From Nonlabens ponticola (GTDB lineage Bacteria; Bacteroidota; Bacteroidia; Flavobacteriales; Flavobacteriaceae), in the NCBI RefSeq assembly GCF_003966335.1, contig NZ_CP034549.1, forward strand, positions 660,001-692,000: 32,000 nucleotides of DNA. The letters are read 5' to 3'. This document shows positions 1 through 32,000 of this stretch, in pieces. Numbering within the stretch: the stretch's first letter is position 1; each line of letters starts with the position of its first letter. The notes beneath the pieces are model-generated. The model had not been told where the DNA came from. It was given only the letters and a program-made list of their open reading frames with translations, and searched no databases. The translations under genes and the position numbers were made by a program.

Positions 1-963
1 TTAAAAAAGCTGATTGACATCAACGACTCTTATAGAGAATTACTGCCTATCGCATATTTAAAAGTGGAAGATGAGTCTAGCGCATTGCAAGCACTCGATG
101 CGCTAGATCGCGATTTAGGCCCTAGCGATAAGCGCAACAGATTGAGGAGAACATTACAAAAAACTACCGCGACCACAGGTTCACAACCTGTAATAGATCT
201 TGAAGAGCGACTTAGCTCTAATCCAAAAAATTCAGACCTATATGCGCAATTAATGTACGCTTACAGCCAGACCCAGGACGAGGAAAAAATGTTGAGCGTT
301 GCAGCGAGATGGCGTCAAAATATTCCTAGTGATGACCAGCCGTATCTAGCACTTTATAAAATCTACCTCAATCGTGGTGATATAGAAAAAGGGTTATCAA
401 GTCTGGTAAGAGTGCTCAAGTCCTCACAATTAGATGATCAAGTTAAATCGCAAGTAATTACCGATTATTTGAATGCTATTGAATCGCGCCCAGAACTGGC
501 CTCTCAAGTGGATGAGATCATGAAGATTTATGAAAGTCAGATTGAAGACACACAAGCTTTTATTGCATTAGGCAATTTTTATAAAGAAAAGAATCAATTG
601 AATCGTGCCGTACGTTTTTACCAAATGGCATTAGATCAAGATGATCAGGATTTTGATTTGATTAAAATAACATCGCTGTTGTACCTGGACCTGGGAAAAT
701 TTGATGATGCGGCGACCATCAGCGAACAAGCGTTGGAAATCTATCCAGCACAATCATTGTTGTACTTAATCAATGGTGCTGCTCTAAATCAGCTGCAAGA
801 ATATAAGAAGGCAATAACAGTGCTGGAAACTGGGTTATCATTTTTACTGGATGAGCCGCAACTGGAAAAAGATATTTATGAGCAGCTGTTGCTGTCCTAT
901 GAAAAACTAGGCGACAATAAAAAAGCTGCATCATTGCGTGAAACACTGCGCGACTTGAATTAG
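1..963 (+). CDS. TPR-like helical-repeat protein, 5' end outside the window
   Basis: The reading frame is open from nt 1, with no stop before the GTG at 64 used by the ORF track. It contains repeated amphipathic helix pairs such as ALGNFYKEKNQLNRAVRFYQMAL and LYLDLGKFDDAATISEQALEIYP. It is the first gene of a co-directional trio with the DUF4292-like and EnvC-like genes. Confidence 0.6.
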   Translation, partial: LKKLIDINDSYRELLPIAYLKVEDESSALQALDALDRDLGPSDKRNRLRRTLQKTTATTGSQPVIDLEERLSSNPKNSDLYAQLMYAYSQTQDEEKMLSVAARWRQNIPSDDQPYLALYKIYLNRGDIEKGLSSLVRVLKSSQLDDQVKSQVITDYLNAIESRPELASQVDEIMKIYESQIEDTQAFIALGNFYKEKNQLNRAVRFYQMALDQDDQDFDLIKITSLLYLDLGKFDDAATISEQALEIYPAQSLLYLINGAALNQLQEYKKAITVLETGLSFLLDEPQLEKDIYEQLLLSYEKLGDNKKAASLRETLRDLN

Positions 964-968
964 AATTT

Positions 969-1727
969 ATGAGACTTAAAAGTATTACCTACATAGCGAT
1001 CGCATTGATAATCACTGCTTGCGGCACATCAAGACTAGCGTCTGAGGATGCCTCAACTACCGCTGCCAAAACCAAAATCATCAACTCGCACAATAATGCA
1101 GCGATCAATTTTACTACAATGCAATCAAGACTGCGTGTGCGATTTCAAAATCCAGATCAAAATCGTAGCGTGAGTGTTGACCTGCGTATGAAACAAGGAG
1201 AGCACATCTGGATGAGTGCACGCATTTTAGGAATTACCCTTGCCAAAGTCAGCATCACACCAGATCGGGTCCAGTTTTACGAGAAGTTGAATAACCGTTC
1301 TTTTGATGGTGATTTTTCTATTATTTCAGAGTTTTTAGGTGAAGAGCTCAACTATCAGCAACTTGAGAATTTGTTGTTGGGTCAGGCGTTTGAGCCTTTA
1401 AATAATTTACAGTACAGTGTAATTGACAATGAGTACCAATTCAAGTCTAAGCAAGGAACCATAGAAAAGCTATTCATGCTGCGCCCAGCAGACTTTAAAA
1501 CGTCTAGACAATCAGTTGTGAAATCAGACGAGAACAGCTCGCTTGATGCGCGCTATCCACAATACCAGATGGTTGACAATAAGATCATACCATTAGAGCT
1601 CAACATCAATGCTAACCAGAAGGGCAAGTTGACTCGAGTGGAGCTTGAGTTCAATAACGTAGAATTTGGTCAAGATTTGAGTTTTCCATTTAGCATGCCT
1701 AGCAATACTAGGCCATATAATTTCTAG
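969..1727 (+). CDS. DUF4292-like (LolB-fold-like) lipoprotein
   Basis: ATG at 969 lies 5 nt after the upstream stop. The signal peptide has a lipobox (ALIITAC). Size and position between a TPR protein and an M23/EnvC-like protein are typical of Bacteroidota. The family call is from memory. Confidence 0.55.
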   Translation: MRLKSITYIAIALIITACGTSRLASEDASTTAAKTKIINSHNNAAINFTTMQSRLRVRFQNPDQNRSVSVDLRMKQGEHIWMSARILGITLAKVSITPDRVQFYEKLNNRSFDGDFSIISEFLGEELNYQQLENLLLGQAFEPLNNLQYSVIDNEYQFKSKQGTIEKLFMLRPADFKTSRQSVVKSDENSSLDARYPQYQMVDNKIIPLELNINANQKGKLTRVELEFNNVEFGQDLSFPFSMPSNTRPYNF

Positions 1728-2933
1728 ATGAGAACAGCTGTAATCTTATTGTTGTTTCTTTTTGGGACAAGTTCTATTGCTTTCTCACAATCTGAAAAAG
1801 CAAAACTAGAACGCCAACGTGCCGCGATACAGGCACAAATCAATCAATACGATAAGTTGTTGCGTGCTGCACGCAGTGAAGGTGAGTCTGTACTTACTCG
1901 ATTAGAAGCTATCGATGCAAGGATCAAAAAGACCCAGCAAATTATCAATATTACTAATAAGCAAGCAAATATTATTACTCGCGATATTGCTACCAACAAG
2001 ACACAAGTAGAAAAGCTAGAAGCAGAAATCAAGGTTCTTAAAAAGGACTATGCCGATATGATCGTCAAGGCATACAAGTCCAAAAATGATCAGAGCAGAC
2101 TGATGTTTCTCTTATCTTCTGAGGATTTTCTGCAAGCCTATAAACGTGTTCAATACTTGCAAGCCTATGCAGATTATCGCAAGAAACAAGCAGATGAGAT
2201 CACGGAAAAATCAAATTTACTGGTGCAAAAAAACCAACAATTAGAAATCGAGCAACAACAAAAACTGGAGATTCTTGCTGAAAACCAACGGAGACGTAAC
2301 GAACTTAAAAAGGATAAGCAAACACAAGTAGTTTTGCTAGAAGAAGTAAAGCAAAACCAGAAGCGTTACGCAGCCGATATTCGCGAGAAGGCCAGAGAAC
2401 GTTCTCGTATCGACAGCCAAATAAGAAAACTTATCGAGGCCGATATTGCAGCTAGTAATAAAGGAAAAGTTGGAGCTACAAAAGGTAAATTCTTCCTTAC
2501 TCCAGAGGCTAAGGCTCTTGCTAACAATTTTACTAGCAATCGCGGCAAACTACCATGGCCAGTGGCAGAAGGTGTGATTACACGTCGTTTTGGTAATCAA
2601 CCGCATCCTGTAATTCCTGGCATTCAAATACCTAGCAATGGATTGCGCATTCAAGCGCCAATAGGGACTAAAGCTAGAGCAGTATTTAAAGGTGAGGTGT
2701 GGCGAGTGCAGCGAGCAAAAAACGGAATCCTATCTGTTCATGTGAAGCACGGTAATTATATCTCTATTTACAGCAATTTAAAAACTGTCAATGTTCAAAA
2801 AGGCGACAAGGTAAATACGCTGGATACCATCGGTGAGATTTTTACCGATAGATCTGGAGTTGCAGAGCTGCAATTCACCATGTTTGAGGACAATAAAGTG
2901 CTAGATCCAGCAAGATGGATTTTGAGAGGATAA
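1728..2933 (+). CDS. EnvC-like murein hydrolase activator (long coiled coil plus degenerate LytM/M23 domain)
   Basis: ATG directly follows the upstream TAG. It has an N-terminal signal, about 230 aa of Q/K/E-rich coiled coil and a C-terminal LytM fold. The metal ligands are missing: NGLRIQAP replaces HxGxD, YSNL replaces YAHL, and ELQFTMFED replaces HLHFE. Confidence 0.75.
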   Translation: MRTAVILLLFLFGTSSIAFSQSEKAKLERQRAAIQAQINQYDKLLRAARSEGESVLTRLEAIDARIKKTQQIINITNKQANIITRDIATNKTQVEKLEAEIKVLKKDYADMIVKAYKSKNDQSRLMFLLSSEDFLQAYKRVQYLQAYADYRKKQADEITEKSNLLVQKNQQLEIEQQQKLEILAENQRRRNELKKDKQTQVVLLEEVKQNQKRYAADIREKARERSRIDSQIRKLIEADIAASNKGKVGATKGKFFLTPEAKALANNFTSNRGKLPWPVAEGVITRRFGNQPHPVIPGIQIPSNGLRIQAPIGTKARAVFKGEVWRVQRAKNGILSVHVKHGNYISIYSNLKTVNVQKGDKVNTLDTIGEIFTDRSGVAELQFTMFEDNKVLDPARWILRG

Positions 2934-2951
2934 CAGCACACGGATCAAAGT

Positions 2952-3485
2952 TTACTCAAACAACGCTTTCAATTCCGTAGCGTCCTTTGCCTTCATTTTG
3001 CCTGCAAGCACCAGACTCAATTGTTTGCGTCTTAGTGCGCCGTCATAGCGCTTTTTCTCGTCTTCGGTTTCTGGATGTAGTTCTGGAACTTTTACGGGAC
3101 GACCAGTGTCGTCTACAGCCACAAAAGAATAAATAGCTTCATTTGCCTTAGTGCGATTACCGCTCTCGCGATCTTCAACCCATACATCCATATAAACTTC
3201 CATCGATGAGGTAAAAGCTCTAGAAACTTGAGCTTCAATGGTTACCACACTACCTAGAGGTACCATCCTATTAAAAGCCACGTGATTGACAGATGCAGTG
3301 ACAACAATACGACGACAATGTCTTCTCGCTGCAATACTAGCAGCACGATCCATACGAGCTAATAGCTCGCCACCAAAGAGATTATTCAGCGGGTTTGTCT
3401 CGCTAGGCAAGACCATGTCAGTAACGGTAGTAAAAGATTGCGATGGTGTTTTGATGTCCTCCATTGAGTGATTTTGAATGGACAA
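2952..3485 (-). CDS. Acyl-CoA thioesterase, hotdog fold (YciA/BFIT-like)
   Basis: Motifs seen are NxxGxLFGGxLLxxMD-like (NNLFGGELLARMDRAASIAA), VTASVNHVAFNRMVPLGSVV and SSMEVYMDVWVE. The length is 177 aa. Confidence 0.75.
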   Translation of the reverse strand: MSIQNHSMEDIKTPSQSFTTVTDMVLPSETNPLNNLFGGELLARMDRAASIAARRHCRRIVVTASVNHVAFNRMVPLGSVVTIEAQVSRAFTSSMEVYMDVWVEDRESGNRTKANEAIYSFVAVDDTGRPVKVPELHPETEDEKKRYDGALRRKQLSLVLAGKMKAKDATELKALFE

Positions 3486-3566
3486 AGGTACACCGCATTA
3501 CAAAACGAGTATAAGAAGGCTAGACTTCTGTGTTTTATTTAACGCAAATTTCAAAGGAGTTGCTGC

Positions 3567-4511
3567 CTACTTCTCCAAAGTCCCAGTAAACAACCAGGCG
3601 CTAGGATAGCCTTGTTTGCGATTGAGATACAAGGCATTGATGGCGTCATCACGATCTGCATAACTGCCTAGAGCTACATTGTGCAAACCATATTCATTGA
3701 CACCGATCACTCGAGCATCATAACCCGCTTTTTGGAGCTGGGCTACTTTTTTATCAGCATTTGCTGCAGACCGGAATGCACCTGCGACCACGTGATAATT
3801 TTTAATCTCAGGAGCAACCTCCATCGTTATGCTAGGCAACGGTGTAGAAATCAGGAAAGTTGCCTCCTGCATTTTGGTCTTGAATTGTTCATCTGCCATT
3901 TGCTCAATGACCATAGCATCGTTGACTGCCTGTGTTTTTACTGTATTATGCGCTAGATAACTACCAGCAACAAGAATGGCGACGGCAGCTGCGGCACGTA
4001 CCCAATTGGCCGTATTAGATTTGGCTGTGGTAAGTTGAACAACCGGTTTTTCTTCAATCACGACCTCTTCTACAGGAGTAGTTACAGGAGTACGATCTAC
4101 GGCATATGCCTCGTGTGTGGCAAGGCCAAATGCCTCTGGCAAATAATTAACCAGATACATAGGCGTGAATTGTAGCGTGTCCTCTGCACCGCGAGTAAAT
4201 CGGCCTACTTTATGAATCGTCACCTCGCCATGCTCATCAATCTCGTGATCCAGAAAACGGACATAATTGCGCACCTGTTGCAAGGCCTCGTCATAAGGAA
4301 TTTGCTGCACCGTACTGATGTAATTAACCAGCAATCCATCATTTTGCTGTATTTGAGCATTAAAACTCAATCCCTTTTTAGGAGGATACAGCGTGTGTGT
4401 ACTCGCAAAATGCTGCGCCGGCACACGTCTAGACAGGAATGCACCATAACCAGGAATGACCACACACTCATGGCGGTACAATAATTCAGATATGTAGGTT
4501 CCTACTTGCAT
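3567..4511 (-). CDS. HU-like N-terminal domain / C-terminal SPOR domain protein (peptidoglycan-binding, division-associated)
   Basis: The N-terminus is ISELLYRHECVVIPGYGAFLSRRVPA, followed by a central TM segment (WVRAAAAVAILVAGSYL). The C-terminal SPOR-like region reads YHVVAGAFRSAANADKKVAQLQKAGYDARVI...YADRDDAINAL. Confidence 0.7.
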   Translation of the reverse strand: MQVGTYISELLYRHECVVIPGYGAFLSRRVPAQHFASTHTLYPPKKGLSFNAQIQQNDGLLVNYISTVQQIPYDEALQQVRNYVRFLDHEIDEHGEVTIHKVGRFTRGAEDTLQFTPMYLVNYLPEAFGLATHEAYAVDRTPVTTPVEEVVIEEKPVVQLTTAKSNTANWVRAAAAVAILVAGSYLAHNTVKTQAVNDAMVIEQMADEQFKTKMQEATFLISTPLPSITMEVAPEIKNYHVVAGAFRSAANADKKVAQLQKAGYDARVIGVNEYGLHNVALGSYADRDDAINALYLNRKQGYPSAWLFTGTLEK

Positions 4512-4614
4512 ATAACAAACATAAAAATTAAAATAATATCTGTGCGCCCAGCGTGCAACTAGTTATAAAGAAAACGAGATTTCCTTGTTATGGCAACGGT
4601 ATTGTTAGGGTGTC

Positions 4615-4630
4615 AGCTTTCGCGAAAGCT
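4615..4630. repeat. GCTTTCGCGAAAGC palindrome copy (16-bp perfect palindrome AGCTTTCGCGAAAGCT), intergenic
   Basis: Read directly. The core is at 4616-4629 and the right flank TATCAAACCA is at 4634-4643. Confidence 0.95.
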
Positions 4631-4698
4631 AACTATCAAACCACTACATCAACACGATAACAAGCATGTGTAACCACAGCCAACTTGAGCAAATGCCT

Positions 4699-4706
4699 TA
4701 AATTTG
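4699..4706 (+). promoter_or_regulatory. Candidate Bacteroidota -7 box (TAAATTTG) for pheS
   Basis: It matches TAnnTTTG and lies 20 nt upstream of the pheS ATG. No well-spaced -33 TTG was found. Confidence 0.3.
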
Positions 4707-4726
4707 CATCCTATTGAAGAGAAAAA

Positions 4727-5746
4727 ATGCTGGATAAGGTTACAGAACATATTAAGAAAGTCGAGTCGTTCAAGGCGAGTGATGCTGCTGCGGTAGAGGC
4801 TTTCAGGATTGAATATTTAGGGACTAAGGGTTTGCTCAAGGAATTGTTTGCGGCCTTTAAGGAAGTGCCCAACGAGCAGAAAAAAGCCTATGGTCAGGCG
4901 ATCAATGAATTGAAGCAAAAGGCGACTGATAAGGTACAGCAACTCAAGGATGAGCTAGAATCAAAGGAAGAAGAAGCTGGTGTTTACGGCGATTTAACCC
5001 GATCTGGTTACCCGATTGAGGTAGGCTCCAGGCATCCTATTTCTATTGTGAAAAACCAAATTATCGAGGTATTCTCACGCATAGGTTTCAACGTGAGTGA
5101 AGGTCCAGAGATTGAGGACGACTGGCACAATTTTACCGCACTCAACCTGCCAGAGCATCACCCAGCGCGCGATATGCAGGATACTTTTTTCATCCAGACA
5201 AATCCTGATGTGTTGCTGCGTACGCATACATCCAGCGTACAGGTGCGATATATGGAAAATAACAAGCCGCCTATCAGGACGATCTCGCCAGGTCGTGTTT
5301 TTAGAAATGAGGCGATAAGTGCACGATCGCACTGTATTTTTCATCAGGTAGAAGGTTTGTACATTGACAAGGATGTGAGTTTTGCAGACTTAAAGCAAAC
5401 GCTGCTTTACTTTACCAAAGAAATGTTCGGCAAGTCAAAAATCAGGTTGCGCCCATCCTATTTCCCATTCACAGAACCCAGCGCAGAAGTTGATATCTAT
5501 TGGGGTCTAGAAACTGAAACCGATTACCGTATCACAAAAGGTACGGGCTGGCTAGAAATCATGGGTTGTGGTATGGTAGATCCTGCGGTACTCACAAACT
5601 GCGGTATTGATCCAGAGGAATATAGCGGTTTTGCCTTTGGTATGGGAATCGAGCGCATTGCGATGTTATTGTATCAAATAGGTGACATACGCATGTTCTT
5701 TGAAAACGATGTGCGTTTCTTGAAGCAGTTTTCCAGCACCTTGTAG
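4727..5746 (+). CDS. pheS: Phenylalanine--tRNA ligase alpha subunit
   Basis: Class II aaRS motifs are present: HPARDMQDTFF, LLRTHTSSVQVRYM, PGRVFRNEAISARSHCIFHQVEG and GFAFGMGIERIAML. The length is 339 aa. Confidence 0.95.
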   Translation: MLDKVTEHIKKVESFKASDAAAVEAFRIEYLGTKGLLKELFAAFKEVPNEQKKAYGQAINELKQKATDKVQQLKDELESKEEEAGVYGDLTRSGYPIEVGSRHPISIVKNQIIEVFSRIGFNVSEGPEIEDDWHNFTALNLPEHHPARDMQDTFFIQTNPDVLLRTHTSSVQVRYMENNKPPIRTISPGRVFRNEAISARSHCIFHQVEGLYIDKDVSFADLKQTLLYFTKEMFGKSKIRLRPSYFPFTEPSAEVDIYWGLETETDYRITKGTGWLEIMGCGMVDPAVLTNCGIDPEEYSGFAFGMGIERIAMLLYQIGDIRMFFENDVRFLKQFSSTL

Positions 5747-6211
5747 TGGCGATTGGTAAGCTCATTTTTGTCTACAATGCAAATTCTGGCCGTATCAATT
5801 CCTGGCTGGATAGCGCACACAAAATCATAAGTCCATCTACCTATCAATGTAAGTTGTGTGAACTGACCCATGGTGCTTTTACAGAGCATGATGAGTGGTC
5901 ACGCTTTCGAGAGAGCCTTGCCGGCGAGCGAGAAGTTTATGCCGGACTCGATCCGGCACGAAAGCTTGCTAGAATCAAACACACAGTTAGAATTTTTGCA
6001 CAAGGATGAATTCAAGCAACGCTACTGGTCAAAATGGTTGCCTAAGTACGATTTCCCAATTATTTTAAGCACCAGCGATGACTTGCAGAAAGATTACCAC
6101 GCACAAGGCAATAGTACTGGAATGGATATCTTTATGACGGCTGGTGAGATGGATGCGTTGGAAACAACGGAAGAGATGATAGTTGCTATTAAGGAAAAAT
6201 TGAAAAGCTAA
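5746..6211 (+). pseudogene. Small conserved protein (N-terminal CxxC, central EFLHKDEF) split into two ORFs by a 49-nt insertion
   Basis: ORF 5746-6009 (frame 1) carries the N-terminal half up to ...HDEWSRFRES. ORF 5870-6211 (frame 2) carries ...ESLLESNTQLEFLHKDEFKQRYWSKWLPKYDFPIIL. Removing nt 5910-5958 joins them in frame as one ~139-aa protein. The GTG start overlaps the pheS stop (TAGTG). Confidence 0.6.
5910..5958 (+). other. 49-nt insertion at the exact centre of a GCTTTCG|CGAAAGC palindrome; contains its own hairpin
   Basis: The half-sites GCTTTCG (5903-5909) and CGAAAGC (5959-5965) flank the insert. The internal hairpin is TGCCGGA-CTCGA-TCCGGCA at 5940-5958. TGCCGG is repeated directly at 5919-5924 and 5940-5945. 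The length is 3n+1, which explains the frameshift. Confidence 0.6.
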
Positions 6212-6214
6212 ATC

Positions 6215-6613
6215 TTGAAAAAAGACATCACCATACCAGAAGTTAAAGACGTTCACATAGCTGTAGTCCACGAGTGGAACGAGGATTTTTCATCGCATGA
6301 TTGGGTCATCTACTTGATCAACAATATGAGAGAACCCATGGAAAGCGTCATGATCATGAGTCGCGGCAAGCATCGTGATGGTCGCAAGACATCAACCTTC
6401 AGGCACGCATTTAAAGTAGTGCCGGCCAAAAGTTCCATAAGAGTCGAGCTCATCATGGAAGACGTCTTCCCATTTCTCAACGAGTTTATCTTGACCTATT
6501 TCAAGGATAAAACACTATATGACAAGACCTACATGGCCGCGCCGAACACGATCAACGAGAAAAATTTAAAAGATTTACCAGTGATGGATGTGCAAGGTGT
6601 GATGATTGATTAA
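6215..6613 (+). CDS. Hypothetical protein (132 aa, TTG start)
   Basis: The ORF starts 4 nt after the preceding stop. I recognise no motif. Its stop codon interlocks with the convergent gene in TTAA (6610-6613). Confidence 0.45.
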   Translation: MKKDITIPEVKDVHIAVVHEWNEDFSSHDWVIYLINNMREPMESVMIMSRGKHRDGRKTSTFRHAFKVVPAKSSIRVELIMEDVFPFLNEFILTYFKDKTLYDKTYMAAPNTINEKNLKDLPVMDVQGVMID

Positions 6614-7143
6614 TCAGTAAACCGCTCATCAGTTTCCATCACCGTACCGCACACATCACAGGTGCGCAGCTCTTCAGATAAATAGAATTCTTTAAATCTA
6701 GGCAAGAAGTCCTTTTCAATATCGTCCAATTTAAAATAGGTCTCATGCAGTTTGTGGTTGCAATTATCGCAATACCATAACAAGCCATCTACAGCATCGT
6801 CGCTCACACGTTTAGTTTCTACCACCAGCCCAATAGAATTTTCATGACGCACAGGCGAGTGCGGTACCTTACCTGGATGCAGGTACATATCGCCAGGCCC
6901 TAATTTCATGGTACGCTTCTCACCGTTGTCTTGCACATGTATTTCAATGTTTCCTTCAAGCTGGTAAAAAAGCTCTTCAGTCTCATTGTAATGATAGTCT
7001 TTACGGGCATTGGGGCCAGCTACAATCATTACGATATAGTCACCAGCATCTTTGTAAAGATTCTTGTTTCCAACTGGTGGTTTCAAGCTATCTCGGTTTT
7101 CTTCTACCCATTTGTTGAGGTTAAATGGTGCTTTTATCGCCAT
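6610..7143 (-). CDS. 3-hydroxyanthranilate 3,4-dioxygenase (cupin; kynurenine pathway to quinolinate/NAD)
   Basis: The N-terminus is FNLNKWVEENRDSLKPPVGNK. The cupin iron site is HYNETEELFYQLEG ... HSP. A C-terminal rubredoxin-like pair is present (CDNC ... CDVC). The length is 177 aa. Confidence 0.85.
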   Translation of the reverse strand: MAIKAPFNLNKWVEENRDSLKPPVGNKNLYKDAGDYIVMIVAGPNARKDYHYNETEELFYQLEGNIEIHVQDNGEKRTMKLGPGDMYLHPGKVPHSPVRHENSIGLVVETKRVSDDAVDGLLWYCDNCNHKLHETYFKLDDIEKDFLPRFKEFYLSEELRTCDVCGTVMETDERFTD

Positions 7144-7234
7144 GATCTAGTTTTTTTATAAAGGTAGTAATAAGGACATTTTGCTAGGCGTGGGCAGTAC
7201 ACATTTTGTAAATTGTAATCCTAATTCAACAACC

Positions 7235-8320
7235 ATGAGATTTTTATACCTGATTATTTTCAGCTTTATCCTTACCTCTTGCAATCAACCAGCAGAAACT
7301 ACTGCCCAACAACCTACTCAAGAACAACCACAACAAACCAGTGAGTTTGCCATTGTTATTCATGGCGGTGCAGGAACCATCAAAAAAGAGAACATGACGG
7401 CAGAGTTGGAACAGCAATACAACGACAAGCTTACTGAAGCCATAAAAGTAGGTCATGACATTCTCAAAAACGGCGGTAGCAGCGAGGACGCTGTAGAAGC
7501 CACCATTAGAGTGATGGAAGACTCTCCACTATTCAACAGCGGTAAAGGTGCGGTGTTCACTCACGATGGCATCAACTCACTAGATGCAAGCTTTATGGAA
7601 GGTAAAACACTCAATGCTGGTGCGGTCGCTGGTGTAACGACTGTAAAAAATCCTATCTCGCTTGCGCGAAAGGTAATGACAGACTCAGAACATGTGTTAT
7701 TGTGCGGTGATGGTGCAGACGCTTTCGCGAAAGCGGTACAAGATTCCACCATCGAGATCGTTTCCAACACCTATTTCTACACAGAAAACCGATTCAAAAG
7801 TTTGCAGCGCGTTCTGGATCGAGAAAGTCAAAAGGAAGAAGCTGAGAGCAAAAAAACAGCTTTAAACCAACTACAGCTTGAAGATCCGTTCTTAAAAGAC
7901 AGCAAATACGGAACCGTAGGTTGTGTTGCCCTAGACAAAAACGGAAACATCGCAGCAGGAACCAGTACTGGTGGCATGACCAATAAGCGTTATGGTCGTA
8001 TAGGCGACTCACCAATCATTGGTAGTGGCACCTATGCTAACAATAAAACTTGTGGTGTAAGCTCAACGGGACATGGTGAGTATTTTATACGCGCACAAGT
8101 AGCTTATGACATCAGCGCATTGATGGAATATGGTGGCTTGACACTCAAAGAAGCTACCGACAAGGTGATCCAGGAAAAGCTAGTAGATATGGGCGGTACC
8201 GGTGGCATTGTCGCACTGGATTATTTGGGTAACGTGTCCATGGAATTCAACACACCAGGAATGTACCGCGCCATGATGAACGATCAGGACGAGCTGGTTG
8301 TTGGGATGTATAAGGAGTGA
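7235..8320 (+). CDS. Isoaspartyl peptidase / plant-type L-asparaginase (Ntn hydrolase), lipoprotein
   Basis: The ATG at 7235 gives the signal and lipobox MRFLYLIIFSFILTSC, so the TTG at 7181 in the ORF track is probably too far upstream. Motifs seen are IHGGAGT, the autoproteolysis site GTVGCVALD, and STGGM, GRIGDSPIIG, GHGEYFIR. Confidence 0.85.
   Translation: MRFLYLIIFSFILTSCNQPAETTAQQPTQEQPQQTSEFAIVIHGGAGTIKKENMTAELEQQYNDKLTEAIKVGHDILKNGGSSEDAVEATIRVMEDSPLFNSGKGAVFTHDGINSLDASFMEGKTLNAGAVAGVTTVKNPISLARKVMTDSEHVLLCGDGADAFAKAVQDSTIEIVSNTYFYTENRFKSLQRVLDRESQKEEAESKKTALNQLQLEDPFLKDSKYGTVGCVALDKNGNIAAGTSTGGMTNKRYGRIGDSPIIGSGTYANNKTCGVSSTGHGEYFIRAQVAYDISALMEYGGLTLKEATDKVIQEKLVDMGGTGGIVALDYLGNVSMEFNTPGMYRAMMNDQDELVVGMYKE
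7720..7735. repeat. GCTTTCGCGAAAGC palindrome copy (16-bp CGCTTTCGCGAAAGCG) inside the isoaspartyl peptidase gene
   Basis: Read directly. The core is at 7721-7734 and is translated as AFAKA in GDGADAFAKAVQ. Confidence 0.95.
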
Positions 8321-8448
8321 TTAGTTGACAGTTGACAGACCGCTGTTTCTCAACTATCGCTCGAAATAGCTAAACTTTCTTAATAAGATTAACCTTTTGA
8401 CCAGCATCGATAGACAGTCAAGCTAAGTCAGATATAATAAGACACTAA

Positions 8449-9309
8449 GTGGCGAATCGATTTTGGCTTTTCTTTTCTTACGCTTTAATAGCCAATATTC
8501 TTAGCGCGCAAATAATCGTTAGGGGAAAGGTCATTGATCAAGGAAAAGAACCAATTTTAGGAGTTAAAGTTACCGAGGTAGGTTACCAAAATGTGGTGGA
8601 CACGGATTATTATGGAAATTTCAAAATTGAAATTCAGGAATTTGGGAACGAGTTGAAATTTGAGTTTTCTGGATATAAATCGCAAACTTTTATTATCAAT
8701 AATAATGACACAAATTTAATTATTGAATTAAATACATTTTCATCAAACGAATATTTGGACGGTAGACGAATAAGTGGTTCTCTAGTTAGTGGAGTATTAC
8801 ATAATCCTATTGGAGCAGAAGTAAGCATAACATCACCGTATATTAAACTAAATTCCTTACTACAACTGGATTTACGCTACCAAACCAACTTCAATCAAAA
8901 TCAAATTACCTATTTTAAATTTGGAATCCGTCATATCAGAATACAGAATAATTACGACATTGATTTTGCTGCATCATTAATGAATGTACAGCGCAATACT
9001 AAAGAAGATTTCAAAATCGTGGGATTGGAATCAATAAGTCAATTTGGTGATCATAAGGCGATCATAGGTTTACAGAAGTATTCTACTGCTAGTTTCATCA
9101 GCGTCGGGCCTCAAGTAGGATATGCTACCTACATTTATGGCGGAATATCCGCTGACGTTTCTAGTTCGGTGACATTTTTTAATGGTTTTAATAGTTACGA
9201 TGTTCAATTCAGAAAATCGTTTGAAAAATTCAATTTATTTTTTAATTACCAAAATGTCAGTTCGTTCAATGAAATAAGTATAGGTATTGGCTCAGGCTTA
9301 TTTTATTAA
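8449..9309 (+). CDS. Hypothetical secreted protein with N-terminal CarboxypepD_reg-like domain and possible beta-barrel C-terminus
   Basis: It has a GTG start and a signal-like N-terminus (FFSYALIANILSAQ). The region IVRGKVIDQGKEPILGVKVTEVG...TDYYGNFKIE resembles a carboxypeptidase-regulatory fold. The C-terminus ends in aromatic residues (GLFY). The gene is markedly AT-rich relative to its neighbours. Confidence 0.45.
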   Translation: MANRFWLFFSYALIANILSAQIIVRGKVIDQGKEPILGVKVTEVGYQNVVDTDYYGNFKIEIQEFGNELKFEFSGYKSQTFIINNNDTNLIIELNTFSSNEYLDGRRISGSLVSGVLHNPIGAEVSITSPYIKLNSLLQLDLRYQTNFNQNQITYFKFGIRHIRIQNNYDIDFAASLMNVQRNTKEDFKIVGLESISQFGDHKAIIGLQKYSTASFISVGPQVGYATYIYGGISADVSSSVTFFNGFNSYDVQFRKSFEKFNLFFNYQNVSSFNEISIGIGSGLFY

Positions 9310-9336
9310 TATTTTTTATAACAACAAATCAATTCT

Positions 9337-10101
9337 ATGAAAATCATATCCTACAACGTTAACGGCATACGTGCTGCCATGAAGAAAGACTTTATCAAGT
9401 GGCTCAAGGCAGCAGATCCTGATGTGTTGTGTTTGCAGGAAATTAAAGCGATGGAAGATCAAATCGATACCCAGGCTTTTACTGATGCTGGTTATGAGTA
9501 TCAGTACTATTACAGTGCACAAAAGAAAGGGTATTCAGGAACTGCCATCATTTCTAAAATCAAACCTAACCACGTAGAATATGGTACTGGTATCGAGATG
9601 ATGGACAATGAAGGGCGCAATTTGCGAGCAGACTTTGATGGTTTCTCGGTGATGAGTATGTATTTACCTAGTGGTACCAGCGATGCTAGATTGGATTTCA
9701 AGTTTGAGTACATGGACTTGTTTCTAGACTACATCACAGAGCTTAGAAAAGACATTCCGAATTTGATTGTCTGTGGTGATTATAACATCTGTCATAAGGC
9801 TATTGATATTCACGATCCTGTGAGACTTAAAAACACCTCTGGTTTCTTACCAGAAGAGCGTGCATGGATGGATAAACTGGTAGACTCTGGATTTATAGAC
9901 ACCTTTAGAATGTTCAATGATCAAGCAGAACAATATTCCTGGTGGAGCTACCGCGGCGCTGCTCGTACTCGCAATAAAGGATGGAGATTAGATTACCACA
10001 TGGTCACGCCACCACTGGAAGATAAAGTCAAGCGAGCACTGATCTTAAGCGAGGCCGTACACAGTGACCATTGTCCGGTTTTGGTGGAGATTGATGCTTA
10101 A
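9337..10101 (+). CDS. xth: Exodeoxyribonuclease III (AP endonuclease)
   Basis: Motifs seen are MKIISYNVNGIRA, DVLCLQEIK, GYSGTAI, GDYNICH, WWSYR and the C-terminal SDHCPV. The length is 254 aa. Confidence 0.9.
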   Translation: MKIISYNVNGIRAAMKKDFIKWLKAADPDVLCLQEIKAMEDQIDTQAFTDAGYEYQYYYSAQKKGYSGTAIISKIKPNHVEYGTGIEMMDNEGRNLRADFDGFSVMSMYLPSGTSDARLDFKFEYMDLFLDYITELRKDIPNLIVCGDYNICHKAIDIHDPVRLKNTSGFLPEERAWMDKLVDSGFIDTFRMFNDQAEQYSWWSYRGAARTRNKGWRLDYHMVTPPLEDKVKRALILSEAVHSDHCPVLVEIDA

Positions 10102-11222
10102 TCTTTAATCAATCTGATGACAGATTGATGCGCAAAGCCTGCAAGACTATCTGCTATGCGCACGTGATACCAATTAGTGCTGTTTCCTAAGATAGTAACA
10201 GTATCATTTTGGATATTACGTATTAATTCACCTTTTGAATCAGGACGCCTTCTCAAATTGGCACCAGTACCTTTGCCTATGGCAATCTCTGCGAAAGGCA
10301 GTGCAATTGATTTTTCAGGAATTTCTTGTTGCCAGATATAGGGTTTAGGATCTACCGCACCACCAGATTTATAAATGCCAAAATGCAAATGTGGTGGCGT
10401 GGTTCTAGCATTTCCTGTATTACCTACAAGGCCGATCGTATCACCACGCTTGACTCGTTGACCAGCTTTAACTAATTGCGAATCAAGGTGCGCATAATAA
10501 TGACTGGATTGGGTCAATGGATCTCGCAACCAGATTTGCTTACCACCTAGCCCACGATCGCGTACACTGGATATACTACCATCTGCTGCGGCAATAACAG
10601 GATGACCGCGATCTGCAAATATGTCGTTACCCTTATGAGATCTCGCGCCGCCAGCTCGTGATGCACCCCAAAAGGATTGTATCGATCGGTTTGATTTTCC
10701 TGCTACGGGAAATGCCAGTAGCGGTTGTTTGTAGATTTTTAACTGTGCTGTAGATACAGAATCCAGCAGTGATTGAACGATCACACGCACTTGTTGCTCT
10801 TGTGTTATAGGTTTTAAAGTAATTAAAGTGTCCTGTACTGTAGCACTAGTAAGTAATCGGTTGTTCACATCATAGAATTCCAGCAACCAGTGCTGGATTG
10901 ATGTTGAGGTGATGGTGGCTTTTAAGCTTTCGCCTTGAGCTATATCAACTAGGTATCCAGCTGAAAATGGCATGTGTCTAGCATTCAAAAACTCACTGTA
11001 ATTCTCATCGATCACAAGACTATCAGTGATCGCTAGTTGGGTTAGCTCTTGCCATTTTTTGAGACTTGAAGGATTTTTCTCTAATTGCCGCTGATAAATT
11101 TCTCTTGCGGTAGGCTGTTTGATAAAATCAAAAAACTCAGGTTTATAAAAGTACAGATATGCCGCGGCTAGCAAAAAGGTAATAACGATAATCGCAACAC
11201 CGTTGCGCCGCAGGAAACTCAT
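10098..11222 (-). CDS. Active M23 metallopeptidase with N-terminal membrane anchor and C-terminal SH3b-like domain
   Basis: The intact zinc site is HKGNDIFA (HxxxD), YYAHL and PPHLHFGIY. The C-terminus (NLRRRPDSKGELIRNIQNDTVTILGNSTNWYHVRI) looks like a bacterial SH3 domain. Confidence 0.8.
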   Translation of the reverse strand: MSFLRRNGVAIIVITFLLAAAYLYFYKPEFFDFIKQPTAREIYQRQLEKNPSSLKKWQELTQLAITDSLVIDENYSEFLNARHMPFSAGYLVDIAQGESLKATITSTSIQHWLLEFYDVNNRLLTSATVQDTLITLKPITQEQQVRVIVQSLLDSVSTAQLKIYKQPLLAFPVAGKSNRSIQSFWGASRAGGARSHKGNDIFADRGHPVIAAADGSISSVRDRGLGGKQIWLRDPLTQSSHYYAHLDSQLVKAGQRVKRGDTIGLVGNTGNARTTPPHLHFGIYKSGGAVDPKPYIWQQEIPEKSIALPFAEIAIGKGTGANLRRRPDSKGELIRNIQNDTVTILGNSTNWYHVRIADSLAGFAHQSVIRLIKD

Positions 11223-11226
11223 ATTT

Positions 11227-11745
11227 TTACGGTAATAATTGCTTAATGACGTCGCTCAATTGAGGGTTTTCTGGTCCCATAGCGTTGTTATCTAAAAGCG
11301 TACCATCTGCCGTATAGATCATGAACCGCGGTATATCAAAAAATTTGTTTTCTTCATAGAATTTGCCTTGAGGATAATTGCGAGCGATGTAATTGTGCTC
11401 TAGATCTACCTGTGCGGCAAATGATTTCCAGTAACTGTTGTTCCTATCTGTCGATATATGGATGACCTCGAAATCATCGCTATTCACATCACTTTTTAAT
11501 TGATCAATATCTTCAAGCCGCTTAACGATGTCACCACTGTACGTGTTCCAGAAATGAACATAGGTTATTTTGCCTTTGTTTTGATCTATTAGATTTTCTA
11601 ACGTATAATAATAATCGTCCTCATCTGTCAACTGTACCACTTTATTAGAACTAGTATCAGCATCCATGTAGTGCAACGGCTGTTTGCTTTCATCCTTGCA
11701 ACTCGTCATGAAGAAGGCCAGAATTATAATAAATAGTTTTCTCAT
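11227..11745 (-). CDS. Thioredoxin-fold (TlpA-like) lipoprotein lacking the CxxC active site
   Basis: The lipobox is FFMTSC. At the position where redoxins carry W-C-x-x-C the sequence reads YVHFWNTYSGDIV. The ATGA start overlaps the radA stop. Confidence 0.5.
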   Translation of the reverse strand: MRKLFIIILAFFMTSCKDESKQPLHYMDADTSSNKVVQLTDEDDYYYTLENLIDQNKGKITYVHFWNTYSGDIVKRLEDIDQLKSDVNSDDFEVIHISTDRNNSYWKSFAAQVDLEHNYIARNYPQGKFYEENKFFDIPRFMIYTADGTLLDNNAMGPENPQLSDVIKQLLP

Positions 11746-13115
11746 GTAAAAAGTTGTTTAACCAGCTCTTCAATGCGAGAAACGCCGTGAGCTTGTATGG
11801 TAGTGTTGTTGGTTTTGGATTTTGACGGTGCAATGAAGATTTTGTCAAAACCTAATTTGGCGGCTTCATTAACACGTTGATCGGTACGGCTTACCGGTCG
11901 TATCTCGCCGCCTAGACCAACCTCTGCACTGTAGCAATGTTGTGAGCTTATCTCGATATCAAAGTTTGATGATAGGATCGCCACGACGACTGCAAGATCA
12001 ATGGCTGGATCGTCCACAGTAATGCCACCGGTTATATTCAAGAAAACATCTTTTTGTCCTAATTTGAATCCAGCACGTTTTTCCAGAACGGCAAGGATCA
12101 TGTTTAATCTTTTCAAGTTATAACCTGTTGCACTGCGCTGTGGCGTTCCATACACCGCTGTACTTACAAGCGCCTGCACCTCTATCATGAGTGGCCGCAT
12201 ACCTTCCATTGTGGCGGCGATGGCAGTACCACTTAAATTATTGCCACGTTGTGAGATAAGTAGCTCGCTGGGATTGCTTACCTCGCGCAAACCATGTCCT
12301 TGCATTTCATAAATACCTATCTCGTGCGTACTACCAAAACGGTTCTTAAGCGCTCGCAATATCCTATAGGTATGATTGCGGTCACCTTCAAATTGAAGCA
12401 CGGTATCAACCATGTGCTCAAGAATTTTAGGTCCGGCGATATGACCGTCTTTTGTGATGTGTCCTATCAATAAAACAGGCGTTCCTGTTTCTTTGGCAAA
12501 TTTGATGAGTTCACCGGTACATTCTCGTATTTGAGAAACGCTACCAGCCGTACTTTCAATATGATCGGTCTGCAGCGTCTGGACAGAATCGATGATCAAT
12601 ACTTGCGGTTCAAAGTCTGCAATCTGGCGGAATATGTTTTGCGTCTTGGTCTCTGTCAAGATATAGCAATTGTCCACGTTTTTCTCAATGCGCTCTGCAC
12701 GCATCTTGATCTGGTGGGCGCTTTCCTCACCACTCACATAAAGCGTTTTATAAGGTAATCGCAAGCATAACTGTAATAACAGTGTTGATTTACCTATTCC
12801 TGGCTCACCACCTAATAATGTTACAGATCCTGATACCAGGCCACCACCTAAAACACGATTAAATTCTGCATTTGTGGTGTCGAGTCGTGGACTTTCAGTC
12901 GCGTCGATTTGCGAGATGCGTTGTGGTTTTTGGGTACGCTTTCGCGAAAGCGTAACATCACCACCAGCAGCCTGCTCCCAACTGGGTTTGGTATTTTTTT
13001 CAACCACTTCTTCTACCAGCGTGTTCCACTCTTTGCATGCGGTACACTGGCCTTGCCATTTGGCATGTTGAGCGCCACAGTTCTGGCAGTAGTAGGTTGT
13101 CTTGACTTTGGCCAT
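11742..13115 (-). CDS. radA: DNA repair protein RadA (Sms)
   Basis: It has an N-terminal zinc finger (YYCQNCGAQHAKWQGQCTACKEWNT), Walker A (GGEPGIGKST), the KNRFG motif (LKNRFGSTHEIG) and a Lon-like C-terminal domain. The length is 457 aa. Confidence 0.95.
   Translation of the reverse strand: MAKVKTTYYCQNCGAQHAKWQGQCTACKEWNTLVEEVVEKNTKPSWEQAAGGDVTLSRKRTQKPQRISQIDATESPRLDTTNAEFNRVLGGGLVSGSVTLLGGEPGIGKSTLLLQLCLRLPYKTLYVSGEESAHQIKMRAERIEKNVDNCYILTETKTQNIFRQIADFEPQVLIIDSVQTLQTDHIESTAGSVSQIRECTGELIKFAKETGTPVLLIGHITKDGHIAGPKILEHMVDTVLQFEGDRNHTYRILRALKNRFGSTHEIGIYEMQGHGLREVSNPSELLISQRGNNLSGTAIAATMEGMRPLMIEVQALVSTAVYGTPQRSATGYNLKRLNMILAVLEKRAGFKLGQKDVFLNITGGITVDDPAIDLAVVVAILSSNFDIEISSQHCYSAEVGLGGEIRPVSRTDQRVNEAAKLGFDKIFIAPSKSKTNNTTIQAHGVSRIEELVKQLFT
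12935..12954. repeat. GCTTTCGCGAAAGC palindrome copy extended to 20 bp (TACGCTTTCGCGAAAGCGTA) inside radA
   Basis: Read directly. The core is at 12938-12951. It is translated on the minus strand as TLSRKRT, in the variable linker between the Zn finger and the ATPase domain. Confidence 0.95.
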
Positions 13116-13165
13116 TTAATGATTTTAAAAGCTTGAAGTTACAGGATGGGCGGCAATCGTGAAAA

Positions 13166-14149
13166 TTAAGATTGAGCTGTTTTCTTGCGCCACGAAAAAA
13201 GCGCAAAACAAATCAATCCCAATATGACGACAAGCAAAGTTTGCGACAACCAGACAATCCAGCCGAATGCTGTACCCACAACCTGTGTGTAGCCAAATAT
13301 CACCAGTACATTACTGATCAGATAAGGATAGGCGCCAAAACCACCGTTTGTAAAAGCAACGGCGAAGCTGCCTGCCGCAAAGGCGCATAACAATGCGCTT
13401 ATCGACATACTGTCTGTATCGGGAATAGCGTAGATGCATATATAAAACATCAATAGGTACATCGCCCAAATAAACAGCGTGTGCGCCAGATAATACCATT
13501 TGTGTTGCATGGTCCAGATGGTTTCAAATCCTTCTTTGAGACCGTTGAGAAAAACCTTGATCTTCTGTCCCAACTCAAATTTCTTGATCAACCAGAATGC
13601 AATGATAGCGGCAATTACTAGAGCTATTGCTATGTATAATAGTTGTTGTGAGTTAGCTTTCGCGAAAGCGGAATTCAAACCATCCTTAAAGAAATCTATG
13701 ATCTTATCGCTCGCAGTTAAAATCGCGGTCGCTGTGATGGCAAGTAGAATCACAAAGTCTAGAACACGCTCTGCAATGATGGTTCCCAATCCTTGATCGA
13801 CGGGAATGTCGTCAGTTTCCTTAACAATCAAGGCACGGCTCAACTCGCCACTGCGCGGTATGATGAGGTTCATAGCATAGCCAGAACCAATGGCGATCAT
13901 GTTGTTTACAAAATTGGGTTTGATTCCCAAGGCACTCAACATATAGGACCAGCGCCACGCACGTGATAGGTGGCTCAACAAGGCAAATAACATACCCAGC
14001 GCGATAAAACGGTAATCTGCCTGAATGAGATATCCCTTGATCTCTTCCAGTTGGGCAGCCGTAAACTGATTGTACGAGATGATGATTAAAAAAATGCCTA
14101 ATGCCAGCGGCAATAGGATTTTTAGCGTTTTTATGAATGCTTTTTTCAA
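13166..14149 (-). CDS. Polytopic membrane protein, UPF0104 / lysylphosphatidylglycerol-synthase-TM-region (flippase-like) family
   Basis: It has about 8 predicted TM helices, an N-terminus of KILLPLALGIFLIIISY and an RAWRW motif after TM2. The family call is from memory. Confidence 0.6.
   Translation of the reverse strand: MKKAFIKTLKILLPLALGIFLIIISYNQFTAAQLEEIKGYLIQADYRFIALGMLFALLSHLSRAWRWSYMLSALGIKPNFVNNMIAIGSGYAMNLIIPRSGELSRALIVKETDDIPVDQGLGTIIAERVLDFVILLAITATAILTASDKIIDFFKDGLNSAFAKANSQQLLYIAIALVIAAIIAFWLIKKFELGQKIKVFLNGLKEGFETIWTMQHKWYYLAHTLFIWAMYLLMFYICIYAIPDTDSMSISALLCAFAAGSFAVAFTNGGFGAYPYLISNVLVIFGYTQVVGTAFGWIVWLSQTLLVVILGLICFALFSWRKKTAQS
13656..13669. repeat. GCTTTCGCGAAAGC palindrome copy inside the UPF0104 membrane-protein gene
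   Basis: Read directly. It is translated on the minus strand as AFAKA in LNSAFAKANSQ. The right flank GGAATTCAAACCA is at 13670-13682. Confidence 0.95.
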
Positions 14150-14152
14150 GCT

Positions 14153-14503
14153 TTAGGTAAGTGTGTTGTCGTCCTCGTTAGGGAACAGCAGGCTAGGTTT
14201 GAAGTCGCGAGCTTCTTCCATCGTCATTTGTGCATAACATATAAGTATAAGCACATCGCCAACAGCCACAAGTCGTGCAGCTGCACCGTTGAGTGTGATC
14301 TCACCACTACCGCGAGGTCCAGGAATTGCATAGGTTTCCAGTCGTGCGCCATTGTTATTGTTGACGATTTGTACTTTCTCGCCTTCTACAATATTTGCAC
14401 CATCCATGAGATCTTCATCGATGGTAATGGATCCTACATAATTAAGATCTGCGCCAGTCACCTTTACACGGTGAATCTTGGATTTGACTACGGTAATTAA
14501 CAT
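14153..14503 (-). CDS. panD: Aspartate 1-decarboxylase (pyruvoyl enzyme)
   Basis: The sequence [32 protein letters not shown] includes the G-S self-cleavage site. The length is 116 aa. Confidence 0.95.
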
Positions 14504-14528
14504 GAAGCAAAGATACGATTATGATAGA

Positions 14529-15389
14529 TTATGCATCCTTGTGCATGGACATATTGTCGATAAGGCGCACACCATCGATATGAGCCACGATAAATGCGCG
14601 GTAGCGTACATCTGGTTTCTTTAATTGAGTAGGTTTTAAGTCACTCTCATTGGCGATGGTAAAGTACTCTAGTTTGACACGATCATCCCTTTTAATTTCT
14701 TCTCTAACAAACTGATGTATTTGCTCAATACTATGGTTGGCAAATTTGCTTTTTGCATCCTTGAGCAATCTGTGTAACATAGAAGCAGCTTCCCAGCCTT
14801 GTGGTGTGAGTCTGCCGTTGCGGGAACTCATGGCAAGACCGCTTTTCTCGCGATGGATGGGACAACCTATGATCTCAATATTACGGTTTGATTGTTCCAC
14901 AAGTTTCTTGACAATTTGCAATTGCTGGTAATCTTTCTCACCAAAGTAAGCGCGATCTGGTTGAATCACATCAAACAAAAAGCTCAAAATGGTTCCCACG
15001 CCGTCAAAGTGTCCTGGCCTATTAGCGCCTTCCATCTCATGTTCTAGGCCGTCGTACTTATAAGTTTTTGCGATTGTTTTCTCTCCGTAAACATCCTGTA
15101 TGGCTGGCGCATAGATGATGACCCGTGACTCATCTAATTTGTCTTTGATAAGTTGAATGTCTTGATCGAGATTACGAGGGTATTTATCTAGATCTTTAGA
15201 ATTATCAAACTGAGTAGGATTCACAAAAATGGAAACTACTAGAATATCATTGTCTTTCTGCGCCTGTTGCATCAACGCAATATGTCCATCATGTAAAGCA
15301 CCCATGGTTGGCACAAAACCTACTGATTTACTAGAATAAAACTCTTGACTGAGGAAATGCGTCAGTTTTTTATGCGCGTCAAAAACCAT
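14529..15389 (-). CDS. panC: Pantoate--beta-alanine ligase
   Basis: Motifs seen are VPTMGALHDGH and FGEKDYQQL. I chose the ATG at 15389 (MVFDAHKKL...) because it gives the usual ~25-aa spacing before VPTMG. The ORF track start at 15419 is possible. Confidence 0.9.
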   Translation of the reverse strand: MVFDAHKKLTHFLSQEFYSSKSVGFVPTMGALHDGHIALMQQAQKDNDILVVSIFVNPTQFDNSKDLDKYPRNLDQDIQLIKDKLDESRVIIYAPAIQDVYGEKTIAKTYKYDGLEHEMEGANRPGHFDGVGTILSFLFDVIQPDRAYFGEKDYQQLQIVKKLVEQSNRNIEIIGCPIHREKSGLAMSSRNGRLTPQGWEAASMLHRLLKDAKSKFANHSIEQIHQFVREEIKRDDRVKLEYFTIANESDLKPTQLKKPDVRYRAFIVAHIDGVRLIDNMSMHKDA

Positions 15390-15451
15390 GAGATTGGGTA
15401 GTATAAAGCCCACAAACATAAGGTTTCCAAGTCAATGTGCAAGAAAATGTG

Positions 15452-15459
15452 TATTTTTG
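15452..15459 (+). promoter_or_regulatory. Candidate -7 box (TATTTTTG) for the glycogen-synthase-like gene
   Basis: It matches TAnnTTTG and lies 35 nt upstream of the ATG at 15495. No clear -33 element was found. Confidence 0.3.
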
Positions 15460-15494
15460 CAGCTTGCTAGAATAATAGCTACAAAAATTGATTT

Positions 15495-16319
15495 ATGAAG
15501 GAAAAAAGAGTCCTGTACGTATCCTCTGAAGTTATCCCTTACCTACCCGAAACCGAAACATCTTCCATGTCTTACTTTGCTCCCAAAATGGTCAATGACC
15601 GTGGTGGGCAGATAAGAATTTTCATGCCTAGATTTGGTAACATCAATGAGCGCAGACACCAGCTGCACGAGGTGATTCGTTTAAGTGGTATGAATATGGT
15701 TATCAATGATCTTGATATGCCATTGATCATCAAGGTAGCTTCTATTCCTAAAGAGCGTATGCAGGTTTACTTCATCGATAATGAAGATTACTTTAAAAGA
15801 AAAGCGACGTTGACTGACAAGAATGGTGAGCTATTTGACGATAATGATGAGCGCGCTATATTTTTTGCCAAAGGCGTAATCGAGACCGTCAAGAAATTAA
15901 ATTGGGCACCAGACATTATTCATGTCCATGGATGGTTAGCTAGCTTACTACCACTATACCTGCGTAACTACTATGGTACAGACCCATTATTTGAAGACAG
16001 CAAAATAGTTACCTCTATTTATAATCAATCCTTTGATGGATCGTTAGATGAAGAGATGTATGAGAAACTCCAATTTGACGCGTTAGACGATGCGGTGATC
16101 AATGACCTGAAAGAGCCTACCTATTTAAACCTTATGAAAAGTGCGGTGTCAAATAGTGACGGTATCATCAAGGGCAGTGAGGATCTGGATGGTGAATTGA
16201 ATGATTTTATAGAAAAACAAGATAAGCCTACATTGGATTATCAATCACCAGAAGATTTTGCTGACGCCTACGAGCAGTTTTACCTACACGACATTCTTAA
16301 CGAAACAGAGGAAGAGTAG
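15495..16319 (+). CDS. Half-size glycogen/starch-synthase-like protein (GT5 N-terminal domain only)
   Basis: VLYVSSEVIPYLPE...IHVHGWLASLLP resembles the GlgA N-terminal half. It is only 274 aa, and the canonical KTGGL motif position reads PETETSSM. Confidence 0.65.
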   Translation: MKEKRVLYVSSEVIPYLPETETSSMSYFAPKMVNDRGGQIRIFMPRFGNINERRHQLHEVIRLSGMNMVINDLDMPLIIKVASIPKERMQVYFIDNEDYFKRKATLTDKNGELFDDNDERAIFFAKGVIETVKKLNWAPDIIHVHGWLASLLPLYLRNYYGTDPLFEDSKIVTSIYNQSFDGSLDEEMYEKLQFDALDDAVINDLKEPTYLNLMKSAVSNSDGIIKGSEDLDGELNDFIEKQDKPTLDYQSPEDFADAYEQFYLHDILNETEEE

Positions 16320-16321
16320 CA

Positions 16322-17962
16322 ATGAAAAAAATATTGAGTTACATAACGATGGTTTTTGCCGTCGTTTTTGTTCTAACGTCATGCGATAATGACCCAGTAG
16401 AAATAGGTGGTGGATTTTTAGGGATCGACGTAGACGGATTAATTATTGAAGAGGAGTTTCCTGTACGAGCTTTCAGTACACGATTGAATCCAGTACAAAC
16501 TAACAATTATGCAAGCCCTGTTAGTGGGCCATCGACCGTTCTAGTGGGTAAATATGAAGATCCAATTTATGGTACTTCTAATTATGACTTTGTAACACAG
16601 TTAAGTATTCCTACAGCAAATCCAGAGTTCTCTGAAAATGCAGAGCTTACCAATGTAATTTTAACCATTCCTTACTATTCTAGATCTGTAGGACAAGATG
16701 GTGAAGAAACTCTGTATGAACTTGATTCTGTTTATGGTGGTGGTGAAATCAAGCTAAAAGTTTTTGAGAACAGGTTCTTCTTAAACAGCTTTGATCCGGA
16801 TAATCTTACTGATGCAGCGATCTATTATTCAGACGACGATGATCGTATCGAGAATAATCTGGGTGATGAGATTATTGAAGACCTGACCTTTACTCCATCA
16901 AACGATGAGGTACAAATAATGGATGAAGATGATGATGGTGTAGAATTTGTATTAGAGCGATTGTCACCACGACTGCGCCGCGAGCTGGATACAGAATTTT
17001 GGGAAGAGCGTATCTTCAATAGATTCAATACTAACGACTTCTCTAGCGATAGTAATTTTCAAAACTTCTTTAGAGGATTGTATTTTCAGCTGCAGGATGA
17101 CAGTGAGAATAGCATGATGTATCTCAATCTTAATGATGCTAGTGTCGATCTGGTGGTTGAAGATAGTTTTGTTGATGAGGACGACCTGGATGGTGATGGT
17201 GATACTACAGAGGTTATTGAGCTCAATAGTACAGTAACATTATCATTTTCAGGTAATGGGATAAATTTCATTGAGCATGATTTTCCTGATGAAATAGAAG
17301 ACCGCATTGAGGAATCAGCTGATGGCGAAGACGATGAAGATGGAGCCGAGTTCCTATTCCTTAAAGGTGGACCTGGTGCAATTACTTTCATCGATTTATT
17401 TGGAGCGGACACTGATAGCAATGGTGAGGCTGATGCCCTGACAGAGTTTTTAACAAGGGATGTCAGCATCAATGACGCTAGTTTAGAATTTTTTGTTGCT
17501 GTAAATGATTTTCAAGATGCAGACGATGCAGATAATGGTGGTGATACAGAACCTGAGCGCATTGTGATTTATGATTTTGTGACCGGTAATTTTTTGGCAG
17601 ACTTTGAAGTTACAGGCGCTGGTCTCAATGCTAACACAAACCATTTAGGTAGACTAGAAAGAGATGACGATGATAGTGATGATATTGGTATTAAGTATCG
17701 AATTAGATTGACAGACCACATTCAGAGTATTGTTAATGGAGATCGAGAGAACAATAGGTTAGCCCTACAAGTTTCTCAAAATGTATCTTTGATAGGAAGA
17801 TCTGCTGTTCGGGATCAGGACGAGCCATTTGAAATTGAAGAAATTTTAAGCGGTGCTGCCATTTCTCATGAGGGCACGGTCTTATTCGGTAGTGACGTTG
17901 ATGGTGAAGATCGTGATAAGCGACTCGTGTTGAAGATTTTTTACACAGACGCTACCAACTAA
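16322..17962 (+). CDS. DUF4270-like lipoprotein, extremely acidic
   Basis: The lipobox is VLTSC. Long D/E-rich tracts are present (DEDDLDGDGDT, ESADGEDDEDGAE, DADDADNGGD, RDDDDSDD). Its position between the GlgA-like gene and glmS is, from memory, typical of Flavobacteriaceae. Confidence 0.55.
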   Translation: MKKILSYITMVFAVVFVLTSCDNDPVEIGGGFLGIDVDGLIIEEEFPVRAFSTRLNPVQTNNYASPVSGPSTVLVGKYEDPIYGTSNYDFVTQLSIPTANPEFSENAELTNVILTIPYYSRSVGQDGEETLYELDSVYGGGEIKLKVFENRFFLNSFDPDNLTDAAIYYSDDDDRIENNLGDEIIEDLTFTPSNDEVQIMDEDDDGVEFVLERLSPRLRRELDTEFWEERIFNRFNTNDFSSDSNFQNFFRGLYFQLQDDSENSMMYLNLNDASVDLVVEDSFVDEDDLDGDGDTTEVIELNSTVTLSFSGNGINFIEHDFPDEIEDRIEESADGEDDEDGAEFLFLKGGPGAITFIDLFGADTDSNGEADALTEFLTRDVSINDASLEFFVAVNDFQDADDADNGGDTEPERIVIYDFVTGNFLADFEVTGAGLNANTNHLGRLERDDDDSDDIGIKYRIRLTDHIQSIVNGDRENNRLALQVSQNVSLIGRSAVRDQDEPFEIEEILSGAAISHEGTVLFGSDVDGEDRDKRLVLKIFYTDATN

Positions 17963-17975
17963 AAAAAATAATTTT

Positions 17976-19823
17976 ATGTGTGGAATCGTAGGATACATAG
18001 GTAAGCGTGACGCTTATCCAATAGTGCTTAATGGACTCAAAAGACTAGAATATCGCGGATATGATAGCGCTGGTATTGCGCTTTACGACGGTGAACTGTT
18101 AAATGTCTGCAAGACCAAAGGAAAAGTTTCTGACCTAGAGATAAAGATGCAAGCGGCATCTGTCATACATGGAAATATTGGTATAGGCCATACACGGTGG
18201 GCAACACATGGCGTTCCTAATGATGTTAATTCTCATCCACATTATTCCAACAGTGGTAACCTTGTGATCATTCACAATGGTATTATAGAGAACTATGAGC
18301 CACTTAAGAAAGAGCTCATCAATAGAGGCTTCAATTTCAAATCAGATACCGATACAGAGGTATTGATCAATTTGATTGAAGACGTTAAGAATCAAGAAGA
18401 CGTAAAATTAGGTAAGGCTGTACAGATTGCATTGAATCAAACCATTGGTGCATATGCCATTGCTGTGTTTGATAAAAACAAACCCAATGAGATTGTAGTA
18501 GCACGTCTAGGATCACCGCTTGCCATCGGAGTTGGTGAAGACGAATTTTTCATCGCTAGTGACGCGAGTCCATTTCTTGAATTTACTAAGAATGCTATCT
18601 ATCTAGAAGATGGAGAGATGGCTGTTGTACGCACGCACAAAGATTTAAAGGTTCGTAAGATTCATGATGATTCTCTTGTAGATCCTTACGTTCAAAAGCT
18701 ACAAATGAATCTCGAGCAAATCGAGAAAGGTGGTTATGATTCATTCATGCTCAAGGAAATCTATGAGCAGCCGCAAGCAATAAAAGACACATTTAGAGGC
18801 CGTATGCTAGTCGATCAAGGATTGATCAAGATGGCTGGTGTTGACGATCACATAGATAAGTTCCTGAATGCAAAACGTATTCTAGTGGTAGCTTGTGGTA
18901 CTAGCTGGCATGCGGGATTGGTAGCCGAGTATATTTTTGAAGAATTAGCGCGCATACCTGTTGAGGTAGAGTACGCATCAGAGTTTAGATACCGCAATCC
19001 TGTTATTAATGAAGACGATGTGGTGATTGCGATCTCACAAAGTGGTGAGACAGCAGATACCATGGCGGCGATCAAACTTGCCAAAGAAAATGGTGCTTTC
19101 GTATTTGGCGTGTGTAATGTAGTAGGTAGTTCTATCTCTCGTGAGACTCATGCCGGCGCTTATACGCATGCCGGGCCGGAAATAGGTGTTGCATCGACTA
19201 AGGCTTTTACTACTCAAATTACTGTTTTGACCTTGATTGCACTGCAACTAGCCAAGAAAAAGGGTAAAATTTCAACGTCGCAATTTCATAATTACCTAGT
19301 TGAGTTAGAAAGTATTCCTAGTAAAGTCAAGGATGCCTTAGAAAGTAACGACCACATTGAACAAATTGCTAGCGTTTATAAAAATGCCAAAAACTGTCTC
19401 TACCTAGGTCGAGGATTCAACTTTCCAGTGGCTTTGGAAGGTGCGTTGAAACTCAAGGAAATAAGCTACATTCATGCAGAAGGTTACCCAGCCGCCGAAA
19501 TGAAGCACGGTCCTATTGCTCTCATTGACAGCGATATGCCTGTAGTTGTCATCGCTACTAAAAAAGGTCATTACGAGAAAGTTGTGAGTAATATTCAAGA
19601 AATCAAATCTCGCGAGGGAAAAATCATTGGTGTGGTAACACAAGGTGATATAGATGTTCGTGGACTTGCGGATCATGCGATCGAGGTTCCAGATACGCTA
19701 GAATTTTTAACACCACTTCTTACAACGATTCCGCTGCAGTTGTTGTCCTATCACATAGCGATTGCGCTGGGTAGAGACGTCGATCAGCCGCGTAATTTAG
19801 CAAAGTCGGTGACCGTAGAGTAA
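17976..19823 (+). CDS. glmS: Glutamine--fructose-6-phosphate aminotransferase (isomerizing)
   Basis: It has the N-terminal nucleophile MCGIVGY, GHTRWATHG, two SIS domains (ISQSGETADT) and the C-terminal LAKSVTVE. The length is 615 aa. Confidence 0.97.
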   Translation: MCGIVGYIGKRDAYPIVLNGLKRLEYRGYDSAGIALYDGELLNVCKTKGKVSDLEIKMQAASVIHGNIGIGHTRWATHGVPNDVNSHPHYSNSGNLVIIHNGIIENYEPLKKELINRGFNFKSDTDTEVLINLIEDVKNQEDVKLGKAVQIALNQTIGAYAIAVFDKNKPNEIVVARLGSPLAIGVGEDEFFIASDASPFLEFTKNAIYLEDGEMAVVRTHKDLKVRKIHDDSLVDPYVQKLQMNLEQIEKGGYDSFMLKEIYEQPQAIKDTFRGRMLVDQGLIKMAGVDDHIDKFLNAKRILVVACGTSWHAGLVAEYIFEELARIPVEVEYASEFRYRNPVINEDDVVIAISQSGETADTMAAIKLAKENGAFVFGVCNVVGSSISRETHAGAYTHAGPEIGVASTKAFTTQITVLTLIALQLAKKKGKISTSQFHNYLVELESIPSKVKDALESNDHIEQIASVYKNAKNCLYLGRGFNFPVALEGALKLKEISYIHAEGYPAAEMKHGPIALIDSDMPVVVIATKKGHYEKVVSNIQEIKSREGKIIGVVTQGDIDVRGLADHAIEVPDTLEFLTPLLTTIPLQLLSYHIAIALGRDVDQPRNLAKSVTVE

Positions 19824-19845
19824 ACAAGTTCATAAAATACTATCA

Positions 19846-19874
19846 AGCCTCATTCATACAATGGGGCTTTTTTT
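19846..19874 (+). terminator. Rho-independent terminator after glmS
   Basis: The stem AGCCTCAT / ATGGGGCT has 8 bp including one G-U pair, with the 7-nt loop TCATACA. It is followed by a run of 7 T. Confidence 0.6.
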
Positions 19875-19882
19875 ATGGTTAC

Positions 19883-19896
19883 GCTTTCGCGAAAGT
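19883..19896. repeat. One-mismatch copy of the palindrome (TTACGCTTTCGCGAAAGt), intergenic
   Basis: Read directly. The left arm carries the TTACGC extension seen at 28696. The right arm has diverged after AAAG. Confidence 0.8.
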
Positions 19897-20150
19897 TGAC
19901 TCTTTCTAGGCCTGGCAGTAAGCCTGACGTCTTTCAATATATCCAGACCATTGTTATTTTGGCGTTCGCTCTAATTCAATAATAAGTTAGCGCAGTGTTG
20001 CACTTAGCGAAAGAGTAGTATTTAATAGGTTCAAATTTATTTATTTTCAATATCTATATAGAGTACAACTTCACGCTAACAAGATTGTTGCAATGAATTA
20101 GACAGTAAAAAAAATGATATATAATATGCAGTGTAGATTGTGTTGATTTT

Positions 20151-20164
20151 GCTTTCGCGAAAGC
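20151..20164. repeat. GCTTTCGCGAAAGC palindrome copy, intergenic
   Basis: Read directly. The right flank GGAATTGTAAACCA (20165-20178) resembles the flank of the 13656 copy. Confidence 0.95.
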
Positions 20165-20236
20165 GGAATTGTAAACCAGCAACTCCACACATAAAAACTC
20201 CGGAAAGCAGCTCAAAAAAAATCGAAAATTCCATTA

Positions 20237-20265
20237 TTGATATAAAATCGAATGCAGTATCTTTG
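20237..20265 (+). promoter_or_regulatory. Candidate Bacteroidota sigma-A promoter for atpDC (TTG-N18-TATCTTTG)
   Basis: The -33 TTG is at 20237-20239 and the -7 box TATCTTTG is at 20258-20265. This predicts a ~57-nt leader to the atpD ATG. Confidence 0.4.
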
Positions 20266-20319
20266 CGCCACTGAAAAACGGCTGTTAAAGTCGTATGTTT
20301 TAAAGCTTTAAAATAGTAA

Positions 20320-21831
<1,512 letters not shown>

Positions 21832-21847
21832 CATAAGTTTACAATAA

Positions 21848-21873
21848 CAGTTTACAGTAAGTACTGTAAACTG
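21848..21873 (+). other. Perfect inverted repeat (hairpin) in the atpD-atpC spacer
   Basis: The arms are CAGTTTACAGTA / TACTGTAAACTG, giving a 10-bp stem with a 6-nt loop when folded. No T-run follows. GTTTACA is also repeated directly at 21836 and 21850. Confidence 0.4.
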
Positions 21874-21899
21874 ATTACTGAAACTGAAAACTAAAAAGT

Positions 21900-22175
21900 A
21901 TGTTTTTAGAAATAGTTACTCCAGAAGAGACTTTGTATAGCGGTGATGTGGAATCAGTATCGGTTCCTGGTGTTGATGGGCAATTCCAGATGCTAGATCA
22001 TCACGCACCTATCGTCTCTTTGCTTGTAAAGGGTGCTGTGAAGATTTATGGCAATGTGCAATTAGATCCAGCAGTAGCTACTAAGTTTACTAAAGGTGAT
22101 GGTACAACAGATTACTTAATCACTGGTGGCGTTCTAGAAATGAATGATAATAAAGCGATTGTACTAGCCGACTAG
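21900..22175 (+). CDS. atpC: F0F1 ATP synthase subunit epsilon (short form without C-terminal helices)
   Basis: The sequence is MFLEIVTPEETLYSGDVESVSVPGVDGQFQMLDHHAPIVSLL. It is 91 aa and sits directly downstream of atpD. Confidence 0.85.
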   Translation: MFLEIVTPEETLYSGDVESVSVPGVDGQFQMLDHHAPIVSLLVKGAVKIYGNVQLDPAVATKFTKGDGTTDYLITGGVLEMNDNKAIVLAD

Positions 22176-22200
22176 GTTTACAAATCATATTTAAACTAAC

Positions 22201-22228
22201 AACGCTTCGATTTTATCGAGGCGTTTTT
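22201..22228. terminator. Hairpin terminator shared by convergent atpC and the XRE gene
   Basis: The stem ACGCTTCGA / TCGAGGCGT has 9 bp including one G-U pair, with the loop TTTTA. TTTTT follows on the plus strand. It lies between the two convergent stop codons. Confidence 0.6.
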
Positions 22229-22253
22229 GTTTCACAATCATTTGATTTGGTGG

Positions 22254-22460
22254 TTATTCTTTCCTGTATTTTAGAATGTCGCCAGGCTGACAATCCAGTG
22301 CTTCACATATTGCCTCTAGCGTCGAGAAACGCACTGCTTTAGCCTTACCTGTTTTCAGTATGGAAAGGTTAGCCGTCGTGATGCCTACAATATCTGCGAG
22401 CTCATTGCTTTTCATGCCTTTTTGCGCTAGTACCACGTCAAGATTGATGTTTATGGGCAT
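22254..22460 (-). CDS. Small XRE-family helix-turn-helix regulator (YozG-like, 68 aa)
   Basis: The HTH is MKSNELADIVGITTANLSILKTGKAKAVRFSTLEAICEALDCQPGDIL. It is the last gene of a 3-gene operon, with a 1-nt gap to the upstream gene. Confidence 0.85.
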   Translation of the reverse strand: MPININLDVVLAQKGMKSNELADIVGITTANLSILKTGKAKAVRFSTLEAICEALDCQPGDILKYRKE

Positions 22461-22461
22461 A

Positions 22462-23001
22462 TTAGACAGTTAGGTCGTTTTCTTTCCTTATTGTGACCGC
22501 TTTATGAATGACTTCGCCCATGACATAAAGAAACAATCCAAATATGCAGGCCTTGATTAATGATATTGCACTAAACTGTGGATCAACTTTAAGTTGACCT
22601 GAAGAGCTCAAAATGTATTCTATTAAATGAGTTAATTCGTTTAATATAGGCGTTACCAAGAACGCTAAGAAATAATAAATACTAGCTTGTTTAAAATGAT
22701 GGGCATTAGATTCCGTGAAATACTCGTGGTGTTTAAAAGAAAGAGCGATGTAGATTAACGAGTCGCATGCCTTCAAACTCATAATACAAGTCAGAAAATA
22801 ACCACCAGTCATTATTCCTTTCCAAAGCGTATCAGAAAAATATTGATCCTTGATGTATATAATTGATTCAGAAGGTATGGTCATGTATGACGCATCAAAG
22901 AATGCGTCCATAGTGAATAAAAAAGCTAGGACTCCACATCCAGCAATGAGTAAAAACCTCAGAAATTTTAGCAGACCAATAAACAGATTGAGAAATTTCA
23001 T
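22462..23001 (-). CDS. DUF2975-like 4-TM membrane protein
   Basis: It has four hydrophobic helices and the C-terminal tail IRKENDLTV typical of DUF2975 partners of YozG-like regulators. The family call is from memory. Confidence 0.6.
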   Translation of the reverse strand: MKFLNLFIGLLKFLRFLLIAGCGVLAFLFTMDAFFDASYMTIPSESIIYIKDQYFSDTLWKGIMTGGYFLTCIMSLKACDSLIYIALSFKHHEYFTESNAHHFKQASIYYFLAFLVTPILNELTHLIEYILSSSGQLKVDPQFSAISLIKACIFGLFLYVMGEVIHKAVTIRKENDLTV

Positions 23002-23003
23002 AA

Positions 23004-23843
23004 TTAGATGGTTAGGTCGTTTTCTTTTTTAAGTATCGATGCTTTAATCAAAACTTTTGATAGATAGCTAAGAATTATGGATACAAAAGCAAGGAAATAG
23101 GCAATGTAAAAGAGCGGTTTATAAATGAATAAGTTTGCTGTGTTATCTAAAAGCCTATGCTCAACGATGGAGTAAATAAATAGCAAGATAGCCGTCACGA
23201 ATAAGAATCTTCCTGCCATCTTTAAATGCATGATGGGCTTGACACCATACAAATCTCCATCAATCATATGTTGACACATATTGTATAGATTTTGTGCTGC
23301 AAATGCTGCACATAAATAAATCATGCACCACATTAAGATAGCTACTATTATGCTAAACGCAGATACTACCGTTACATCATAACCAATTATACTCGTTGAA
23401 TCAACATTGTAATAATAATCTAGTACCATACCTGCAACAGGTATCATAGGTAAGATCCAAATAAGGAACAACATTCTACCAGACGTGGCAATCCTTGAGT
23501 CAAGATAGCTCTGAGGTATTCTTACCATTGATTTCTGCTGCTGTTTCATTTGATAAAGTCGTATCAAATATCCTAATGAGCCAACAAACACACCAAACAA
23601 ACCCAAATAATTGATTGTAGAAGAAGATTGGCTTATCTCAGTACCAATTGCTTGATAAATTAGAAGGGCAGACCCTATGCCAAAAGCCGTTTCAAAAATC
23701 AGTAATTGATTGTGGTAGTTGGCTTTGATCAATGATCCTTTTGAATTTTTCAGCGATCTTTTCGCGCCAATGGCACGAGCTATTTGCACACAGATTAATA
23801 AGGCAATTGCAATCGGAAATACAGTGTGAGGTGTCAAAGTCAT
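23004..23843 (-). CDS. DUF2975-like membrane protein with ~110-aa extra N-terminal TM region
   Basis: The C-terminal tail LKKENDLTI is paralogous to the downstream gene. A 25-nt block at the 3' end and junction is 23/25 identical between the two genes (22461-22485 vs 23003-23027). Confidence 0.6.
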   Translation of the reverse strand: MTLTPHTVFPIAIALLICVQIARAIGAKRSLKNSKGSLIKANYHNQLLIFETAFGIGSALLIYQAIGTEISQSSSTINYLGLFGVFVGSLGYLIRLYQMKQQQKSMVRIPQSYLDSRIATSGRMLFLIWILPMIPVAGMVLDYYYNVDSTSIIGYDVTVVSAFSIIVAILMWCMIYLCAAFAAQNLYNMCQHMIDGDLYGVKPIMHLKMAGRFLFVTAILLFIYSIVEHRLLDNTANLFIYKPLFYIAYFLAFVSIILSYLSKVLIKASILKKENDLTI

Positions 23844-23859
23844 ATTTTAGATGTTGACA

Positions 23860-23889
23860 CAAACATATTACATAATCATTGAAAAACAA
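23860..23889 (-). promoter_or_regulatory. Bacteroidota-type promoter for the DUF2975-DUF2975-XRE operon (TTG-N19-TATGTTTG)
   Basis: Read on the minus strand, TTG is at 23889-23887, followed by a 19-nt spacer and TATGTTTG at 23867-23860. The -7 box ends 16 nt upstream of the ATG at 23843. Confidence 0.5.
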
Positions 23890-23913
23890 TAACTACTTAT
23901 TGAAAAACAATAA
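23878..23913. promoter_or_regulatory. Tandem 15-bp direct repeat ATTGAAAAACAATAA x2 (21-bp period), candidate operator
   Basis: The perfect copies are at 23878-23892 and 23899-23913. Each contains the dyad ATTG-N5-CAAT. The promoter-proximal copy covers the -33 TTG. Confidence 0.5.
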
Positions 23914-24453
23914 TTATCTGCTTTTATTGAACTCCTGAGCAAACCAATTAAAAGTCTCATTTGCCTGATTGACAATTTTGTCTTGCTGCTCTTTTGAGAA
24001 GTCTACAGCTTTCATTTCTTTCATAAATTGTCGCCAGCGCATGGCGCGCTGCGGTGTGCCAGCTGCATAAAATTGCTGGTCTGGTAAATGAGCTAGGTGC
24101 TCGCATTGCTTGATATGCTGGGCAATCATGGCGCCACCCAGTAAAGAACCCTCGATCACGTATTTGATGCCCAATTGGTTTTCTATAGTTGCGCTTTGAG
24201 GTTTGTAAGATCTTGGAGTAAATGTAGGATCGATAGCTTGCAGGTCTGCTAGTATCCATGCAGCTATGCTGTTGTTTTGTGATGAGGATAGATGAGATTC
24301 TGCTTTCGCGTAAGCGTGATAATTTGCCTGTAACAGCTTTTTATATTGAGAAAGAGTAATTGAGTGATCCATGATGCGATGGGCGCCACTTACTTGCTCC
24401 AGATCAATGTGCGCTGGTCTGGTTTCTTCTCTCAATCTATTGAGTATGCTCAC
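23914..24453 (-). CDS. bphO: Heme oxygenase (biliverdin-producing, BphO-type)
   Basis: The N-terminus LNRLREETRPAHIDLE includes the proximal His context. It is 179 aa. The GTG start overlaps the upstream TAG by 1 nt. It is the last gene of the phytochrome operon. Confidence 0.7.
   Translation of the reverse strand: MSILNRLREETRPAHIDLEQVSGAHRIMDHSITLSQYKKLLQANYHAYAKAESHLSSSQNNSIAAWILADLQAIDPTFTPRSYKPQSATIENQLGIKYVIEGSLLGGAMIAQHIKQCEHLAHLPDQQFYAAGTPQRAMRWRQFMKEMKAVDFSKEQQDKIVNQANETFNWFAQEFNKSR
24302..24315. repeat. One-mismatch copy of the palindrome (GCTTTCGCGtAAGC) inside bphO
   Basis: Read directly. It is translated on the minus strand as AYAKA in NYHAYAKAESH. Confidence 0.7.
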
Positions 24454-25016
24454 TATTTGATGATGGTTTTTAAGCGATCGCCGATGTTTGAGAGCAATTT
24501 TGTATAATACTCCTGTGTGGTTTCTTGCTTATCATCTGCCATCGCTGCTTCTTTGAGCAAGCTGTGGATTTCTTCTAGTTTTTCTCGCTCTTGACGCTCG
24601 CGCTCCAGCTTGTCAAAAAGTCTTGATTTTTCGACTATAAGTCTTTCTAATATCGGCTCCAGCTTTTCATGAAGGTTGTTGATATCGTTTTTAAGTAAAT
24701 ATGCAGAGGCTCCTTTAAGGACTGCGTTTGCGGCTAGTTCTTCATCATTGAGCGTACCTGTAATCATTACGATGGGCACTGCTGGATAAATGTCCTTGAC
24801 GTTCTCAATCACGTCCATACCTGTAAATCCTACAAGAGCATAATCTGTAAATACAAAATCTGGTATAAAGGTCTTGAGCGCATGCCTTACTTTGAGAATG
24901 CTATCACACATTACAATTTCTGGATCGCTAATGGTTTTGCGCACCTGTCGCTGTATGAGCGCAGCATCTGTAATGCTATCCTCAACTATAAGAATCTTGA
25001 GTTTCTTGTCTATCAT
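24453..25016 (-). CDS. Response regulator: receiver domain plus ~65-aa charged coiled-coil tail, no DNA-binding domain
   Basis: The ATG at 25016 (MIDKKLKILIVEDS) lies 1 nt after the upstream TAG. Receiver residues are VEDS, the FTDYAL acceptor Asp, MITGT and YLLKN. The tail reads EKSRLFDKLERERQEREKLEEIHSLLKE. Confidence 0.8.
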   Translation of the reverse strand: MIDKKLKILIVEDSITDAALIQRQVRKTISDPEIVMCDSILKVRHALKTFIPDFVFTDYALVGFTGMDVIENVKDIYPAVPIVMITGTLNDEELAANAVLKGASAYLLKNDINNLHEKLEPILERLIVEKSRLFDKLERERQEREKLEEIHSLLKEAAMADDKQETTQEYYTKLLSNIGDRLKTIIK

Positions 25017-25017
25017 T

Positions 25018-25452
25018 CTAATTAAGATTAAGGTGCAGCCAATAATGCAAGGTCTCCTTAAGGACATCCTTGAGATTACTATAGCTTGACGGTTTCACTA
25101 AATAACTATTTGCTTTGTGCTTGTAGGCACTTATGAGGTCGTTGGGGTGTGTACTAGAGCTCAACATCACTTTAGGCACGCGATCAAATTCTTGTTTCTT
25201 CTCCATGATCTCCAGCACTTCAATACCTGAAATCTTAGGCATCTTGATATCTATAAACATCAGATCTGGTCTGTGACGTAATAATTCACCATTTTCAAGC
25301 ATACGTAAAAGCTCATCAGCATCAGTTATGCTCAATATCTCTATATAAGGGAAATCTTTTGCTATGACACGTTTCATTAACGCAATATCTTCCTCGCGGT
25401 CTTCAATAATGACCACTTTTTTAGTGGTCTGGTCTTTATTTAATTCCTCCAT
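25018..25452 (-). CDS. Single-domain response regulator (Rcp1-like phytochrome partner)
   Basis: Motifs seen are VVIIEDREEDIAL, DLMFIDIKMPKISG, VPKVMLSSS and ANSYLVKP. The start overlaps the bphP 3' end by 17 nt. Confidence 0.85.
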   Translation of the reverse strand: MEELNKDQTTKKVVIIEDREEDIALMKRVIAKDFPYIEILSITDADELLRMLENGELLRHRPDLMFIDIKMPKISGIEVLEIMEKKQEFDRVPKVMLSSSTHPNDLISAYKHKANSYLVKPSSYSNLKDVLKETLHYWLHLNLN

Positions 25453-27670
25453 GACCTAAATAAAATTTAAAAACGGAACCCTCATTAGGTGTTCCTTGTG
25501 CCCAGATCTCGCCGCCGTGTTTGATCACCACGCGTTGCACAATAGCAAGGCCTACACCAGTTCCTTCATATTCATCCTTAAACAGCCTACTAAAAACACC
25601 AAAAATCTTTGTTGCGTACTCTTGATCAAATCCAATGCCGTTGTCCTTGACAAAATATATTTCTTTCTCACCATCGTTTTTTGAACCTATTTCAACGACT
25701 GGATTCTCTTTTTTTGAAGAGTATTTGAGAGCATTGCTTATGAGGTTTGCAAATAACTGATAAATCATACTTGCATCGCCATACAAATCTGGCATTTGAT
25801 CGTCTATGATAATCCTACTATCTGGATACTTGACGTGGTATCTGTTCTCTTTGAGGATACGCTCACATAGTTGAGGCAGCTTGATATGGTCATCGATAAG
25901 CGTCGTTTGACTCATGCTGCTATAACTTAGAATATCGTCCATGAGGCTATTCATCTTACTAGCGCTATTGATAATGGTATTCAAAGAGTCTTTACCATAT
26001 TCATCCAATACATCGTCATAGTCTTCCTTAAGTATTTGTGCAAAACCGTCGATACCGCGCAATGGCCCACGCAAGTCGTGACTAACACTATAACTAAAGC
26101 TTTCCAATTCCTGATTCAAGCTTTCTAATCGTTTGTTTAGCATCTTGATCTCGCCATATCTAGTGACGATGATGTTTTTTACATCAGACACTAATGCTTG
26201 TGCGCTGGCTTTCTCATGGTCTTCCCATGGTTCACTGGTACATTTTACCGTTTGAGAGTACTTTTCAAATGATTTGCGAGGTGACAACCTGTTTTCAGAC
26301 TCGTTGTCAAGATCCGTTTTAGATGGATCGCCGCCCCAATTTATTTGTGACAGCTTCTCTTTTTTGAACCAGATGAGCGCTTCATCGTTTTTATTTGAGA
26401 TTTTAAAATACAGTATTCCAGAGAGGTCTTTACCGTACTTACTTGTCCATGGAAATACTGCAGACAAGCAGTCTGTTTCAAAATACTGTTCTTCTTTGCC
26501 TATCTTTTTACGTATCTCATTGGACAATCGCTGCATTACTTTGCGATCTGGACAAGTGCCTATCGTTGCATATTCTTGATCGTAGAACACAGCAAACCCA
26601 TGGGCAGGTATAAGGCTTTTACCTGTTGTTTGAAAACTAGTAAGTCCAGCTACAATGTCCCAATTTTTACTCATCTGCTTGACGAGTTTTGAGCGTACGG
26701 CAGCAGCTTTATTGATATTCTTAATGTGAACATCACTGTTTTTGAGCGTGATTTGGTTACTTACCATTTCAGCAAGAAGTTGACAGGACTTTCTTTTATG
26801 GTAACCTATAAACTTTGGCGAGTAGTGATGACAGGCGATCAAGCCCCATAGTTTACCATTGTGAACGATGGCGCAATTGAGCGTGGCATCCACTTTCATA
26901 TTATTCAAATACTCAACATGAATGGGTGATGAACCACGCAAGTGTGATTTACCTGTAGGCAGCAATGCGCCAGTAACAGGATTGATAGATGGTAAGATAT
27001 CGCTGTAAGATCTGGATAGATCACTTAAAATACGCACGCCTTGTTCAAGAAACAATTTGCGAGCATTTGCAGGAATGTCGCCTGCTGGATAATGTAATCC
27101 CAGCCATGATTTAAGTTCAGGTTCACGCGCCTCTGCAACGATCTCACCATTCCATTGATCGTCAAAACGGTAAACCATGACCCTGTCATAATCTAGCATA
27201 TCTTTTACAAGATCTGCGATGGATTGTGTGAGCTCTTGAGCGGTTCCAGTCTTATGCAAATTATGCAAAACATCCAGCATTTCCTGCTGGAAGGCAATAG
27301 GATCCCAATCAAATGTTTCAGGCTCAATATCTATAAGGGTCAATGCATCGACTTGATGAGGTATGGCAGTATATTGATGATCGCCAGACTTAAAAATAAA
27401 CGGCACATGATCCTTCTTCTTTATTAGCCAAGAGTTGAATCGTTCACTAGTAGCTTTATCACATAAATCTTCTAACCTTTTACCCAAGGCATCAGCATGA
27501 TTGATGTCTAGAAATTCATGGATGTTTTGAGATACTTGAATGACCTCTTGTTTGTTATCAAGAACCAATAAAAACCCATGATGTTGCGTCCTAGGTATCA
27601 GGTGAATAGGCTCGCTCTCGCAGGTGGTTATATCCGTAGGTTCTGGATAAGATGTGAGGTTATTTTCCAT
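25436..27670 (-). CDS. bphP: Bacteriophytochrome histidine kinase (PAS-GAF-PHY-HisKA-HATPase)
   Basis: The N-terminal Cys context is DITTCESEPIHLIPRTQHHG. GAF motifs are HYPAGDIPANARKLF and SPIHVEYLNNMKVDATL. The PHY tongue motif is SPRKSFEKY. The H-box is FSYSVSHDLRGPL and the ATP lid is VKDNGIGFD and GTGVGLAIV. I prefer the ATG at 27670; the ORF track uses the TTG at 27679. Confidence 0.9.
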   Translation of the reverse strand: MENNLTSYPEPTDITTCESEPIHLIPRTQHHGFLLVLDNKQEVIQVSQNIHEFLDINHADALGKRLEDLCDKATSERFNSWLIKKKDHVPFIFKSGDHQYTAIPHQVDALTLIDIEPETFDWDPIAFQQEMLDVLHNLHKTGTAQELTQSIADLVKDMLDYDRVMVYRFDDQWNGEIVAEAREPELKSWLGLHYPAGDIPANARKLFLEQGVRILSDLSRSYSDILPSINPVTGALLPTGKSHLRGSSPIHVEYLNNMKVDATLNCAIVHNGKLWGLIACHHYSPKFIGYHKRKSCQLLAEMVSNQITLKNSDVHIKNINKAAAVRSKLVKQMSKNWDIVAGLTSFQTTGKSLIPAHGFAVFYDQEYATIGTCPDRKVMQRLSNEIRKKIGKEEQYFETDCLSAVFPWTSKYGKDLSGILYFKISNKNDEALIWFKKEKLSQINWGGDPSKTDLDNESENRLSPRKSFEKYSQTVKCTSEPWEDHEKASAQALVSDVKNIIVTRYGEIKMLNKRLESLNQELESFSYSVSHDLRGPLRGIDGFAQILKEDYDDVLDEYGKDSLNTIINSASKMNSLMDDILSYSSMSQTTLIDDHIKLPQLCERILKENRYHVKYPDSRIIIDDQMPDLYGDASMIYQLFANLISNALKYSSKKENPVVEIGSKNDGEKEIYFVKDNGIGFDQEYATKIFGVFSRLFKDEYEGTGVGLAIVQRVVIKHGGEIWAQGTPNEGSVFKFYLGHGGIK

Positions 27671-27795
27671 AAACTTCAAAGTTTTTAAAAATAGTCTTTT
27701 CCTCGATTTTTCTTACAATATGTTTAATGAAAATAATTGAATACTGAGAATTCTTTAAAAACAGGACTACAACTAGCTTTACGTCCTTTATCCTG

Positions 27796-27803
27796 TATTT
27801 TTG
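27796..27803 (+). promoter_or_regulatory. Candidate -7 box (TATTTTTG) only 4 nt upstream of the bioF ATG
   Basis: It matches TAnnTTTG. If used, the bioF transcript would be leaderless or nearly so. Confidence 0.3.
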
Positions 27804-27807
27804 GTGC

Positions 27808-28929
27808 ATGCTACCAGACAAACTTCTCGCGCGATTAACGACCCGTCATCAGGCTGGTAGCATGCGTGAGCTCAAGGTCATTAGCAATCTTATCGATTTT
27901 GCTTCAAATGATTACCTGGGTTATGCTCGCCATAAATATGACATTGCTTGTATTTCTAATGGTGCTACAGGATCGCGACTGCTCACTGGCCAGAGTATTT
28001 TACACCAGCAGGTAGAAGAAAAAGTGGCTCATTTTCACGAGGCAGAATCTGCATTACTGTTCAATTCTGGATATGATGCAAATTTGGGTTTGATTAGCAG
28101 CGTTGCCCTGCGTGGTGATTTAATTTTATACGATGAGCTGGTACACGCCAGCATCAGGGATGCCATTAATTTGAGCTATGCCCGGGCTCTTAAATTTCGC
28201 CACAATGACTTGGGTCATTTGTCTATTTTGCTAGAGAAATTTAGCGATGGTGATGATCGCAATGTTTATATAATTACAGAGAGTGTTTTTTCCATGGACG
28301 GCGATACGCCTAACCTCGTAGCGCTTGTAGAGCTCGCACAAACGGTAGGAAACGCTCATATAATCTTGGATGAGGCTCATGCGACAGGTGTGATAGGCAA
28401 TAAAGGGCAAGGCGCCGCGCAGGCCTATGATTTAAACCAGGATATTTTTGCTCGTGTAGTGACGTTCAGTAAGTCATTGGGTTGCCACGGCGCGGCTGTT
28501 TTAGGAGGTTTTGACCTCACACAATACTTGGTCAATTATGCTCGCAGTTTTATTTATACGACCGCGTTACCGCAGCATGCGTTACATACGATTTTGGCGG
28601 CATATGACCAGCTTCAACAGGATGAGAAGTCGGTGCAGCAATTGCAATCTTTGATCGCGCAGTTCAATAAGATGATTGTTCAAAATGGTTTGAGATTACG
28701 CTTTCGCGAAAGCGTAACACCCATCCAACTATGCATTATAAAAGGTAACGAGAGGACCCGACGAGCCTCACAACAATTGGCGGAAGCTGGATTTGATGTG
28801 CGACCTATTCTATCGCCTACAGTTCCTGCTGGGCATGAACGATTGCGTATTTGTCTGCACACGTTCAACACGCCGCAACAATGCGAGGAGTTGCTGCAAA
28901 AACTGGCCAACATTATCAAAGAACTATGA
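27808..28929 (+). CDS. bioF: 8-amino-7-oxononanoate synthase
   Basis: The alpha-oxoamine synthase pattern is present: NDYLGY, GSRLLTG, DEAHATGV, the PLP lysine in TFSKSLG, and PTVPAGHERLRI. Confidence 0.9.
   Translation: MLPDKLLARLTTRHQAGSMRELKVISNLIDFASNDYLGYARHKYDIACISNGATGSRLLTGQSILHQQVEEKVAHFHEAESALLFNSGYDANLGLISSVALRGDLILYDELVHASIRDAINLSYARALKFRHNDLGHLSILLEKFSDGDDRNVYIITESVFSMDGDTPNLVALVELAQTVGNAHIILDEAHATGVIGNKGQGAAQAYDLNQDIFARVVTFSKSLGCHGAAVLGGFDLTQYLVNYARSFIYTTALPQHALHTILAAYDQLQQDEKSVQQLQSLIAQFNKMIVQNGLRLRFRESVTPIQLCIIKGNERTRRASQQLAEAGFDVRPILSPTVPAGHERLRICLHTFNTPQQCEELLQKLANIIKEL
28696..28717. repeat. GCTTTCGCGAAAGC palindrome copy extended to a 22-bp perfect palindrome (TTACGCTTTCGCGAAAGCGTAA) inside bioF
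   Basis: Read directly. The core is at 28700-28713 and is translated as RLRFRESVT. Confidence 0.95.
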
Positions 28930-29339
28930 AAAAGTTCAAGACGGTGGCCATATTTGTCTATCCAGCCGAGGCGCAAGTCATCAAGGCAAAGCTAGAAAGT
29001 GAAGGCATCGATGTATTCCTGCGCAATGAATATACGGTCGCTGCAGAGCCTTTTGCGAGCAACGCGATGGGCGGCGTCAAGATGCAGGTCTATAAAGAGG
29101 ATTTCCTGCGCGCATTAGGACTTATTGAGAAAGGCTCGCCAGATTTCTCGCAAACAATAACAGAACTTCTTAAGTGTCCCAATTGTAGTAAACGCAGCGT
29201 GAGAGAACAACATGACGTGACTACAGCCACCAACACTGCTGATCGTTTGAAAGCAGTCCTTTACAGTGTTGTTCCTTTTATCGATCACAAGAATTACAAA
29301 TGCACTAGTTGTGCGCATGAATTTGATTTGAATGAATAG
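28926..29339 (+). CDS. DUF2007-like (PII-fold-like 'putative signal transducing') domain fused to a CxxC...CxxC zinc ribbon
   Basis: The ATG at 28926 overlaps the bioF TGA (ATGA); the ORF-track start at 28851 lies inside bioF. The N-terminus is KTVAIFVYPAEAQVIKAKLESEGIDVFLRNE...GGVKMQVYKEDFLRA. The C-terminus carries CPNC ... CTSC. Confidence 0.6.
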   Translation: MKKFKTVAIFVYPAEAQVIKAKLESEGIDVFLRNEYTVAAEPFASNAMGGVKMQVYKEDFLRALGLIEKGSPDFSQTITELLKCPNCSKRSVREQHDVTTATNTADRLKAVLYSVVPFIDHKNYKCTSCAHEFDLNE

Positions 29340-29949
29340 CTATTTTATCACAGGAATAGGAACTGATGTTGGGAAAACGGTGGTAGCCGCCATCATTACC
29401 AAGGCTCTTGAGGCAGACTACTGGAAACCCATACAAAGCGGTCTTGATGAGACCGATAAAGGAACCATGAGTGCACTATTGCCCAATCATTCAGGAACCT
29501 TTCATAAAGAGGCTTATCGATTGAAAACGCCTATGAGTCCACACAAAGCTGCGGAGATTGATGGAGTAACTATTGATTTAACCATGATTTCGAGACCACA
29601 AACCAAGAATCATCTAGTCGTTGAAGGCGCTGGCGGTTTGTTGGTCCCATTAAATGATGAAAACACGATTGCTGATTTGATCGCCTCTACCGATAAAGTC
29701 ATTCTAGTAAGTGCCGGTTATTTGGGTAGTATCAATCACACGCTGATGAGTGTAGAGTGTTTAAAATCCAGAGGGATTACTTGTGCTGGCATCATATACA
29801 ATCATGTAGAACTGGATGGTACTATTGAAATTATTGAACAAATGACTGGTGTACCGACCATAGGTCATATTGAAAAGCACGATGTGATTACACCAGAGTT
29901 GATTGCCCATTACGCTACTACATTCAAAGAAAAATTGCTGGCCTTATGA
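29332..29949 (+). CDS. bioD: Dethiobiotin synthase
   Basis: It has the P-loop ITGIGTDVGKT, then YWKPIQSG and VVEGAGGLLVPL. The start overlaps the upstream gene by 8 nt. Confidence 0.9.
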   Translation: MNSYFITGIGTDVGKTVVAAIITKALEADYWKPIQSGLDETDKGTMSALLPNHSGTFHKEAYRLKTPMSPHKAAEIDGVTIDLTMISRPQTKNHLVVEGAGGLLVPLNDENTIADLIASTDKVILVSAGYLGSINHTLMSVECLKSRGITCAGIIYNHVELDGTIEIIEQMTGVPTIGHIEKHDVITPELIAHYATTFKEKLLAL

Positions 29950-31220
29950 CTAAAGAGCAGCTACTTAAGATTGATGCTCAAAATATCTGGCATCCATTAA
30001 CGCAACATAAAACCGCTGCAGCGCCTTTACCTATTGCACGAGCAGAAGGTAATTACCTGATCGATCATAACGGCAAGAAACACCTTGATGCTATATCTAG
30101 CTGGTACACTTGTAGTTACGGTCATGTAAATCCTGTGCTCACAAATGCTCTTAAAGAACAGGTTGATCAATTACATCACGTGGTTTTTGCAGGAATGACA
30201 CATGAACCAGCGGCACGTCTGTCAGAAAAGCTGCTTAATATTCTACCTTATAATCAGTCAAAATTGTTCTTTTCTGAAAATGGCTCGACCAGTGTTGAGA
30301 TTGCGATCAAGATGGCGTTTCAATATCATTTTAATCGTGGTGAGAAACGCAATGTTGTTTTAGCCTTAGAAAATGGTTTTCACGGCGATACGTTTGGTGC
30401 GATGAGTGCCTCTGGATTGTCGGTTTATAATGGACCTTTTGAGGATTTGCTTATTAAAGTTGAGCGCATTCCAGCACCAACTTCTAACAATATTGAAGAG
30501 GTTCTGGAAGAAGCAGCAAGAATTTTTGAAGAGCATCAGGTTTCCAGTTTCATTTATGAACCGCTGGTACAAGGCGCTGCCGCGATGCAGTTAAACGATC
30601 CGCAGGCTTTGTGCAGATTGTTGAGATTGTGTCAAGAATATGGAGTGGTTACCATTGCCGATGAGGTGATGACCGGATTTGGTAAAACAGGAACTTATTT
30701 TGCCAGTGATCACGTGCTCAACAAACCAGACATTATGTGCTTATCCAAGGCATTGACTGGTGGCATTATGCCCATGGCAATTACTAGTTGCTCGCAAGAG
30801 ATTTATGATGCTTTTCTAGACGATGATACCAGTCGTGGATTTTTTCATGGTCACACCTATTCTGGGAATCCGTTGGGATGCGCAGTCGCAGCCGCTGCGA
30901 TTGATTTATTGACTAGCGATGAGATCCAGCACCAACTCAAAGCTATAGTCAAGGCTCACCAGCTTTTTAAGTCAAGACTGTTGGAGCATGATCAAGTTGA
31001 ATCAGTACGTACCTGCGGTGTGATTCTCGCCTTTGATCTTGTTGGTGAAATATCGCGCTATGGCGATGAGCGCAATGCGATATTTCAATGGTTTTGGAAT
31101 AAGGAGATCTTCTTGAGACCGTTGGGAAGAACTATATACATCGTACCACCATTTACTACCACTGCGGTAGAGTTGCAGCAAGTGTATGAAGTGATGATAG
31201 AGTTTCTGGATCAGCGGTAA
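29946..31220 (+). CDS. bioA: Adenosylmethionine-8-amino-7-oxononanoate aminotransferase
   Basis: The class III aminotransferase pattern is present: IWHPLTQH, SSWYTCSYGH, GFHGDTFGAMS, ADEVMTGFGKTG and the PLP lysine in LSKALTGG. ATGA overlaps the bioD stop. Confidence 0.92.
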   Translation: MTKEQLLKIDAQNIWHPLTQHKTAAAPLPIARAEGNYLIDHNGKKHLDAISSWYTCSYGHVNPVLTNALKEQVDQLHHVVFAGMTHEPAARLSEKLLNILPYNQSKLFFSENGSTSVEIAIKMAFQYHFNRGEKRNVVLALENGFHGDTFGAMSASGLSVYNGPFEDLLIKVERIPAPTSNNIEEVLEEAARIFEEHQVSSFIYEPLVQGAAAMQLNDPQALCRLLRLCQEYGVVTIADEVMTGFGKTGTYFASDHVLNKPDIMCLSKALTGGIMPMAITSCSQEIYDAFLDDDTSRGFFHGHTYSGNPLGCAVAAAAIDLLTSDEIQHQLKAIVKAHQLFKSRLLEHDQVESVRTCGVILAFDLVGEISRYGDERNAIFQWFWNKEIFLRPLGRTIYIVPPFTTTAVELQQVYEVMIEFLDQR

Positions 31221-31276
31221 GTTTTTGATTTGTTGAAGTAAGTTTAGACCCATTTTCCTCATTTTTGCAGGCTCTT

Positions 31277-32000
31277 ATGCTGCTAGAAAATCCTATTTAC
31301 ATTCATGATACGGCGCTGGTTTCACCATTGGGCGATACTGGTTTTGATTCTCATCAAACCAATTTTGCACAGCAAGATGATGTTCTGGTAGGTCGTATCG
31401 ATGATCAATTTAAACAAGAACTTGAGGTGCTTGTCAAAAAACATCCTAAGTATCGCAATCTCGACAGATCTACGTTGCTCGCTATTCTAGCCGCTAGAAA
31501 GTTGCAGATTACTGATGCACAAACGGCGGTAAATATAGGTAGCAGTCGTGGTGCAACGGGAATTTGGGAAGATGCGTATAGTAGCTTTCGCGAAAGCGGA
31601 ACAACACCAACGCAAACCTCACCACTAACAACATTAGGAAATTTAAGTAGCTGGGTTGCACAGGATTTAGGAACTATAGGAACCGCTTTTTCCCACAGTA
31701 TCACGTGCGCCACCGCTTCACACGCAGTGCTTAATGCTATCGCGTGGTTAAACGCAGGAATGGCAACCAGCTTTATCGCCGGTGGTGCAGAGGCGCCGCT
31801 TACTGATTTCACTATTAAACAGATGCAGGCGTTGCGTATCTATTCCCAACAATCTGCCGAGTTTCCTTGCCGTGCCTTGGATCAAAATAAGAATCAAAAC
31901 ATGATGATTCTAGGCGAGGCAGCGGCGTGTTTACTGTTGTCAAAAAAGCCTGTCAAAGGTGGTATCAAAATTATAGGATATGGTACCTCTATTGAGAAGT
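31277..32000 (+). CDS. KAS I/II-family beta-ketoacyl synthase-like protein, 3' end outside the window
   Basis: This is my own translation from the ATG at 31277, and the frame is open to the window end. It reads MLLENPIYIHDTALVSPLGDT...NIGSSRGATG...AFSHSITCATASHAVLNAIAWL (active-site Cys context)...FIAGGAEAPLT...ILGEAAACLLLS. It lies 56 nt downstream of bioA on the same strand. Confidence 0.75.
   Translation, partial: MLLENPIYIHDTALVSPLGDTGFDSHQTNFAQQDDVLVGRIDDQFKQELEVLVKKHPKYRNLDRSTLLAILAARKLQITDAQTAVNIGSSRGATGIWEDAYSSFRESGTTPTQTSPLTTLGNLSSWVAQDLGTIGTAFSHSITCATASHAVLNAIAWLNAGMATSFIAGGAEAPLTDFTIKQMQALRIYSQQSAEFPCRALDQNKNQNMMILGEAAACLLLSKKPVKGGIKIIGYGTSIEK
31584..31597. repeat. GCTTTCGCGAAAGC palindrome copy inside the KAS-like gene
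   Basis: Read directly. It is translated as SFRES in EDAYSSFRESGTTP. Confidence 0.95.

Follow-up and report, generated by a model that had tools for sequence, protein, structure and literature searches.

The window analysed here, a 32 kb stretch of DNA from Nonlabens ponticola, carries seven perfect copies of the 14-bp palindrome GCTTTCGCGAAAGC, two copies with one mismatch and one copy split at its centre. The positions of all these copies had been listed in a preliminary description of this DNA, together with two palindromes extended to 20 and 22 bp. All seven coordinates of the perfect copies were correct, as were both one-mismatch copies and both extensions, and the split copy, whose halves are 49 bp apart, proved genuine. 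The features are as follows (palindromic sites are given without strand):

4616–4629, no strand: perfect copy, intergenic, in the divergent spacer between an HU-CCDC81/SPOR gene (3567–4511, minus) and pheS (4727–5746, plus)
5903–5965, no strand: split copy, GCTTTCG (5903–5909) and CGAAAGC (5959–5965), in a 138-codon gene (about 5746–6211, plus); peptide FRES
5910–5958, plus strand: 49-bp insert with 57% G+C, which puts the host gene out of frame
7660–7673, no strand: two-mismatch site GCTTGCGCGAAAGG in the asparaginase gene; doubtful member
7721–7734, no strand: perfect copy in the isoaspartyl peptidase/asparaginase (Asparaginase_2) gene (7181–8320, plus); peptide AFAKA
12938–12951, no strand: perfect copy within a 20-bp palindrome (12935–12954), in the variable linker of radA (11742–13115, minus); peptide LSRKR
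13656–13669, no strand: perfect copy in a loop of the LPG_synthase_TM (UPF0104) gene (13166–14149, minus); peptide AFAKA
19883–19896, no strand: one-mismatch copy (C14T), immediately after the glmS terminator (19845–19876)
19897–20150, plus strand: 254-bp segment between two motif copies, absent from the glmS-atpD spacer of the related locus L259
20151–20164, no strand: perfect copy, intergenic, upstream of atpD (20323–21831, plus)
24302–24315, no strand: one-mismatch copy GCTTTCGCGTAAGC (A10T) in the heme oxygenase gene bphO (23914–24453, minus); peptide AYAKA
28700–28713, no strand: perfect copy within a 22-bp palindrome (28696–28717), in bioF (27808–28929, plus); peptide FRES
31584–31597, no strand: perfect copy in a beta-ketoacyl synthase gene (plus, runs off the window end); peptide SFRES

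The two-mismatch site at 7660 may be a chance resemblance over the conserved LARKV stretch of the asparaginase.

Dinucleotide shuffles yielded 0.09 sites with up to two mismatches compared to 11 observed in the window, and Markov models of orders 0 to 4 predicted no more than 3e-4 perfect copies in 32 kb compared to 7 observed, in agreement with the huge over-representation claimed before. In 852 kb of motif-bearing DNA, 216 perfect copies far outnumbered the one-mismatch and two-mismatch forms (23 each), and three-mismatch forms were at background level. Control DNA (1.5 Mb) contained only six perfect ones, which all fall at a single conserved codon site. The frequency is thus far above the composition-corrected expectation, and the enrichment of the 14–16-bp core is at least 2e4-fold. 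The string was absent from the same codons in distant taxa, barring a conserved run of codons in Flavobacterium that is unrelated. An earlier description of the palindrome was not found in the open-access literature searched.

The motif occurs throughout the genus Nonlabens and in deeper Nonlabens-like lineages at about one copy per 3.5–7 kb. As 120 of the related loci were found via the motif itself, the densities in these loci are only partly unbiased (86 extra copies in 806 kb). Loci of N. dokdonensis, N. tegetincola and N. ulvanivorans contained 4, 6 and 4 copies per 21 kb, respectively, and those of the deeper lineages 3 per 21 kb, 3 per 14 kb and 4 per 21 kb. No copies were detected in Gangjinia, Psychroflexus and 78 loci of other Flavobacteriaceae genera. 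Temperate phage contigs and one provirus carried two to three copies each, and the cultured Nonlabens phage P12024S (35.7 kb) carried none. A density of about one per 4–5 kb extrapolates to several hundred copies in a Nonlabens genome.

Seven of the ten copies in the window are intragenic, and the peptides previously assigned to them by frame are those given in the list. Direct reading revealed no stop codon in any frame of the palindrome, as had also been stated. Tabulation of 136 copies in long open frames showed that all three frames are used (AFAKA, 72; xFRES, 31; xLSRKx, 33). About 70% of the copies are genic, compared to an ORF cover of about 85%. Spacer copies occur in all four gene-orientation classes roughly in proportion to spacer length, 15 of 64 lying between divergent genes, and the copies displayed no preference for terminators or 3' ends. 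In the asparaginase copy at 7721, AFAKA overlies the conserved FA dipeptide of the family.

Comparison of the flanks demonstrated that the true unit is the 16-bp perfect palindrome CGCTTTCGCGAAAGCG, with C at position -1 in 81% of the arms. Symmetric preferences for T follow at positions -3, -4, -7, -10 and -13, and on each strand the core is preceded by a C-poor, G/T-rich arm of about 25 nt. This profile is the same in coding and intergenic copies and in upstream and downstream arms. Constraint reaches beyond the 14-mer, as had been proposed. The right flank GGAA..AAACCA, described as shared by three copies, is real; it is one case of a weak symmetric preference on both sides of all copies and not a separately propagated unit. 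Arm complementarity was not higher within copies than between them (z at most 1.4), and native copies folded at -8.05 kcal/mol compared to -7.95 to -8.11 kcal/mol for left/right chimeras. The two arms of one copy evolve independently and are not co-adapted.

Overwriting rather than insertion had been suggested as the origin of the copies, and sites with and without the motif bear this out: no length change accompanied the motif at the ketoacyl-synthase site, at position 1492 of locus L286 or in the radA linker. SFRESG in the window aligned without gap to QFVKTG in L286, and L310 carried the same site with one mismatch. L286 position 1492 likewise aligned to the window with zero gap, and the radA linker has equal length in L322 and L323, both of which lack the copy. 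Copies form in place by substitutions, occasionally with small indels, in any frame and in spacers. The UPF0104 copy sits within an insertion of 6–7 residues relative to 50 other genera and the radA copy coincides with an insertion of 3–5 residues relative to other genera; both are among the oldest sites, and because of these insertions a substitution-only origin is not demonstrable for every copy.

Once formed, copies persist at orthologous positions even as adjacent and synonymous sites diverge. Nearly all RadA proteins of Nonlabens share an invariant LSRKR between variable residues (L322 and L323 lack it). The UPF0104 site is occupied in L119, L319, L320, L321, L322 and L323 and, with one mismatch, in L120. 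The asparaginase site is also occupied in N. ulvanivorans (L321, position 18035), the bioF copy is kept in L259 and L310 at 65–71% nucleotide identity, and the glmS-atpD spacer harbors an orthologous single copy in L259 and L319 and a one-mismatch form in L321. In ortholog pairs of at most 85% nucleotide identity the motif was identical in 44 of 60 ordered pairs, which are not phylogenetically independent, whereas of 17,553 control windows of 14 nt drawn from these alignments only 1.7% were identical.

Two insertions in the window coincide exactly with motif copies, a hint that these sites may undergo breakage or recombination. Removal of the 49-bp insert restored a single 138-codon frame 66% identical to an intact gene in L200, which bears an intact motif at the codons of the split copy. 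The insert is not flanked by a target-site duplication, and searches of the window, the fetched loci and IMG/VR yielded no further copy of it. In the glmS-atpD spacer, L259 has one motif copy and lacks the 254-bp segment, which two copies flank in the window. Moreover, an 87-bp tandem duplication in L266 starts inside a motif half. Stand-alone half-sites numbered about 90 in 852 kb, counted from motif-bearing loci alone.

Taken together, the motif is very probably a selected duplex signal that evolves in place, and neither a mobile element nor an RNA structure. GCTTTCGCGAAAGC would form the core of a DNA signal that is distributed genome-wide and confined to the Nonlabens lineage. Its palindromic CGCG centre points to a duplex site with a dimeric reader, which requires such a centre, and not to a hairpin loop, which does not. 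The putative reader would be a symmetric, sequence-specific protein on the double-stranded site that presumably arose at the base of the Nonlabens lineage, and selection or a conversion-like drive may keep the copies perfect. The most likely role would be to mark DNA as resident (self) in exchange or recombination, either by biased uptake during transformation or by stimulation of homologous recombination. This role is proposed tentatively, by analogy to known systems. Two earlier suggestions, a DNA-uptake signal and a site for a dedicated binding or cleavage protein, would both fit all of the results. The chances of the reading as a whole, a Nonlabens-specific duplex signal of the HIP1/USS kind that marks resident DNA, are about even, which is a compromise between the strong case for a signal and the tentative one for its role. 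A report of competence in Nonlabens was not found in the literature searched.

Two explanations that dispense with a duplex signal fit the data poorly. Entry of a miniature mobile element (REP/RAYT-like, MITE-like or Rickettsia-RPE-like) into genes and spacers would agree with the palindromic nature and high copy number of the motif, with the 20–22-bp palindromes of some copies and with the insertions at the UPF0104 and radA sites. The radA linker, however, already has its present length in lineages without the copy, and the three clean presence/absence comparisons, the lack of target duplications or a fixed insertion length, the genus-wide fixed positions and the genic share all speak against it, as do decayed copies that are all together fewer than perfect ones. 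The in-place origin, the conserved positions and arms that pair no better than chance partners largely refute such an element, including the REP/MITE-like hairpin considered previously, and make it very unlikely. An RNA hairpin with a 6-bp stem and a CGCG loop, serving as an RNase or RNA-binding-protein site in transcripts, is scarcely credible. Most copies do reside in transcribed genes, and a palindrome gives identical RNA from either strand, but the structure is weak (-4.3 kcal/mol) and not better than shuffles, its loop is palindromic without need, its arms show no compensatory pairing and the copies between divergent genes do not fit. The motif had no match in Rfam.

A break or recombination site, at which a lineage-specific, site-specific endonuclease or recombinase cuts or recombines the dyad and the motif acts as a two-way recombination initiator or att-like site, is fairly unlikely. 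The inner TCG|CGA corresponds to a blunt site of the NruI type, GCTTTCG and CGAAAGC directly border the 49-bp insert without duplication, and the 254-bp segment has the topology of integration between identical sites, which also fits a staggered cut with fill-in. The L266 duplication point is consistent with breakage, and the G/T-richness of the arms falls on precisely those strands that would become 3' tails. RecA and Chi prefer G/T-rich DNA, and G/T-rich 3'-ending strands are good RecA substrates. On the other hand, known Chi sites lack symmetry and follow the direction of replication, the two or three rearrangements are anecdotal, half-sites are scarce, no nuclease or recombinase partner was identified, and frequent cutting inside essential genes should be costly, yet the copies are long conserved. 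Chi-like action has been proposed for HIP1 (bioRxiv 10.1101/2024.09.10.611283). Rather improbable is an architectural or epigenetic site, kept for chromosome structure and bound by a nucleoid-organising or segregation protein (like Noc, SlmA, MatP or ParB) or an orphan methyltransferase. The palindrome is perfect and of suitable size, its symmetric flank preferences are typical of a DNA-bending or wrapping dimer, orthologous sites are conserved, and copies lie within genes whatever the frame or orientation; for HIP1, selection and periodic spacing were read as a structural role by Xu et al. (PMC5861425). Holding hundreds of exact 16-mers would, however, demand strong selection at each site, or a drive. 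The sites of Noc, SlmA and MatP number in the tens per genome, compared to the several hundred copies estimated here.

As a selected signal, the Nonlabens palindrome would be a second, independent case of the genome signals represented by HIP1 and DNA uptake sequences. Cyanobacterial HIP1 (GCGATCGC) is likewise a perfect, hyper-abundant, lineage-specific palindrome that is found in all coding frames and in spacers, and one-off variants are somewhat enriched in both. HIP1 is conserved at orthologous sites far above background, implying selection (PMC5861425), to which the conserved ortholog pairs in Nonlabens correspond; recent proposals for its function are transformation or Chi-like roles (bioRxiv 10.1101/2024.09.10.611283; 10.64898/2026.06.24.733823). 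The Nonlabens motif differs in that it belongs to one genus-level lineage of Bacteroidota, is unrelated in sequence and has a longer core (14–16 versus 8 bp), a higher enrichment (at least 2e4-fold versus 15–300-fold) and a lower density. Its long strand-asymmetric G/T-rich arms have no described counterpart in the HIP1 literature consulted.

DUS of Neisseria and USS of Pasteurellaceae share with the motif a genus- or family-specific over-representation with sharp phylogenetic boundaries (dialects). They originate in place by point mutation, occur in every frame where the protein is less constrained, are enriched 2–3-fold in spacers, have weaker consensus flanks around a strong core and are rare in foreign DNA; the likeness extends to these traits. 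Known uptake sequences are asymmetric 9–12-mers at about one per kb; they often form inverted pairs in terminators and are recognised by a minor pilin. In contrast, the Nonlabens motif is a perfect palindrome without terminator or 3'-end preference, and uptake sequences are about 4–5 times denser. Natural competence with preference for own DNA is known from Riemerella columbina, a member of the Flavobacteriales, an order without an identified uptake sequence (PMC7965970). An uptake/selection model predicts neither G/T-rich, C-poor arms nor two insertions at motif copies.

REP/RAYT elements and MITEs are also short palindromic repeats with copy numbers in the hundreds. REPs are extragenic, clustered, imperfect stem-loops, and MITEs have terminal repeats, target duplications and added length, whereas the Nonlabens copies are mostly genic, cause no length change, are positionally conserved and lack co-adapted arms. 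The chromosome-organising sites parS, Noc NBS (ATTTCCCGGGAAAT), SlmA SBS and MatP matS resemble the motif as 12–16-bp perfect or near-perfect palindromes that often lie in genes and are read by dimers, but the Nonlabens motif exceeds them at least tenfold in copy number. The TTTC...GAAA half-sites resemble the parS and NBS consensus sequences, with a TTTC-GAAA spacing of 2 bp in the Nonlabens motif and 4 bp in parS and NBS.

A search of the window for the perfect palindrome GCTTTCGCGAAAGC, a 14-mer with a central CGCG, recovered all seven perfect and both one-mismatch copies listed in the preliminary description, together with two sites carrying two mismatches. The host genes and frame-dependent peptides named there matched the gene identities found.

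Motif copies found by the window search, and confirmed identities of host genes
4616, 7721, 12938, 13656, 20151, 28700 and 31584: perfect copies of GCTTTCGCGAAAGC (n = 7)
19883 and 24302: one-mismatch copies
5903 and 7660: two-mismatch sites, 5903 being the split copy
Asparaginase_2 gene and LPG_synthase_TM (UPF0104) gene: read as AFAKA
RadA gene: read as LSRKR
BioF gene, ketoacyl synthase gene and split gene: read as FRES
Heme oxygenase gene: read as AYAKA

In 100 dinucleotide-preserving shuffles of the window, sites with at most two mismatches occurred 0.09 times on average, and Markov models of orders 0-4 trained on the window predicted at most 3e-4 perfect copies, where seven were observed. 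These shuffles and models rule out chance or base composition as the source of the motif and bear out the over-representation noticed beforehand. Motif loci carried 254 copies per Mb and control loci 4 per Mb. The split copy consisted, as described, of GCTTTCG and CGAAAGC separated by 49 bp. The near-copy GCTTGCGCGAAAGG at 7660-7673, with two mismatches, lies 61 bp upstream of the perfect copy of the asparaginase gene and overlies an LARKV stretch conserved in the asparaginase family. The heme oxygenase gene (bphO) belongs to an operon-like block (23914-27679) with two response regulators and a bacteriophytochrome histidine kinase, which is followed by a biotin operon (bioF, bioD, bioA, ketoacyl synthase; 27808-32000).

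Seven of the ten window copies were genic. Where copies lay in open frames of 150 codons or more (n = 136), AFAKA was the reading of 72, xFRES of 31 and xLSRKx of 33, confirming that all three frames are used. About 70% of copies were genic, compared with a crude ORF cover of about 85%, and about 30% lay outside ORFs; spacers were enriched 2-3-fold for copies. Spacer copies were spread over tandem, convergent and divergent spacers (++, --, -+ and +-) roughly by spacer length. No rare-codon cost was apparent, the motif codons being not especially rare in N. ponticola. In the Nonlabens locus L283, copies at about 2280-2335 and 5192-5250 encode AFAKA within N-terminal signal or hydrophobic segments of secreted or membrane proteins (MRTLLIIFCLAFAKAGSS, NKLGSYAFAKATKC), which suggests signal peptides as a tolerant host context.

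The lineage distribution was examined in loci from cultured species and metagenomes. RadA of the window and RadA of N. ponticola are 100% identical.

Motif copies in comparison loci
L319, N. dokdonensis, 21 kb: 4 perfect copies
L320, N. tegetincola, 21 kb: 6 perfect copies
L321, N. ulvanivorans, 21 kb: 4 perfect copies
L322, Nonlabens MAG (RadA 78% identical), 21 kb: 3 perfect copies
L323, metagenome lineage (RadA 75% identical), 14 kb: 3 perfect copies
L326, Nonlabens-like MAG (ABC1 kinase 78% identical to that of L283), 21 kb: 4 perfect copies
L324, Gangjinia marincola, 21 kb: 0 perfect copies
L325, Psychroflexus torquis, 21 kb: 0 perfect copies

Only six copies were present in 78 RadA loci (1.5 Mb) of other Flavobacteriaceae genera. 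All six represent a single codon-conserved place (TLSRKLEE; codon stretch ..TREKTLSRKLEEIL..) in a gene near radA, one per locus in six Flavobacterium loci (L159, L165, L173, L183, L190 and L196), and reflect ordinary sequence conservation that has nothing to do with the Nonlabens motif. The carriers include F. anhuiense and F. panici. At the Nonlabens motif codons themselves, the other genera did not have the string. Ordinary codon conservation, which the preliminary description had proposed to recognize by the same string at the same codons in distant taxa, is therefore rejected as the cause. A metagenome scan with GCTTTCGCGAAAGCGKAA gave at least 120 loci of 30-43% G+C, and the matches listed contained 86 further perfect copies in 806 kb. 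The one checked among the loci of lowest G+C, L283 (33%), was also Nonlabens. Density was about one copy per 3.5-7 kb in every Nonlabens locus sampled; a figure of about 600 copies per genome is an extrapolation from 7 per 32 kb rather than a count. Since Nonlabens loci carry copies and loci of other genera do not, the trait has a sharp boundary and began with the ancestor of a Nonlabens-wide lineage. No dialect palindromes of other Flavobacteriaceae genera were seen in 20 kb per genome, a sample too small to exclude them. The 11-mer GAACTAAAATC, found 14 times in the 21-kb locus L165 of Flavobacterium sp. PLA-1-15, is probably a local tandem or CRISPR-like array unrelated to the motif.

Within the lineage, copies are retained exactly. 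Orthologs were aligned around the copies from twelve sequences, namely the window, ten Nonlabens-lineage loci and L259, a relative matching in the glmS-atpD spacer and bioF, and only pairs with at most 85% nucleotide identity were counted. The 14-mer was identical in 44 of 60 ordered, phylogenetically non-independent pairs and one mismatch off in 6, whereas only 1.7% of 17,553 14-nt windows from the same alignments were identical, a very large contrast. Similarly, nearly all Nonlabens RadA proteins (81-100% identity) kept LSRKR unchanged in the linker, with free variation in the adjoining residues. The Hamming spectrum of motif-bearing DNA comprised 216 perfect, 23 one-off and 23 two-off sites, and three-off sites were at background. 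After discounting 120 ascertainment copies, perfect sites still outnumbered all 42 possible one-off variants pooled by about 4:1. A neutrally decaying repeat would give the opposite spectrum, with near-misses exceeding perfect copies. Xu et al. (PMC5861425) argued for selection on HIP1, the highly iterated palindrome of cyanobacteria, from the same signature; it is expected equally under a conversion-like drive.

Comparison with orthologs showed an in-place origin of copies. At the ketoacyl synthase site, AGC TTT CGC GAA AGC GGA (SFRESG) of the window is aligned without a gap to CAA TTT GTA AAA ACA GGA (QFVKTG) of the relative L286; a second relative, L310, is one mismatch off the motif at this site. 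The reverse is seen at L286 position 1492, where L286 carries a copy and the window an equally long stretch of unrelated sequence. The RadA linker is equally long in carriers and in Nonlabens-like lineages without the copy (P0060 and P0061, the RadA proteins of L322 and L323). These cases agree with the earlier suggestion of change in place rather than insertion. The AFAKA of the asparaginase overlies the GA..FA motif of the family, as judged against solved homologues, and the FRES of BioF was aligned to E. coli BioF without net length change. Relative to other genera, the UPF0104-loop site coincides with an insertion of 6-7 residues and the RadA-linker site with one of 3-5 residues; the extra length of the RadA linker predates the motif. 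As their lengths vary between 3 and 7 residues, these two old-site insertions do not represent a fixed unit. No fixed inserted unit or target duplication was found at any compared site, unlike in Rickettsia palindromic elements and MITEs, which have units of fixed length and, for MITEs, target site duplications.

An arm profile was built from 95 copies picked independently of their flanks. C occupied position -1 in 81% of arms, which extends the effective core to the 16-bp palindrome CGCTTTCGCGAAAGCG. T was favoured at -3 (63%), -4, -7, -10 and -13/-14, reaching 56% overall and 78% in spacer copies at -10. On the strand 5' of the core, from -3 to about -25/-30, C was reduced to 0.04-0.12 compared with 0.19, while G and T were enriched, and this C-poor, G/T-rich bias was symmetric on both sides of the core. 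Pentamers of G and T only were enriched 3-4.6-fold in the arms, with TGGTT at its maximum at -14/-13. The AAACCA right flank noticed earlier is thus real, although it reflects the TGGTT peak of this general enrichment. Coding copies, spacer copies and arms upstream or downstream within the host gene all had the same profile. The arm bias is therefore a property of the DNA and not a protein or codon effect.

By eye, the two arms look alike, but an extended hairpin or the decayed remnant of a longer palindromic element was rejected, since in-register complementarity and folding energy did not exceed those of chimeras. Left arms agreed with the reverse complement of their own right arm no better than between copies (z at most 1.4 in every distance bin), and the mean folding energy of native 74-nt copies was -8.05 kcal/mol compared with -7.95 to -8.11 kcal/mol for left/right chimeras. 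The bare 16-mer forms a weak hairpin of -4.3 kcal/mol, unremarkable against shuffles. Its central CGCG is itself palindromic, and a palindromic centre is needed for a duplex site read by a dimer, not for a hairpin loop. REP elements associated with RAYT are extragenic, imperfect palindromes whose arms pair into a stable stem-loop; here, 149 of 213 classifiable copies lay within ORFs of at least 120 codons and the arms did not pair. No RAYT gene (IS200/IS605-like TnpA) was present among the window ORFs scanned. Genic location, non-paired arms and zero-gap origin thus speak against the REP/MITE-like hairpin element considered initially. A known RNA or tRNA-related repeat was rejected for want of any Rfam or tRNA match. 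A terminator-associated element was likewise rejected: the glmS copy follows a terminator, yet spacer copies showed no 3'-end preference.

Three rearrangements coincide with motif copies; they are anecdotes, not statistics. At the split copy, a 49-bp insert of 57% G+C sits exactly at the dyad centre without duplication. When it is deleted, two frames join to give a gene of 138 codons; an intact gene of the metagenome locus L200, 66% identical to it, has an intact motif at the same codons.

Host of the 49-bp insert and its intact counterpart
Window 5746-6211: small gene without Pfam match, split by the insert
L200 2625-2930: intact ortholog

The window gene is probably a pseudogene in N. ponticola. 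The second case is the glmS-atpD spacer, where the copies at 19883 and 20151 bracket 254 bp. This spacer has a single copy in L259 and N. dokdonensis and a one-mismatch copy in N. ulvanivorans, and the L259 copy is flanked by sequence matching that to the left of 19883 and that to the right of 20151. As read from these flanks, the arrangement is what integration between two identical sites, or else a staggered cut followed by fill-in, would leave behind. The segment (19897-20150) is non-coding and specific to N. ponticola among the genomes compared, and it had no homologue, Rfam match or long ORF. Homologues of the 49-bp and 254-bp inserts were found neither in the window nor in the compared loci or IMG/VR. 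Thirdly, an 87-bp tandem duplication in locus L266 (1888-2054; 1.9 copies, 81% match) starts inside a motif copy, in its right half. The 49-bp insert shares a 14-nt string with this duplication (E = 0.7, possibly by chance). None of the other GCTTTCG...CGAAAGC pairs within 300 bp was a split copy; they arose from pairing with other copies or with stray half-sites.

IMG/VR contigs with 2-3 copies proved to be real phages, encoding a baseplate hub, tape measure, terminase and Mu-like transposase. They include the following.

Mu-like transposable phages with 2-3 copies (IMG/VR)
L045 6208-8205
L078 1124-3118

Their hosts are presumably of the Nonlabens lineage. In a provirus with an S49 prohead protease and an amidase, 11 kb held 3 copies. 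The 35.7-kb genome of the cultured Nonlabens (Persicivirga) phage P12024S had no site even at two mismatches, where about 7 would be expected at host density. P12024S encodes its own DNA methyltransferase (32699-33376). That chromosome-resident DNA gains the motif and the single cultured phage genome read has none fits a self-tag built up by selection or drive, and argues against a motif required for replication in the host. On restriction-type avoidance the absence says little, as almost no sites would be expected by chance anyway.

The motif is extremely abundant in one lineage, arises in place, is retained exactly over the long term, has dyad symmetry although its arms are independent, occurs regardless of frame, strand and transcription, and is scarce in foreign DNA. 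Together, these features rule out a transposable hairpin element as well as RNA and peptide motifs, and place the motif with HIP1 and the uptake sequences of Neisseria (DUS) and Pasteurellaceae (USS). Like HIP1, it is a short perfect palindrome orders of magnitude beyond composition-based expectation (7 vs at most 3e-4), occurs in coding DNA in all frames as well as in non-coding DNA, and is conserved at orthologous positions beyond background (44/60 vs 1.7%, pairs being non-independent). In contrast to HIP1 (GCGATCGC or a one-step variant, in cyanobacteria), it has a different sequence and a Bacteroidota host, and is thus an analogue. Hallmarks of HIP-type motifs also include cognate orphan methyltransferases for sub-sites and a periodic chromosomal distribution (10-90 kb). 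Like DUS and USS, the motif is lineage-specific and over-represented, accumulates in place and combines a strong core with weak flanks; those signals are asymmetric 9-12-mers often forming inverted-pair terminators, whereas the motif is a perfect palindrome with spacer copies distributed by spacer length. We rate it as the same class of phenomenon, distinguished by a new phylum, by a core of 16 bp flanked by strand-asymmetric arms, and by rearrangements located at the dyad. No relevant paper on the 14-mer or its 10-mer core, and none linking Nonlabens with palindromes or competence, was found in the open-access articles searched.

We infer that a symmetric protein, arisen with the lineage, would read the motif as a duplex site, and that selection or a biased-replacement drive would keep the copies. 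By analogy, our best-supported guess for its function is a tag for DNA exchange or recombination, because a drive linked to uptake or recombination, which for uptake is established theory for USS, would naturally keep hundreds of exact sites. The guess also draws on HIP1, which two preprints link by experiment to transformation and to a Chi-like effect (bioRxiv 10.1101/2024.09.10.611283; 10.64898/2026.06.24.733823), and on competence with a preference for own DNA within the Flavobacteriales, seen in the naturally competent Riemerella columbina (PMC7965970). The principal competing reading is that the motif is a site of cutting or recombination; no other reading predicts the dyad insertions together with arms that are G/T-rich and 3'-ending. 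Such a site and the exchange tag may belong to one system instead of being alternatives. The motif may also have an architectural or methylation role. From sequence alone, a 12-16-bp palindrome with symmetric flanks is compatible with a dimer-bound site of the NBS, SBS, matS or parS type, but these number tens of copies with regional restriction or exclusion, whereas one motif per 3.5-7 kb extrapolates to hundreds.

A more specific proposal, which we consider unlikely, is that Nonlabens evolved a self-DNA signal system independently of cyanobacteria, Neisseria and Haemophilus. A lineage-specific dimeric protein would read the 16-bp palindrome; after a cut at the dyad, the G/T-rich arms would serve as 3'-ending strands, so that the motif would be both recognition tag and two-way recombination-initiation site (cut plus Chi-like). 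DNA uptake or repair would make use of the motif, and its centre would now and then capture foreign DNA. If true, Bacteroidota would gain their first dedicated self-DNA signal system, and no such system with a defined break point would have preceded it.

HIP1-like signals have resisted explanation for three decades, partly as each was known from one lineage. The Nonlabens motif offers an independent case for comparison: its core is much longer and more specific, it sets in sharply in the phylogeny, and complete genomes exist for several cultured species. It also illustrates strong DNA-level selection on proteins, as AFAKA, FRES or LSRK is written into unrelated proteins and about 25 nt of flanking codons on each side are shaped by the motif. 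If HIP1 is a guide, the motif may improve genetic transformation of Nonlabens. Furthermore, it is a near-diagnostic marker for Nonlabens DNA in metagenomes and may distinguish long-resident prophages from a cultured non-resident phage.

What the first reader, a model, noticed from the sequence alone, without database searches (positions are those of the whole stretch)
5903..5965. A palindrome copy split exactly at its dyad centre by a 49-nt hairpin insert, frameshifting a conserved small gene
**Seen directly.**
- GCTTTCG (5903-5909) and CGAAAGC (5959-5965) are the two halves of the abundant palindrome. They are separated by 49 nt (5910-5958).
- 49 = 3n+1. Deleting exactly these 49 nt fuses ORF 5746-6009 to ORF 5870-6211 in frame.
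- The fusion reads ...HDEWSRF-R-ESLLESNTQLEFLHKDEF.... This restores both an intact palindrome and the same FRES reading seen in bioF and the KAS-like gene.
- The insert ends in a 7-bp-stem hairpin, TGCCGGA-CTCGA-TCCGGCA (5940-5958), which abuts the right half-site.
- The insert also contains a second TGCCGG at 5919-5924.

**Inference.**
- One possibility is that the palindrome centre (TCG|CGA) is a target for insertion of a small element.
- Another is that the 7-bp halves act as terminal inverted repeats of a miniature element that is usually 'empty'.
- Either way this is a snapshot of activity at the motif.
- From memory, homologues of this gene in other flavobacteria are single ORFs of about 130-150 aa spanning both halves.
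Basis: partly seen in the sequence, partly recalled or inferred. Interest (0 to 1): 0.85.

Follow-up and report, generated by a model that had tools for sequence, protein, structure and literature searches.

The report
In-frame palindromic mini-element, here frameshifted
The 49-nt insert is a real copy of an apparently undescribed small hairpin repeat that nests inside a very abundant palindrome in Nonlabens genomes; relatives carry it in-frame in this same gene as 15 or 21 extra codons, and only the N. ponticola copy has 4 extra bases that break the reading frame.

Summary
GCTTTCG (5903-5909) and CGAAAGC (5959-5965) flank a 49-nt, 61% GC insert with a 7-bp hairpin. Removing it gives a 138-aa ORF that matches single-ORF homologues of 120-140 aa.

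The insert is not a one-off. It is the 3' module of a 71-78-nt composite element: outer half-site, spacer, full palindrome, spacer, GAAG-TTTA, hairpin CCGnnCTCGAnnCGG, outer half-site. I found this element at five unrelated intergenic sites in other Flavobacteriaceae. It also sits at exactly this codon position (RFRES) in some Nonlabens orthologues, where it adds 45 or 63 nt in-frame.

Close sister sequences lack it and carry the intact palindrome. One sister carries a deletion scar. So the element is both gained and lost at the palindrome.

The N. ponticola copy belongs to the 45-nt type, at 80-84% identity, but has 4 extra nt at about 5919-5922. Those 4 nt cause the frameshift, not the insertion as such.

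No Rfam family and no paper matches the element. It resembles REP/BIME repeats and Rickettsia palindromic elements without being a member of either. The insertion mechanism and any function remain inferred. I could not tell whether the frameshift is a real mutation or an assembly error.

The parts
5746..5909 (+). N-terminal coding part of the host gene (frame A): a small CxxC protein directly downstream of pheS, ending in ...EWSRFR.
   Evidence: ORF list. It is 100% identical to P0120 of N. ponticola.
5903..5909 (+). Left (outer) half-site GCTTTCG of the abundant palindrome.
5910..5916 (+). AGAGAGC, a degenerate copy of the right half-site CGAAAGC. It still encodes (R)ES and is shared with all type A inserts.
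   Evidence: Alignment A3. The same variant is kept as a deletion scar in L071.
5917..5931 (+). Spacer X'. It is homologous to the type A spacers of N. marinus and L002 (8-9 of 11 positions).
5919..5922 (+). The 4 extra nt specific to N. ponticola (TGCC; placement ambiguous within about 5917-5925). They turn a 45-nt in-frame insert into 49 nt, cause the +1 frameshift and create the second TGCCGG.
   Evidence: Alignment A3 gap. Relatives have 45 nt.
5932..5939 (+). Linker GAAG-TTTA. GAAG is invariant in all copies aligned; TTTA is shared with the other type A copies and all six intergenic copies, while type B copies have CCTG or CCTA.
5940..5958 (+). Hairpin 2: TGCCGGA-CTCGA-TCCGGCA. The stem is kept by compensatory changes across copies.
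5959..5965 (+). Right (outer) half-site CGAAAGC.
5959..6211 (+). C-terminal coding part of the host gene (frame B): ...ESLLESNTQLEFLHKDEF... to the stop codon. All conserved motifs are intact.
5892..5975 (+). Extent of the match to the covariance model of the composite element. It is the only such copy in the window.
   Evidence: 43.5 bits, E = 2e-9.

Best explanation
**What it is.** The 49 nt are a copy of a small, structured, non-coding repeat that lives nested inside a hyper-abundant palindrome of Nonlabens and related Flavobacteriaceae. That palindrome has the core CGCTTTCGCGAAAGCG and occurs about 2-3 times per 10 kb.

**Anatomy.** The full element is 71-78 nt: outer left half-site, spacer X, a complete inner palindrome, spacer X' complementary to X, GAAG-TTTA, a second hairpin (TGCCGnn-CTCGA-nnCGGyA), and the outer right half-site.

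**In this gene.** The palindrome encodes the conserved residues RFRES. The element, or its 3' 45-nt part ('type A'), was acquired inside the palindrome without breaking the frame. Relatives translate it as a 15- or 21-residue surface loop.

**Turnover.** The element is unstable. It is lost again by deletion between its repeated half-sites.

**The N. ponticola copy.** This lineage inherited or received the type A insert. A later 4-nt insertion next to the hairpin then made it 49 nt and split the gene into two overlapping ORFs.

**How it spreads (inferred, not shown).** Spread is most simply explained by copying from another composite copy, using the half-sites and their conserved flanks as short homology on both sides. 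This would be break repair or template switching at a fragile dyad. The alternative is an unidentified hairpin-recognising enzyme acting in trans.
For: **Homology of the insert**
- N. marinus has a 45-nt insert between the same half-sites, translated in-frame as LVNEKFMPCSTRYES. Frame 2 of the N. ponticola insert reads SEKFMPDSIRHES.
- The N. ponticola insert is 36/45 and 38/45 identical to the N. marinus and L002 inserts, against 27-31/45 to other copies.
- The host gene is only 57.6% and 66.7% identical for the same pairs.

**Dispersed family**
- Full elements occur between unrelated genes at L019, L055, L058/L067, L068 and L069.
- In all six, a 34-nt stretch GAAGTTTATGCCGCACTCGATGCGGTACGAAAGC is identical, while X and X' differ between copies but stay complementary.
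- Single-strand DNA folds reach z = -6.
- The neighbouring genes have unrelated functions.

**Gain and loss at the palindrome**
- L003 versus L070 (90.5% DNA identity) and L004 versus L072 (89.9%): the empty allele is the intact palindrome, and in the filled allele 64 nt replace its central G.
- L071 equals the filled L075 allele minus 45 nt, keeping the mutated left repeat. That is a loss.
- Insert-bearing orthologues are scattered on the host-gene tree.

**Reading frame**
- Net lengths in the seven insert-bearing loci from relatives (six distinct proteins; L002 and L066 carry the same sequence) are 45, 45, 45, 45, 63, 63 and 63 nt, all open. Intergenic copies add 58-62 nt.
- N. ponticola has 4 extra nt.

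**Hairpin 2**
- It pairs in 100% of cells, with four double-sided changes; 0 of 500 shuffles reach the observed covariation score.

**Non-coding origin and tolerance by the protein**
- Its codons are rare in the host: CGG 1.4, CCG 4.3 and TCG 5.7 per 1000.
- In the structure model the insert is a low-confidence loop between a helix and a strand.

**Not previously described, as far as I could search**
- No Rfam family matches.
- No paper in the searched library holds the 14-mer.
Against: - No enzyme, donor copy or target-site duplication was identified, so the copying mechanism is pure inference.
- The half-sites give only 8-9 nt of exact homology, short for RecA-type recombination.
- Only one protein-coding host gene was found. 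In-frame carriage may be a peculiarity of this tolerant loop and not a general property of the element.
- Copy number in N. ponticola is unknown. The genome scan did not list N. ponticola or N. marinus even though both hold exact matches, so that list was incomplete.
- The covariation in hairpin 2 could come from arm-to-arm templated correction of a DNA palindrome and not from selection. The hairpin has decayed in L074.
- The host-gene tree is a rough neighbour-joining tree on 127 columns.
- Translation of the insert in relatives is inferred from open frames only.
Confidence: 0.72

Rival explanations
1. The frameshift is an assembly or sequencing error. The real N. ponticola insert would be in-frame, for example 48 nt reading RFRES-LAASEKFMPDSIRHES-LLES, so the gene would be intact as in N. 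marinus. The element itself would still be real.
For: - The downstream half is fully conserved and has no stop codon.
- All homologous inserts in relatives are multiples of 3.
- The extra bases lie in a GC-rich run, GCCGGC, next to a stable hairpin, a context prone to consensus errors.
- No independent assembly of this strain appeared in the protein collection.
Against: - The difference from relatives is 4 nt, not 1. A 4-nt error is unusual, and the 48-nt version needs a real 3-nt insertion plus one spurious base.
- None of the roughly 33 other genes in the window looks frameshifted, so the assembly appears clean.
- The 4 nt create a second TGCCGG identical to the hairpin arm. That looks like templated mutation at a quasi-palindrome, a biological signature.
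Confidence: 0.25
2. The 45-nt segment is ordinary lineage-specific coding sequence, a loop extension that arose once in this gene. Its palindromic look and flanking half-sites would be incidental, and there would be no repeat family or mobility.
For: - It is translated in-frame in relatives with a recognisable peptide motif, EKFMPxSxR[YH]ES.
- I found only this one protein-coding host.
- Type A copies in N. ponticola, N. marinus and L002 clearly share ancestry.
Against: - The same 34-nt module occurs, identical, at five unrelated intergenic sites in at least two organisms, always nested in the palindrome.
- Close sisters at 87-91% DNA identity lack it, leaving an exact palindrome or a deletion scar.
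- The stem varies by compensatory nucleotide changes that alter the amino acids (D/I, C/T, R/T, H/M).
- The insert uses host-rare codons and is 61% GC.
- The insert is better conserved than the gene around it.
Confidence: 0.04
3. The composite element is a functional RNA, either a small RNA or a cis-acting leader or stabiliser. Its presence in this gene's mRNA would then be regulatory and not selfish.
For: - All six intergenic copies (five independent sites) point the same way as the downstream gene, and several end 20-70 nt before its start codon.
- Both hairpins show compensatory changes.
- The 34-nt module is invariant across loci.
Against: - The neighbouring genes share no function.
- No Rfam family matches.
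- The structure is equally stable on both strands as DNA.
- The element is dispensable in close relatives and its hairpin decays in L074.
- Five sites are too few to establish an orientation bias; 1/32 is not corrected for gene-strand bias.
Confidence: 0.15
4. The 49 nt are decoded around. Ribosomes would take off at GAG-AGC (5911-5916) and land on the matching GAA-AGC (5960-5965) 49 nt downstream, or shift +1 inside the insert, yielding a full-length protein despite the frameshift.
For: - Matched codon pairs lie exactly 49 nt apart, GAG/GAA and AGC/AGC, because the right half-site is duplicated.
- The insert is GC-rich and contains a hairpin.
- The downstream frame is fully conserved.
- The T4 gene 60 coding gap is 50 nt and is itself carried by a mobile element (bioRxiv 10.1101/2022.08.31.505936).
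Against: - No stop or rare codon follows the candidate take-off site; the next codon is CTT at 15 per 1000.
- The hairpin sits at the landing side, not the take-off side.
- Relatives keep the insert as an open multiple of 3 with a conserved peptide, which shows ordinary translation.
- No slippery +1 site is evident.
Confidence: 0.03

Closest known systems
REP / BIME elements of enterobacteria and pseudomonads (repetitive extragenic palindromes and their mosaic clusters)
   Same: - Short imperfect palindromes in hundreds of copies.
- Composite 'mosaic' forms in which palindromic units are joined by conserved linkers.
- Presence/absence variation between relatives.
- Possible mobilisation by a hairpin-recognising enzyme in trans.
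   Different: - The Nonlabens palindrome lies inside genes in all three frames as often as between them.
- There is no GTAG head.
- The composite is nested inside one palindrome instead of being an array of units.
- A RAYT gene could not be looked for.
- It is carried in-frame within a coding sequence.
Rickettsia palindromic elements (RPEs)
   Same: Both are palindromic repeats found between genes and also inserted in-frame in protein-coding genes. Both add a peptide segment the host protein tolerates (PMC10969869, section 4.2).
   Different: - RPEs are about 150 bp, occur in alphaproteobacteria, have no sequence similarity to this element, and have many host genes.
- This element adds only 45-63 nt and has one known host gene.
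- Its insertion point is always the centre of a specific pre-existing palindrome.
HIP1-type highly iterated palindromes of cyanobacteria (comparison from my own knowledge)
   Same: The parent 14-16-mer is a hyper-abundant perfect palindrome found inside and outside genes. It is conserved at orthologous codons.
   Different: - It is 14-16 bp against 8 bp for HIP1.
- HIP1 is not known to host a nested hairpin element.
- No link to a methyltransferase was tested here.
MITEs
   Same: Both are small, non-autonomous and structured, show filled and empty sites, and have occasional in-frame fusions.
   Different: - There is no target-site duplication; 64 nt replace 1 nt.
- The 'terminal inverted repeats' are the halves of the target palindrome itself.
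- The element is smaller than typical MITEs.
- No parent IS is known.
T4 gene 60 and mitochondrial 'byp' translational bypass inserts
   Same: All are inserts of about 50 nt, GC-rich and hairpin-bearing, sitting in a coding region flanked by matching codons and of mobile origin (bioRxiv 10.1101/2022.08.31.505936).
   Different: - Relatives translate the insert normally.
- There is no stop codon after the take-off codon.
- The hairpin is on the wrong side.
- This is a resemblance only.

Membership tests
REP/BIME | Short imperfect palindrome present in hundreds of copies per genome | tested here: met
   There are 41 exact copies in 178 kb of Nonlabens-type DNA, or 2-3.4 per 10 kb. The window has 7 against 0 expected.
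REP/BIME | Extragenic location | tested here: not met
   Six of the 9 plain copies in the window (including the two 1-mismatch copies) lie inside ORFs of 100 aa or more, read as AFAKA (AYAKA in the 1-mismatch copy at 24302), LSRK or RFRES. The composite lies inside this gene in 8 loci.
REP/BIME | Mosaic arrangement of palindromic units with conserved linkers | tested here: met
   The arrangement is palindrome, X', GAAGTTTA, hairpin 2, half-site, with an invariant 34-nt module.
REP/BIME | Conserved 5' GTAG tetranucleotide and an associated RAYT (Y1 transposase) gene | not testable with these tools
   No GTAG appears in the consensus. The whole genome was not available to search for a RAYT gene.
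MITE | Target-site duplication flanking the element | tested here: not met
   Filled/empty comparisons show 64 nt replacing the central G of the palindrome, with no duplication of flanking sequence.
MITE | Terminal inverted repeats matching a parent insertion sequence | tested here: inconclusive
   The outer 8-nt inverted repeats are the two halves of the target palindrome. No parent IS could be sought.
Rickettsia palindromic elements | Palindromic repeat inserted in-frame in protein-coding genes and compatible with the protein | tested here: met
   Open in-frame inserts of 45 or 63 nt occur in six orthologous proteins. The insert is modelled as a surface loop. Translation was not tested experimentally.
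Rickettsia palindromic elements | Sequence or size relationship to RPE families (about 100-150 bp, Rickettsia) | tested here: not met
   The element is 45-78 nt, is found in Flavobacteriaceae, and has no Rfam match.
Rickettsia palindromic elements | Insertion into many unrelated genes | tested here: inconclusive
   Only this gene was found as a coding host. The peptide-based search could not detect short matches, and the DNA scans were limited or truncated.
Programmed translational bypass (T4 gene 60 type) | Matching take-off and landing codons flanking the gap | tested here: met
   GAG-AGC at 5911-5916 and GAA-AGC at 5960-5965 lie 49 nt apart.
Programmed translational bypass (T4 gene 60 type) | Stop or hungry codon right after take-off, and a hairpin at the take-off site | tested here: not met
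   The next codon is CTT, at 15 per 1000. The hairpin at 5940-5958 abuts the landing site.
Programmed translational bypass (T4 gene 60 type) | Gap not constrained to be an open multiple of three in homologues | tested here: not met
   All homologous inserts in relatives are 45 or 63 nt and open, with a conserved peptide.
HIP1-like iterated palindrome (applies to the parent palindrome) | Perfect palindrome strongly over-represented inside and outside genes and kept at orthologous positions | tested here: met

The most novel reading that the evidence does not exclude
The N. ponticola gene is still expressed as one protein because ribosomes bypass the insert. They would hop from GAG-AGC (5911-5916) to the matching GAA-AGC (5960-5965) 49 nt downstream. 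This would be a bacterial chromosomal counterpart of the mobile 50-nt coding gap of phage T4 gene 60 and of the mitochondrial 'byp' inserts. The palindrome-nested hairpin element would then be a mobile bypass cassette.
Probability: 0.03. Interest if true: 0.9.

Novelty: new variant of a known kind. Interest (0 to 1): 0.55.

Why it matters
- **A new place for small repeats to live.** A hyper-abundant palindrome in a marine flavobacterial genus serves as a docking site for a second, smaller structured repeat. That repeat can sit inside a protein-coding gene as a tolerated 15-21-residue loop.
- **Among the smallest in-frame repeat inserts.** As far as I know, at 45-63 nt it is one of the smallest in-frame repeat insertions seen in bacteria, and it comes with natural filled, empty and scarred alleles. 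That gives a tractable system for asking how palindromes are cut, repaired or targeted, and how selfish or structural DNA becomes protein sequence.
- **Practical point for annotators.** Split or 'hypothetical' small ORFs next to GCTTTCG...CGAAAGC in these genomes may be one gene interrupted by this element.

Tried and rejected
- **Rfam.** Searches of the window and five loci at a permissive E-value gave no family for the element.
- **Literature.** The 14-mer appears in no paper; 'highly iterated palindrome' plus Flavobacteri gave nothing; one unrelated paper mentions N. ponticola.
- **Genome-collection scan.** The hairpin-plus-half-site pattern gave 60 loci. Most were chance matches in high-GC taxa and only 3 were real. 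N. ponticola and N. marinus were missing although they match, so the list is incomplete and says nothing about copy number.
- **Viral and plasmid searches.** One chance viral match in 59% GC DNA, and no plasmid match.
- **Module in other proteins.** A protein search with concatenated translations of the module found no candidates. It also missed P0049, which shares HSMRYESV, so it is uninformative.
- **Regulon-specific leader or riboswitch.** Rejected, because the neighbouring genes are unrelated.
- **Spacers as copies of local flanks.** I considered that X and X' duplicate the sequence next to each insertion site, which would be a long target duplication. By eye, similarity was near chance for non-AT-rich flanks (for example 3/12 for L004). 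It is better explained by the general flank consensus of the palindrome.
- **IS200/IS605-type insertion 3' of a fixed target.** The junctions do not fit, because one central nucleotide is missing on either parse.
- **Host protein.** It has no Pfam or NCBIfam family. The fold search gave only weak thioredoxin-like hits.
Full report
**1.
The window is from Nonlabens ponticola: the 87-aa ORF 5746-6009 is 100% identical to a protein of that species carried on a 2.87-Mb contig.

GCTTTCG (5903-5909) and CGAAAGC (5959-5965) enclose 49 nt (5910-5958) that end in the hairpin TGCCGGA-CTCGA-TCCGGCA. The intact 14-mer GCTTTCGCGAAAGC occurs 7 times exactly, and twice with one mismatch, in 32 kb against 0 expected. 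A split copy with a 30-60 nt gap occurs once against 0.01 expected.

The insert is 61% GC in a 41% GC window. Removing it fuses ORFs 5746-6009 and 5870-6211 into a 138-aa protein.

**2. A single ORF is the norm.**
The fused protein finds 583 homologues. The 120 listed are mostly single ORFs of 118-148 aa, and most cover 93-100% of the fusion. In every locus fetched the gene lies directly downstream of pheS.

R53-F54-R55 are invariant or nearly so, even in other genera. The palindrome here therefore overlies a conserved protein motif and was not itself inserted.

The protein has no Pfam or NCBIfam family. It has a conserved CxxC motif. Its model (mean pLDDT 67) gives only weak thioredoxin-like fold matches. 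The database label 'GTPase' is unsupported.

**3. The insert is homologous to in-frame inserts in relatives.**
Six of the 120 listed homologues carry extra residues exactly after RFRES.
- Type A: N. marinus P0084 and P0099 (LVNEKFMPCSTRYES / LTNEKFMPCSTRYES), and P0076 (LANEKFMPRSTRYES).
- Type B: P0049, P0052 and P0082 (RFLEGF-RFRES-EIQKKPVPHSMRYES and variants).

At the DNA level, type A is 45 nt lying between GCTTTCG and CGAAAGC. Type B is the intact palindrome preceded by an extra CGCTTTC plus 11 nt and followed by 38 nt plus a second CGAAAGC, a net gain of 63 nt.

Type A equals type B minus one 18-nt direct-repeat unit. Whether it arose that way is not shown.

The second frame of the N. 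ponticola insert reads ASEKFMPDSIRHES. Its DNA is 36/45 identical to N. marinus and 38/45 to L002, against 27-31/45 to all other copies. In the variable spacer it shares 8-9 of 11 positions with type A, against 1-3 with the others. It is therefore a type A copy.

N. ponticola differs by 4 extra nt (TGCC at about 5919-5922).

So the frameshift comes from a secondary 4-nt change, not from the insertion as such.

**4. The insert belongs to a dispersed composite element.**
Pattern scans found the same module at other sites:
- two sites on one Nonlabens MAG contig (L019, L055); that MAG's own copy of this gene, P0007, has an empty site;
- a Flavobacteriales MAG (L058);
- three large contigs of one metagenome (L067, orthologous to L058; L068; L069).

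Each site carries a 71-78-nt unit: CGCTTTC - X - CGCTTTCGCGAAAGCG - X' - GAAG - TTTA - TGCCGCA-CTCGA-TGCGGTA - CGAAAGC.

A 34-nt stretch from GAAG to the outer half-site is identical in all six copies. X and X' differ in length and sequence between copies but remain complementary.

The consensus fold is an outer stem made of the two half-sites, closing a long hairpin 1 and a short hairpin 2. Single-strand DNA folds reach z = -6 on either strand.

All six copies lie between genes and point the same way as the downstream gene. Those genes are a sulfatase, an ABC ATPase, HtpG (twice, at the orthologous L058/L067 site), a methyltransferase and TopA, which have nothing in common.

A covariance model built from eight copies finds only these eleven composite copies in 178 kb of related DNA. 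Just one is in the window, at 5892-5975 with 43.5 bits. Hairpin 2 hardly ever occurs without the half-site.

Rfam has no matching family, and the 14-mer appears in no paper of the searched library.

**5. The element is gained and lost at the palindrome.**
Insert-bearing orthologues are scattered over the host-gene tree, with empty sisters close by. Outside the inserts, the pairs are 95% (P0049/P0019), 87.5% (P0084/P0063) and 92% (P0082/P0061) identical in protein.

| Filled locus | Empty locus | DNA identity | Empty-site sequence |
|---|---|---|---|
| L003 | L070 | 90.5% | TTACGCTTTCGCGAAAGCGTAA (intact palindrome) |
| L004 | L072 | 89.9% | CACGCTTTCGCGAAAGCGTA (intact palindrome) |
| L001 (N. 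marinus) | L071 | 87.2% | GCTTTCGAGAGAGCGTC (scar) |

In the first two pairs the filled site has 64 nt in place of the palindrome's central G. There is no target duplication.

The third pair shows the reverse process. The empty allele L071 reads GCTTTCGAGAGAGCGTCATCACAACAAAC. That is the filled L075 allele minus 45 nt, and it keeps the mutated left repeat AGAGAG that marks all type A inserts. This is a deletion between the imperfect direct repeats, so it is a loss.

An empty orthologue in the neighbouring clade, L076, has an intact palindrome.

Plain palindromes, by contrast, are stable. Many sit at the same codon of orthologous genes in up to five loci.

**6. There is constraint on both frame and structure.**
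Net insert lengths in the seven insert-bearing loci from relatives (six distinct proteins; L002 and L066 carry the same sequence) are 45, 45, 45, 45, 63, 63 and 63 nt, all open. Intergenic copies add 58-62 nt.

The stem of hairpin 2 reads CA/TG in type B and the intergenic copies, TG/CA in N. marinus and L075, CG/CG in L002, and GA/TC in N. ponticola. In the formal count on the 11 aligned copies (L074 not included) it is always complementary: 100% of cells paired, four double-sided changes, and 0 of 500 shuffles as high.

These nucleotide changes alter the amino acids (H/M, C/T, R/T, D/I). What is conserved is therefore the pairing, not the peptide.

The type A insert is better conserved than the gene around it: 80-89% against 58-67% for the same pairs.

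Two caveats apply. The hairpin has decayed in L074. And arm-to-arm templated correction of DNA palindromes could mimic selection.

The insert uses host-rare codons: CGG 1.4, CCG 4.3 and TCG 5.7 per 1000. In the structure model of the N. marinus protein it is a low-confidence loop (residues 62-74) between helix 49-59 and strand 81-86. That position could plausibly tolerate extra residues.

**7. Most likely mechanism.**
Shown:
- The element is a repeat family nested in the palindrome.
- It is carried in-frame in this gene.
- It is present or absent between close relatives, and at least one absence is a deletion.
- N. ponticola has a type A copy with 4 additional nt.

Inferred:
- The junctions (ACGCTTTC | 64 nt | CGAAAGCG replacing ACGCTTTC-G-CGAAAGCG) are what copying from another composite locus would give, with the two half-sites and their conserved flanks serving as short homology. 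That could be break repair or template switching at a fragile dyad. The same process using a plain palindrome as template would remove the element in one step.
- A dedicated hairpin-recognising enzyme is the alternative. I could not look for one.
- The 4-nt addition duplicates the 5' arm of hairpin 2 (TGCCGG). That is the pattern expected of templated mutation at a quasi-palindrome, and it favours a real mutation over a sequencing error.
- None of the roughly 33 other genes in the window looks frameshifted.

I put the frameshift at about 70% a genuine mutation that splits or inactivates the gene, 25% an assembly error and 3% recoding, with the remainder unassigned.

**8. Comparison with known systems.**
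The palindrome plus composite resembles REP/BIME repeats: abundant palindromes and mosaic forms. It fails the 'extragenic' criterion and lacks the GTAG head.

It behaves like the Rickettsia palindromic elements in being carried in-frame within a protein (PMC10969869). It is far smaller, unrelated in sequence, and always sits inside a specific palindrome.

It is not a MITE in the strict sense, because it has no target-site duplication.

The parent palindrome resembles cyanobacterial HIP1 in abundance and in occurring inside genes (comparison from my own knowledge).

The 49-nt, GC-rich, hairpin-bearing gap flanked by matching codons recalls the mobile T4 gene 60 bypass cassette (bioRxiv 10.1101/2022.08.31.505936). 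However, no stop or rare codon follows the take-off site, the hairpin is on the wrong side, and relatives translate the insert. I rate bypass at about 3%.

**9. Verdict.**
It is a new variant of the small palindromic repeat theme, with a clear target site, natural filled, empty and scarred alleles, and in-frame carriage within a protein.

The frameshift itself is a secondary 4-nt event of uncertain reality. The copy number in N. ponticola, the mobilising mechanism and any function remain open.

Noticed in passing
L003 10257-10340 (also protein P0022); L067 6387, 7191, 7373 (+) and 7252 (-): A second dispersed repeat, with core CCAG[C/T]ATCGAGCGACAGTCGAGATA, is inserted in-frame in the same loop of the same gene in P0049 (NPASSDSRDTSDSAALSKSQRRDASDS). 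It is absent from the close sister L070. A shorter PASSDSRD segment occurs at the same place in P0022 (seen at protein level only). Related copies occur four times within 1.2 kb of L067. This loop of the host protein seems to be a hotspot for small repeat insertions.
   Followed up: partly
window 4616, 7721, 12938, 13656, 20151, 28700, 31584 and 34 copies in related loci: The 14-mer palindrome has an extended consensus, ..TT[A/T]CGCTTTCGCGAAAGCG[A/T]AA.., and strongly skewed flanks. About 25 nt on the left are G/T-rich and about 25 nt on the right are A/C-rich, whatever the gene, frame or strand. Many copies sit at the same codon of orthologous genes in several species. I have no explanation for the flank skew.
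   Followed up: partly
L003 13445-13463; L070 9393-9412: A solitary hairpin-2-like unit (TTCCGTA-CTCGA-TGCGGAA in L003) lies downstream of the asparaginase gene without any palindrome half-site next to it. L070 has a weak covariance-model match to hairpin 2 at the corresponding place. These are the only such solo copies seen.
   Followed up: no
window 5746-6211 and homologues: Public databases name this protein family 'GTPase', but it matches no Pfam or NCBIfam model. It has a conserved CxxC motif, and its model gives only weak thioredoxin-like fold matches. The name looks wrong.
   Followed up: partly
L001 10432-10593, L005 3097-3258, L071 962-1123, L075 1932-2093, L076 1253-1414: A 53-aa ORF lies between this gene and the conserved 132-aa downstream gene in some species. 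It is missing in N. ponticola (window 6211-6215) and in several other loci.
   Followed up: no
L003 9215-9998 and 11799-12098: In this metagenome contig, pheS is split into two ORFs and the 3-HAO gene is truncated. That suggests local assembly errors or real decay. It is a reminder that single metagenomic alleles should be read with care.
   Followed up: no
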